Below, one piece after another: positions 1 to 18,797 of a DNA stretch of 18,797 nucleotides. The position numbers were made by a program, and so were the translations under genes. This stretch comes from a bacterium UBP1_UBA4771. Lineage in GTDB: Bacteria; Krumholzibacteriota; Krumholzibacteriia; Krumholzibacteriales; Krumholzibacteriaceae. The stretch covers positions 10,489 through 29,285 of the forward strand of contig DHHN01000209.1 in NCBI GenBank assembly GCA_002403295.1, given 5' to 3'. Numbering within the stretch: the stretch's first letter is position 1; the number at the start of each line of letters is the position of its first letter. The notes below the pieces were generated by a model. The model was not told the origin of the DNA and did no database searches. It saw nothing but the letters and a program-made list of their open reading frames with translations.

Positions 1-498
1 CCGCCGGCGCACGAGCTCGCCATGAAGCTCCACGAGCTCGAGGGGAAACGTATGTTCACGGCGCGATTCTCCATCCGCTCGAGCAAGGAGACGTGGCGGA
101 TCTTCGCGTCGATCTGCAAGATCGGCGGCAGCGAGGGATGGTTCACGCACAATTGGATGTGGCGGCTTCGCGGCTGGGTGGACAAGGTGCTCATGGGCGT
201 CGGCCACGGCCGCGGGCGGCGGAGCCAAACAACGCTCAAGGTCAGCGACGTCATCGACTGGTGGCGGATCGAGGATCTGCAGCCGGATATGCGGCTCCTG
301 CTCCGCGCCGAGATGAAGCTCCCCGGCAAGGCATGGCTCGAGTTCGACATCGAGCCGGTCGACGGGAAAAACCGGCTCTCGATCGTCGCCCACTATTACA
401 CGGAATCGCTCGCGGGCAGGATCTACTGGTACGTCTTCGTGCCCTTCCACCACGTCATCTTCAACGACCTCATCAGGCAGATCGAGAAGCGGGCCTGA
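1..498 (+). CDS. 3' portion of a DUF2867-domain protein gene. The DUF2867 domain is the C-terminal domain found fused to NAD(P)-binding SDR-like domains. The CDS is open from base 1 (5'-truncated by the window edge) and its stop is at 496-498
   Basis: Frame 1 is open from position 1 through the listed ORF 22-498 with no upstream stop. The protein has W/Y-rich motifs (GWF..NWMWRLRGW, AWLEFDIEP, YWYVFVPFHHVIFN) that I recognise as DUF2867-like. GC3 bias is coding-like. Identity is from memory of the family, not a search. Confidence 0.55.
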   Translation, partial: PPAHELAMKLHELEGKRMFTARFSIRSSKETWRIFASICKIGGSEGWFTHNWMWRLRGWVDKVLMGVGHGRGRRSQTTLKVSDVIDWWRIEDLQPDMRLLLRAEMKLPGKAWLEFDIEPVDGKNRLSIVAHYYTESLAGRIYWYVFVPFHHVIFNDLIRQIEKRA

Positions 499-521
499 GG
501 CGGCGCCGCCGGCGCGCGATC

Positions 522-541
522 GGGGCGGGGCCGTCCCTTTT
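522..541 (+). terminator. Possible weak intrinsic terminator after the DUF2867 gene: GC-rich imperfect hairpin (ggggc..gtccc, one G-U pair) followed by TTTT at 538-541
   Basis: Hand-folded. It lies in the 52-bp gap between convergent genes (498 / 551). The stem is short and imperfect. Confidence 0.25.
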
Positions 542-550
542 CGTCCCCCA

Positions 551-1987
551 TCACCACGCGCCCGAGGCGAGGAATTCGTTGATCGCGTGCGCGGCCTTGC
601 GCCCCTGCCCCATCGCGAGGATCACGGTCGCGGCGCCGAGCACGATGTCGCCGCCGGCGTAAACGCCCTTTTTGCTCGTCTTGAGCGTCTCCTCGTCGGC
701 CACGATGTTCCCCCACTTGTTCACCGCGATGTCGGGGGTCGTCGCGGGCACGAGCGGATTCGAGGCGTTGCCGATCGCGACGATGCAGGCGTCGATCGCG
801 ACGCGGAACTCGCTCCCCTCGATCGGCACGGGGCGGCGGCGGCCCGAGGCGTCGGGCTCGCCGAGCTCCATCTTGATGCACTCGACCTCCCGCACCCAGC
901 CGTCGTCGTCGCCGATGAGCCGTATGGGATTCTGAAGGAGCATCATCTGGACGCCCTCCTGCTCCGCGTGGTGGACCTCCTCCACCCGCGCGGGCATCTC
1001 CGCCTTGGAGCGCCGGTAAATGAGGTACACGTTCTCGGCGCCGAGGCGGAGCGCCGTGCGCGCCGCATCCATCGCGACGTTCCCGCCGCCGAAGACGGCG
1101 ACGTTCCTCGCGCGGGCGATCGGCGTGTCGGACTCGGGGAACGAGTACGCCGCCATGAGGTTCGCGCGCGTGAGGTACTCGTTCGCGGAGTAAACGCCGT
1201 TCAGGTTCTCGCCGGGGATGCGCATGAAGAGCGGGAGCCCCGCGCCCGTGGCGACGAAGACCGCGTCGAACCCCTCGTCGAAGAGCTCGTCGATGGTGGC
1301 GGTCTTGCCGACGACGTAGTTCGTGCGGACGGTGACGCCCATGCGCTCGAGGTTTCGCACCTCGCGCATCACGATGCGCTTCGGAAGGCGGAACTCGGGG
1401 ATCCCGTAGATGAGGACGCCCCCCGGCCTGTGGAGCGCCTCGAAGACCGTCACCTCGTGCCCCTCGCGGCGCACGTCGGCCGCGACGGTGAGCCCCGCGG
1501 GACCCGAGCCCACGACGGCGACGCGCTTTCCCGTCGAGGCCTTGATGACGGGCACCTCGGCCTCGCCCCGCTCCATCTCCCAGTCGGCGGCGAAGCGCTC
1601 GAGCTTGCCGATCTGGACAGCCTTGTCGACGTCCTTGTGGGCCTTGCCGACGACGCAGCCCTTCTGGCACTGCTCTTCCTGCGGGCAGACGCGGCCGCAG
1701 ACGGCGGGGAGAATGTTCGTTTCTTTTATCTTGTTGATCGAGTCGCGGTATTTCCCTTCGACGATCGCCTTGATGAACGCGGGGATGTCGATCTCGACCG
1801 GGCAGCCCTTCACGCACGGGGCGTTCTTGCACTGGAGGCACCGCTGCGACTCGGTGAGCGCCATCGCGGCGTCGTAACCGATCGGGACCTCGCTCACGTT
1901 GCGGACGCGTTCGCGGGGATCCTGTTCCGGCATCGCGACCGGCGGGATCTGGAGCCGTTCCTTCGTCGTGAGGTTCTTCGCTTCCAT
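551..1987 (-). CDS. nfnB: NfnB / SudA / GltD-like subunit: NADPH-dependent glutamate-synthase small-subunit-like FAD/NAD(P) oxidoreductase with N-terminal [4Fe-4S] cysteine motifs. It pairs with the upstream nfnA-like gene
   Basis: 478-aa ORF. Cys motifs CLQCKNAPCVKGCPV and CGRVCPQEEQCQKGCVV are present. The GxGxxG dinucleotide folds VAVVGSGPAGLT and VAVFGGGNVAMD are present. The sequence aligns motif-for-motif with Thermotoga NfnB / Pyrococcus SudA as I recall them. AAGGAGG lies just after the nfnA stop, about 24 nt upstream of the ATG. Confidence 0.85.
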   Translation of the reverse strand: MEAKNLTTKERLQIPPVAMPEQDPRERVRNVSEVPIGYDAAMALTESQRCLQCKNAPCVKGCPVEIDIPAFIKAIVEGKYRDSINKIKETNILPAVCGRVCPQEEQCQKGCVVGKAHKDVDKAVQIGKLERFAADWEMERGEAEVPVIKASTGKRVAVVGSGPAGLTVAADVRREGHEVTVFEALHRPGGVLIYGIPEFRLPKRIVMREVRNLERMGVTVRTNYVVGKTATIDELFDEGFDAVFVATGAGLPLFMRIPGENLNGVYSANEYLTRANLMAAYSFPESDTPIARARNVAVFGGGNVAMDAARTALRLGAENVYLIYRRSKAEMPARVEEVHHAEQEGVQMMLLQNPIRLIGDDDGWVREVECIKMELGEPDASGRRRPVPIEGSEFRVAIDACIVAIGNASNPLVPATTPDIAVNKWGNIVADEETLKTSKKGVYAGGDIVLGAATVILAMGQGRKAAHAINEFLASGAW

Positions 1988-2021
1988 CGCGTGGCGCGGC
2001 TCTCGCCGCTTGCCTCCTTGC

Positions 2022-2864
2022 TCAGCGGTGCTTCCCGCAACAGCCCTGCTCGTAGCGCTCGCGGGACGTCTTCTCGTCCGACTCGTAGGCGCGCAGCCGC
2101 TTCATCATCTCGTCGAAATCGACCTTGTGGCCGTCGAACTCGGGGCCGTCGACGCAGACGAACTTCGTCTGGTCGCCGACCGTGACGCGGCAGGCGCCGC
2201 ACATGCCGGTGCCGTCGACCATGATCGTGTTGAGGCTCACGAGGGTCGGGATGTCGAACTTCTTCGTGAGCAGGCTCACGAACTTCATCATGATCGGCGG
2301 CCCGATCGCGACGACGAGGTTGATCTTCTCCCCCTCGTCGACGAGCTTCTGTATCGCGTCGGTGACGAGCCCCTTGATGCCATAGGAGCCGTCGTCGGTG
2401 GTGACGACCACGCGGTCGCTCGTCGCGCGCATCTTTTCCTCCATGATGACGAGGTCTTTCGTGCGTCCGCCGAGGATCGAGATGACGCGGTTCCCCGCGC
2501 GCTTCATCGCCTGCGCGATCGGATGCGAGGGTGCGATGCCGATGCCGCCGCCGACGATGACGACCGTGCCGAAGAACTCGATGTGCGTCGGCTTCCCGAG
2601 CGGTCCCGCGAGATCGCAGATCTCCTGGCCGGGGCCGAGGGCGGAAAGCTGCTTCGTCGTCTTTCCGACGACCTGCACGACGAGCTCGATCCAGCCCTCA
2701 TCGGCGTTGCCGTCGGCGATCGTGAGGGGGATCCGCTCCCCCGCGTCGCACGTGCGGAGAATGATGAACTGCCCGGCCTTGCGCTTGCGCGCGATCTCAG
2801 GCGCCTCGACCTTCATGCGGAAGACGAACGGCGTGATGAATTCCTTTTCGAGAATTTTGTTCAT
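2022..2864 (-). CDS. nfnA: NfnA / SudB-like subunit: ferredoxin-NADP reductase-like FAD-binding protein with a C-terminal [2Fe-2S] Cys cluster (dihydroorotate dehydrogenase electron-transfer subunit fold)
   Basis: The listed ORF is 2022-2930. I place the start at internal Met MNKILEKEF (ATG 2864), which has GGGGTG SD-like sequence upstream. Motifs GGGIGIAP, GMCGACRV and FVCVDGPEF are present. The gene sits immediately upstream of nfnB in the same orientation, the canonical nfnAB order. Confidence 0.8.
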   Translation of the reverse strand: MNKILEKEFITPFVFRMKVEAPEIARKRKAGQFIILRTCDAGERIPLTIADGNADEGWIELVVQVVGKTTKQLSALGPGQEICDLAGPLGKPTHIEFFGTVVIVGGGIGIAPSHPIAQAMKRAGNRVISILGGRTKDLVIMEEKMRATSDRVVVTTDDGSYGIKGLVTDAIQKLVDEGEKINLVVAIGPPIMMKFVSLLTKKFDIPTLVSLNTIMVDGTGMCGACRVTVGDQTKFVCVDGPEFDGHKVDFDEMMKRLRAYESDEKTSRERYEQGCCGKHR

Positions 2865-2933
2865 GTCACCCCGCGTGCAGAATGCATCTTCTTGTTTTGT
2901 AACGGGATACCGAACGGTTCCCGCCCTCATTCG

Positions 2934-2968
2934 AAAAAAGGAACGCCGCGCAGAACGCAGGTGCGCGG
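2934..2968 (-). terminator. Possible minus-strand hairpin (ccgcgca / tgcgcgg, 7-bp GC stem, 9-nt loop at 2946-2968) followed after 6 nt by U6 (A-run 2934-2939 on plus). A second hairpin lies at 2976-2992
   Basis: Seen by hand in the 250-bp gap between the pstB stop (3115) and the nfnA start (2864). The U-run is not directly adjacent to the stem, so this is a weak call. It could be a pst operon terminator or nfnA leader structure. Confidence 0.25.
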
Positions 2969-3114
2969 TTGTGGCGGCGAACGGAGTTCGCCTGTATTTG
3001 TATCAGCGGGAAGGGCATGAAATCAAGAGCTTTTTCGAGGAGAACGGCGCCGCCCGGGTCCGCGCCCCGGATATCGCGGATGCGCGCCGCGGCTCGCCTC
3101 CCGCCGCCCCGCGA

Positions 3115-3888
3115 TCAGCTGATGCTCCCCTTGACGTACTCGCGCGTCATCGCCTGTTCCGGCTCCTCGAAGATCTTCCCCGCCGGCCCGTGCTCCACGA
3201 GTTCGCCGAGGTACAGGAATATCACGTAGTCGGCGAGACGCTTCGCCTGACGCAGGATATGCGTGACGACGACGATCGTGTACGAGCTCTTCAGCTCCCG
3301 GAAGCGCTCCTCGATGCGCCTGCTCGAGACCGGATCGAGCGCCGAGGTCGGCTCGTCGCAGAGAATGATCTCGGGCTCCACGGCGAGCCCTCTCGCCAGG
3401 CACAGCCGCTGTTGCTGGCCGAGCGACAATTTCGACGCCGGCGCATGCAGCCGGTCCCGCACCTCGTCCCAGAGACCCGATTCCCTGAGCCGGCGCTCGA
3501 CGATCCGGTCGAGCTCGCCGCGCTTCTTCGTCCCGTGGATTCGCGGACCGTAGGCCACGTTGTTATAGATCGACATCGGCAGCGGATACGGCTTTTGCGA
3601 AAGGAGGCCCATCTTTTTCCTGACCCGCGTGACGTCCACGCCGGGCGCGTAGATATTCTCGCCGTCGACGAGCACTTCGCCCGAAACCGCGACGCCGTCG
3701 GCGAGATCGACGAGGCGGTTGAAGGATTTGAGCAGCGTCGTCTTGCCGCAGCCCGACGGCCCGATGATCGCGGTAATCGTGCGCCCCGGTATGTCGACCG
3801 ATATGTTCTTCAGGGCGTGTTCGCGCCCGTAATAAATGTTCAGATTTTTCACTCTGATCGGCGGATCGTGATCCATTGCGCCTCTCAT
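3115..3888 (-). CDS. pstB: Phosphate ABC transporter ATP-binding protein PstB
   Basis: Walker A GPSGCGKTT, ABC signature LSLGQQQRL and Walker B ILCDEPTSALD are present, together with the PstB-typical N-terminus (IRVKNLNIYYG). The listed 530-aa ORF 3115-4707 is an artifactual N-extension. The start ATG at 3888 overlaps the pstA stop (ATGA). 257 aa. Confidence 0.9.
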   Translation of the reverse strand: MRGAMDHDPPIRVKNLNIYYGREHALKNISVDIPGRTITAIIGPSGCGKTTLLKSFNRLVDLADGVAVSGEVLVDGENIYAPGVDVTRVRKKMGLLSQKPYPLPMSIYNNVAYGPRIHGTKKRGELDRIVERRLRESGLWDEVRDRLHAPASKLSLGQQQRLCLARGLAVEPEIILCDEPTSALDPVSSRRIEERFRELKSSYTIVVVTHILRQAKRLADYVIFLYLGELVEHGPAGKIFEEPEQAMTREYVKGSIS

Positions 3889-4736
3889 TTCACGATGTGC
3901 TTCGTGAGATTTCTCGCGAGAACCCTCGAAACGAGGCTGATCGCAAGGACGATCAGCGTGAGAATGAGCGCCGACGCGTAGGCCCGGTTTTGAACCTCGG
4001 GAAACGGAGTCCCGAGCTGATAAAAGATCGCGAGCGGCAGCGTCGCCGCCGGGCGAAGAAGGGACGACGGCACGGCGTCGGTAAAGCCCGCCGTGAACAT
4101 GACGGAGGCCGCGTCCCCGATCCCCCTGCCGAAGGCGATGAGCGTCGCCGTCACGATCCCCGGCACGGCCTGCCGCGCCACGACCTTGAGGGCCGTCTCG
4201 AGCCGCGTCGCGCCGAGGGCGTACGACGCCTCGAAAAGCTCGTGTGGAACGGTCCGGACGACCTCGTCCATGGCCCTGCTCATGATGGGGAGAATGAGGA
4301 GCGCGACGGCGATTATGCCGCCGAGGAGCGACGCCTTGAGCCCGAACAGAAGCATGATGGTGAATCCGAAGGCTCCGTAGACGATCGATGGAACGCCCCA
4401 GAGGACGTCGAGGGAAAACCTCGTGAAGAGCACGAAGCGGGAGCGTTTCTTCGCGTACACGTTGAGATAGAGCACGATGGGGACGCTGAGGAAGAGCGCG
4501 AGCGCCGTTGCTCCGCCGGCGAGATAGAGCGAGCCGACGATCGCGTTCAGAATTCCCCCTTCCTTCCCGAGGTAGTATCCCCCCCTCGGCGTCTGGGTGA
4601 GCATCGCCATGTTCAGGGAGGGCAATCCTTTCGCGAGGATCGTCGCCATTATGAGAAAAAGACTCAGGAAGAGCGCGAAGGCGGCGGCGGCCGCGAGGGT
4701 CTTCCACACGAACTCTTCCACCTTTCTCGCGTCCAA
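3885..4736 (-). CDS. pstA: Phosphate ABC transporter permease PstA
   Basis: C-terminal 285 codons of the listed ORF 3885-5732. It has multiple TM helices and an EAA-like loop (ASYALGATRLETALKVVARQAVPGIV). There is no in-frame ATG near the expected start. I place the start at TTG 4734-4736, 12 nt after AAGGAG, with GTG 4719-4721 as the alternative. The exact start is uncertain. Confidence 0.75.
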   Translation of the reverse strand: MDARKVEEFVWKTLAAAAAFALFLSLFLIMATILAKGLPSLNMAMLTQTPRGGYYLGKEGGILNAIVGSLYLAGGATALALFLSVPIVLYLNVYAKKRSRFVLFTRFSLDVLWGVPSIVYGAFGFTIMLLFGLKASLLGGIIAVALLILPIMSRAMDEVVRTVPHELFEASYALGATRLETALKVVARQAVPGIVTATLIAFGRGIGDAASVMFTAGFTDAVPSSLLRPAATLPLAIFYQLGTPFPEVQNRAYASALILTLIVLAISLVSRVLARNLTKHIVK

Positions 4737-4738
4737 CG

Positions 4739-5626
4739 CTATTGCACGCTCCTTTCGACCCGCAGCAGGATCGCGCGCGCCGCGACGTTGACGAGAAGCA
4801 CCACCATCAAGAGCGCGAGCGCCGCGAGAAGCAGCGCCGAGTCGTACATCGGCACGGAGAGCATCTCGCCGTACTTGTTCGCGATGAGCGCCGGAAGGGG
4901 ATAGGCGGGATCGAATACCGTCTTCGGAACGGCGGCCACGTTGCCGGCGACCATGAGCACGGCCATCGTCTCCCCGAAGGCCCGCGACAATCCGAGGACG
5001 ACGGCGGCAATGACGCCCGGCATCGCCTTGCGCATGACGACGTGCCGTATCGTCTGCCACCGGGTGGCGCCGAGCGCGAGAGACGCCTCTCTCACTTCGT
5101 TCGGGACGGTTTTGAGGACTTCGACCGAAACGTGAACGATGACCGGAAACACCATGACCGCGAGAACGATGCCCGCCGCGAGCACGCAGTAGCCGCTCGA
5201 CGAGACGCCGGCGAGCGGAGCGACGTGATTCTTGATGAGCGGCACGACGACGAGCACTCCCCAGACGCCGAACACGACCGACGGTATGCCGGCGAGGAGA
5301 TCGATGAGCGGGGCGGTCCATTCCCGCAGTCTGCGGGGGGCGTACTCCGCCAGATAGATCGAGGCGAGGAGACAGAGCGGGATCGCGATGGCGACGGCCA
5401 CGGCGGTCACCCACAGCGTGCCCATGATGAACGTGAAGAGCCCGAACTCGCCCCGCAGGGGATGCCATGAGCTCGAAAAGAGGAGCTCCGACAAGGGCTT
5501 CGCCGCGAGTATCGGCCGCGATCTCCCGTATAGTCCGAGGATCATGGCGAAAACGACGAGTCCGGGGACGCCCGCGAGCGCCAGCATGCCCGCGCCGGCG
5601 AGCTTGTCTTTGACGAGCCTGATCAT
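4739..5626 (-). CDS. pstC: Phosphate ABC transporter permease PstC
   Basis: 295 aa, polytopic. The motif LGLSRAFGETMAVLMVAGN matches the PstC GETMAV signature. It starts 6 nt after the pstS stop. Confidence 0.85.
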   Translation of the reverse strand: MIRLVKDKLAGAGMLALAGVPGLVVFAMILGLYGRSRPILAAKPLSELLFSSSWHPLRGEFGLFTFIMGTLWVTAVAVAIAIPLCLLASIYLAEYAPRRLREWTAPLIDLLAGIPSVVFGVWGVLVVVPLIKNHVAPLAGVSSSGYCVLAAGIVLAVMVFPVIVHVSVEVLKTVPNEVREASLALGATRWQTIRHVVMRKAMPGVIAAVVLGLSRAFGETMAVLMVAGNVAAVPKTVFDPAYPLPALIANKYGEMLSVPMYDSALLLAALALLMVVLLVNVAARAILLRVERSVQ

Positions 5627-5632
5627 TGCTTC

Positions 5633-6607
5633 TTACTCTTCGAGCTTCCGCAGCTCTGCCTCGAGCCGCTCCCGGCTCAGGCCCACGTACCCCGCCTCGG
5701 ATACGTACCGTTGCCCGTCGGTCAAAACCCACGTGATGAATTCGATCGCGGCTCGCCGCGCCGGCCTTCCCCGCGAAACGAAGTACAGATCCCTCGCGGG
5801 CGGCGAGGGATAGCGGCCCGAGGCGATCGCCGCGACGAGCGTGTCGCGGTTGCCGTAGAAATCCTCGTGCGGGTCGAGCCGGCCGTTGCCGTCGAGATCG
5901 ATGGGGAGCACCCGCAGCCCGGCGATCGGCCGCTTCGTCGCCGCGTCGTACGCGAAGTTTATATTGTTGAAACCGATCCCCAGGGCGTCCCTCTGTATCG
6001 CCTCAGCCACCCCCGGATCGCCGTACACCCCCACGCCGCGCATGTCATCCTGCTGCTTCCCGAGATACTTCGCCCACGTTTCGGCGGCGCCGCACGCGTC
6101 GGAGCGGGTGTAGACGCGGATGGGGCGCGGAGCGGCGCCCGGAACGACGTCGCTCCAACTCGCGGTCTCGCCCGTCACCCATATGCCGATCAACGATTCC
6201 CGTTTCGCTCCCGCGCGCAGCAGATCCCCGAGGGCCGGATTGTTTTCGCTCACCGTGGGAACGACGGCGTCCACGACCACCGCGACGCACCAGGCCCCCT
6301 TCTCGATCTCGGCCGGATAGATGTCGCGCGAAACGCCGCCGAAATCCGCCACGCCGGCGAGCGCATCCGCCATGCCCTTCCCCGCCCCGCCGGCCGAGAC
6401 ATCGATCCGTATCCTCGGATGGATCGCCTCGAATTCCTCGGCCCACCTGACGGTCATGGGGTAGAGCGCCCACGCGCCCGAGATCGTTATCGTGCCTTCG
6501 AGATCGTTCGAGTCCGATTTCTTATCGTCGCCGCCCCGGCAGCCGGAGCCGGCGAGAACGACGATCGCGAGCAACCCGCAGATCGCGCGCTTCGTTCCAT
6601 CCATCAT
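5633..6607 (-). CDS. pstS: Phosphate-binding protein PstS family, predicted lipoprotein
   Basis: Periplasmic-binding-protein-like sequence with a PstS-type fold. The lipobox is LAGSGC after a hydrophobic h-region. I chose the start at ATG 6607 (MMDGTKRAIC...) because GGGAG lies 6 nt upstream. The listed ORF extends to 6667 through two further in-frame Met codons. Confidence 0.8.
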   Translation of the reverse strand: MMDGTKRAICGLLAIVVLAGSGCRGGDDKKSDSNDLEGTITISGAWALYPMTVRWAEEFEAIHPRIRIDVSAGGAGKGMADALAGVADFGGVSRDIYPAEIEKGAWCVAVVVDAVVPTVSENNPALGDLLRAGAKRESLIGIWVTGETASWSDVVPGAAPRPIRVYTRSDACGAAETWAKYLGKQQDDMRGVGVYGDPGVAEAIQRDALGIGFNNINFAYDAATKRPIAGLRVLPIDLDGNGRLDPHEDFYGNRDTLVAAIASGRYPSPPARDLYFVSRGRPARRAAIEFITWVLTDGQRYVSEAGYVGLSRERLEAELRKLEE

Positions 6608-6689
6608 CCGCTTCTCCCGCGTCGACATATTGCAGCGATGGTAAATCGCGGGGCAGGGGTATTTCAACCACTATCGAAGAGCGGCGGCG

Positions 6690-6738
6690 GGACGCCGCAG
6701 GGACGCCGCAGAATAGGAACGCCGCAGGGACGCCGCAG
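6690..6738. promoter_or_regulatory. Direct-repeat array in the pstS / operon-A divergent intergenic region: 4 copies of the 11-bp unit G(G/A)ACGCCGCAG, arranged as a 27-bp tandem duplication
   Basis: The sequence reads gGACGCCGCAGGGACGCCGCAGAATag then gAACGCCGCAGGGACGCCGCAGAATgc. 11-bp (one helical turn) phased direct repeats are the architecture of OmpR/PhoB-family response-regulator sites. This is not the E. coli Pho-box sequence. Confidence 0.4.
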
Positions 6739-6765
6739 AATGCTGCTGAACGGGCGGGGGGCGTA

Positions 6766-6774
6766 TGGTATAAT
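6766..6774 (+). promoter_or_regulatory. Consensus extended -10 element TGgTATAAT, about 56 nt upstream of the gene A start codon
   Basis: TG-n-TATAAT is read directly at 6766-6774, on the plus strand and oriented toward 6831. The repeat array lies 30-80 bp upstream. There is no good -35 (CTGAAC). Confidence 0.4.
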
Positions 6775-6830
6775 TCATGTTCGGCACGCATCGGATGTCC
6801 GGGGCAATCGCACGCCAAAGGAGCCCTTGC

Positions 6831-9122
6831 ATGAAGAGAACGAAATCGGCCGTCTTCGCGCTGTGCGCGACAGCCGCCGTCGCGGCCTTTCTCGTCGCCT
6901 CGATCAAGCGCGTCCCTCCCGGAAACGAGGCGCTGCGGATTTCGAGGGGGGGACAGCCGCAGATTCTGGGATCGGGCTGGCATTTCGTACGCCCGCTGTC
7001 GGGAGCATTCGCCGTTTATCCCGTCGGCGAGGTCTCCGTGCGATTCCCGCAGGACGGGACCGCCGCCGTGCTCCTCGGGGACGGACGCGAAACGGCGGCC
7101 GCTCTCTCCTTTCGGTTGAAGATCCCCCGCGGCTCGGCGCAAAGCCTGCACGAAATCCTCGGGAGGAACTTCTCCGCCGGCTTCGATCGTATCGTCCGCG
7201 ACGCCGTCGAAATTCGGGCCGCGTCGTGGGAAACCGGCGCCGGGGGAGAGGCGCCCGAGGCCTTCGCTCGAGCCGTCGCCTCGGACCTCGCGGAAAGCCT
7301 CTCCGGCGCGCGCGTCGAAATCCTCGCCGCGAGGGTCGAGTCCTGGGGCGATGCCGCCGGCGAGGCGCCGGCGGCCGAGGCGAACGTCTCCGCGGCGCCC
7401 CTTCGGAAGATCGTCTTCATCGGGGTCGACGCCGGCGACTGGGGAATCATCAATCCCCTGATCAGGGAAGGAAGGCTCCCCAACTTCAAGAAAATCGTCG
7501 AGGGCGGCGCCACGGGCCCCCTTCGATCGATGGATCCGATGATCTCCCCGCTTCTCTGGACGACGATGGCGACGGGCAAGCTCCCCGAGGCGCACGGGAT
7601 CTTGAGCTGCACCGCCGTCGATCCCGCGACCGGGGCGCAGATCCCGATCACGCGGATGTACCGCAAGGTCGACGCCTTTTGGAACATGATGAGCGATTAC
7701 GGGCGGAGCGTCGCCGTCATCGGCTGGCTCGCGACCTATCCCGCCGAGACGATACATGGAACGATGGTCACCGACCGGGTCGGCTACCTCGCGTATGCGG
7801 CGACGCTCGGACAGGGCGACGCGCCCCTTCCCGGCGCCGTCTCCCCCCCCGAGCGCGCGGAAGAGATCAATGGGCTCATCGTTCGAAGCAGGGATGTTTC
7901 CTTCGACGAGATGAAGCGTTTCATGCATGTCGACAAGGCCGAGCTCGAGCGCAGCCGCACCGACCGGTTCGACGCCCACAACCTCGTGAACGACATGATC
8001 CTTATATACGCCACGGCGTCGAGCTATCGCGCGATCGCCCTCCACCTGCTCGAGAAGGATCGTCCGGATTTCCTCGGCGTCTATTTCGAGCTCGTGGACG
8101 CGGCCGGTCATCTATTCATGCCGTTCGCGCCGCCGCGGAGAGAGAGCGTGAGCGAAGAGGACTACCGGAAGTACAAGGACGCGATGACGGAGACCTACGT
8201 GTTTCAGGACCGGATCATCGGCGAGCTGCTCGAGCGGTGCGACGACAATACGGTCGTCATGATCACGAGCGATCACGGCTTCAAGAGCCTCGACGCGAGA
8301 CCCACCGCGGACGCCGGGATCACGGGCGGCCACGCCCTGCAATGGCACAATCCCGAGGGGATCGTCTGTCTCTACGGCCCGGGCATCCGCCGCGGTGGCC
8401 GGATCGAGGGCGCCTCCATCATCGACGTCACGCCGACGATACTCGCGCTCGCGGGGTTCCCGCGCGTCGAGGACATGCCGGGGCGCGTGCTCGGCGAGGC
8501 GTTCGAACCGTCGCTCGCTTCATCCGTCAATCCGGCCTCGGTCGCGACGCTCCAGCGGCGCCGCGCCCCCGAAAGCGCGCCCGTGCCGCGGGGAGGCGCC
8601 CTCGAGGACGCCGAGATGAGAAAGCTCGAGGCCCTGGGCTACATCACGGTCGAGAATCCCGACGCCCTCAACAATCTCGGACAGCGCTACCAGAATCAGG
8701 GCGAGTTCGAAAAGGCGATCGCGGAGTTCAAGAAGGCGCTCGCCCTGCGGCCCAACCACGCGGGAACTCTCAATAACCTCGGCGTATCCTACGGCAGGCT
8801 CAAGCGCTATCCGGAAGCGGAGGAGGCCTTCCTGCGGGCGCTCGAGGTGAAGCCGAAGGATATGTTCGCGATGAACAACCTCGCCGTGCTGTACATGGAG
8901 AGCGGACGGCTCGACCAGGCTCGACGCTACGCCGAGCAGGCGGCCGCGACGGAGCCGAAGTACGCGAACGGGCGCTATTCCCTCGGCGTGATCTACGCGC
9001 ATGCGGGAGAGTTCGACCGGGCGACGAAGGAGTTCGAGGCGGCGCTCGCGATCGAACCGGACAACGCGCGTTTCCGCGCCGCGCTCGAACAGTGCCGGCG
9101 GGATGCGGGCGCCCGGAGATAA
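6831..9122 (+). CDS. Multi-domain membrane protein (763 aa): N-terminal TM anchor, SPFH/band-7-like domain, alkaline-phosphatase-superfamily catalytic domain (type I phosphodiesterase / nucleotide pyrophosphatase-like) and C-terminal TPR repeats
   Basis: Start ATG 6831 with AGGAG 7 nt upstream. The N-terminus MKRTKSAVFALCATAAVAAFLVASIKR is hydrophobic. The following segment (VPPGNEALRISRGG..ILGSGWHF) resembles the HflK/C SPFH entry. AP-superfamily motifs are IGVDAGDWG (metal Asp), ISPLLWTTMATG..HGI (Ser/Thr nucleophile region), FELVDAAGH and ITSDHGF. About 5 TPR units span roughly 8650-9110 (LNNLGQRY.., LNNLGVSYG.., MNNLAVLYM.., RYSLGVIYA..). Confidence 0.8.
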   Translation: MKRTKSAVFALCATAAVAAFLVASIKRVPPGNEALRISRGGQPQILGSGWHFVRPLSGAFAVYPVGEVSVRFPQDGTAAVLLGDGRETAAALSFRLKIPRGSAQSLHEILGRNFSAGFDRIVRDAVEIRAASWETGAGGEAPEAFARAVASDLAESLSGARVEILAARVESWGDAAGEAPAAEANVSAAPLRKIVFIGVDAGDWGIINPLIREGRLPNFKKIVEGGATGPLRSMDPMISPLLWTTMATGKLPEAHGILSCTAVDPATGAQIPITRMYRKVDAFWNMMSDYGRSVAVIGWLATYPAETIHGTMVTDRVGYLAYAATLGQGDAPLPGAVSPPERAEEINGLIVRSRDVSFDEMKRFMHVDKAELERSRTDRFDAHNLVNDMILIYATASSYRAIALHLLEKDRPDFLGVYFELVDAAGHLFMPFAPPRRESVSEEDYRKYKDAMTETYVFQDRIIGELLERCDDNTVVMITSDHGFKSLDARPTADAGITGGHALQWHNPEGIVCLYGPGIRRGGRIEGASIIDVTPTILALAGFPRVEDMPGRVLGEAFEPSLASSVNPASVATLQRRRAPESAPVPRGGALEDAEMRKLEALGYITVENPDALNNLGQRYQNQGEFEKAIAEFKKALALRPNHAGTLNNLGVSYGRLKRYPEAEEAFLRALEVKPKDMFAMNNLAVLYMESGRLDQARRYAEQAAATEPKYANGRYSLGVIYAHAGEFDRATKEFEAALAIEPDNARFRAALEQCRRDAGARR
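6900..7420 (+). other. SPFH/band-7-like domain region of protein A (tentative)
   Basis: Pattern match from memory to the HflC/HflK N-terminal region. No profile search was possible. Confidence 0.35.
8650..9110 (+). other. TPR repeat domain of protein A
   Basis: Repeating approximately 34-aa units are present. They show the W-LG-Y / A-F-A-P TPR signature residues (NLG..Y....EAI..F..AL...P). Confidence 0.7.
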
Positions 9123-9237
9123 AGTCCTTGTGAACGCCGCCGGCGCACGCCATCATAGAGAGTTGCGCATCCTCGTAACGGGCCGCGCAGCGTCATGACG
9201 AGCCGCGAGCCGTTCCGACAGCGGGAGATTGCATGCG

Positions 9238-10413
9238 ATGATACAGGCCCACGGCGGACAATTGGTGAATCGCCTCGCCGGCGAGCACGAACGGGCGGCG
9301 CTCGTCGCGCGCGCCGAGACGCTCCCTTCGATCACGCTCAACCGCAGGGAGGTTTCCGATCTCCACCTCATCGCCGTCGGCGCCATGAGCCCGCTCGAGG
9401 GGTTCATGGTCCGGGACGAATACGAGAGCGTTCTCGACGCCATGCGGTTGCCCCGCGGCCTCCCGTGGACCCTTCCCGTCACCCTGTCGATCAAGGACGC
9501 CGACGCCGCCCGGACGCGCCCGCCGTTCGAGGCGGCGCTCCGCGACGAGCGCGGAGCCGCGCTCGGGGTCATGCGCGTCGACGACGTGTACGAGGTCGAC
9601 CGGGAACGCGAGGCCGAGAAGGTTCTCCTCACGACCGACGGCGCGCATCCCGGCGTTCAATATCTCCGCTCGATCGAGGGCGCGTACGCCGGCGGACCGG
9701 TCACGCTCTTCGAGCGGATGGTCGACCCGCAATTCGAAACGTTCCACCTCGACCCGCGGGAAACGCGGATCCTCTTCAAGACGAAGGGCTGGGAGCGGGT
9801 CGTCGCCTTTCAGACGCGCAATCCGATCCACCGCGCGCACGAGTACCTCCTCAAATGCGCGCTCGAGATGACGGACGGGCTCCTCATCCATCCCATCATG
9901 GGGGAAACGAAATCGGACGACATTCCCGCCGCCGTCCGCATGCTCTGTTACCAGGCGATCGTGAGCGAGTATTTTCCGAAGGACCGGGTGGTTCTCTCGG
10001 TCTTTCCGGCCGCGATGCGTTACGCGGGGCCGCGCGAGGCGATCTTTCACGCGATCCTGAGAAAGAACTACGGCTGCACGCACATGATCATCGGGCGGGA
10101 TCACGCGGGCGTCGGCTCGTACTACGGCACCTATGACGCGCAGCGCATCTTCGACGCGTTCGAGCCGGACGAGCTGGAGATCGTCCCCATGATGTTCGAG
10201 CACGCCTTTTACTGCACGAAGTGCGCGGCGATGAGCTCTCCCAAGACGTGCCCCCACGGGAAGGACGCGCACCTGCAGCTCAGCGGAACGCGCGTTCGCG
10301 AGATGCTCGCGCGGGACGAGGCGCTCCCGCCCGAGTTCACCCGGCGGGAGATCGCCGAGGTGCTCGAACGCCATTATGCCGCGCGCGCCGCGAAGCGCCC
10401 GCACGAATCCTGA
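9238..10413 (+). CDS. sat: Sulfate adenylyltransferase (ATP sulfurylase), homo-oligomeric Sat type
   Basis: The motif QTRNPIHRAHE (the HxxH motif of ATP sulfurylase) is present. A PUA-like N-terminus (MIQAHGGQLVNR) and GRDHAGVG are also present. I chose the start at ATG 9238 because the listed ORF's first codon at 9229 is TTG. The C-terminal motif Cys-x2-Cys-x8-Cys-x-His resembles the Zn site of Thermus-type Sat. Confidence 0.9.
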   Translation: MIQAHGGQLVNRLAGEHERAALVARAETLPSITLNRREVSDLHLIAVGAMSPLEGFMVRDEYESVLDAMRLPRGLPWTLPVTLSIKDADAARTRPPFEAALRDERGAALGVMRVDDVYEVDREREAEKVLLTTDGAHPGVQYLRSIEGAYAGGPVTLFERMVDPQFETFHLDPRETRILFKTKGWERVVAFQTRNPIHRAHEYLLKCALEMTDGLLIHPIMGETKSDDIPAAVRMLCYQAIVSEYFPKDRVVLSVFPAAMRYAGPREAIFHAILRKNYGCTHMIIGRDHAGVGSYYGTYDAQRIFDAFEPDELEIVPMMFEHAFYCTKCAAMSSPKTCPHGKDAHLQLSGTRVREMLARDEALPPEFTRREIAEVLERHYAARAAKRPHES

Positions 10414-10429
10414 GCCGGAGAATGGAGCG

Positions 10430-11821
10430 ATGCCGAAAAAGCTCGCCGTTATCGGTCTCGATTGCCTGACGCCGCAGTTCCTCTACGGCGGCGGGCTCGA
10501 CGGGATGCCCAATTTCAAGCGGCTCATCGAAGGCTCGCTCTGGGGGAATCTCGTCTCGATCGTGCCCCCCATCACGGTTCCCGCGTGGACGTCGATGATG
10601 ACCTCGCAGGATCCCGGCATGCTCGGCATCTACGGTTTCCGCAACCGGAAAAGCTACGCGTACGAAGAGCTCTACACGGTCAACGCGAGCAACGTCAAGG
10701 CCAAGACGGTCTGGAATTACCTCTCGAGAAACCGCCTGCGCTCGATCCTCCTCGGCGTCCCGCAGACGTATCCGCCGATGCCGCTCAATGGCGTTCTCGT
10801 CGCCGACTTTCTCACGCCGGGCAAGGAATCGACGTTCACCTACCCGCCGGGGCTCAAGGAAGAGATCGACCGCGTCGCGGACGGCGAGTACATCATCGAC
10901 GTCAAGGACTTCAGAACCGACGATAAGAAATCGCTCCTCGAGCAGATCTACGTCATGACGGAGCGGCGATTCAAGGTCTTCCGGCACCTTCTCGCCCGCG
11001 AGGATTGGGATTTCGCGATGATGGTCGAGATGGGACCCGACCGGATCCATCACGCGTTCTGGCGGTTCTGCGATCCCTCGCACCGCCTATACGTCAAGGG
11101 GAACGAGTACGAGGACGTCATCCGGCGCTACTACGCCCGTCTCGATCTCGAGATCGGACGGGTGCTCGAGGCGCTTCCGTCCGACGCGTCGGTGATCGTC
11201 GTTTCGGACCACGGCGCCAAGGCGATGCGCGGGGGCATCTGCATAAACGAGTTCTTCATCCGGGAGGGTCTCCTCGCCGTCAAGGAGTATCCGAAACGAC
11301 CCGTCTCCCTCACGCCGGCGATGATCGACTGGCGGAAGACCGCGGCGTGGGGCGAGGGCGGCTACTACGCGCGCGTGTTCCTCAACGTGGCCGGACGCGA
11401 GAGCGAGGGAACGGTGCCGCGCGCCGAATACGAACGCGTCCGCGCCGACGTGAAGCGCCGTCTCGAGGGGCTCGCGGACGAGAACGGAACGAACATCGGC
11501 ACGCGCGTCTTCTATCCCGAGGAGATCTACCGGAGATGCGAAAACATTCCGCCCGATCTCATCGTCTACCTCGGCGATCTCGACTGGCGGAGCGCGGGAA
11601 GCGTGGGACACGGGGCGATCCACATCTTCGAGAACGACACGGGGCCCGACGACGCGAATCACGCGCAGGAGGGGATTTTCATCTGGCACAACCGCGGCGG
11701 CGCGGGACGCGTGACGTCGAGCCCCGCCGGAGACAAGATATCGATCTACGACGTCGCCCCGTCGATCCTCGATTTCTTCTCGATCGAGGTTCCTCCGGAC
11801 ATGATCGGACGGGTGGTATAG
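10430..11821 (+). CDS. Alkaline phosphatase superfamily protein, type I phosphodiesterase / nucleotide pyrophosphatase-like (paralog B, cytosolic, 463 aa)
   Basis: Start ATG 10430 with GGAG 2 nt upstream; the listed ORF begins at 10376. Motifs are LAVIGLDCL (metal Asp), PPITVPAWTSMMTS (nucleophile region), HHAFWRFCDPSH and VVSDHGA. No signal peptide or TM segment is present. Confidence 0.85.
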   Translation: MPKKLAVIGLDCLTPQFLYGGGLDGMPNFKRLIEGSLWGNLVSIVPPITVPAWTSMMTSQDPGMLGIYGFRNRKSYAYEELYTVNASNVKAKTVWNYLSRNRLRSILLGVPQTYPPMPLNGVLVADFLTPGKESTFTYPPGLKEEIDRVADGEYIIDVKDFRTDDKKSLLEQIYVMTERRFKVFRHLLAREDWDFAMMVEMGPDRIHHAFWRFCDPSHRLYVKGNEYEDVIRRYYARLDLEIGRVLEALPSDASVIVVSDHGAKAMRGGICINEFFIREGLLAVKEYPKRPVSLTPAMIDWRKTAAWGEGGYYARVFLNVAGRESEGTVPRAEYERVRADVKRRLEGLADENGTNIGTRVFYPEEIYRRCENIPPDLIVYLGDLDWRSAGSVGHGAIHIFENDTGPDDANHAQEGIFIWHNRGGAGRVTSSPAGDKISIYDVAPSILDFFSIEVPPDMIGRVV

Positions 11822-11868
11822 ATCGCGGGATGCGGCATCGCGAAACGCCGTTTCACAGGGAGATGACA

Positions 11869-12471
11869 ATGAAAGGTTTCACGCTCTGGTTCACCGGCCT
11901 TCCCTGCTCGGGCAAGTCGACGCTGGCGCGGCGCGTTCAGGAGATCCTCCTCGAGCGCGGGATGAACGTCGAGCTCCTCGACGGCGACGAGGTGCGGCAG
12001 AACCTTTGCAAGGGCCTCGGATACTCCAAGGAGGATCGGGACACGAATATCCGGCGCATCGGCTACGTGTGCAAGCTCCTCAGCCGCAACGGCGCGGTCG
12101 CCGTCGCCGCCGCCATCTCCCCGTACCGGGAGATCCGCGAGGAGAATAGACGCGCCATCGCCGCCTACGTCGAGGTCTACGTGAAGGCGCCGATCGAGGT
12201 GCTCGCGAAACGGGACGTCAAGGGGATGTACAAAAAGGCGCTTGCCGGCGAGATAACGAACTTCACCGGCGTCTCCGACCCGTACGAGGAACCCGAGCGC
12301 CCGGAGATCCTGATCGAATCGGACAAGGAAACGGTCGAAGACAGCACCGCGAAGATCATCCGCACGCTCGAAGTCATGGGTCTCATTCCGGGAGCACCCG
12401 CCGAAAGCGAGTATTCACCGGAGGAAGAAGAGAAGATCAAGACCCGGCTCAAGGATTTGGGATACATCTAG
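11869..12471 (+). CDS. cysC: Adenylylsulfate (APS) kinase with a 25-aa acidic C-terminal extension ending in LGYI
   Basis: P-loop WFTGLPCSGKSTLA is present. LDGDEVR.NLCKGLGYSKEDRDTNIRR aligns with E. coli CysC ([27 protein letters not shown]). KGMYKKALAGEITNFTG corresponds to KGLYKKARAGELRNFTG. GGGAG lies 7 nt upstream of ATG 11869. Confidence 0.9.
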   Translation: MKGFTLWFTGLPCSGKSTLARRVQEILLERGMNVELLDGDEVRQNLCKGLGYSKEDRDTNIRRIGYVCKLLSRNGAVAVAAAISPYREIREENRRAIAAYVEVYVKAPIEVLAKRDVKGMYKKALAGEITNFTGVSDPYEEPERPEILIESDKETVEDSTAKIIRTLEVMGLIPGAPAESEYSPEEEEKIKTRLKDLGYI

Positions 12472-12485
12472 AGGGAGCGGGCACG

Positions 12486-13790
12486 CTGCGCACACGGAGG
12501 AAGAAGGTCGCATGCGTCGTCGGTCTCGACGGCGTCCCCTTCTCGTTCATCCGCGGCATGATCGATTCCGGCGTCATGCCGAGGATGAAGGAGATCGTGT
12601 CGCGGGGCCGCATGGCGCCGATGACCGCCTCCCTTCCTGAAATCTCCTCGGTGAGCTGGTCAACGTTCATGACGGGCCTCGATCCCGGCGGCCACGGCAT
12701 CTTCGGCTTCACCGATTTCAAGGATGCGAGCTACGCGCTGCGCTACCCCTCCTTCCGCGACCTCGGGGCGCCCACGATCTGGGACCGGCTCGGCGAACGG
12801 CGGATGAGGAGCGTCGTCATCGATCAGCCCGCCACGTACCCCGCGCGTCCCATTCCCGGCGTTTTGATATCGGGCTTCGTCGCGCTCGACCTCGAGAAGG
12901 CGGTCGCTCCCCGCTCCTACCTCGCCGCACTTCGAGGCATGAACTACGAAATCGACATCGATGCGGCGAAATGCAGGGACAACCCGGACGAGCTCTTCTC
13001 CGCTCTCGGCAAGCGCCTCGCCGAAAGACGCTCCGTCGTCGACGCCCTGTGGGAGAAGGAAGAGTGGAATCTCATGGAGATCGTCGTAACGGGCACCGAC
13101 CGGCTCCACCATTTCATGTGGGACGCCTGCGAGGACGCGAACCATCCCCGCCGCGAGGACGTGCTCGCCTATTACCGCGCGATCGACGATTTTCTGGGGC
13201 ACGTGTACGAGAAGTTCCGCCGCCTCGACGCGGGCGGCAATTTCTTCATGCTCTCCGATCACGGCTTCTGCGCCGCGAAACGAGAGGTGTACGTGAACGC
13301 CGTCCTTCGCGCGGAGGGATTTCTCGATCTCGCGCCCGGCGCATCGTCCCTCGAGGGGATCACGGAGCGCACGAAAGCCTTCGCGCTCGATCCCGCGCGC
13401 ATTTACATCAACCGCGCGGGGCGATTCCCCCGGGGACGCATCGACGAGGCGGACGCGAAGTCCCTGCTCGAGGATCTCGCGGCGATATTCGACGCGCTCG
13501 AGGTCGGGGGAGAGCGGGTCGTGCGGCGGCGGTTCACGGGCCGAGAAGCGTATTCGGGACCCTTCGCCCGCCGCGGCCCGGATCTCGTGCTCGTTCCGCG
13601 AAACGGCTTCGATCTCAAGGGCCGCCCCGGCGCCGCGGAGATATCGGGCGAGAGGCGCTTTCAGGGAATGCACACGTGGGAAGACGCCTTCTTTTTCTCG
13701 CTCGACCCGGCGGCGATCGAAGATCCGAACGATCTCAACATCGTGGACGTCCCGAAAACGATCTTGAGGAGCATCGATGTCGAACCATAG
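12486..13790 (+). CDS. Alkaline phosphatase superfamily protein, PPase/PDE-like (paralog C, cytosolic). The start codon is uncertain; this call is a CTG start with the first ATG at 12558
   Basis: Homology to the paralog N-termini (KKVACVVGLDGVPFSF vs KKLAVIGLDCLTPQF) extends 15-24 codons upstream of the first in-frame ATG. The only start-like in-frame codon upstream is CTG 12486, 8 nt after GAGGGAG. Motifs are ISSVSWSTFMTG..GHGIF, HHFMWDACEDANH and LSDHGF. Confidence 0.7.
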   Translation: MRTRRKKVACVVGLDGVPFSFIRGMIDSGVMPRMKEIVSRGRMAPMTASLPEISSVSWSTFMTGLDPGGHGIFGFTDFKDASYALRYPSFRDLGAPTIWDRLGERRMRSVVIDQPATYPARPIPGVLISGFVALDLEKAVAPRSYLAALRGMNYEIDIDAAKCRDNPDELFSALGKRLAERRSVVDALWEKEEWNLMEIVVTGTDRLHHFMWDACEDANHPRREDVLAYYRAIDDFLGHVYEKFRRLDAGGNFFMLSDHGFCAAKREVYVNAVLRAEGFLDLAPGASSLEGITERTKAFALDPARIYINRAGRFPRGRIDEADAKSLLEDLAAIFDALEVGGERVVRRRFTGREAYSGPFARRGPDLVLVPRNGFDLKGRPGAAEISGERRFQGMHTWEDAFFFSLDPAAIEDPNDLNIVDVPKTILRSIDVEP

Positions 13791-15858
13791 AGGAACGCGC
13801 GCGGTCCGCGTTTCGATATGCGCCATCCTGTGCGCGCTCGGCGCGCCGGCCGCCGCGCACGCCTATATCGGCCCCGGCGCCGGCTTCGCGCTCGTTTCGT
13901 CGTTCCTCTCTTTCGTGCTCGCGTTCTTCGCCGCGTTTCTCGCCCTCTTGACCTTTCCGCTCCGCATGCTCTGGAAGAGGATGAGGCGCAAGCGCGCGCC
14001 GCGGGCGCCGCGCGCGGACAAGGTGATCGTCCTCGGGCTCGACGGCCTCGACCCCGCGATCTGCGAGCGCCTCATGGTCGCCGGCCGACTCCCCAACCTT
14101 TCGCGCCTCGCCGCCGCGGGAACGTTCCGCCGGCTCGGCACCTCGACGCCGGCGATGTCACCCGTCGCGTGGTCCACCTTCAGCACCGGCGTCGACGCCT
14201 CGCGCCACGGCATCTTCGATTTTCTCGCGCGGGATCCGAACACGTACCTCCCCGTCCTTTCCTCGAGCCGCGTCACCGCGTCGAAGCGGTTTCTGCGGCT
14301 CGGCCCCTTTCGGCTGCCGCTCGGGAAAGGAAGCGTCCGCTTTCTCCGAAAGAGCACGAGCGTCTGGAAGGTGCTCGGCGAATACGGAATCTTCAGCACC
14401 GTTCTCCGGGTCCCGATCACCTTTCCCCCGGAGCCATTGAACGGCGTCATGCTCTCCGGCATGTGCGCGCCCGATCTGCGCGGGACGATGGGATCGTTCA
14501 CGTATTTCCGCCGGGGCGAATCGGGCGGCAGGATCGGCGGCATGGTGATCGCCCTCGAGGAGAAGGACGGCGTCCTTCGGGCGTCCCTTCCCGGCCCGGA
14601 GAGCCCGGTCGCCCGCGAAACCTTGAAGCTCCCCCTCGAGATCCGCGTCGACGCGAAGAGGCGGGGCGCCGAGATTCGCGTGTCCGGCGCGCGTTTTTTC
14701 CTCCCCGAGCGGGCGTACTCGCCGTGGATCCGCCTCGCCTTCAAGGCCGCGCCGGGCGTCACGCTCCATGGCATCGCGCGGTTTTTCATCACGCGCCTCG
14801 ACGGCGACTTCGGGCTCTACGTATCGCCGATCCACATCGATCCAGAAAAACCCGCCATGCCGGTCTCCTACCCCGCGTTCTACTCGGTGTATCTCGCCAA
14901 ACGCCTCGGCGGGCCGTTCGGAACGCTCGGCCTCGCCGAGGACACGTGGGCGCTGAACGAGGGGGTTCTCGACGAAGAGGCCTTTATCGCGCAGGCGTAT
15001 CTCTTCCACCGCGAGCGCGAGGCGATGTTCCTCCACACGCTGCGCACGCAGAAGAAGGGCCTCGTCGCGTGCGTCTTCGATCTCAGCGACCGCATGCAAC
15101 ACATGTTCTTCCGGTATCTCGCGGATGACCTCGACCCCGGCGCGGCGGCGCCGGAGCGCCGCGAAACGCTCGACGAGATGTACCGCGAGATGGACGCGCT
15201 CGTCGGCAAGACGTCGGCGTTCGTCGACGGCCGGACGGCGCTCTTCGTGATCTCGGATCACGGCTTCAAGGCATTCAGGCGCGGCGTCGATCTCAACGTC
15301 TGGCTCATGCGGAACGGATATCTCGCGCTGCGCGCCGACGCGCGCGGTGACGAATTCCTCCGCGACGTCGATTGGTCGAAGACGCGGGCCTACGCGCTCG
15401 GGCTCGGGGGCGTGTATCTCAACATGAAGGGACGCGAGCGGCACGGAACGGTCGAGGCATCGGAGGCCCCCATGCTGAAAGAAGAGATCGCATCGAAGCT
15501 CCTCGCGCTCGGGGATGAGGGCGGCGGGGCGCCGGTCGTGAGCCGCGTGTTCGACACCGCTCGGGACTTCACGGGCCCGTACCGCGCGGAGGGACCGGAT
15601 CTCATCGTGGGACTCGCGGAAGGCTACCGGATTTCCTGGGACTGCGCGAGGGGGCTCGTGCAGGACGCCGTCATCGAGGATAACGAGAAGAGCTGGAGCG
15701 GCGATCACTGCATCGATCCCGCGCTCGTTCCCGGCGTTCTCTTTTCGAACATGCGCGTCGAGGCAATCGACCCGAATATCGCGGACATCGCGCCGACCAT
15801 TCTCGGGCTCTTCGGCATCGATCCGCCGCGATACATGACGGGGAGGGATCTCCTGTGA
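13777..15858 (+). CDS. Alkaline phosphatase superfamily protein, PPase/PDE-like (paralog D, 693 aa) with an N-terminal two-helix membrane hairpin and polybasic stretch
   Basis: ATG 13777 lies 5 nt after GAGGAG and overlaps the gene C 3' end by 14 nt. The N-terminus has two hydrophobic segments (VSICAILCALGAPAAAHA; FALVSSFLSFVLAFFAAFLALLTF) followed by RMLWKRMRRKRAPRAPRADK. Motifs are VIVLGLDGL, MSPVAWSTFSTG..RHGIF, ISDHGF and WSGDHC. Confidence 0.85.
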   Translation: MSNHRGTRAVRVSICAILCALGAPAAAHAYIGPGAGFALVSSFLSFVLAFFAAFLALLTFPLRMLWKRMRRKRAPRAPRADKVIVLGLDGLDPAICERLMVAGRLPNLSRLAAAGTFRRLGTSTPAMSPVAWSTFSTGVDASRHGIFDFLARDPNTYLPVLSSSRVTASKRFLRLGPFRLPLGKGSVRFLRKSTSVWKVLGEYGIFSTVLRVPITFPPEPLNGVMLSGMCAPDLRGTMGSFTYFRRGESGGRIGGMVIALEEKDGVLRASLPGPESPVARETLKLPLEIRVDAKRRGAEIRVSGARFFLPERAYSPWIRLAFKAAPGVTLHGIARFFITRLDGDFGLYVSPIHIDPEKPAMPVSYPAFYSVYLAKRLGGPFGTLGLAEDTWALNEGVLDEEAFIAQAYLFHREREAMFLHTLRTQKKGLVACVFDLSDRMQHMFFRYLADDLDPGAAAPERRETLDEMYREMDALVGKTSAFVDGRTALFVISDHGFKAFRRGVDLNVWLMRNGYLALRADARGDEFLRDVDWSKTRAYALGLGGVYLNMKGRERHGTVEASEAPMLKEEIASKLLALGDEGGGAPVVSRVFDTARDFTGPYRAEGPDLIVGLAEGYRISWDCARGLVQDAVIEDNEKSWSGDHCIDPALVPGVLFSNMRVEAIDPNIADIAPTILGLFGIDPPRYMTGRDLL

Positions 15859-17828
15859 GAATCGCGCACCTCAAGGTTCTGCTCGCGGGCGTCGCGTTGC
15901 TCGCGATCGACGGCGGCGCTTTTCCGGCGGGGACGGCCGGCGCCTCGCCGCGCGAGCGAAGCGTCATCATTCTCGGAATCGACGGAATGGATCCCATTCT
16001 GCTCGAACGTTTCATCGAAAAGGGACGCATGCCGGTTTTCGAAAAGCTCGTGCGGGAGCAATCGTATTCGCTTCTCGAGACCTCCATCCCTCCCCAGAGC
16101 CCCGTCGCGTGGTCGAACTTCATCACCGGCATGGATCCCGGCGGGCACGGCATCTTCGACTACATCGGGAGGGATCTCGAGACGTACCGGCCCTCCTTCT
16201 CGCTCACGCACGTCGACGAGCCGGGACGCGTGCTGCGCGTCGGCGGCTGGGTGATTCCCGTCTCCGCCGGCAAGGCGACTCTTCTCAGGCGGGGGAAGGC
16301 CTTCTGGCAGATACTCGACGAGCACGGCGTGCCATACACGATATCGAGAGTGCCGTCCAACTTTCCGCCCGTGCCGTGCAAGGGCCGGACGCTCTCGGGC
16401 CTCGGAACGCCCGATCTCGCGGGAAGCTATGGAACGTTTTCGTATTTCACGAACGATCCCGCCTTCGCCGGCCTCGAGGTGAGCGGCGGCTCGATATATC
16501 CCGTCGCCGTCGAGAACGGCGCGGTCTCCGCCGTTCTCATCGGTCCGCCGAACACGCTGAGAACGAGCGCCCCCCTTCTCGAAGCGCCCTTCATCGTGCA
16601 TGCCGACGCCGCGCGCGGCGCCGCGAAGATCGTCGTGGGAAAGACGGAGATGATCCTCGCGGTCGGTGAATGGAGTCCGTGGACGGAGGTCTCGTTCGAC
16701 CTCATCGGCCCGCTCCACACGCTCAAGGGCATCTGCCGTTTCTATCTGAAATCGATCGATCCGCACTTCGGCCTCTACGTGACGCCGCTCAACATCCACC
16801 CCGCGCATCCCGCGCTCCCGATCTCCACGCCATCGAGGTACGCGGCCGAGCTCTCCCGCGCGATCGGACACTTCTACACGCAGGGAAACCCCGAGGACAC
16901 GAAGGCGCTCGAGTGGGGCGTCTTCGACGACGCGGAGTTCATCCATCAGGCGAGACTCGTTCTCGGCGAGCAGCGGCGGATGCTCGACGCGGCCCTCGAC
17001 GAGCATGACGGCGGCTTGCTCTTCTTTTACGTTTCGACGCTCGATCTCTGCCAGCACATGCTGTGGAGAAACATGGACCCCGCCCACCCCGCTCATTTCG
17101 AAGAGGCCGCGGCGCACAAGGACGAAATCGAAAACCTCTACGTCGAAATGGACCGCCTCGTCGCGCACGTGCTCGAGCGGATCCCGCCCGATGCCGCGTT
17201 CATCATCATGTCGGACCACGGCTTTTCTCCTTACTACCGGAAATTCAACCTCAACACGTGGCTCCTCGAGAACGGCTATCTCGAGCTCGTCGATCCGGCC
17301 GCGATGGAGCGCTCGCGGCTCTTCGAAAACGTCCACTGGAGAAAAACGAAGGCGTACGGCGTGGGCTTCAACGGACTCTACGTGAACCTTCGCGGACGCG
17401 AGGGCAAGGGGATCGTGCGCGCGGGCGCCGAATGCGAAGAGCTGCTCCGCGAAATCGGCGACAAGCTCCTCGCCGCGAAGGATCCCGAAACGGGGGCCTC
17501 GCCGATTCGGAGCGTGTATCGCGCGAGCGAGATCTATCACGGCGCGGAAGCGCGGAACGCCCCCGACCTCGTCATCGGATACCGGCGGGGGTATCGCTGC
17601 AGCGATCAATCGGTGCTCGGAGATTTCACGCGGGACGTCTTCGGTTGGAACATGGACAAATGGAGCGGCGATCACTGCATGGCCGCGGAGGAGGTTCCCG
17701 GCATCCTCATCGCGAACAGGAAACTGCGCGTGAGCGATCCGCGGCTCGGCGATTTCGCGGCCACGATCCTCTCGCTCTTCGGCATCGACGGCTCGAAGGC
17801 GCCGGCATCGAGCCGCTCGATCTTCTAA
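15855..17828 (+). CDS. Alkaline phosphatase superfamily protein, PPase/PDE-like (paralog E, 657 aa) with a predicted Sec signal peptide
   Basis: GTG start at 15855, in a GTGA overlap with the gene D stop. GGGAGGG lies 7 nt upstream. The N-terminus MRIAHLKVLLAGVALLAIDGGAFPAGTAGA-SP is signal-like. Motifs are VIILGIDGM, SPVAWSNFITG..GHGIF, MSDHGF and WSGDHC. It is closest in sequence to paralog D. Confidence 0.85.
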   Translation: MRIAHLKVLLAGVALLAIDGGAFPAGTAGASPRERSVIILGIDGMDPILLERFIEKGRMPVFEKLVREQSYSLLETSIPPQSPVAWSNFITGMDPGGHGIFDYIGRDLETYRPSFSLTHVDEPGRVLRVGGWVIPVSAGKATLLRRGKAFWQILDEHGVPYTISRVPSNFPPVPCKGRTLSGLGTPDLAGSYGTFSYFTNDPAFAGLEVSGGSIYPVAVENGAVSAVLIGPPNTLRTSAPLLEAPFIVHADAARGAAKIVVGKTEMILAVGEWSPWTEVSFDLIGPLHTLKGICRFYLKSIDPHFGLYVTPLNIHPAHPALPISTPSRYAAELSRAIGHFYTQGNPEDTKALEWGVFDDAEFIHQARLVLGEQRRMLDAALDEHDGGLLFFYVSTLDLCQHMLWRNMDPAHPAHFEEAAAHKDEIENLYVEMDRLVAHVLERIPPDAAFIIMSDHGFSPYYRKFNLNTWLLENGYLELVDPAAMERSRLFENVHWRKTKAYGVGFNGLYVNLRGREGKGIVRAGAECEELLREIGDKLLAAKDPETGASPIRSVYRASEIYHGAEARNAPDLVIGYRRGYRCSDQSVLGDFTRDVFGWNMDKWSGDHCMAAEEVPGILIANRKLRVSDPRLGDFAATILSLFGIDGSKAPASSRSIF

Positions 17829-17851
17829 CCGGCGGAAAGGGGCGGGGTCAG

Positions 17852-18046
17852 ATGTTCGACCCGAAGGTCAAGATAGACAAGGAGCTCTACGCGAAGCTCA
17901 AGAGAGCGGCCGAGGTCGCGGGCTATTCGTCGGTCGATGAGTTCATTATCCACGTTCTCGAGAGAGAAGTGTCGAAGCTCGGCGGCGACGAGGCGACCGA
18001 CGAAGAGATACGAAAGAAACTCGAGGGGCTGGGGTATATCTCCTGA
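17852..18046 (+). CDS. Small (64 aa) ribbon-helix-helix (CopG/Arc/MetJ-like) putative DNA-binding protein with an acidic C-terminal tail ending ..KKLEGLGYIS
   Basis: ATG 17852 lies 23 nt after the gene E stop. KVKIDKELYAKLKRAAEVAGYSSVDEFIIHVLEREV fits the RHH beta-alpha-alpha pattern. GC3 bias is coding-like. It sits inside the longer listed frame 17063-18046. Confidence 0.6.
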   Translation: MFDPKVKIDKELYAKLKRAAEVAGYSSVDEFIIHVLEREVSKLGGDEATDEEIRKKLEGLGYIS

Positions 18047-18057
18047 TTCGTGAGATT

Positions 18058-18797
18058 ATGGAACTCATTTCGAAGATCATAACGGCCGTGCTCGACGCGC
18101 TGCTCATCCCGTTCGGCGAGGGACGTCATGCGCTCGGCCTCGCGTGGCTCTCGCTTCTCACGGGCGTGGGCATGGCGCTCGTCTTCAAGCTCACGTCCGA
18201 CACAAGAAAGATCAAACAGGCCAAGGATCTCGGCAAGTCGTTCATCCTCGAGATGCGGATCTATCGCGACGACGCGGGAACGATCTTCGCCTCGTTTTTC
18301 CGCTCGCTCCGGGCGAATCTCGTCTACCTGCGCCACATGCTGCCGCCGTTCCTCGCGATCGTCGTTCCCGCCGCCCTCATTTTCATGCAGCTCGACGAGC
18401 GGTACGGCCGAAGCCACCTTCCCGCCGGTTCGACGACCGTTCTCTCCGTCTTTCTCGCGGAGGGCGCGGGGGCGCTCGCGGAGCGCTCTTCCGTCGCCTG
18501 CGGCCCGGGAGTCGCCGTGGAGGCCGGTCCGGTATGGATCAGCGGGACGCGCGAGCTCGCCTGGCGTCTCAGGATCGACGCTCCCGGCACGCACGATGTC
18601 GCGATCTCGATCGATGGAAGCGAGTATGTCGTGCCGCTCGTCGCCGAGACGGCGCACCGGATGATCGGTCACGCGCGAAGCTCGTCCGTCATCGAATCGC
18701 TTCTTCATCCCGGCCTTCCGCCCATCCCCGACGGCTCGCCCATCGAGACCGTGCGGCTTCGCTATCCCGGGGCCCGCTATCCGCTCCTCTTCTGGCG
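18058..18797 (+). CDS. Hypothetical membrane protein with at least 2 TM segments; 3' end lies beyond the window
   Basis: The frame is open from ATG 18058 to the window end, with strong GC3 bias. It is not in the supplied track because no stop occurs in the window. Hydrophobic segments are ALGLAWLSLLTGVGMALVF and MLPPFLAIVVPAALIFM. The listed antisense ORF 17923-18708 is therefore probably spurious. Confidence 0.55.
   Translation, partial: MELISKIITAVLDALLIPFGEGRHALGLAWLSLLTGVGMALVFKLTSDTRKIKQAKDLGKSFILEMRIYRDDAGTIFASFFRSLRANLVYLRHMLPPFLAIVVPAALIFMQLDERYGRSHLPAGSTTVLSVFLAEGAGALAERSSVACGPGVAVEAGPVWISGTRELAWRLRIDAPGTHDVAISIDGSEYVVPLVAETAHRMIGHARSSSVIESLLHPGLPPIPDGSPIETVRLRYPGARYPLLFW

Follow-up and report, generated by a model that had tools for sequence, protein, structure and literature searches.

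A Pst-family transporter operon with a variant binding protein beside a sulfate-activation and AP-superfamily gene cluster: a plausible link through sulfate

Genes and control region of the two operons

The window, the whole stretch of 18,797 nucleotides analysed here, carries a Pst-type ABC operon on the minus strand (3115-6628) that is divergent from a run of plus-strand genes reaching from 6831 to the window end, in the order AP1-sat-AP2-cysC-AP3-AP4-AP5-RHH-membrane protein. Genes were called by codon-position GC, Pfam and NCBIfam, and the calls were identical on six independent metagenome contigs. Pfam and NCBIfam confirm the gene content given in a preliminary description of this DNA.

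The minus-strand operon encodes a PstB-like ABC ATPase of 253 aa (3115..3876, PF00005), a PstA-like permease of 283 aa (3885..4736; TIGR00974 199.2, cut-off 193.45), a PstC-like permease of 295 aa (4739..5626; TIGR02138 269.5, cut-off 196.45) and a variant PstS-family substrate-binding lipoprotein (SBP) of 331 aa (5633..6628, PF12849). The ATPase, called identically on the contigs L001-L003, falls 2.4 bits short of the TIGR00972 PstB cut-off (340.8 against 343.2 bits), and the SBP scores 97.6 bits against TIGR02136, where the cut-off is 206.6. The operon had been taken for a canonical pstSCAB. This holds for the permeases, which reach the NCBIfam PstC and PstA cut-offs, but not for the SBP, which misses its own and in which the phosphate ligands are replaced.

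The divergent intergenic region (202 bp, 6629..6830) contains promoter-like sites and direct repeats. A promoter-like TTGAAA-18-TACCAT faces the SBP gene (6667-6638, minus strand), the extended -10 element TGGTATAAT faces AP1 (6766-6774, plus strand), and four copies of the 11-nt direct repeat GGACGCCGCAG lie at 6690-6738. The promoter region is shared in this genome, as previously proposed, but in the relatives L008 and L092 the transporter operon starts with an Rrf2 gene, which sits between the transporter and AP1. The divergence across the 202-bp spacer fits the proposal of the preliminary description that the sat/AP operon and a genuine PstSCAB of the Pho regulon have one Pi-responsive control region in common, and that sulfated groups replace phospho-headgroups or polymers under phosphate starvation. 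The repeats fit it as well, since direct repeats with an 11-bp period are a geometry used by OmpR/PhoB-type regulators. However, near-identical contigs carry three copies (L001) or four (the window and L003), and the 86% relative L037 has none, yet keeps the flanking TTTCAACCACTATCG and TATGGTAcAAT elements. We rejected the repeats as a conserved operator and regard them as a recent expansion of variable copy number.

On the plus strand, AP1 (763 aa, 6831..9122) combines an N-terminal anchor, an SPFH/Band-7 domain, a PF01663 domain, an internal KLEALGYI and TPR. It is followed by ATP sulfurylase Sat (391 aa, 9238..10413; PF14306 and PF01747; NF003166 533.7, cut-off 387), by AP2 (463 aa, 10430..11821, PF01663), a soluble, cytoplasmic enzyme of NPP-like fold with a Thr nucleophile, a complete bimetal site and many invariant arginines, and by APS kinase CysC (213 aa as called, 11830..12471; PF01583; NF002059 256, cut-off 244). 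AP3 (12483..13790) is a soluble PF01663 enzyme with a Ser nucleophile. Because its metal-binding VVGLDG motif lies upstream of the first ATG (12558), translation probably starts at ACG 12483 or CTG 12486; in the latescibacterial orthologue an ATG start precedes the GLDG motif.

AP4 (693 aa, 13777..15858, PF01663) begins with two hydrophobic segments; the conserved motif AHAY[IV]GPGAGF comes next, ahead of a run of basic residues. Its catalytic domain is predicted to lie on the cytoplasmic side; a search of the PDB by sequence returned no relative of AP4. AP5 (657 aa, 15855..17828, PF01663) has a signal-peptide-like N-terminus and would be exported or anchored. In both AP4 and AP5 a large insertion divides the Pfam match into two stretches. 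A 64-aa RHH-like protein (17852..18046) with weak RHH_1/TacA1 matches ends in EEIRKKLEGLGYIS and is kept after AP5 in other phyla. Last comes a conserved membrane protein of 273 aa in full with four hydrophobic segments (18058..18797, cut by the window end), which matches no Pfam or NCBIfam family and follows AP5 in 10 species loci.

All five AP paralogues retain intact catalytic motifs, with the bimetal site and a Ser/Thr nucleophile. They had been described as membrane-associated, which is borne out by the N-terminal hydrophobic segments of AP1, AP4 and AP5 but not by AP2 and AP3, which are soluble. CysC, the small RHH proteins and the AP paralogues have in common a C-terminal RLxxLGY tail, which reads EYSPEEEEKIKTRLKDLGYI in CysC and is present on 39 CysC orthologues. 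The motif gave 111 matches, 101 of them within two residues of the C-terminus against 0.8 expected.

The variant binding protein and the neighbours of its transporter

The SBP belongs to a conserved variant subfamily (58-71% identity across phyla) with the invariant motifs SGAWALYP, AGGAGKG, VSR and RSDACGAA. We judged its ligand positions against the ligand list of a solved PstS (PMC12421899). Relative to E. coli PstS, the substitutions T10W, F11A, S38A, D56S, S139C and T141A are present in 21 of 21 sequences, and of the six phosphate ligands with a side-chain hydroxyl the subfamily has lost five; alignment to PDB PstS chains gave the same replacements. In other respects the transporter resembles E. 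coli PstSCAB-PhoU, with one SBP, two permeases and an ATPase, PstC and PstA matched at equivalog level, and a PF12849 SBP whose nearest solved relatives are PstS proteins.

The gene neighbourhoods also differ from the E. coli operon, which includes phoU. No PhoU was found in 87 loci carrying the variant transporter type, with the E. coli protein as the only query, nor was a pair of the PhoB/PhoR type noticed among the transporter contexts inspected. The usual upstream partners are instead an Rrf2 regulator (25 flanking ORFs by Pfam, about 40 loci by tblastn) and an OprP-like porin (25 flanking ORFs). The Pst operon adjoins the sat/AP cluster only in the lineage of the window, in two of 80 species genomes and in the metagenome relatives L092 and L096. 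That the permeases match PstC and PstA, that known Pho-regulon enzymes occur within the AP superfamily and that lipid and glycan genes adjoin the cluster in other phyla would agree with a response to phosphate starvation. Nevertheless, adjacency in a single lineage, the lack of PhoU in these loci, Rrf2 as the usual adjacent regulator, the loss of most canonical phosphate ligands from the SBP and the recurrence of the same transporter type beside sulfate-assimilation genes speak against this explanation, which we consider very improbable.

This recurrence was seen in at least five separate lineages, in which the transporter type adjoins cysDN, cysC, cysH or sat. The SBPs of these lineages are 57-73% identical and their GC content ranges from 37 to 65%. 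In one arrangement cysDN precedes the transporter on its own strand; in the others cysC lies 50 nt upstream, cysH follows downstream, sat is convergent or sat/cysC is divergent. The cysD neighbour, accompanied by a cysN-like gene, scores 326 bits (cut-off 195), the cysC neighbour 225 bits and the cysH neighbour 172 bits (cut-off 154). From these sequence comparisons, the transporter probably serves sulfur rather than phosphate uptake.

Several observations count against sulfate as the substrate: the permeases pass the PstC and PstA equivalog cut-offs, all PDB relatives of the SBP found by sequence are phosphate binders, the OprP porin family is named for phosphate selectivity, and sulfur genes are next door in only about 8-10% of the transporter loci. 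They would suit an ordinary if divergent phosphate importer whose position beside the sat/AP cluster has no functional meaning, as would the narrow miss of PstB and the finding that SAR11 PstS can still bind phosphate with non-canonical ligand sets (PMC12421899). Against chance neighbourhood stand the five lineages, independent of one another and differing in both sulfur gene and arrangement, a recurrence far above chance placement, together with the absence of PhoU from every locus searched and the invariant loss of five hydroxyl ligands across the subfamily. We regard chance as unlikely, although it deserves to be taken seriously.

A precedent for sulfate uptake of this kind is Bacillus subtilis CysP, a PiT-family sulfate permease that is encoded beside sat and in which residues critical to the transport of phosphate are missing (PMC5840216). 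The logic proposed here is the same, namely a member of a phosphate-transporter family next to sat with its phosphate residues gone. CysP, however, is a PiT secondary carrier whereas the window encodes a Pst-family primary ABC importer, and sulfate transport was shown by experiment for CysP whereas we infer it for the window transporter. The proposed task, ATP-driven sulfate uptake with a periplasmic binding protein, is also that of SulT (Sbp/CysP-CysUWA), but there is no family-level homology: the CysT/CysW models score 43-49 bits against cut-offs of 246-329, and the SBP belongs to PF12849, not PF13531.

The sat/AP cluster in other lineages

The cluster was surveyed in 80 species genomes that encode a homologue of AP2. 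In many phyla the genes for PAPS synthesis lie amid genes of the AP superfamily; sat and/or cysC lies beside AP2 in 52 of the 80 genomes, and 16 hold the full cluster set. AP2 is almost always located between or beside sat and cysC, and at rearranged loci the AP4-AP5-Mem block stays adjacent. Across 14 full loci the median identity is 62% for Sat, 63% for AP2, 71% for CysC, 53% for AP3, 54% for AP4, 49% for AP5 and 32% for Mem, so that AP2 is conserved on a par with Sat and CysC. The sat/AP cluster is a widespread uncharacterised module, and in most bacterial lineages other than that of the window it stands without this transporter. In some lineages only, its neighbours include acyltransferase, epimerase, GT4 glycosyltransferase, flippase-like and LPG_synthase_TM genes, which points weakly to membrane or envelope modification.

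The conserved sat-AP2-cysC order and the matching evolution rates of AP2, Sat and CysC could also reflect plain sulfate assimilation. In that case the PAPS made by Sat and CysC would go to a CysH whose gene lies elsewhere, AP1 and AP3-AP5 would be phosphoesterases of a general kind that take no part in sulfation, and AP2 would replace CysQ as PAP 3'-phosphatase or be a pyrophosphatase pulling the Sat reaction. The cytoplasmic location, complete active site and invariant arginines of AP2 would suit such a role, and other organisms are known to have non-orthologous PAP phosphatases. It also agrees with the search for sulfotransferases: the canonical 5'-PSB motif was found in none of 4553 ORFs, and none of the 80 loci yielded a sulfotransferase of PF00685 or PF13469 type. 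Yet the linkage of AP3, AP4, AP5 and the membrane protein with sat and cysC persists from phylum to phylum, even where the genes have been rearranged, and no cysH or sulfite reductase was found in or beside the cluster in the contexts examined. Moreover, the LGY tail system is common to the AP3/AP4/AP5 block and CysC, which argues for one pathway. Assimilation alone therefore appears distinctly unlikely to us.

Comparison with known systems sets the AP enzymes apart. They are only 13-18% identical to NPPs (Xanthomonas NPP, ENPP4/6/7) and to phosphonoacetate hydrolase PhnA, from which they further differ by their place in a PAPS-synthesis operon, the LGY tail used in the family, the cytoplasmic location of AP2 and AP3 and the large insertion of AP4 and AP5. 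LtaS, EptA/MCR-1 and OpgB, transferases of the alkaline-phosphatase superfamily that modify the envelope, are periplasmic PF00884 enzymes with multi-span N-terminal domains and phospholipid donors, whereas the AP enzymes have one or two hydrophobic segments, AP4 at least is predicted to face the cytoplasm and the donor pathway linked to them is PAPS synthesis. The cluster itself has no formylglycine sulfatase, and no C/S-x-P-x-R motif was found at the nucleophile position of the sulfatase-like neighbours. The pathways of NodH and of mycobacterial Stf0 with CysNC likewise place sulfate-activation genes in an operon with presumed PAPS consumers, but use sulfotransferases of the kind not detected in the 80 loci.

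A possible coupling through sulfate

The two operons may plausibly be linked in function, in which case sulfate and not phosphate would connect them. In the account that we prefer, two sulfur-related modules would have come to lie side by side in this lineage, probably a Candidatus Eisenbacteria-like one, and would be coupled by the supply of sulfate for activation rather than by phosphate starvation. As a whole, we hold this account tentatively, at a little short of an even chance. Module 1 (3115-6628) would be a Pst-family ABC importer with a remodelled binding protein, taking up sulfate or another, closely similar oxyanion of sulfur or selenium. In relatives it would be controlled by a three-cysteine Rrf2 regulator and not by the Pho regulon, the regulator gene having been lost in the window.

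Module 2 (from 9238 to the end of the window, here with AP1 ahead) comprises sat, AP2, cysC, AP3, AP4, AP5, RHH and the membrane protein, a unit conserved across many phyla. Sat and CysC, whose matches lie above curated cut-offs, are predicted to produce APS and PAPS. AP2 would act on a universal adenine-nucleotide intermediate or by-product (PAP, PPi, APS or PAPS), while AP3 (soluble), AP4 (a membrane hairpin on the cytoplasmic face), AP5 (exported) and the membrane protein may serve a membrane or envelope acceptor. Given PAPS genes among AP genes, the lack of a sulfotransferase motif and the envelope-type neighbours, an envelope or lipid modification using activated sulfate is a reasonable guess. 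By the chemistry of the alkaline-phosphatase superfamily, a Ser/Thr nucleophile is ill suited to sulfuryl transfer, so that the AP enzymes may have nothing to do with sulfate. The RLxxLGY tail, which is amphipathic, could dock CysC, the RHH proteins and the AP paralogues to a common partner.

Finally, AP1 has orthologues with 45-67% identity in Eisenbacteria, Latescibacteria and Krumholzibacteria; on Latescibacterota and Krumholzibacteriia contigs it adjoins GT2, epimerase and iPGM genes, not sat or pst.

Gene content of the two operons

Because the G+C content of the window is about 65%, reading frames were picked by codon-position GC, and they were cross-checked against gene calls on six independent metagenome contigs with identical proteins. 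The Pst-type transporter operon lies on the minus strand and comprises an ABC ATPase (3115–3876), two permeases (3885–4736 and 4739–5626) and the lipoprotein binding protein SBP (5633–6628). Divergent from it, on the plus strand, is the sat/AP cluster, which consists of AP1 (6831–9122; SPFH, PF01663 and TPR domains), sat (9238–10413), AP2 (10430–11821), cysC (11830–12471), AP3 (ending at 13790), AP4 (13777–15858), AP5 (15855–17828), an RHH-like ORF of 64 aa (17852–18046) and a membrane protein, Mem, whose 273 aa are cut by the window end. Among relatives with a name, MAGs of Candidatus Eisenbacteria, Latescibacteria and Krumholzibacteria come closest. Family matches and the identical calls on metagenome contigs confirm the coordinates and gene content of the preliminary description.

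To the left, also on the minus strand, are a DUF2867 gene and an NfnAB/SudAB-like pair. This pair (551–2930), a GltD-like NADPH oxidoreductase and a sulfide/dihydroorotate-dehydrogenase-like FAD/NAD-binding subunit, is directly downstream of the transporter, and the same pair adjoins the variant transporter in an unrelated lineage (L101, 12313–14642; SBP 60% identical).

A variant Pst-type transporter

The identification of the transporter as pstSCAB holds for the permeases but not for the binding protein. PstC and PstA reach the equivalog level (269.5 versus a cut-off of 196.45 and 199.2 versus 193.45, respectively), and since they pass these curated cut-offs, annotation pipelines would call the operon pstSCAB; PstB is marginally under its own cut-off (340.8 versus 343.2). 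SBP, on the other hand, scores far below the PstS family level (TIGR02136, 97.6 versus 206.6; TIGR00975, 59.9 versus 205), and its phosphate ligands are replaced. The operon does not match the SulT type either: the CysT/CysW models give 43–49 bits against cut-offs of 246–329, and SBP is a PF12849 protein, as opposed to the Sbp/CysP type PF13531 required for SulT.

We compared SBP with solved PstS proteins and with E. coli PstS by alignment. The motifs GSTS, GSS and GSGT are changed to GAWA, GGA and ACGA, respectively. At the positions reported to be phosphate ligands of E. coli PstS by Luecke and Quiocho (1990), the changes T10W, F11A, S38A, D56S, S139C and T141A are present in 21 of 21 subfamily members, and R135 and G140 are retained; the phosphate-coordinating Ser/Thr (and Asp) side chains are not kept. 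These substitutions are invariant across a large subfamily whose members are 58–71% identical between phyla. In the solved SAR11 PstS, six side-chain hydroxyls hold the phosphate, those of Ser32, Ser33, Thr34, Thr61, Ser83 and Thr175 (PMC12421899). Only the equivalent of Ser83 persists in SBP. The site is thus deprived of groups able to accept a hydrogen bond from protonated phosphate, and a Trp is gained. In this it may resemble the donor-only site of the sulfate-binding protein; SBP may still bind phosphate.

The spacer between the two operons, 202 bp long, contains a sigma-70-like site toward the SBP gene and an extended -10 toward AP1, which is kept in relatives. An 11-nt direct repeat, GGACGCCGCAG, occurs four times at 6690–6738 as two doublets 5 nt apart. 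The near-identical contig L001 has three copies, and the 86% relative L037 has none, while its flanking promoter elements persist; the array is a recent, hypervariable tandem expansion between two divergent promoters. Four 11-nt repeats resemble an OmpR/PhoB-type operator, and a Pho box was considered; it was rejected as a conserved site because the copy number varies among near-identical contigs and the 86% relative lacks the array. A scan of the window and six related loci for riboswitches and other RNA elements at the Rfam gathering threshold returned only two tRNAs, neither of them in the window.

The genomic context of the transporter was viewed in three long contigs and 80 metagenome loci, in which the gene order is invariably SBP, permease, permease, ATPase. 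Upstream of the operon, about half of the loci (about 40 of L096–L175) encode an Rrf2 regulator in which three cysteines are conserved. The gene is also found at 9260–9673 in L092, about 5648–6130 in L008, 6585–6986 in L094 and 6535–6936 in L095; it comes first in the operon in most lineages, but the window and L037 lack it. Between the regulator and the SBP gene there is often a gene for an OprP-family porin, and Pfam assigns 25 flanking ORFs to Rrf2 and 25 to the porin family. Assignment of the regulator to the CymR or the IscR sub-type was abandoned, as both models score equally and below their cut-offs.

Searching 87 loci with E. coli PhoU gave no match, and no PhoB/PhoR-type pair was noticed in the transporter contexts inspected. 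With PhoU unmatched, Rrf2 and porin genes as the usual neighbours and spacer repeats that are not conserved, the surroundings are not those of a Pho regulon. The proposal that both operons respond to Pi starvation is thus left unsupported by the variant SBP, the result for PhoU and an adjacency limited to one lineage.

Genes of sulfate assimilation directly adjoin the transporter in five or more lineages, with SBPs of just 57–73% identity. They are cysD together with a cysN-like gene, located upstream in the same orientation (L143, L157 and L133), cysC 50 nt upstream (L100), cysH downstream (L105), sat in convergent orientation (L094), and sat/cysC in the window's lineage. The most economical reading of the binding site and gene neighbourhoods is that this Pst subfamily would serve sulfur-oxyanion uptake, which would explain its position beside sat and cysC in the window. 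Functional coupling of the two operons is plausible, but by way of sulfate supply. 

A review of sulfate transporters lists the classes SulT, SulP, CysP/PiT, DASS and CysZ, with the Pst type absent, and describes B. subtilis CysP as a PiT-family permease encoded beside sat and devoid of the residues critical for phosphate transport (PMC5840216). The TauE-family sulfate importer was recognised only recently, via operon context and complementation (PMC11535334). If the present subfamily imports sulfate, it would be a new transporter class parallel to the PiT-derived CysP, and metagenomes would over-count phosphate acquisition and under-count sulfate uptake. At least 555 confirmed relatives were found in one metagenome scan, and the named ones include Fidelibacterota, Neomarinimicrobiota, Omnitrophica and Eisenbacteria-like lineages.

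In L094, genes for an additional ABC ATPase, a CobW-type GTPase and a PF04060 (FeS) protein separate the variant SBP from the permeases (7989–10163), and ATP sulfurylase follows the transporter operon.

Conservation of the sat/AP cluster

All window proteins were mapped by tblastn onto 80 species-representative genome loci with AP2 homologues of 50–86% identity, drawn from many phyla. In this sample, which includes many truncated contigs, sat and/or cysC adjoin AP2 in 52 of 80 loci, AP3 is found in 33, AP4 in 26 and AP5 in 20, and the complete sat-AP2-cysC-AP3-AP4-AP5 set in 16. The AP4-AP5-Mem block is inverted or moved yet still adjacent in L019, L025, L027 and L051. Of the 80 loci, just two, L008 and L037, both closest relatives of the window, have the transporter and AP1 adjacent, and the metagenome relatives L092 and L096 present the same arrangement. 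In Latescibacterota, the divergent neighbour of the cluster is an LPG_synthase_TM (flippase-like) gene instead, and the AP1 orthologues adjoin GT2, epimerase and iPGM genes, far from sat. Since the adjacency is limited to the closest relatives, the conserved unit is the sat/AP cluster alone. The adjacency of the transporter is specific to one lineage, and the earlier view of transporter and sat/AP operon as one divergent unit does not extend beyond it.

A Pfam census of 122 flanking ORFs, taken from outside the window's own lineage and its Latescibacterial-type relatives, turned up epimerases, GT4 glycosyltransferases and PlsC-type acyltransferases as well as additional paralogues of PF01663 and PF00884; neither pst/pho nor sulfotransferase families are among the 25 that occur most often. 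The AP-superfamily/sat/cysC operon is a conserved module of which no member is characterised, present in hundreds of mostly uncultured species of Latescibacterota, Krumholzibacteriia, Armatimonadota, Acidobacteriota, Poribacteria, Chloroflexota, Brocadia and others. The literature was searched for the sat/cysC/AP-family cluster, COG3379, AP-fold sulfotransferases and Rrf2-pstS, with no relevant result.

L008 (DATKWS010000070.1), labelled 'Patescibacteria group bacterium', contains the full pst-AP1-sat-AP cluster with 56–83% protein identity to the window. Its taxonomic label is probably wrong, the cluster being like that of Eisenbacteria-type relatives.

AP-superfamily enzymes, PAPS and a shared C-terminal tail

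Sat (NF003166, 533.7 versus a cut-off of 387) and CysC (NF002059, 256 versus 244; TIGR00455, 221.7 versus 138.7) are canonical. The five AP paralogues match PF01663 with 92–152 bits (cut-off 23), and AP2 has an NPP-like three-dimensional core. All five carry the GxD (metal-binding Asp), nucleophile, DxxxH, SDHG and terminal His motifs, the set in AP3 being complete only if translation begins 5' of the first ATG. AP2 has Thr as its nucleophile, and AP1, AP3, AP4 and AP5 have Ser; the motifs around the nucleophile read PPITVPAW, PEISSVSW, PAMSPVAW, PPQSPVAW and PMISPLLW, and none of AP1–AP5 has the formylglycine sulfatase motif (PF00884, S1) C/S-x-P-x-R at this position.

In the 14 complete loci, the median identities are 63% (AP2), 62% (Sat), 71% (CysC), 49–54% (AP3–AP5) and 32% (Mem). 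As AP2 is soluble, so constrained, and fixed between sat and cysC, it most likely acts on a universal nucleotide, for example PAP, PPi, APS or PAPS. Sequence searches of the PDB gave a marginal arylsulfatase match for AP2, a weak PhnA match for AP3 and no match for AP4.

The N-terminus of AP4 (13777–13960; also 13317–13600 in L088) is composed of a signal-like segment, AHAY[IV]GPGAGF, a second hydrophobic helix and an Arg/Lys-rich stretch. With its motif invariant between the two hydrophobic segments, this region looks like a re-entrant hairpin anchor, with no known family assigned. Because a strongly basic stretch follows the hydrophobic segments, hydropathy and the positive-inside rule would place the catalytic domain in the cytoplasm; by the same approach, the N-terminus of AP5 appears signal-peptide-like.

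The first ATG of AP3 (12558) falls 3' of the essential VVGLDG metal-binding motif, and no in-frame ATG, GTG or TTG precedes this motif (12472–12560). A Shine-Dalgarno-like AGGGAG stands 5 nt before an ACG (12483), after which comes CTG (12486), and the Shine-Dalgarno and ACG arrangement is kept in the relative L096, which suggests that AP3 uses a non-canonical start codon. A CysC-AP3 fusion by frameshift was rejected, because the window and L096 do not agree in relative frame.

A regular-expression search of the 4553 ORFs of the 80 loci for the canonical 5'-PSB (PKxGTT-like) gave three matches, all in ORFs judged spurious; used together with the 25 commonest Pfam families instead of a profile search across all ORFs, it tests weakly for sulfotransferases. 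With no canonical sulfotransferase found, the PAPS consumer would be an AP enzyme or an unrecognised protein. Ser/Thr nucleophiles are poor at sulfuryl transfer in AP-superfamily chemistry, and an NPP-style attack on the 5'-phosphate of APS/PAPS, with sulfate leaving, is an equally open possibility. The module ties PAPS synthesis to enzymes not known to use PAPS, and knowing what it makes could uncover sulfur or phosphoester chemistry of a new kind in the cell envelope.

The epimerase and GT4 genes near the cluster in some other phyla brought up SqdB/SqdX and an SQDG route, as in phosphorus-sparing lipid remodelling. This candidate was set aside, as NCBIfam gave only weak generic epimerase and EPS-glycosyltransferase matches and no specific model matched; the window itself has neither an epimerase-family nor a GT4 gene. 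Directly upstream of sat in three loci (L018, 124–2453; L023, 4870–8532; L024, 4840–8493) is a conserved block encoding an epimerase-family protein of about 360 aa and then a PlsC-type acyltransferase-domain protein of about 400 aa with weak OlsF-like similarity, preceded, in L023 at least, by a further protein of about 360 aa with no family assigned. The block hints at a lipid connection of the cluster.

A C-terminal tail is shared by several components. The 4553 ORFs contain 111 instances of the motif L-x-x-LGY[ILVM] after an acidic amphipathic stretch (…EEEEKIKTRLKDLGYI), 101 of them at most two residues from the C-terminus, compared to 0.8 in shuffled sequences; the fuller pattern is [YF][ST]xEEEExIKxRLxxLGY[ILV]. 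In the window it ends CysC (12400–12471) and the 64-aa ORF (17990–18046), and it is internal in AP1, just before the TPR domain (around 8640–8690). The tail is also found in loci L007–L086. The carriers are CysC (39), small proteins of <110 aa (23, including the RHH-like ORFs before sat and after AP5), AP2 (18, mostly where cysC is not adjacent) and other proteins (20), of which those sampled are PF01663/PF00884 paralogues and short APS-kinase-like proteins. PF00884 neighbours that carry the tail in other loci were considered as true sulfatases and rejected; they lack the formylglycine motif at the nucleophile position, and a sulfation-desulfation cycle is therefore unsupported. The tail looks like a docking peptide tying the components together, and its spacing (D/E)xxLxxRLxxL may resemble that of ESCRT-III MIM1 helices, which bind MIT or TPR-like bundles. 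As a simple sequence tag, it can also serve to find further components of the system.

A wider scheme, to which we give rather low odds, would make the Pst subfamily an Rrf2-run importer of sulfate (or another sulfur or selenium oxyanion) that feeds a PAPS pathway of AP enzymes. The importer would be controlled by the regulator with three conserved cysteines, and the Ser/Thr-nucleophile enzymes would stand in for canonical sulfotransferases and, at the inner membrane, employ PAPS in the synthesis or modification of a sulfated lipid or envelope glycan, with the components assembled through the common C-terminal RLxxLGY docking peptide. If true, this would place a new class of bacterial sulfate uptake beside SulT, SulP, CysP/PiT, DASS, CysZ and TauE.

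Finally, in Melainabacteria/Caenarcanales MAGs (L044, 11410–11907; L067, 11424–11873), AP2 is followed by a short APS-kinase-like P-loop protein of 150–166 aa, which is very divergent and has the LGY tail. The AP2-kinase pairing therefore reaches beyond recognisable cysC.

Follow-up and report, generated by a model that had tools for sequence, protein, structure and literature searches.

The intergenic region at positions 6608-6830 (223 bp) of the window, by which the whole analysed stretch of 18,797 bp is meant, separates a pst-type operon on the minus strand from a sulfate-activation operon on the plus strand in an uncultured bacterium. It contains a compact array of nearly identical direct repeats, and the question raised by this locus is whether the array is an operator through which one regulator controls both operons or whether it has another origin and another role.

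The minus-strand operon pstS-pstC-pstA-pstB (3115-6607) is headed by a pstS-like gene for a PstS-family substrate-binding lipoprotein (5633-6607, minus strand). PstC and PstA score above the NCBIfam equivalog cut-offs and PstB falls short by 2 bits, so that the possibility of a transporter which is not Pst-type was rejected and the term "Pst-type" is kept here. The binding protein is a weak PstS-family match (97.8 bits versus a PstS cut-off of 206.6); because it lies far under the PstS cut-offs while PstC and PstA pass theirs, its ligand may perhaps be other than plain orthophosphate. In L007 and L009, two of the related loci discussed below, the next gene after pstB belongs to the TauE/SafE family. 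The roughly 10 kb past pstB and the 2-3 kb of contig past the end of the plus-strand operon contain no phoB, phoR or phoU gene, and no response-regulator gene was found near the array.

The first gene of the plus-strand operon (6831-9122, with the ribosome-binding site AAAGGAG at 6817-6823) encodes a 763-aa protein, here called Band7-AlkP-TPR, which consists of an N-terminal membrane anchor, an SPFH/Band7 domain, a PF01663 domain and TPR repeats. PF01663 belongs to the alkaline-phosphatase (AlkP) superfamily and has phosphodiesterase/pyrophosphatase members. Hundreds of full-length homologs of this protein occur in metagenome-assembled genomes labelled Latescibacteria, Krumholzibacteria and Eisenbacteria. 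Downstream on the same strand are sat (ATP sulfurylase), a PF01663 gene, cysC (APS kinase) and three further PF01663 genes, the operon ending at 17828. This conserved seven-gene operon (6831-17828, plus strand) thus holds five PF01663 paralogs interspersed with ATP sulfurylase and APS kinase, and no NCBIfam model matched the four stand-alone PF01663 proteins.

The array occupies 6689-6741, with no strand assigned, and is made of two 26/27-bp copies, each reading GGGACGCCGCA GGGACGCCGCA GAAT. Its 11-bp unit, GGACGCCGCAG, is exact at 6690-6700, 6701-6711 and 6728-6738, and the remaining unit, at 6717-6727, is the GAACG variant GAACGCCGCAG with one mismatch. Unit starts at 6690, 6701, 6717 and 6728 give start-to-start steps of 11, 16 and 11 bp, that is, 2 x 27 bp, and the structure is therefore compound, 11 bp being nested inside 27 bp. 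A repeat search returned two 26-nt copies (6689-6714 and 6716-6741) with 96% identity at 27-nt spacing, and TRF reported 6689-6738 with period 11, 4.1 copies and a score of 55. The 4 x 11-bp (2 x 27-bp) arrangement at 6690-6738 described in the original prediction thus agrees with both the coordinates and TRF, and its phasing at one helical turn stands within each pair (11 bp) and fails between the pairs, where the step is 16 bp and the 27-bp distance (about 2.6 turns) puts them out of helical phase. Elsewhere in the 18.8-kb window, GGACGCCGCAG with at most one mismatch has a single match, which lies within a gene at 10467 (1.36 expected in the whole window), and a cluster of four in 49 bp is therefore not a matter of chance. 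The near identity of the copies points to recent duplication, unlike the degenerate units of selected multi-site operators.

The array is placed between two divergent promoters. On the minus strand, the -35 hexamer TTGAAA (6662-6667) is followed across an 18-nt spacer by a predicted -10 hexamer TACCAT (6638-6643); both are assigned to pstS by promoter scanning together with conservation in relatives, where the -10 reads TACCAT or TACTAT. This TTGAAA-18-TACCAT was the sole sigma-70-like site called by the scanner in 6400-7000 (0.1 expected), and the minus-strand TTGAAA-18-TACYAT was called independently in L162, L007, L009 and L211. The -35 block (T)GGTTGAAA is kept in the relatives, reading GATTGAAA in L211. 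On the plus strand, the extended -10 TGgTATAAT (TGGTATAAT; 6766-6774) matches the consensus and is present as TGnTACAAT in the relatives. A -35-like CTGAAC (6746-6751, plus strand) lies 17 nt before it and is weak, with 3/6 matches; the corresponding hexamer is CTGAAA in L007, L009 and L211 and CTGAAT in L162. The plus-strand promoter of the window was passed over by the scanner on account of the poor CTGAAC. In L007, L009 and L211 it was called as CTGAAA-17-TACAAT with an upstream TG, and L162 reads CTGAAT-17-TACAAT. The transcription start is predicted at about 6780 +/- 2.

With recognisable hexamers at 16-18 nt spacing in orthologous positions, the region is a pair of back-to-back sigma-70-type promoters, predicted from consensus and conservation, whose position is kept in four related species. 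In this respect the original prediction held well: a divergent control region had been proposed, the minus-strand TTGAAA had been suggested as able to serve pstS and now has a predicted, conserved -10 partner, and the extended -10 is where it had been placed. The array lies 22-75 bp upstream of the pstS -35, which is intact and not replaced by it, and the proximal repeat unit adjoins the plus-strand -35 without overlapping it.

Divergence of pstS and the Band7-AlkP-TPR/sat/cysC operon is limited to a narrow clade. Loci without any gene between the two operons (class A) comprise the window species, L162, L007/L008, L009/L010 and L211, and the four related species L162, L007, L009 and L211 served as outgroups for the array; L162 has 80-86% nucleotide identity to the window species. 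More distant Latescibacterota and Krumholzibacteriia homologs were dropped as evidence, since their neighbours and upstream sequence differ and are hence uninformative. The class-A intergenic alignment contains four conserved blocks, namely GATRGTAMATCG (pstS -10), TTTCAAYCA (pstS -35, read on the plus strand), CGCC..AA.GC.GCTGAA and TRTGRTAYAAT. The best-conserved block outside the promoters immediately precedes the plus-strand -35 and takes in the 3' portion of the repeat unit. Each outgroup has a single copy of this box, adjoining the plus-strand -35 on its upstream side (GGGACGCCACAAAAGCAGCTGAAAC in L007, GGGGGCGCCAAGAACGCTGCTGAAAC in L009, GAGACGGCGCCATAACGCTGCTGAAT in L162 and GGAAGCGCCATAAACGCTGCTGAAAA in L211). 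The corresponding ancestral single-copy box and -35 region of the window is 6727-6751 on the plus strand, GGGACGCCGCAGAAT GCTG CTGAAC, with which the relatives share CGCC..AA.GC.GCTGAA. The invariant CGCC and AA sit outside the -35 hexamer, and part of the conservation of the CGCC..AA block in the four outgroup species could stem from closeness to the -35.

The spacing of the promoters is equally informative. From the start of one -35 hexamer to the start of the other there are 46 bp in L007, L009 and L211 (5855/5901, 5867/5913 and 545/591, respectively, with poorly conserved sequence between them) and 41 bp in L162. In the window species the figure is 79 bp with four units and 68 bp with three, values equal to 41 + 38 and 41 + 27, so that the extra DNA is exactly repeat material. 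Single-copy relatives and this arithmetic together indicate that the array was formed once the L162 lineage had branched off. A distance of 46 bp in three species also hints that the spacing of the predicted promoters is itself constrained. The comparison of orthologous pstS upstream regions, which the original prediction had proposed as a check, consequently turned out against a conserved array, one unit being present in L162, L007, L009 and L211.

Variation is found within the window species as well. The 4-unit allele occurs in the window and in contigs from 14 other samples in ENA, Logan, JGI and NCBI (L004, L005, L215, L217, L219-L225, L228, L230 and L232; the re-fetches L216, L218, L229, L231 and L233 were excluded from the count). 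At least four samples (L001, L002, L003/L226 and L227) carry a 3-unit allele; the unit 6690-6700 is missing from it and the third window unit reads GGGACG instead of GGAACG, so that all three units are identical. Across the 18,797 bp, the window and L001 share 99.83% identity; they differ by 21 substitutions and one gap, and this gap is the 11-bp unit. A one-unit indel standing alone in 18.8 kb between strains so similar is the signature of unit-wise slippage. An assembly artefact was rejected, as the 4-unit allele is identical in JGI, ENA, Logan and NCBI assemblies. Both alleles are present in samples of one JGI series, and they are the only two among about 20 assemblies; each is stable across many samples, which argues that the repeat is not hypermutable in the sense of phase variation and gives no sign of rapid switching.

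Two further observations concern these strains. Of the 21 differences that separate the window from L001, five (6718, 6779, 6789, 6812 and 6829) fall in the 223-bp intergenic region (binomial P = 4e-6), four of them in the approximately 50-nt leader of the plus-strand operon and one in the repeat units. The leader SNPs and the repeat allele are freely shuffled by recombination, L220 and L222 being recombinants with the 4-unit array. A structured 5' leader behind this SNP cluster was considered and rejected, as the folds differ by haplotype, the leader is not conserved across species and there is no compensatory pattern. In addition, L232 (GCA_002327475.1, DCWC01000164.1) aligns with the window in three blocks, at 99.4-100% identity. 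At its locus (1-1712) the examined stretch includes 57 Ns, the Band7-AlkP-TPR gene is called short (518 aa) and pstS has no Pfam hit; because of the latter two features, the public annotation of DCWC01000164.1 hides the divergent arrangement.

Taken together, near-identical head-to-tail copies, a strain difference of one whole unit and a single-copy state in the sister species qualify the array as a promoter-region variable tandem repeat, which is a known and ordinary kind of polymorphism. Promoter-associated variable tandem repeats are the subject of two published articles (PMC3899988, PMC12817950). The explanation that we regard as probable, with reasonable though far from full confidence, is that the array arose recently by tandem amplification of one conserved cis-element before the plus-strand -35, and that its copy number tunes one or both operons across strains. 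Replication slippage or unequal pairing most likely produced the array from the single element. The ancestral box, with a GC-rich CGCC core and an A-rich linker, would lie at about -54 to -38 relative to the predicted start; it may serve the plus-strand promoter as an upstream element or as a binding site for an activator. Amplification would add two or three copies of the box, at about -55 to -92, and would shift the divergent pstS promoter 27-38 bp farther off. Through the extra boxes and the displacement of the pstS promoter, the number of units would tune, from strain to strain, how strongly one or both operons are expressed, and the array would not be a fixed four-site operator. For selection the amplification could be neutral.

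A second group of relatives carries a regulator gene at this locus. In class B (L132, L212 and L213) a gene of the Rrf2 family heads the pst operon, just upstream of pstS and on the same strand (minus; 1772-2224 in L212, 1760-2173 in L213 and about 3090-3600 in L132). The best specific NCBIfam matches of these proteins are CymR and IscR, both under the cut-off, and the intergenic regions of class B have the conserved AT-rich motifs GATAGACTAAGTAATGATTATACTA and TTTTCAATTATTATTAGTTGTGTCG. These loci resemble autoregulated divergent promoters of IscR/CymR-like regulators and have the same intergenic position between a pst-type and a Band7-AlkP-TPR/sat operon; unlike them, the window clade has neither an Rrf2 gene here nor the AT-rich motifs, and a search of the window and its closest relatives for an AT-rich, partly palindromic motif overlapping a promoter next to an Rrf2 gene was negative. 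Gene order and motifs in class B suggest Rrf2 control of a Pst-type transporter beside a sulfate-activation operon, an unusual pairing, and the predicted co-transcription of the pst-type operon with an Rrf2 regulator argues against canonical PhoB control of the locus in the wider clade. One of the three, L132 (DATKWS010000070.1), is labelled "Patescibacteria group bacterium"; its Rrf2-pst/Band7-AlkP-TPR-sat-cysC gene order is the same, its amino-acid identity with the window is 56-84%, and its label probably reflects misbinning or misclassification in the public record.

The original prediction had interpreted the 11-bp repeats as head-to-tail sites of a single OmpR/PhoB-family response regulator, possibly phosphate-responsive, that co-regulates the pst and the AlkP/sulfate-activation operons. 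A Pst-type transporter beside AlkP-superfamily genes fits such a phosphate theme, and direct repeats with a period of 10-11 bp are indeed present within each pair. Counted from the predicted plus-strand start, the array would span about -44 to -92, in a manner reminiscent of the tandem OmpR sites that precede ompF; the box adjoins the -35 and is partly conserved; and the window's GCCGCAGAAT and the following GCTGCTGAAC agree at 7/10 positions and could be two half-sites overlapping the -35. However, the distance of 16 bp between units 2 and 3 leaves the pairs out of phase, the architecture is reduced to one unit and no array at the orthologous promoters, unit number differs (3 versus 4) between near-identical strains, and copies so alike look recent rather than like selected, degenerate sites. 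A good pstS -35 is retained at least 22 bp from the array, where a Pho-box-like site would overlap or substitute it, and at the plus-strand promoter an activator should be unnecessary, given the consensus extended -10. The sequence is unlike the E. coli Pho box, as had been stated at the outset: CTGTCATN4CTGTCAT has no match with up to 3 mismatches in the intergenic region, and a literature search for Pho boxes in Latescibacteria returned nothing. The box has no match elsewhere in L001, L228 and L231 (about 32 kb of the window genome), its conserved pattern has no other match among 214 loci, phoB, phoR and phoU are missing from the neighbourhood, and class B has an Rrf2 regulator at the locus instead. 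The lack of recurrence in these 32 kb and the lack of conservation in four related species agree, within that range, with the outcomes that had been named as counting against the idea, and the claim that one OmpR/PhoB-type regulator controls both operons through the array finds no support: such control is unlikely, and a PhoB/OmpR-type operator is weakened rather than refuted as an explanation. A variant, which is distinctly unlikely, is that the box and -35 segment (CGCCnnnRAAY-GCTGCTGAA) is a candidate operator of an undescribed response regulator or other activator coupling phosphate uptake to the sulfate-activation/AlkP operon, and that the amplification of units is adaptive. If true, this would imply, for example, phosphorus sparing through sulfated products, and the 11-bp amplification would be an adaptive strain-level change in the dosage of activator sites and not a neutral repeat.

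At the opposite end is the possibility that the array is a neutral intergenic minisatellite, born of slippage in a weakly constrained spacer, with no effect on expression, and that the conserved block merely reflects the -35. Near-identical copies and the indel polymorphism are what this would produce; the ancestral spacer is poorly conserved beyond the promoter blocks, and the SNP density given above makes the intergenic region the most polymorphic part of the window, which suggests weak constraint. The spacing is nevertheless apparently constrained in the relatives (exactly 46 bp from -35 to -35 in three species and 41 in the fourth), so that a change of 27-38 bp is unlikely to be silent. 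Moreover, the invariant CGCC and AA are not part of the -35 hexamer, and the repeat units contain one SNP versus four in the adjacent 5' UTR. Wholly neutral behaviour is thus possible, but we consider it doubtful. Very little credence is given to an action of the array through nucleic-acid structure, as a G-rich, G-quadruplex-like element or a hairpin, or as a transcribed element. GGG tracts do return at 11-nt intervals on the plus strand, and the scanner flags a weak hairpin with a T-rich tail on the minus strand (6738-6722); yet the loops between the tracts measure 8-13 nt and one tract is just GG, the hairpin needs G-U pairs to form and there is no gene ahead of it to terminate, and the feature is missing from all relatives. 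A search of 6450-6950 against Rfam returned no known RNA family, and the array is probably not transcribed, since it lies upstream of both predicted starts.

Set beside known systems, the array behaves like a promoter-region variable tandem repeat; its likeness to Pho boxes and tandem OmpR sites is confined to periodicity. Promoter or intergenic VNTRs arise via slipped-strand mispairing, examples being the repeats upstream of Neisseria nadA and the MIRU-VNTRs of Mycobacterium tuberculosis. The window array is similar to them in its near-identical head-to-tail units by a promoter, its strain difference in copy number, its single-copy ancestor and its expected effect, namely altered spacing or number of cis-sites. 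It differs from them in its compound structure (11 bp within 27 bp), in having two alleles in about 20 assemblies with no evidence of high-frequency switching, and in its host, which is an uncultured environmental bacterium of the FCB group and not a pathogen under immune selection. In the E. coli pstS promoter, the Pho boxes are PhoB binding sites and replace the -35. The window shares with it direct repeats of 11-bp period upstream of a pst operon, four units of which could hold two dimers; conversely, its sequence is unrelated, its pstS -35 is neither overlapped nor replaced, its orthologs are single-unit, its pairs are out of phase and its neighbourhood is without phoBR or phoU. Upstream of ompF, the tandem OmpR sites F1-F2-F3 are degenerate, conserved and fixed in number. 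The resemblance here is a run of units with a 10-11-bp period at about -40 to -100 from a promoter with a poor -35, whereas the window units are nearly identical, lineage-specific and variable, and their promoter has a consensus extended -10.

The locus illustrates that an array of repeats may be striking and helically phased, and lie in a control region, without being an operator, and that sister species and strains can reveal it as a recent copy-number polymorphism. It also offers a natural allelic series of 1, 3 and 4 units for testing the effects of spacing and site number on tightly packed divergent promoters in an uncultured lineage. The expectation of PhoB control for this pst-type operon is corrected, as related genomes place an Rrf2-type regulator there. 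Beyond the allelic series and the correction of an attractive over-interpretation, the biological stakes are modest.

A metagenome-wide scan for GGACGCCGCAG-N(0-30)-GGACGCCGCAG returned at least 120 loci, which are unrelated and mostly tandem arrays with different periods in GC-rich DNA; among the matches listed, none comes from the window organism. At least about 33 of the listed matches are coding 12-bp repeats that specify four alanine-rich residues. The 12-bp-period array (GGGVCGCCGCAN)n is present in many unrelated metagenome contigs with GC of 0.40-0.69, often at contig ends; examples are L011 7489-7584, L049 10191-10514, L116 8108-8227, L117 8832-8939, L023 1190-1525 and L081 1156-1395, with at least about 27 further loci. 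These arrays share the 11 bases of the window unit because the search pattern demanded them and are unrelated to the window array. Inside open reading frames, they encode ...AAWDAARAAAGDAA... following a conserved N-terminal domain (e.g., MITTTLKRIRDHGPCADGWQKLL...).

Follow-up and report, generated by a model that had tools for sequence, protein, structure and literature searches.

A four-part protein with SPFH, alkaline-phosphatase-superfamily and TPR modules in a Krumholzibacteriota bacterium, a probable periplasmic phosphodiesterase

The protein A locus

We analyzed an 18,797-nucleotide stretch of DNA (the window) from a Krumholzibacteriota bacterium. It carries a complete gene for a 763-aa protein, here called protein A, whose features are collected in Table 1. 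A first-pass annotation had proposed an unusual four-part fusion, and all four parts (membrane anchor, SPFH core, alkaline phosphatase (AP)-superfamily domain and TPR array) were indeed found in this one protein. P0001 is 100% identical to protein A (763 aa), and gene callers also gave 763 aa for it on public contigs identical to the window. We took ATG 6831 as the start because of the Shine-Dalgarno sequence that precedes it; the earliest ATG of the open reading frame, at 6777, lies 3 nt past a TATAAT hexamer and has no ribosome-binding site. At this hexamer a consensus scan called no complete -35/-10 promoter, so the hexamer is a lead as a putative promoter element of protein A.

In the window's lineage the gene is divergent from pstSCAB, a position that fits a phosphate-releasing role of protein A. 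The intergenic region contains direct repeats that form two 26-nt copies (96% identity) and a degenerate third, and exact matches to the 11-nt repeat came only from the near-identical loci L006–L008. These repeats are a candidate response-regulator binding site; they are unlike the E. coli Pho box, and most relatives of the gene are not located next to pst. Downstream, on the same strand, are genes in the order Sat-AP-CysC-AP-AP-AP, and no terminator-like site was detected before 9300. NCBIfam gave no match for the AP paralogues, for a 64-aa protein of the same operon or for the downstream membrane protein. The 64-aa protein is ribbon-helix-helix-like.

Table 1. Features of the protein A gene and of the region upstream of it
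Feature	Residues	Position	Strand	Basis or remark
Four 11-nt direct repeats (GGRACGCCGCAG), two 26-nt units		6689..6741	.	pstS/protein A divergent intergenic region
Perfect TATAAT, -10-like hexamer upstream of protein A		6769..6774	+	Read directly from sequence
Shine-Dalgarno AAAGGAG		6817..6823	+	7 nt before ATG 6831
Complete CDS, TM-SPFH-AP-TPR protein (protein A)	763 aa	6831..9122	+	One frame to stop at 9120–9122
N-terminal transmembrane helix, uncleaved signal anchor	2–24	6834..6902	+	AF2 helix 2–24
SPFH/Band-7 core, no coiled coil after it	25–175	6903..7355	+	Pfam, profiles, AF2, Foldseek
Ala/Gly/Glu-rich linker, low confidence	176–192	7356..7406	+	pLDDT, alignment
AP-superfamily (NPP-like) catalytic domain	193–575	7407..8555	+	Phosphodiest PF01663
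Invariant linker motif ALEDAEMRKLEALGYIT, family hallmark	590–606	8598..8648	+	45-sequence alignment, PSSM
Four TPR repeats and C-terminal capping helix	610–762	8658..9119	+	

Domain composition of protein A

The proposed membrane localization is borne out by the N-terminal hydrophobic helix in the AF2 model, which stands directly before the SPFH core. Band_7 (PF01145) scored 28.5 bits over aa 27–170 (E 1.9e-6), above its gathering score of 23.6, and 36 of 45 full-length relatives matched it at E<=1e-3 (best 6.9e-12). When a profile of the N-terminal region was searched against PDB sequences, prohibitins came first (E 5.9e-5, positions 23–178), followed by QmcA, erlin and HflC. A search of a 5.8-billion-protein set with the SPFH-only profile, aimed at finding this anchor on other enzymes, gave no match at E<=1e-3, probably owing to a swamped candidate filter. 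We modeled aa 1–190 separately because the full-length Foldseek search was swamped by TPR and AP matches. This model had a pLDDT of 91.1, and every one of its top 50 PDB matches in Foldseek (best E 2.7e-10) was an SPFH protein or the vault shoulder domain. AF2 places strands between residues 25 and 98, a helix at 103–156 and a strand at 163–174. The early reading of positions 6900–7420 as Band_7/SPFH therefore stands, with a Pfam score above threshold and a well-ordered structure.

The CC1/CC2 coiled coil was absent after the SPFH core in the AF2 model, where strand 163–174 leads into the linker (poorly conserved, with pLDDT <50 at aa 176–182) and then into the AP domain. In a 2009 survey of prokaryotic SPFH proteins, the coiled coil was described as 'necessary for oligomerization' in classic members, and the words 'fused', 'TPR' and 'phosphatase' never occur in that survey (PMC2636767). 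Our literature search turned up no description of an SPFH, AP-superfamily and TPR architecture. The best matches by sequence (prohibitin E 5.9e-5) and by fold (Foldseek E 2.7e-10 to 1e-8) were HflK/HflC, prohibitin 1/2 and erlin 1/2, in which, as in protein A, a single N-terminal TM helix stands directly before the SPFH core. However, in these proteins long CC1/CC2 helices and a C-terminal cap come next and enclose a client protease in closed cages (11- to 13-fold, or larger), whereas in protein A an enzyme and TPRs come after the core, whose last residue is aa 175. Neither a partner protease nor an NfeD gene is located near protein A, and many of its relatives have no SPFH core at all.

The catalytic domain has the AP alpha/beta core fold, and Phosphodiest (PF01663) matched aa 195–488 with 108 bits (E 1e-30). 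All ligands of a two-metal site (D200, D423, H427, D481, H482 and H506, in the order Asp; Asp-His; Asp...His; His) are present, an assignment made by motif order and alignment with phosphonoacetate hydrolase (PhnA), not by residue-by-residue structure superposition. S239, the putative nucleophile, aligns with the PhnA nucleophile position, defined as the place where wild-type and Ala-variant PDB sequences differ. The suspicion that the catalytic motifs might be degenerate was not borne out, as the metal ligands and S239 were invariant in 45 relatives, down to 44% identity, and also in a 16-sequence set. It should be noted, however, that the Asn after the HG motif (HGILNFT in most relatives) is replaced by Ser-Cys in protein A, which counts against its assignment as an NPP-like phosphodiesterase.

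Among known folds, NPPs ranked above the phosphotransferases of the sulfatase branch. Identity to Xanthomonas NPP and human NPP4, NPP6 and NPP7 is only 18–19%, and protein A differs from them in an inserted sub-domain (aa ~320–410), in the spacing of the last His and in the nucleophile, which would be Ser instead of Thr; these enzymes have no counterpart of its SPFH and TPR parts. Protein A falls outside the EptA/LtaS/OpgB branch: it has a single TM helix, and the sulfatase family PF00884 matched only its C-terminal part, with 22.9 bits against a cut-off of 25. EptA/MCR-1, LtaS/LtaP, OpgB, BcsG and PbgA/YejM, in contrast, have a 4–5 TM anchor, belong to the PF00884 branch without the full M1 metal site, and have neither SPFH nor TPR. 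The COG3379-type AP paralogues of the window share PF01663, the nucleophile motif [ST]-x-[PV]-x-W-[ST] and the D...H and DH motifs with protein A. They are, however, only 23–29% identical to it; a large insertion separates their DHG motif from the last His, and SPFH, KLEALGY and TPR segments are all missing from them. They belong to a separate mobile module with CysC and are themselves uncharacterized.

The linker motif that follows has K598, L599, A601, L602 and Y604 invariant in 45 sequences, and G603 nearly so. Nearly all distant relatives match the profile up to position 603–606, and AF2 confidence is low over the KLEALGY segment (pLDDT 46–58). The TPRs (aa 610–741) and a capping helix to aa 762 were assigned by Pfam and AF2: TPR_1/TPR_2 matched four stretches (E 1e-28 to 1e-29), AF2 gave four helix pairs and the cap, and Foldseek aligned the array with designed 4-repeat consensus TPR proteins at TM 0.87–0.89. 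NCBIfam returned only generic TPR matches for protein A, all below cut-off. Relatives have from 4 to about 11 TPRs. The best TPR fold matches were O-GlcNAc transferase/SPINDLY and the periplasmic TPR lipoproteins PilF/PilW, in which the TPRs hold a macromolecular substrate for an enzyme or machine; in protein A, by contrast, there are only four, they come after the catalytic domain, and the chemistry is unrelated.

Relatives, exchangeable anchors and gene neighborhood

Protein A belongs to a large bacterial AP-TPR family that has no characterized or SPFH-annotated member. Hundreds of full-length relatives occur in Latescibacterota, Krumholzibacteriia and Eisenbacteria, and SPFH-bearing relatives were also found in Acidobacteriota and Myxococcota. 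At least 577 GTDB species-representative genomes encode AP-TPR relatives, and the phyla among the matches listed include Acidobacteriota, Planctomycetota, Verrucomicrobiota, Bacteroidota, Myxococcota, Latescibacterota and others, with the taxonomy of distant relatives taken from a scan of genome contigs. The SPFH-enzyme-TPR architecture, which had at first seemed unique, is not rare, being present in about 58 of the 150 top-ranking cluster representatives (50% identity).

Close relatives without SPFH (55–63% identity over the AP-TPR part) begin either with the signal peptide of a lipoprotein or with a plain TM helix. For example, P0040, P0044, P0046, P0047 and P0063 are 57–63% identical to protein A over AP-TPR and carry canonical lipoprotein signals, one of them reading ...FFLTAAG|CSSKDSGG. 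Among the N-termini of 280 family proteins, a rule-based scan classified 28 as lipoboxes (P0225, at least, looks like a false positive), 67 as plain TM/signal and 158 as SPFH-bearing. Because close relatives swap SPFH for a lipoprotein signal or plain TM helix, SPFH appears from these sequences to be an exchangeable anchor, and the AP-TPR module is most simply placed outside the cytoplasm.

The pst and Sat/CysC context was found in four lineages only (the window, L005, L009 and L015). Nine other loci have GT2 and RmlD genes upstream (divergent) and gpmI downstream; this is the commoner context of the family, and its genes (rhamnose/glycan, gpmI) suggest a housekeeping role in the envelope. The GT2 is rhamnosyltransferase-like, below the NCBIfam cut-off. 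We also considered an Arn-like lipid A aminoarabinose cluster for this context and rejected it, as the 'epimerase' is RmlD (NCBIfam, 286 bits versus 224). No shared neighbors were detected in distant phyla.

Orientation, function and alternative explanations

Prohibitin, HflK/C and erlin are type-II proteins with the body outside the cytoplasm. From the likeness to them, together with the lipoprotein relatives and a charge bias around the TM helix, we infer the same orientation, with the body in the periplasm, for protein A. In 151 SPFH-bearing relatives the net charge was +2.2 before the TM helix and +0.9 after it, and N-in was favored in 105 of them. An NPP-like fold with a complete two-metal site, tethered to the membrane, would be consistent with hydrolysis of phosphodiesters. 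Our preferred reading, to which we give a probability of roughly 60%, is that protein A is a type-II-anchored periplasmic NPP-like phosphodiesterase with an SPFH part that holds it at the membrane and TPRs that bind a partner or substrate, and not a platform for a cytoplasmic operon. Such a protein would cross the inner membrane once, N-in/C-out, with its entire body on the periplasmic side and the SPFH core on the outer face of the membrane, beside the TM helix. The flexible linker would bear the two-metal phosphodiesterase domain with S239 as the nucleophile, and the KLEALGY linker would join this domain to the four-repeat TPR module, which may bind either the substrate or a partner, be it protein or polymer. 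The enzyme might hydrolyze phosphodiesters in an envelope- or membrane-associated substrate, and SPFH would be a swappable module that keeps, and perhaps clusters, it at the membrane surface without forming a closed cage.

The first-pass annotation had instead suggested that the first gene of the operon builds an assembly platform. In its fullest form, an SPFH ring or cage at the membrane would organize Sat, CysC and four AP paralogues, and the catalytic domain would operate within it. In its favor, Pfam and Foldseek confirm the SPFH fold, the gene is upstream of Sat-AP-CysC-AP-AP-AP without an intervening terminator-like site, the gene order is kept in L005, L009 and L015, and CysC and the 64-aa protein have KLEALGY-like tails, a hint of some physical link. 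The ring or cage, however, found no support, as the cage-closing C-terminal coiled coils are absent in the AF2 model and SPFH is dispensable in many close relatives. Operon membership did not hold as a general feature either: most relatives have other neighbors, and the AP-CysC-AP-AP-AP-RHH-TM module also occurs without the protein A gene. AP-TPR is extracytoplasmic by homology to lipoprotein relatives, whereas signal peptides are missing from Sat, from CysC and from at least one of the AP paralogues (AP463), which need ATP or PAPS inside the cell. On these grounds, a platform for the operon is quite improbable.

The tails also raise the converse arrangement, in which the TM helix is N-out/C-in as in QmcA and the TPRs dock CysC and the 64-aa protein by their C-terminal ...KLxxLGYI tails, so that PAPS would be made at the membrane. 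Against a PSSM built from 227 unique family motifs, the 64-aa protein tail scored 38.1 bits, compared with 37.6 for protein A's own motif; the CysC tail was the third-best position among 15 genes, and the small protein kept its tail in all 62 listed clusters. TPR domains often bind C-terminal peptides. Since both tail-bearing operon proteins have no signal peptide, a purely periplasmic partner is awkward. Nevertheless, the lipoprotein relatives put the TPRs outside the cytoplasm, so that docking of these tails by the protein A TPRs was set aside; the charge bias favors N-in, and the tails also occur in loci without the protein A gene inside the examined region. We consider this cytoplasmic orientation highly improbable.

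Two further proposals, both drawn by analogy, concern the chemistry. In one, modeled on EptA/MCR-1, LtaS, OpgB and BcsG, the Ser would move phosphoethanolamine or phosphoglycerol from a membrane phospholipid to a glycan or protein of the envelope that the TPRs hold, with SPFH presenting the lipid instead of a multi-helix domain. The complete two-metal set (D423, H427 and H506 with D200, D481 and H482) is, however, what NPP/AP hydrolases typically have, NPPs rather than LtaS/EptA are nearest in fold, and protein A has no multi-TM lipid-binding domain; the conservation of neighbors may reflect only the common ancestry of related genomes. Such a headgroup transferase is possible but unlikely. In the other, the AP fold would be a non-catalytic sensor or adaptor that binds an envelope lipid or glycan as in PbgA/YejM, and TPR and SPFH would relay this to a partner, for example, a protease. 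The invariance of the seven catalytic residues argues for catalysis, and there is no protease gene among the conserved neighbors, making a sensor extremely unlikely.

Known SPFH proteins form cages, organize patches of membrane and act on client proteins separate from themselves, whereas protein A has an SPFH core without the cage-building coiled coils, fused straight to an enzyme. A more speculative extension of the periplasmic phosphodiesterase, which we regard as distinctly doubtful, is that the coil-less SPFH core oligomerizes on the periplasmic side of the inner membrane, arraying many NPP-like domains and TPR arms round a membrane patch, and that KLEALGY is a portable docking peptide by which the tails of CysC and the 64-aa protein would address the AP paralogues. 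If such coil-less oligomers do form, they would make up an SPFH microdomain that carries enzymes, which has no described counterpart among SPFH proteins. Relatives with SPFH, lipid-anchor or plain-helix N-termini provide a natural control for what the SPFH core itself contributes, be it positioning, lipid selection or clustering. In uncultured bacteria of soil and sediment, the substrate of the AP-TPR enzymes bears on envelope biology or on phosphorus cycling.

Architecture of protein A and its SPFH core

Protein A is encoded by a single open reading frame at 6831-9122 on the plus strand of the window. The frame is open further upstream as far as an ATG at 6777, which is located 3 nt downstream of a perfect TATAAT (6769-6774) and lacks a ribosome-binding site. 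The ATG at 6831 is preceded by AAAGGAG (6817-6823), and the gene called on identical public contigs encodes exactly 763 aa. With a hydrophobic helix at residues 1-24 and three Pfam matches in one reading frame, the four-part fusion and the gene boundaries proposed in the first-pass annotation were correct, and the domain architecture is near certain.

Features of protein A and its genomic neighborhood
Feature	Location	Details
Band_7/SPFH	protein A, aa 27-170	Pfam, 28.5 bits (gathering cut-off 23.6), E 1.9e-6
Phosphodiest (PF01663)	protein A, aa 195-488	Pfam, 108 bits, E 1e-30
Four TPR repeats	protein A, aa 610-755	Pfam
Four 11-nt direct repeats, GGRACGCCGCAG	window 6689-6741	between divergent pstS and protein A genes
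AP/CysC module	window 10376-18797; L089:2205-11083; P0314 contig	with or without Sat; also without protein A
CysC C-terminal extension	window 12139-12471, tail at end	about 50 aa, ends ...EEEEKIKTRLKDLGYI-stop
Paralogue N-termini	window 13777-14050; L089:5710-5920; L089:7898-8000	
64-aa ribbon-helix-helix-like protein	window 17852-18046	ends ...DEEIRKKLEGLGYIS-stop

The weak Band_7 match of protein A, which lies above the Pfam gathering cut-off, is a real SPFH domain by three independent routes, as the first-pass annotation had read this region. Band_7 was matched individually by 36 of the 45 full-length relatives at E<=1e-3 (best 6.9e-12). When an N-terminal profile (190 residues, 32 relatives) was searched against all PDB sequences, the top two matches were prohibitins (E values 5.9e-5 and 6e-4, positions 23-178), followed by QmcA, erlin and HflC. 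Finally, aa 1-190 were modeled with AlphaFold2 (mean pLDDT 91.1), and when this model was compared with the PDB by Foldseek, each of the top 50 matches was an SPFH protein (prohibitin, HflK/C, erlin, stomatin, QmcA, flotillin and the vault shoulder domain; best E value 2.7e-10).

In the full-length AlphaFold2 model (pLDDT 85.4), the last SPFH strand (aa 163-174) leads into an Ala/Gly/Glu-rich linker of low confidence (176-192), after which the catalytic domain begins with its first strand; no long coiled-coil helix follows the SPFH core in this model. Solved SPFH assemblies are cages closed by coiled-coil helices and a C-terminal cap. In classic members, the coiled coil is needed for oligomerisation, according to a 2009 survey of prokaryotic SPFH proteins (PMC2636767). 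Whereas classical SPFH proteins have this long helix, protein A is modeled without one, which makes a closed cage unlikely. It is possible that putative SPFH-SPFH contacts support lateral clustering.

Family spread, membrane anchors and orientation

A search of a 5.8-billion-protein set with protein A returned 355 clusters. The best 120, nearly all 740-800 aa long and 45-69% identical, came from Candidatus Eisenbacteria, Latescibacteria and Krumholzibacteria and carried only the names "alkaline phosphatase family protein" or "TPR protein". Scoring 1.84 billion representatives of 50%-identity clusters with a profile of aa 1-608 gave 4843 matches at E<=1e-30, and the best 150 of these all lay below 1e-103. 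Approximately 58 of these 150 representatives aligned from the first 50 profile positions and had the TM helix, SPFH core and AP domain (lengths up to ~1040 aa); the remainder begin at position ~175-195 and therefore lack SPFH. In nearly all 150, the alignment ended at position 603-606, in the KLEALGY motif that links the AP domain and TPRs, and PF01663 was followed by 4 to ~11 TPRs in all ten representatives sampled. At least 577 loci were confirmed (one genome per GTDB species), and named hosts among the matches listed included Acidobacteriota (Thermoanaerobaculia, Bryobacterales, Vicinamibacterales, Holophagales), Planctomycetota, Verrucomicrobiota, Bacteroidota, Myxococcota and Binatia. 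Beyond the Latescibacterota group, matches covering SPFH occurred in Myxococcota (locus L018) and Acidobacteriota (L025, L032, L037, L045). One acidobacterial MAG, CAZMRF01, contained both an SPFH-bearing copy (L025) and an SPFH-less copy (L068).

Among the 120 close relatives, ten are shorter, at 606-617 aa, yet they are 55-63% identical over AP-KLEALGY-TPR. In five of them (P0040, P0044, P0046, P0047, P0063) the N-terminus is a textbook lipoprotein signal peptide, comprising a basic n-region, hydrophobic core, lipobox Cys and Ser/Gly-rich tether (for example, MNGSKRLGGGILFSLLVVFFLTAAG/CSSKDSGG), and the others have one N-terminal hydrophobic anchor each. A rule-based scan of 280 family proteins assigned an SPFH N-terminus to 158, a plain TM or signal N-terminus to 67, a lipobox to 28 (at least one, P0225, a probable false positive) and other long N-termini to 12 (several of which look like divergent SPFH), with 15 fragments or N-termini lacking a recognisable anchor. 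The comparison shows that TM helix plus SPFH is one of three interchangeable membrane tethers for one enzyme. Since lipoproteins are exported, the AP-TPR module of these 60%-identical relatives would work outside the cytoplasm, which argues that protein A is very probably oriented N-in, C-out, with its enzyme domain in the periplasm. This predicted orientation is the same as in HflK/C, prohibitin and erlin. Net charge is +2.2 in the few residues preceding the TM helix versus +0.9 in the 15 that follow it, and the N-side is more positive in 105 of 151 members, in agreement with N-in.

Genomic context and copies of the linker motif

In the window, the protein A gene is divergent from pstSCAB and is followed on the same strand by genes for Sat (ATP sulfurylase), a PF01663 protein, CysC, three more PF01663 proteins, the 64-aa protein and a membrane protein, in this order. 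Comparison of the window neighbors with 88 fetched loci by tblastn detected this gene order in only four lineages (>=56% identity), represented by the window's own contigs, L005, L009 and L015. Another layout, found in nine Latescibacterota/Krumholzibacteriia loci, has rhamnosyltransferase-like GT2 and RmlD genes divergent and gpmI directly downstream, with PMT_2-type glycosyltransferase and DegT aminotransferase genes close by. GpmI is cofactor-independent phosphoglycerate mutase, an AP-superfamily enzyme, and its gene is a central glycolytic gene. This is the commoner context, and the overlap there of the protein A stop with the gpmI start (TGATG in L002, 12225-12240; ATGA in L004, 12270-12285) implies probable translational coupling. 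The more distant relatives had none of these neighbors.

One PF01663 protein, CysC, a further three PF01663 proteins, a small protein of 61-64 aa with the LGYI tail and a membrane protein of ~270 aa form a conserved module that also occurs without protein A, and its PF01663 paralogues are 23-29% identical to the protein A AP domain, with a different insertion. Because few lineages share the layout and the module exists without protein A, the operon link is a lineage-specific juxtaposition. No NCBIfam model was found for module members other than CysC. Genes for PAPS synthesis adjoin four AP-superfamily enzymes here.

Read from its first ATG, the 410-aa PF01663 paralogue (12558-13790) has neither strand 1 nor the first metal-binding Asp; upstream (window 12472-12560) its frame stays open, encoding ...RKKVACVVGLDG, and relatives are 435 aa long. 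Since a ribosome-binding site (AGAGGGAG, 12470-12477) precedes ACG 12483 and CTG 12486, this protein likely starts at a non-canonical codon and has ~434 aa. The N-terminus of the 693-aa paralogue, a signal-like segment ending in AHA, then YIGPGAGF, a TM helix and a strongly basic stretch (KRMRRKRAPRAPR), suggests an N-out, C-in topology with a cytoplasmic AP domain. The last L089 paralogue has a twin-arginine signal (TRRDFLK), and judging from these two N-termini the module seems to supply AP enzymes to either side of the membrane.

The 11-nt repeats form two 26-nt units (96% identical) upstream of the TATAAT. Spacing of this kind is typical of OmpR/PhoB-type regulators, but the sequence does not resemble the E. 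coli Pho box, and exact copies turned up in near-identical contigs only. In L005, an Rrf2-family regulator gene (9260-9673), which has no counterpart in the window, lies between pstS and the gene for a 62%-identical protein A relative.

The linker between the AP domain and the TPRs holds, at aa 590-606, the family's most conserved short motif (consensus AADEExMKKLEALGY[ILV]; among 227 unique sequences, L at -3 is conserved in 99%, L at 0 in 97%, G in 99% and Y in 100%); AlphaFold2 confidence is low at this segment of protein A (pLDDT 46-58). When a motif PSSM was scored over all 15 window genes, the C-terminus of the 64-aa protein ranked best (ATDEEIRKKLEGLGYIS-stop, 38.1 bits), followed by protein A itself (37.6 bits) and the CysC C-terminus (9.8 bits); the fourth-best position scored -8.6. 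The tail is kept in 62 of the 62 listed clusters of the small protein, and that of CysC in L005 and L089. Neither protein has an export signal, so any partner that these tails share with the protein A motif would need to be present on both membrane sides; alternatively, the motif may dock onto AP domains.

Catalytic domain and proposed function

In an alignment of the 45 full-length relatives (44-68% identity), D200, S239, P240, W243, T244, H255-G256, D423, H427, D481-H482 and W505-H506 were invariant. S239 aligns with the phosphonoacetate hydrolase nucleophile, at which wild-type and Ala-variant PDB sequences differ. The order D ... S ... D-x3-H ... D-H ... H is that of an NPP-type two-metal site, an assignment resting on motif order and not on superposition. 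With metal ligands and S239 invariant, the catalytic motifs that the first-pass annotation had named are intact. In the catalytic-domain comparison, NPP7 (alkaline sphingomyelinase, 24.7), Xanthomonas NPP (24.6), NPP6 (choline glycerophosphodiesterase, 24.0), NPP4 (23.7) and PhoK/PafA (23.6) ranked ahead of sulfatases (19-23.5), LtaP (19.2), PbgA (18.3) and MCR-1 (18.1). The domain belongs to the NPP-like branch and is apparently active; no close relative of it has been solved (identity at most 20%). Past the nucleophile helix, aa 255-261 (nt 7593-7613) read HGILNFT in most relatives and HGILSCT in protein A and its closest relative, P0003; the lost Asn may be the counterpart of the NPP phosphoryl-binding Asn.

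With the anatomy of protein A, its conserved catalytic set, exchangeable anchors and contexts established, we propose the following model, to which we assign a probability of about 0.6. The TM helix would anchor protein A at the periplasmic surface of the inner membrane, and its SPFH core would rest on the membrane, as the core does in other proteins of the type-II SPFH class. The NPP-like domain would hydrolyse a phosphodiester of a substrate associated with the membrane or envelope, via a phospho-Ser239 intermediate at a two-metal site, and the TPR array would hold a protein partner, a polymer partner or the substrate. In the window lineage, the divergent pstSCAB and the four repeats fit phosphate release near the transporter.

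The strongest alternative is a phospho-headgroup transferase of the EptA/LtaS/OpgB/BcsG kind, with which the compartment, the membrane tether and the glycan-gene neighbors agree. However, it is at odds with the fold ranking, the complete two-metal site and the presence of just one TM helix; a transferase is unlikely, and we predict that protein A is probably a hydrolase. Given its invariant catalytic set, a non-catalytic PbgA-like sensor is very unlikely. The first-pass annotation had also cast protein A as an assembly platform for the operon. Signal peptides are lacking in Sat, CysC and the 463-aa paralogue, which would therefore lie on the opposite membrane side from protein A's domains, and the juxtaposition is lineage-specific; this role was not supported and is very improbable. 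A cytoplasmic TPR receptor for the LGYI tails would match the unexported proteins that bear them but not the predicted orientation, and is very improbable.

We found no paper on an SPFH-enzyme fusion or on the AP-TPR family or its function. The single domains are ordinary, and family sequences are already in public databases. What is new is an SPFH core without oligomerising coiled coils joined to a predicted periplasmic enzyme. Also new is that anchors are swapped naturally within the family, so that what SPFH contributes can be tested directly.

Follow-up and report, generated by a model that had tools for sequence, protein, structure and literature searches.

Genes for sulfate activation (sat and cysC) that are interleaved with PF01663 genes, NPP-type members of the alkaline phosphatase (AP) superfamily, constitute a real cluster that is conserved across many phyla. 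In the bacterium UBP1_UBA4771 (GCA_002403295.1, DHHN01000209.1:10489-29285) they form a single compact plus-strand operon, located in a window of 18,797 nucleotides (the whole stretch of DNA that was analysed, to which all positions refer). No description of a Sat/CysC plus AP-fold cluster was found in the literature searched, and the cluster may point to a previously undescribed route by which activated sulfate is produced or used for the cell envelope.

Layout of the operon and its occurrence in other genomes

Genes were called by GC3 frame analysis together with Pfam/NCBIfam scans, which gave the following features:

3115..6667, minus strand: pstSCAB phosphate ABC transporter, divergent neighbour (Pfam and NCBIfam matches)
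6689..6741, strand not applicable: two direct repeats of 26 nt in the divergent pstS/A control region
6831..9122 (alternative start 6777), plus strand: A, TM segment, weak Band_7, PF01663 and TPR
9238..10413, plus strand: sat, sulfate adenylyltransferase (ATP sulfurylase) of the homo-oligomeric type, PUA_2 and ATP-sulfurylase domains
10430..11821, plus strand: B, cytoplasmic NPP-fold AP-superfamily enzyme with predicted Thr49 nucleophile (PF01663, 152 bits)
11869..12471 (alternative start 11830), plus strand: cysC, APS kinase with a C-terminal helix tag
12486/12558..13790, plus strand: C, cytoplasmic PF01663 paralog, predicted Ser nucleophile
13777..15858, plus strand: D, membrane-anchored PF01663 paralog, predicted Ser nucleophile, insertion of approximately 170 aa
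15855..17828, plus strand: E, exported PF01663 paralog, predicted Ser nucleophile, insertion as in D
17852..18046, plus strand: RHH-like protein of 64 aa, weak RHH_1/TacA1 matches
18058..18797, plus strand, continuing past the window end: membrane protein by hydropathy, 273 aa in the full contig (L001)

The order A-sat-B-cysC-C-D-E-RHH-membrane protein, all on the plus strand, had been described in an earlier sequence-only reading and is borne out by the frame analysis and the Pfam/NCBIfam matches, except that the region had been taken to begin at 9238, whereas A is situated upstream of this position. The spacers of 14-115 nt and the overlaps given there agree with those measured: 115 nt between A and sat, 16 nt between sat and B, 14 nt between cysC and C (given a C start at CTG 12486), 23 nt between E and the RHH gene and 11 nt between the latter and the membrane-protein gene; C and D overlap by 14 nt, and the start of E overlaps the stop codon of D in GTGA. 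A terminator-like site was not detected in any intergenic gap of the operon. For C, CTG 12486 is the likely start, because a start at ATG 12558 loses the GLDG metal-Asp strand; the in-frame upstream translation KKVACVVGLDG agrees with the N-termini of the orthologs.

Sat matched PF14306 and PF01747 as well as NF003166 (532 bits, cut-off 387) and TIGR00339 (416 bits, cut-off 323), and its translation contains the catalytic motifs QTRNPIHRAH and GRDHAG. CysC matched PF01583 (5e-59), NF002059 (256 bits, cut-off 244) and TIGR00455 (221 bits, cut-off 139), with the P-loop GLPCSGKST present. By family assignment, both enzymes together are predicted to make PAPS. The RHH-like gene, whose relatives are annotated as CopG or Arc/MetJ RHH proteins in the source records, is kept 3' of E in approximately 14 loci and is followed by the membrane-protein gene in approximately 12 loci. 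Hydropathy indicates 3-4 hydrophobic segments and a loop domain of approximately 135 aa for the membrane protein, for which Pfam and NCBIfam scans gave no match.

At least 587 species representatives from more than 10 phyla encode a relative of B with more than 50% identity. Sat and/or CysC is encoded within 3 kb of B in 35 of the 54 loci whose flanks extend for 2.5 kb or more; these 35 include Latescibacterota, Krumholzibacteriia, Acidobacteriota, Thermodesulfobacteriota, Verrucomicrobiota, Poribacteria, Armatimonadota, Anaerolineae and candidate division B38. Neither gene is situated within this distance in the other 19 loci, and in 12 loci B occurs with CysC and without Sat within 3 kb. B is linked to Sat/CysC in at least four gene orders; the full order Sat-B-CysC-C-D-E-RHH-Mem was observed in approximately 10 loci, and in at most 15 if contig-truncated or Sat-less loci are included. 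The genes of the Sat-B-CysC sandwich overlap or are separated by no more than about 50 nt. Natural fusions are rare and comprise Sat-B, CysC-B and B-pyruvate kinase-Sat, as well as fusions of B to a GT2 and to a methyltransferase. A fusion of B to an NTP_transferase (sugar/phosphonate nucleotidyltransferase) occurs in L096, where the surrounding phosphonate/LicD glycan cluster lacks sulfur genes. An adjacency unique to this genome had been named as a ground for rejecting the association; instead, several arrangements and fusions were observed across phyla.

The context of the relatives is of the envelope type, with Wzx, Wzz, WecA-like, glycosyltransferase, GmhA/HddA and flippase-like genes. 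B is situated between GmhA and a HddA-like heptose kinase in Verrucomicrobiota, and it also occurs in Wzx/Wzz/glycosyltransferase clusters with no Sat or CysC nearby. Relatives of the window locus share a polysaccharide-biosynthesis context with bacterial PAPS-dependent sulfation clusters. NodPQ with NodH, RaxPQ with RaxST and the cyanobacterial sulfated-EPS clusters likewise dedicate a Sat/CysC pair to modification of the envelope or of a secreted product; these clusters, however, encode canonical sulfotransferases (PF00685, PF13469, PF03567), in whose place the window-type operon has AP-fold enzymes.

Active sites, localisation and the C-terminal tag

All five AP-type proteins retain a G[LIV]D metal Asp, the x[ST]PxxW nucleophile motif, D-x3-H and SDHG, and PF01663 scores for A, B, C, D and E are 108, 152, 114, 92 and 105 bits (Pfam gathering cut-off 23), D being matched in two stretches. 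The predicted nucleophile is Thr in B (PPITVPAW) and Ser in A, C, D and E (xxSPVAW or ISSVSW). A two-metal site of the NPP type is predicted for each of the five. The alternative of an fGly-sulfatase-like site did not hold, the sites being of the phosphoester type (Thr/Ser plus two metals, NPP fold). In contrast to fGly sulfatases (S1, PF00884), the operon AP-type proteins lack the C/S-x-P/A-x-R motif and have Thr/Ser in x[ST]PxxW as nucleophile. No fGly-generating enzyme is encoded in the operon, and PF00884 was matched by A only (22.8 bits, cut-off 25), with no match of B, C, D or E at E<=0.01.

B has an NPP-like three-dimensional fold and, by motif, a full two-metal site. Assigned by motif position rather than from coordinates, its active-site residues D11, T49, D204, H208, D260, H261 and H411 are invariant across 12 homologs and, except for D11 (at least 90%), also across 66 homologs. 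GFRNR, DRIHH and ENDTGPDDANH are invariant motifs of its own, and B is 50-80% identical across phyla. Neither a solved structure nor a characterised member was found for its subfamily. B and its paralogs resemble NPPs (Xanthomonas NPP, ENPP4/6/7) and PhnA (PF01663) in the Thr/Ser nucleophile and the two-metal ligand motifs, but B is only 14-18% identical to these enzymes, is cytoplasmic and approximately 80 residues larger, and differs further in its tight genetic linkage to Sat and CysC and in a C-terminal helix tag, which it either bears itself or recruits. The previous label "COG1524-type" needs correction, since the JGI name of B, "predicted AlkP superfamily phosphohydrolase/phosphomutase", is presumably that of COG3379 and not of COG1524.

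The paralogs are 24-31% identical to B and do not form an equivalent set: the core, universal and highly conserved, is B, to which C, D and E are less conserved accessories, and A is a lineage-specific addition. In B and C, hydropathy indicates neither a TM segment nor a signal peptide. S30, D181, H185, D234, H235 and H372 of C (numbering of the 410-aa form) are invariant. The conserved N-termini of D comprise a signal-like segment, an invariant AxA-Y[IV]GPGAGFA motif, a TM segment and an R/K-rich stretch; due to the position of this stretch behind the TM segment, the catalytic domain is predicted to be cytoplasmic. E of the window has an N-terminal signal peptide and its orthologs have Tat motifs (RRDFL, SRREFL) or lipoboxes, so that E is exported and has no direct access to PAPS.

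CysC ends in a 19-aa helix, YSPEEEEKIKTRLKDLGYI (12412-12468), of the form ...RLxxLGY[ILM]. This tag is present in all 36 CysC genes located downstream of B and in none of the seven located upstream. A CysC-type tag, DEEIRKKLEGLGYIS (17999-18043), also forms the C-terminus of the RHH-like protein, and A contains an internal tag-like motif, EDAEMRKLEALGYI (8604-8645). Across lineages the carriers are CysC, B, a second B-like paralog, PF00884-type proteins and two kinds of RHH protein; in the AF2 prediction of a natural B-plus-tag protein, a disordered linker (pLDDT <50) is followed by a helix (pLDDT ~65-73). Since the mobile tag is found on CysC, RHH proteins or B itself, a physical complex is suggested.

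Possible use of PAPS and proposed roles of B

In a crude scan of 80 loci, a canonical sulfotransferase 5'-PSB motif (PKxGTT-like) was present in none of the ORFs of at least 150 aa. None of the operon proteins matched PF00685, PF13469 or PF03567, and no sulfotransferase occurred among the recurrent neighbour families scanned (most of those found in at least four loci). In L094 and L095, a Sat-B fusion is located beside canonical Sulfotransfer_3 genes. A PHP domain, not encoded in the window, occurs as fusion or neighbour in relatives: it is fused to C in five Acidobacteriota loci, follows B directly in four further loci (L054, L059, L073 and L093) and is situated approximately 6 kb downstream in L094 and L095. 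Its best PDB match is the pAp phosphatase Cv1693 (2YB1, E 1.5e-44), with RNase RNM second-best; the best NCBIfam match, NF041577, reaches 225 bits and stays under the 400-bit equivalog cut-off. The fusion of this pAp-phosphatase-like domain to C and its position after B suggest that PAPS is consumed within the cluster.

Thus it is tempting to speculate, and we regard it as possible rather than probable, that the cluster is a widespread sulfate-activation module in which B would act as an AP-fold sulfuryl transferase from PAPS, the group being passed to the envelope via C, D and E. The tag would dock CysC and the RHH-tag proteins onto B, and PAPS would be handed directly from CysC to B, whose Thr would attack the sulfuryl group, giving a covalent sulfo-Thr enzyme and releasing pAp in a ping-pong mechanism as in the AP-fold transferases EptA and LtaS. 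Soluble C and the cytoplasmic-face catalytic domain of D may relay the group to an envelope lipid or glycan intermediate, which could cross the membrane by means of the operon membrane protein or of a divergent MprF-type flippase-like protein encoded in many relatives. Exported E might complete the transfer or trim the product outside the cytoplasm, and the RHH-tag proteins may couple operon expression to enzyme occupancy. The linkage of B to Sat/CysC in several orders and fusions, the lack of another candidate PAPS user in the motif scan and among the neighbour families, PHP domains as signs of pAp production, the cytoplasmic B and C together with the topology of D, the shared tag, the envelope-type context and the intact active sites of every paralog are consistent with sulfuryl transfer by B. 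Against it stands the NPP-type site (Thr/Ser plus two metals), which is an archetype for phosphoryl and nucleotidyl rather than sulfuryl transfer, and we know of no PAPS-dependent sulfotransferase of NPP-type fold. Furthermore, since Sat-B adjoins Sulfotransfer_3 genes in L094 and L095, B is not required as transferase there; sulfur genes are missing around the L096 fusion, Sat and CysC are both absent from the 3 kb around B in 19 of 54 loci, the high identity of B suits a small universal substrate better than varied acceptors, and the PHP match stays under the equivalog cut-off, with RNase RNM second-best. The earlier proposal that the paralogs act on APS/PAPS or on sulfated products is supported in part by the Sat/CysC linkage, the PHP domain and the missing sulfotransferase motif, but not for exported E, and an accessory role of B competes with it.

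Due to the Sulfotransfer_3 neighbours of Sat-B and the L096 fusion, such an accessory role, e.g., PPi removal, is a serious rival, though one we hold doubtful. As a tethered hydrolase of pyrophosphate (phosphoanhydride), B would pull the Sat reaction and other NTP-dependent activations in a Sat-B-CysC metabolon held by the tag, ATP + sulfate -> APS + PPi being very unfavourable; C/D or unlinked enzymes would then consume PAPS. PPi can serve as a substrate of AP-superfamily enzymes, e.g., tissue-nonspecific alkaline phosphatase, but to our knowledge the NPP clade contains no dedicated inorganic pyrophosphatase. In favour of this role, both nucleotidyltransferases to which B is fused, Sat (P0250) and NTP_transferase (P0316), release PPi; enzymes that recycle other by-products, pyruvate kinase for ADP and PHP for pAp, occur as fusions or neighbours; canonical transferases occur alongside B in L094 (Sulfotransfer_3) and L096 (LicD); and the extreme conservation of B fits a small universal substrate. 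A precedent is given by the ATP sulfurylase-inorganic pyrophosphatase fusion of stramenopiles and haptophytes, for which the unfavourable equilibrium has been named as the reason (PMC2275785). As in the eukaryotic ATPS-APK (PAPS synthase) and stramenopile ATPS-PPase fusions, activation enzymes are coupled here to a pulling or channelling partner (Sat-B, CysC-B), but the partner is NPP-fold B and not an inorganic pyrophosphatase of family I or II. PPi hydrolysis by B is further at odds with the 12 loci that have CysC without Sat nearby, with the tag on CysC and not on Sat, and with the fusions to GT2 and methyltransferase, which release no PPi; it leaves C, D, E and the absence of another PAPS user in the conserved operon unexplained.

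We consider it rather improbable that the AP-type proteins are envelope phospho-headgroup transferases or phosphoesterases (phosphoglycerol, phosphoethanolamine or phosphonate transfer, a GmhB-like sugar-bisphosphate phosphatase, a phosphomutase) co-regulated with sulfation by canonical sulfotransferases encoded elsewhere. Such a role agrees with the fold and the active site, both typical of phosphoryl-transfer enzymes, and with the heptose-gene and Sat/CysC-free Wzx/Wzz contexts of B. EptA/MCR-1, LtaS, OpgB and BcsG belong to the same superfamily and transfer onto envelope acceptors by ping-pong via a covalent Thr/Ser intermediate; E resembles such transferases in export and D in its membrane anchor. 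In contrast to B and C, which are soluble and cytoplasmic, these enzymes have multi-span membrane domains, periplasmic catalysis and phospholipid donors; moreover, such a role would not explain why B is fused to Sat and CysC, why CysC has the same tag and why the genes form a 0-50-nt sandwich, and window-type operons lack glycosyltransferase or head-group-donor genes. With still lower probability, B and its paralogs would control flux as PAPS/APS pyrophosphatases or detoxify pAp as CysQ-like 3'-phosphatases: the fold of B is of the NPP type, PAPS hydrolysis has been reported for NPP enzymes (Yoshida et al. 1983, as cited in PMC8038981), and B could take the place of PHP or CysQ, neither of which is encoded nearby in most window-type loci. 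PAPS hydrolysis beside PAPS synthesis would nevertheless be a futile cycle, B would be redundant in the approximately 10 loci with candidate PHP-type pAp phosphatases, and four to five paralogs, some of them membrane-anchored or exported, are superfluous for flux control. Redundant scavenging of phosphate by five Pho-regulon phosphatases/diesterases with an incidental sat/cysC adjacency is very improbable and, after the neighbourhood census, close to refuted, in line with the earlier judgement that it is the less specific explanation. PF01663 does contain phosphate-scavenging enzymes and pstSCAB is divergently adjacent across a shared repeat-bearing region, but B and C are cytoplasmic, pst adjoins the cluster only in two close relatives (L008 and L040) among 80 loci in contrast to the widespread Sat/CysC adjacency, and B is fused to Sat and CysC. 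An export signal together with conserved pst/pho linkage, as in secreted Pho-regulon phosphatases, was not found for the set overall.

Protein A and the pstS/A control region

A matched PF01663 (1.1e-30), TPR families and, weakly, SPFH/Band_7 (1.9e-6). An N-terminal TM segment, the only N-terminal hydrophobic segment by hydropathy, is followed by Band_7, PF01663, the internal tag-like motif and TPR repeats, and A is probably exported. Of the 80 loci, L008 and L040 alone contain full-length relatives; A is outside the conserved core and represents a lineage-specific first gene of the operon. Likewise, pstSCAB is neighbouring context outside the conserved system; next to a PstS-family binding protein and two permeases it encodes PstB (TIGR00972, 338 bits, slightly below the 343-bit cut-off). 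With sulfuryl transfer by B as the preferred reading, the operon of the window lineage would have gained A and lies back-to-back with pst under a repeat-bearing control region, which may link envelope sulfation to phosphate supply. The repeat sequence is not conserved in L008 or L040. In the window, the repeats at 6689..6741 hold four GACGCCGCAG units, the first two 11 nt apart, against 0.13 occurrences expected by chance in the window, and are a candidate site of a regulator shared by pstS and A; a TATAAT is located nearby at approximately 6769.

Gene map and operon structure

At a G+C content of about 65%, raw ORF lists of the window are crowded with shadow ORFs, and a GC3 filter was applied. 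The gene map is based on this filter, on Pfam and NCBIfam scans and on gene calls for six contigs with an identical Sat gene and the same gene order, all of which agree.

Genes of the window (coordinates, strand, description)
551-2930, minus strand: GltD-like / DHODB-FeS oxidoreductase pair
3115-6667, minus strand: pstSCAB phosphate transporter
6831-9122, plus strand: A, with TM segment, weak Band_7 match, PF01663 and TPR
9238-10413, plus strand: sat, score above the NCBIfam cut-off
10430-11821, plus strand: B, PF01663
11869-12471, plus strand: cysC, score above the NCBIfam cut-off
12486/12558-13790, plus strand: C, PF01663
13777-15858, plus strand: D, PF01663
15855-17828, plus strand: E, PF01663
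17852-18046, plus strand: RHH-like protein of 64 aa
18058 to past the window end, plus strand: membrane protein

The single plus-strand operon described in the sequence-only reading was confirmed together with its spacers and overlaps. C and D overlap by 14 nt and D and E by GTGA, the remaining gaps measure 11-115 nt, and a promoter/terminator scan of the window revealed no terminator-like site between the operon genes and nothing above chance. An Rfam scan of the window at gathering thresholds gave no match. The start of the operon, placed at 9238 by that reading, has to be revised, as A lies upstream of it.

The ATG at 12558, called as the start of C, would remove the first strand with the metal-binding Asp. 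Upstream of this codon, KKVACVVGLDG runs in frame and agrees with the N-termini of the orthologs. Due to this conserved N-terminus and the lack of an ATG, GTG or TTG at the ortholog-type start (12474-12560), C likely starts with CTG at 12486, which is preceded by GAGGGAG. All six contigs that share the identical Sat gene (L001-L006) have the same sequence in this region, and a sequencing error is thus excluded.

Of the minus-strand pair at 551-2930, one gene codes for a GltD-like Fer4_20/Pyr_redox_2 protein and the other for a DHODB-type Fe-S/FAD protein, a combination reminiscent of NfnAB or SudAB-type oxidoreductases and apparently unrelated to sulfate activation.

Linkage of B to sulfate activation

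The gene cluster ties sulfate activation to an uncharacterised, very conserved enzyme family. Relatives of B occur in at least 587 GTDB species representatives according to a profile search, and when 1.84 billion cluster representatives were searched exhaustively with an HMM, 4115 clusters were obtained at E<=1e-30. The best 80 of the at least 587 relatives, all at least 51% identical to B, were taken as loci (L007-L086) and searched with the window proteins by tblastn; 54 of them carry at least 2.5 kb of flank on both sides of B. Within 3 kb of B, both Sat and CysC were found in 20 of these 54 loci, Sat only in 3 and CysC only in 12. An adjacency unique to this genome, which the sequence-only reading had named as a refuting outcome, is thus clearly not the case: it was observed in 35/54 loci, in several arrangements and in fusions. 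It is decisively more than chance.

The order Sat-B-CysC-C-D-E-RHH-Mem, Mem being the membrane protein, is present in about 10 loci, which belong to Latescibacterota, Krumholzibacteriia and unclassified MAGs; contig-truncated or Sat-less variants raise the number to as many as 15. It recurs on soil-metagenome contigs, with a Sat/B overlap of 4 nt. Other arrangements are Sat-CysC-B in Thermodesulfobacteriota, a fused Sat/CysC followed by B in Verrucomicrobiota, B-CysC without Sat in Acidobacteriota, and Sat-B-PHP, with a pAp-phosphatase-like PHP domain protein, in uncultured delta-proteobacterial and Thermodesulfobacteriota MAGs. Latescibacterota, Acidobacteriota and Verrucomicrobiota are among the phyla dominating sediments, soils and digesters.

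Natural fusions among the family representatives comprise Sat-B (856 aa), CysC-B (712 aa), B-pyruvate kinase-Sat (1151 aa) and B-PK, besides fusions of B to NTP_transferase, GT2 and methyltransferase domains. They are rare, with 1-2 members each; in the retrieved contigs, each was called as one gene whose surroundings make sense. The pyruvate-kinase barrel is situated between B and Sat (P0298 in L093, 7459-10914) or after B (P0363, 786 aa), and no cysC occurs within 10 kb in these cases. ATP regeneration and a PEP-dependent kinase activity are both possible roles of this domain.

Active sites, predicted locations and a mobile C-terminal tag

The AF2 model of B is confident (pLDDT 88), and sequence identity to NPP, ENPP and PhnA structures amounts to 14-18%. 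Searched as a single sequence, B had no match in the PDB; its profile gave marginal matches only (sulfatase, ENPP6, PhnA), and by both searches no solved structure was found within its own subfamily. Residues D11, T49, N72, D204, H208, D260, H261 and H411 are invariant in 12 homologs. In 66 homologs they are still invariant, as are many Arg residues, except for D11, which is retained in at least 90%. Based on this pattern, the predicted active site of B is NPP-like, with Thr and two metals, and not fGly-like, which decides between the metal-phosphoester and the fGly-sulfatase type considered in the sequence-only reading. The COG1524 label of that reading was not retained: JGI lists B as "predicted AlkP superfamily phosphohydrolase/phosphomutase", a name that we take to belong to COG3379. 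The NCBIfam scan yielded no family for B, C and the membrane protein.

Identity of the AP-type proteins to B ranges from 24 to 31%. All five have retained the motifs of the active site (metal-Asp, nucleophile, D-x3-H, SDHG), with Ser at the nucleophile position of C, D, E and A. B and C are predicted to lack TM segments and signal peptides. In D, a signal-like segment at the N-terminus leads into an invariant AxA-Y[IV]GPGAGFA motif, behind which come a single TM segment and an R/K-rich stretch (13777-14040 in the window; D orthologs in L007-L056). Due to this order of TM segment and R/K-rich stretch, the catalytic domain of D is predicted to be cytoplasmic; no known family match could be assigned to its N-terminal anchor/processing motif. 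E is predicted to be exported, as it carries an N-terminal signal peptide and its orthologs have Tat motifs or lipoboxes. An insertion of about 170 residues is common to D and E.

CysC and the RHH protein end in a tag of about 20 residues that the sequence-only reading had not described: hydrophobic-[ST]-x-[DE]-E-x3-[IVL]-x3-L-x2-L-G-Y-[ILM], with 0-2 further residues before the C-terminus (in short, ...EEExIxxRLxxLGY[ILM]-COOH). A tag-like motif is also found within A, between the AP and TPR domains.

Tag sites in the window
12412-12468, plus strand: C-terminus of CysC
17999-18043, plus strand: C-terminus of the RHH protein
8604-8645, plus strand: internal in A

The tag recurs in many of L007-L086. 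Where cysC lies downstream of B, CysC is tagged in 36/36 cases and B is then untagged; with cysC upstream of B, the count is 0/7. In ten loci B itself carries the tag (490-507 aa forms). The retrieved flanks of eight of them revealed no CysC, and the other two (L035, L041) have an untagged CysC upstream. Verrucomicrobiota carry the tag on a second B-like paralog and Acidobacteriota on PF00884-type proteins. In L054 and L059, B is followed by tagged proteins of 94-96 aa, which by eye resemble the C-terminal end of CysC. Two kinds of RHH proteins are tagged as well: one of 64 aa encoded after E, the kind present in the window, and one of 70-75 aa whose gene lies upstream of Sat or B. Since tag arrangements are inherited, these cases represent six or seven independent placements and not dozens.

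Modelled with AF2, a natural B+tag protein has a disordered linker (pLDDT <50) that leads to a helix formed by the tag (pLDDT ~65-73). When the tag by itself served as profile query, most matches were RHH proteins of 70-72 aa, and little was gained. In the simplest reading, the tag would be a portable docking helix that gathers CysC, RHH proteins and accessory enzymes on a common receptor, which is probably B, much as C-terminal tails of RHH antitoxins bind toxins. A bolder reading assigns to its invariant Tyr the role of a sulfuryl carrier. Either way the tag would represent a new, genetically portable protein-docking or carrier element. Separately, the tyrosine of "EYS" in the tag was rejected as a tyrosine-sulfation site, because this position varies between Y, F, L, W and V in the tag alignment.

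Candidate functions and the phosphate side

No operon protein matches a canonical sulfotransferase. In the 80 loci a crude scan of ORFs of at least 150 aa found no 5'-PSB motif, and no sulfotransferase was present among the recurrent neighbour families scanned (most of those in at least 4 loci). Due to the lack of such motifs and neighbours, the AP-type enzymes appear to be the only candidate PAPS users in the window-type operon. The link of the AP paralogs to APS/PAPS proposed in the sequence-only reading is well supported for B and reasonably for C; it was modified for E, which is predicted to be exported, and for A, a lineage-specific add-on.

Neighbours in the relatives give further clues. 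A PHP domain is fused N-terminally to C in five Acidobacteriota loci (L069 12619-15015; L022, L034, L037, L042), stands free directly after B in L054, L059, L073 and L093 (10911-11756), and about 6 kb downstream in L094/L095. Its best matches are the 3',5'-nucleotide bisphosphate (pAp) phosphatase Cv1693 (2YB1, E 1.5e-44) and NCBIfam NF041577 (225 bits, below the 400-bit cut-off); pAp is what remains of PAPS once its sulfuryl group has been transferred. Larger loci encode functions of polysaccharide/envelope biosynthesis (Wzx, Wzz, WecA-like, GT2/GT4, PMT_2, GmhA, HddA-like, tagged non-fGly PF00884 proteins). An MprF-type flippase-like gene (PF03706 / TIGR00374) is situated divergently upstream in 13 Latescibacterota and Krumholzibacteriia loci (L087 7520-8515 and 12 more); the window lacks this gene and has A and pst on that side.

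Genetic and architectural coupling, the fold, intact active sites and predicted locations are thus what the analysis shows, whereas the substrate (PAPS), the chemistry (sulfuryl transfer) and the acceptor (in the envelope) are inferred. In the model that we favour, Sat and CysC make PAPS, and B, docked to CysC, would take it over and pass on the sulfuryl group via a covalent enzyme intermediate with release of pAp. A lipid or glycan of the envelope would receive the group by way of C and D, acting at the cytoplasmic side, and of E, acting outside the cytoplasm, and the RHH-tag proteins would regulate or scaffold the system. Our confidence in this model is modest, short of calling it probable. 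It is tempting to go further and regard B, C, D and E as a new class of AP-fold PAPS-dependent sulfotransferases acting via sulfo-Thr/sulfo-Ser, in which tag-docked CysC would load B directly, perhaps with the invariant Tyr of "...LGY[ILM]" as a swinging-arm sulfuryl carrier. D would then make a lipid-linked activated sulfate at the inner membrane face, the intermediate would be flipped to the outer face, and the final, extracellular transfer of sulfate onto envelope polymers would fall to exported E, in a scheme comparable to the undecaprenyl-phosphate-linked pathways for Ara4N and PEtN. This extended version we judge to be quite improbable.

The main competing explanation, which we consider rather unlikely, has B drive donor synthesis through the removal of pyrophosphate or of a different phosphoanhydride by-product. 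B is fused to two PPi-releasing nucleotidyltransferases, other by-product recyclers (PK, PHP) co-occur, and fusions of ATPS to pyrophosphatase exist in eukaryotes (PMC2275785). Canonical transferases are present in L094 and L096 and speak against B as the transferase: L094/L095, which carry the Sat-B fusion, also encode Sulfotransfer_3 proteins, and the NTP_transferase-B fusion of L096 (9992-12166) lies in a phosphonate/LicD cluster without sulfur genes (PEP mutase, LicD, CTP_transf_like-PPDK_N fusion, GT9, Wzx), suggestive of a glycan decorated with phosphonate or phosphocholine. However, in Acidobacteriota B accompanies CysC and not Sat, and the tag sits on CysC; both observations speak against this explanation. 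Phospho-head-group transfer or sugar-phosphate phosphatase activity by B is less likely, as are hydrolysis of PAPS or pAp, for which NPPs reported to hydrolyse PAPS provide a precedent (reference cited in PMC8038981), and plain phosphate scavenging.

All parts of the cluster belong to known superfamilies. Searches of the literature on COG3379, on AP-family proteins with cysC and sat, and on PF01663 or AP-like PAPS sulfotransferases found no paper describing the cluster, and no curated family emerged, in line with the sequence-only reading, which knew of no such pathway. To our knowledge, PAPS-dependent sulfation in bacteria is ascribed only to canonical sulfotransferases, and sulfation of extracytoplasmic polymers is poorly understood. 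If true, AP-fold sulfotransfer would be categorically new and define a new enzyme class, and its extended version would provide a route for extracytoplasmic sulfation in bacteria. B as a tethered PPi-removing partner would solve the thermodynamic problem of sulfate activation in a new way.

Acidobacteriota clusters additionally encode a radical SAM protein with a weak STM4011-family match (L069 15012-17512; L022, L037) and the tagged PF00884 proteins with weak STM4013-family matches (L069 18460-19770; L022, L037). Both families are named for a Salmonella locus, and their names give no function. An assignment as fGly sulfatase and anSME was rejected: TLSSH replaces C/S-x-P-x-R in the one sequence inspected (L069 18460-19770), and the radical SAM protein matches the STM4011 family only weakly.

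In the window the operon lies back-to-back with pstSCAB, with a shared control region of 160 nt. The pstS/A intergenic region contains two 26-nt direct repeats (6689-6741), equal to four GACGCCGCAG units, upstream of a TATAAT at ~6769; the window as a whole has 4 copies of the unit, compared with 0.13 expected by chance. The first two units are 11 nt apart, a spacing as expected for an OmpR/PhoB-type regulator. The repeats could thus be a candidate site for such a regulator common to pst and the operon, and envelope sulfation may be co-regulated with phosphate uptake in this lineage. As a conserved Pho box the repeat is unsupported, since its sequence is not conserved in L008 and L040, the two relatives with the same arrangement. 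Among the 80 loci, A and the pst operon were found beside the cluster by tblastn only in these close relatives. In L040, the closest GTDB relative (B 86% identical), nearly every cluster gene is split into several tblastn pieces, most likely due to frameshift errors of a long-read assembly and not to pseudogenisation; L040 was left out of the protein-family alignments and the tag/CysC contingency table and kept in the 80-locus adjacency census.
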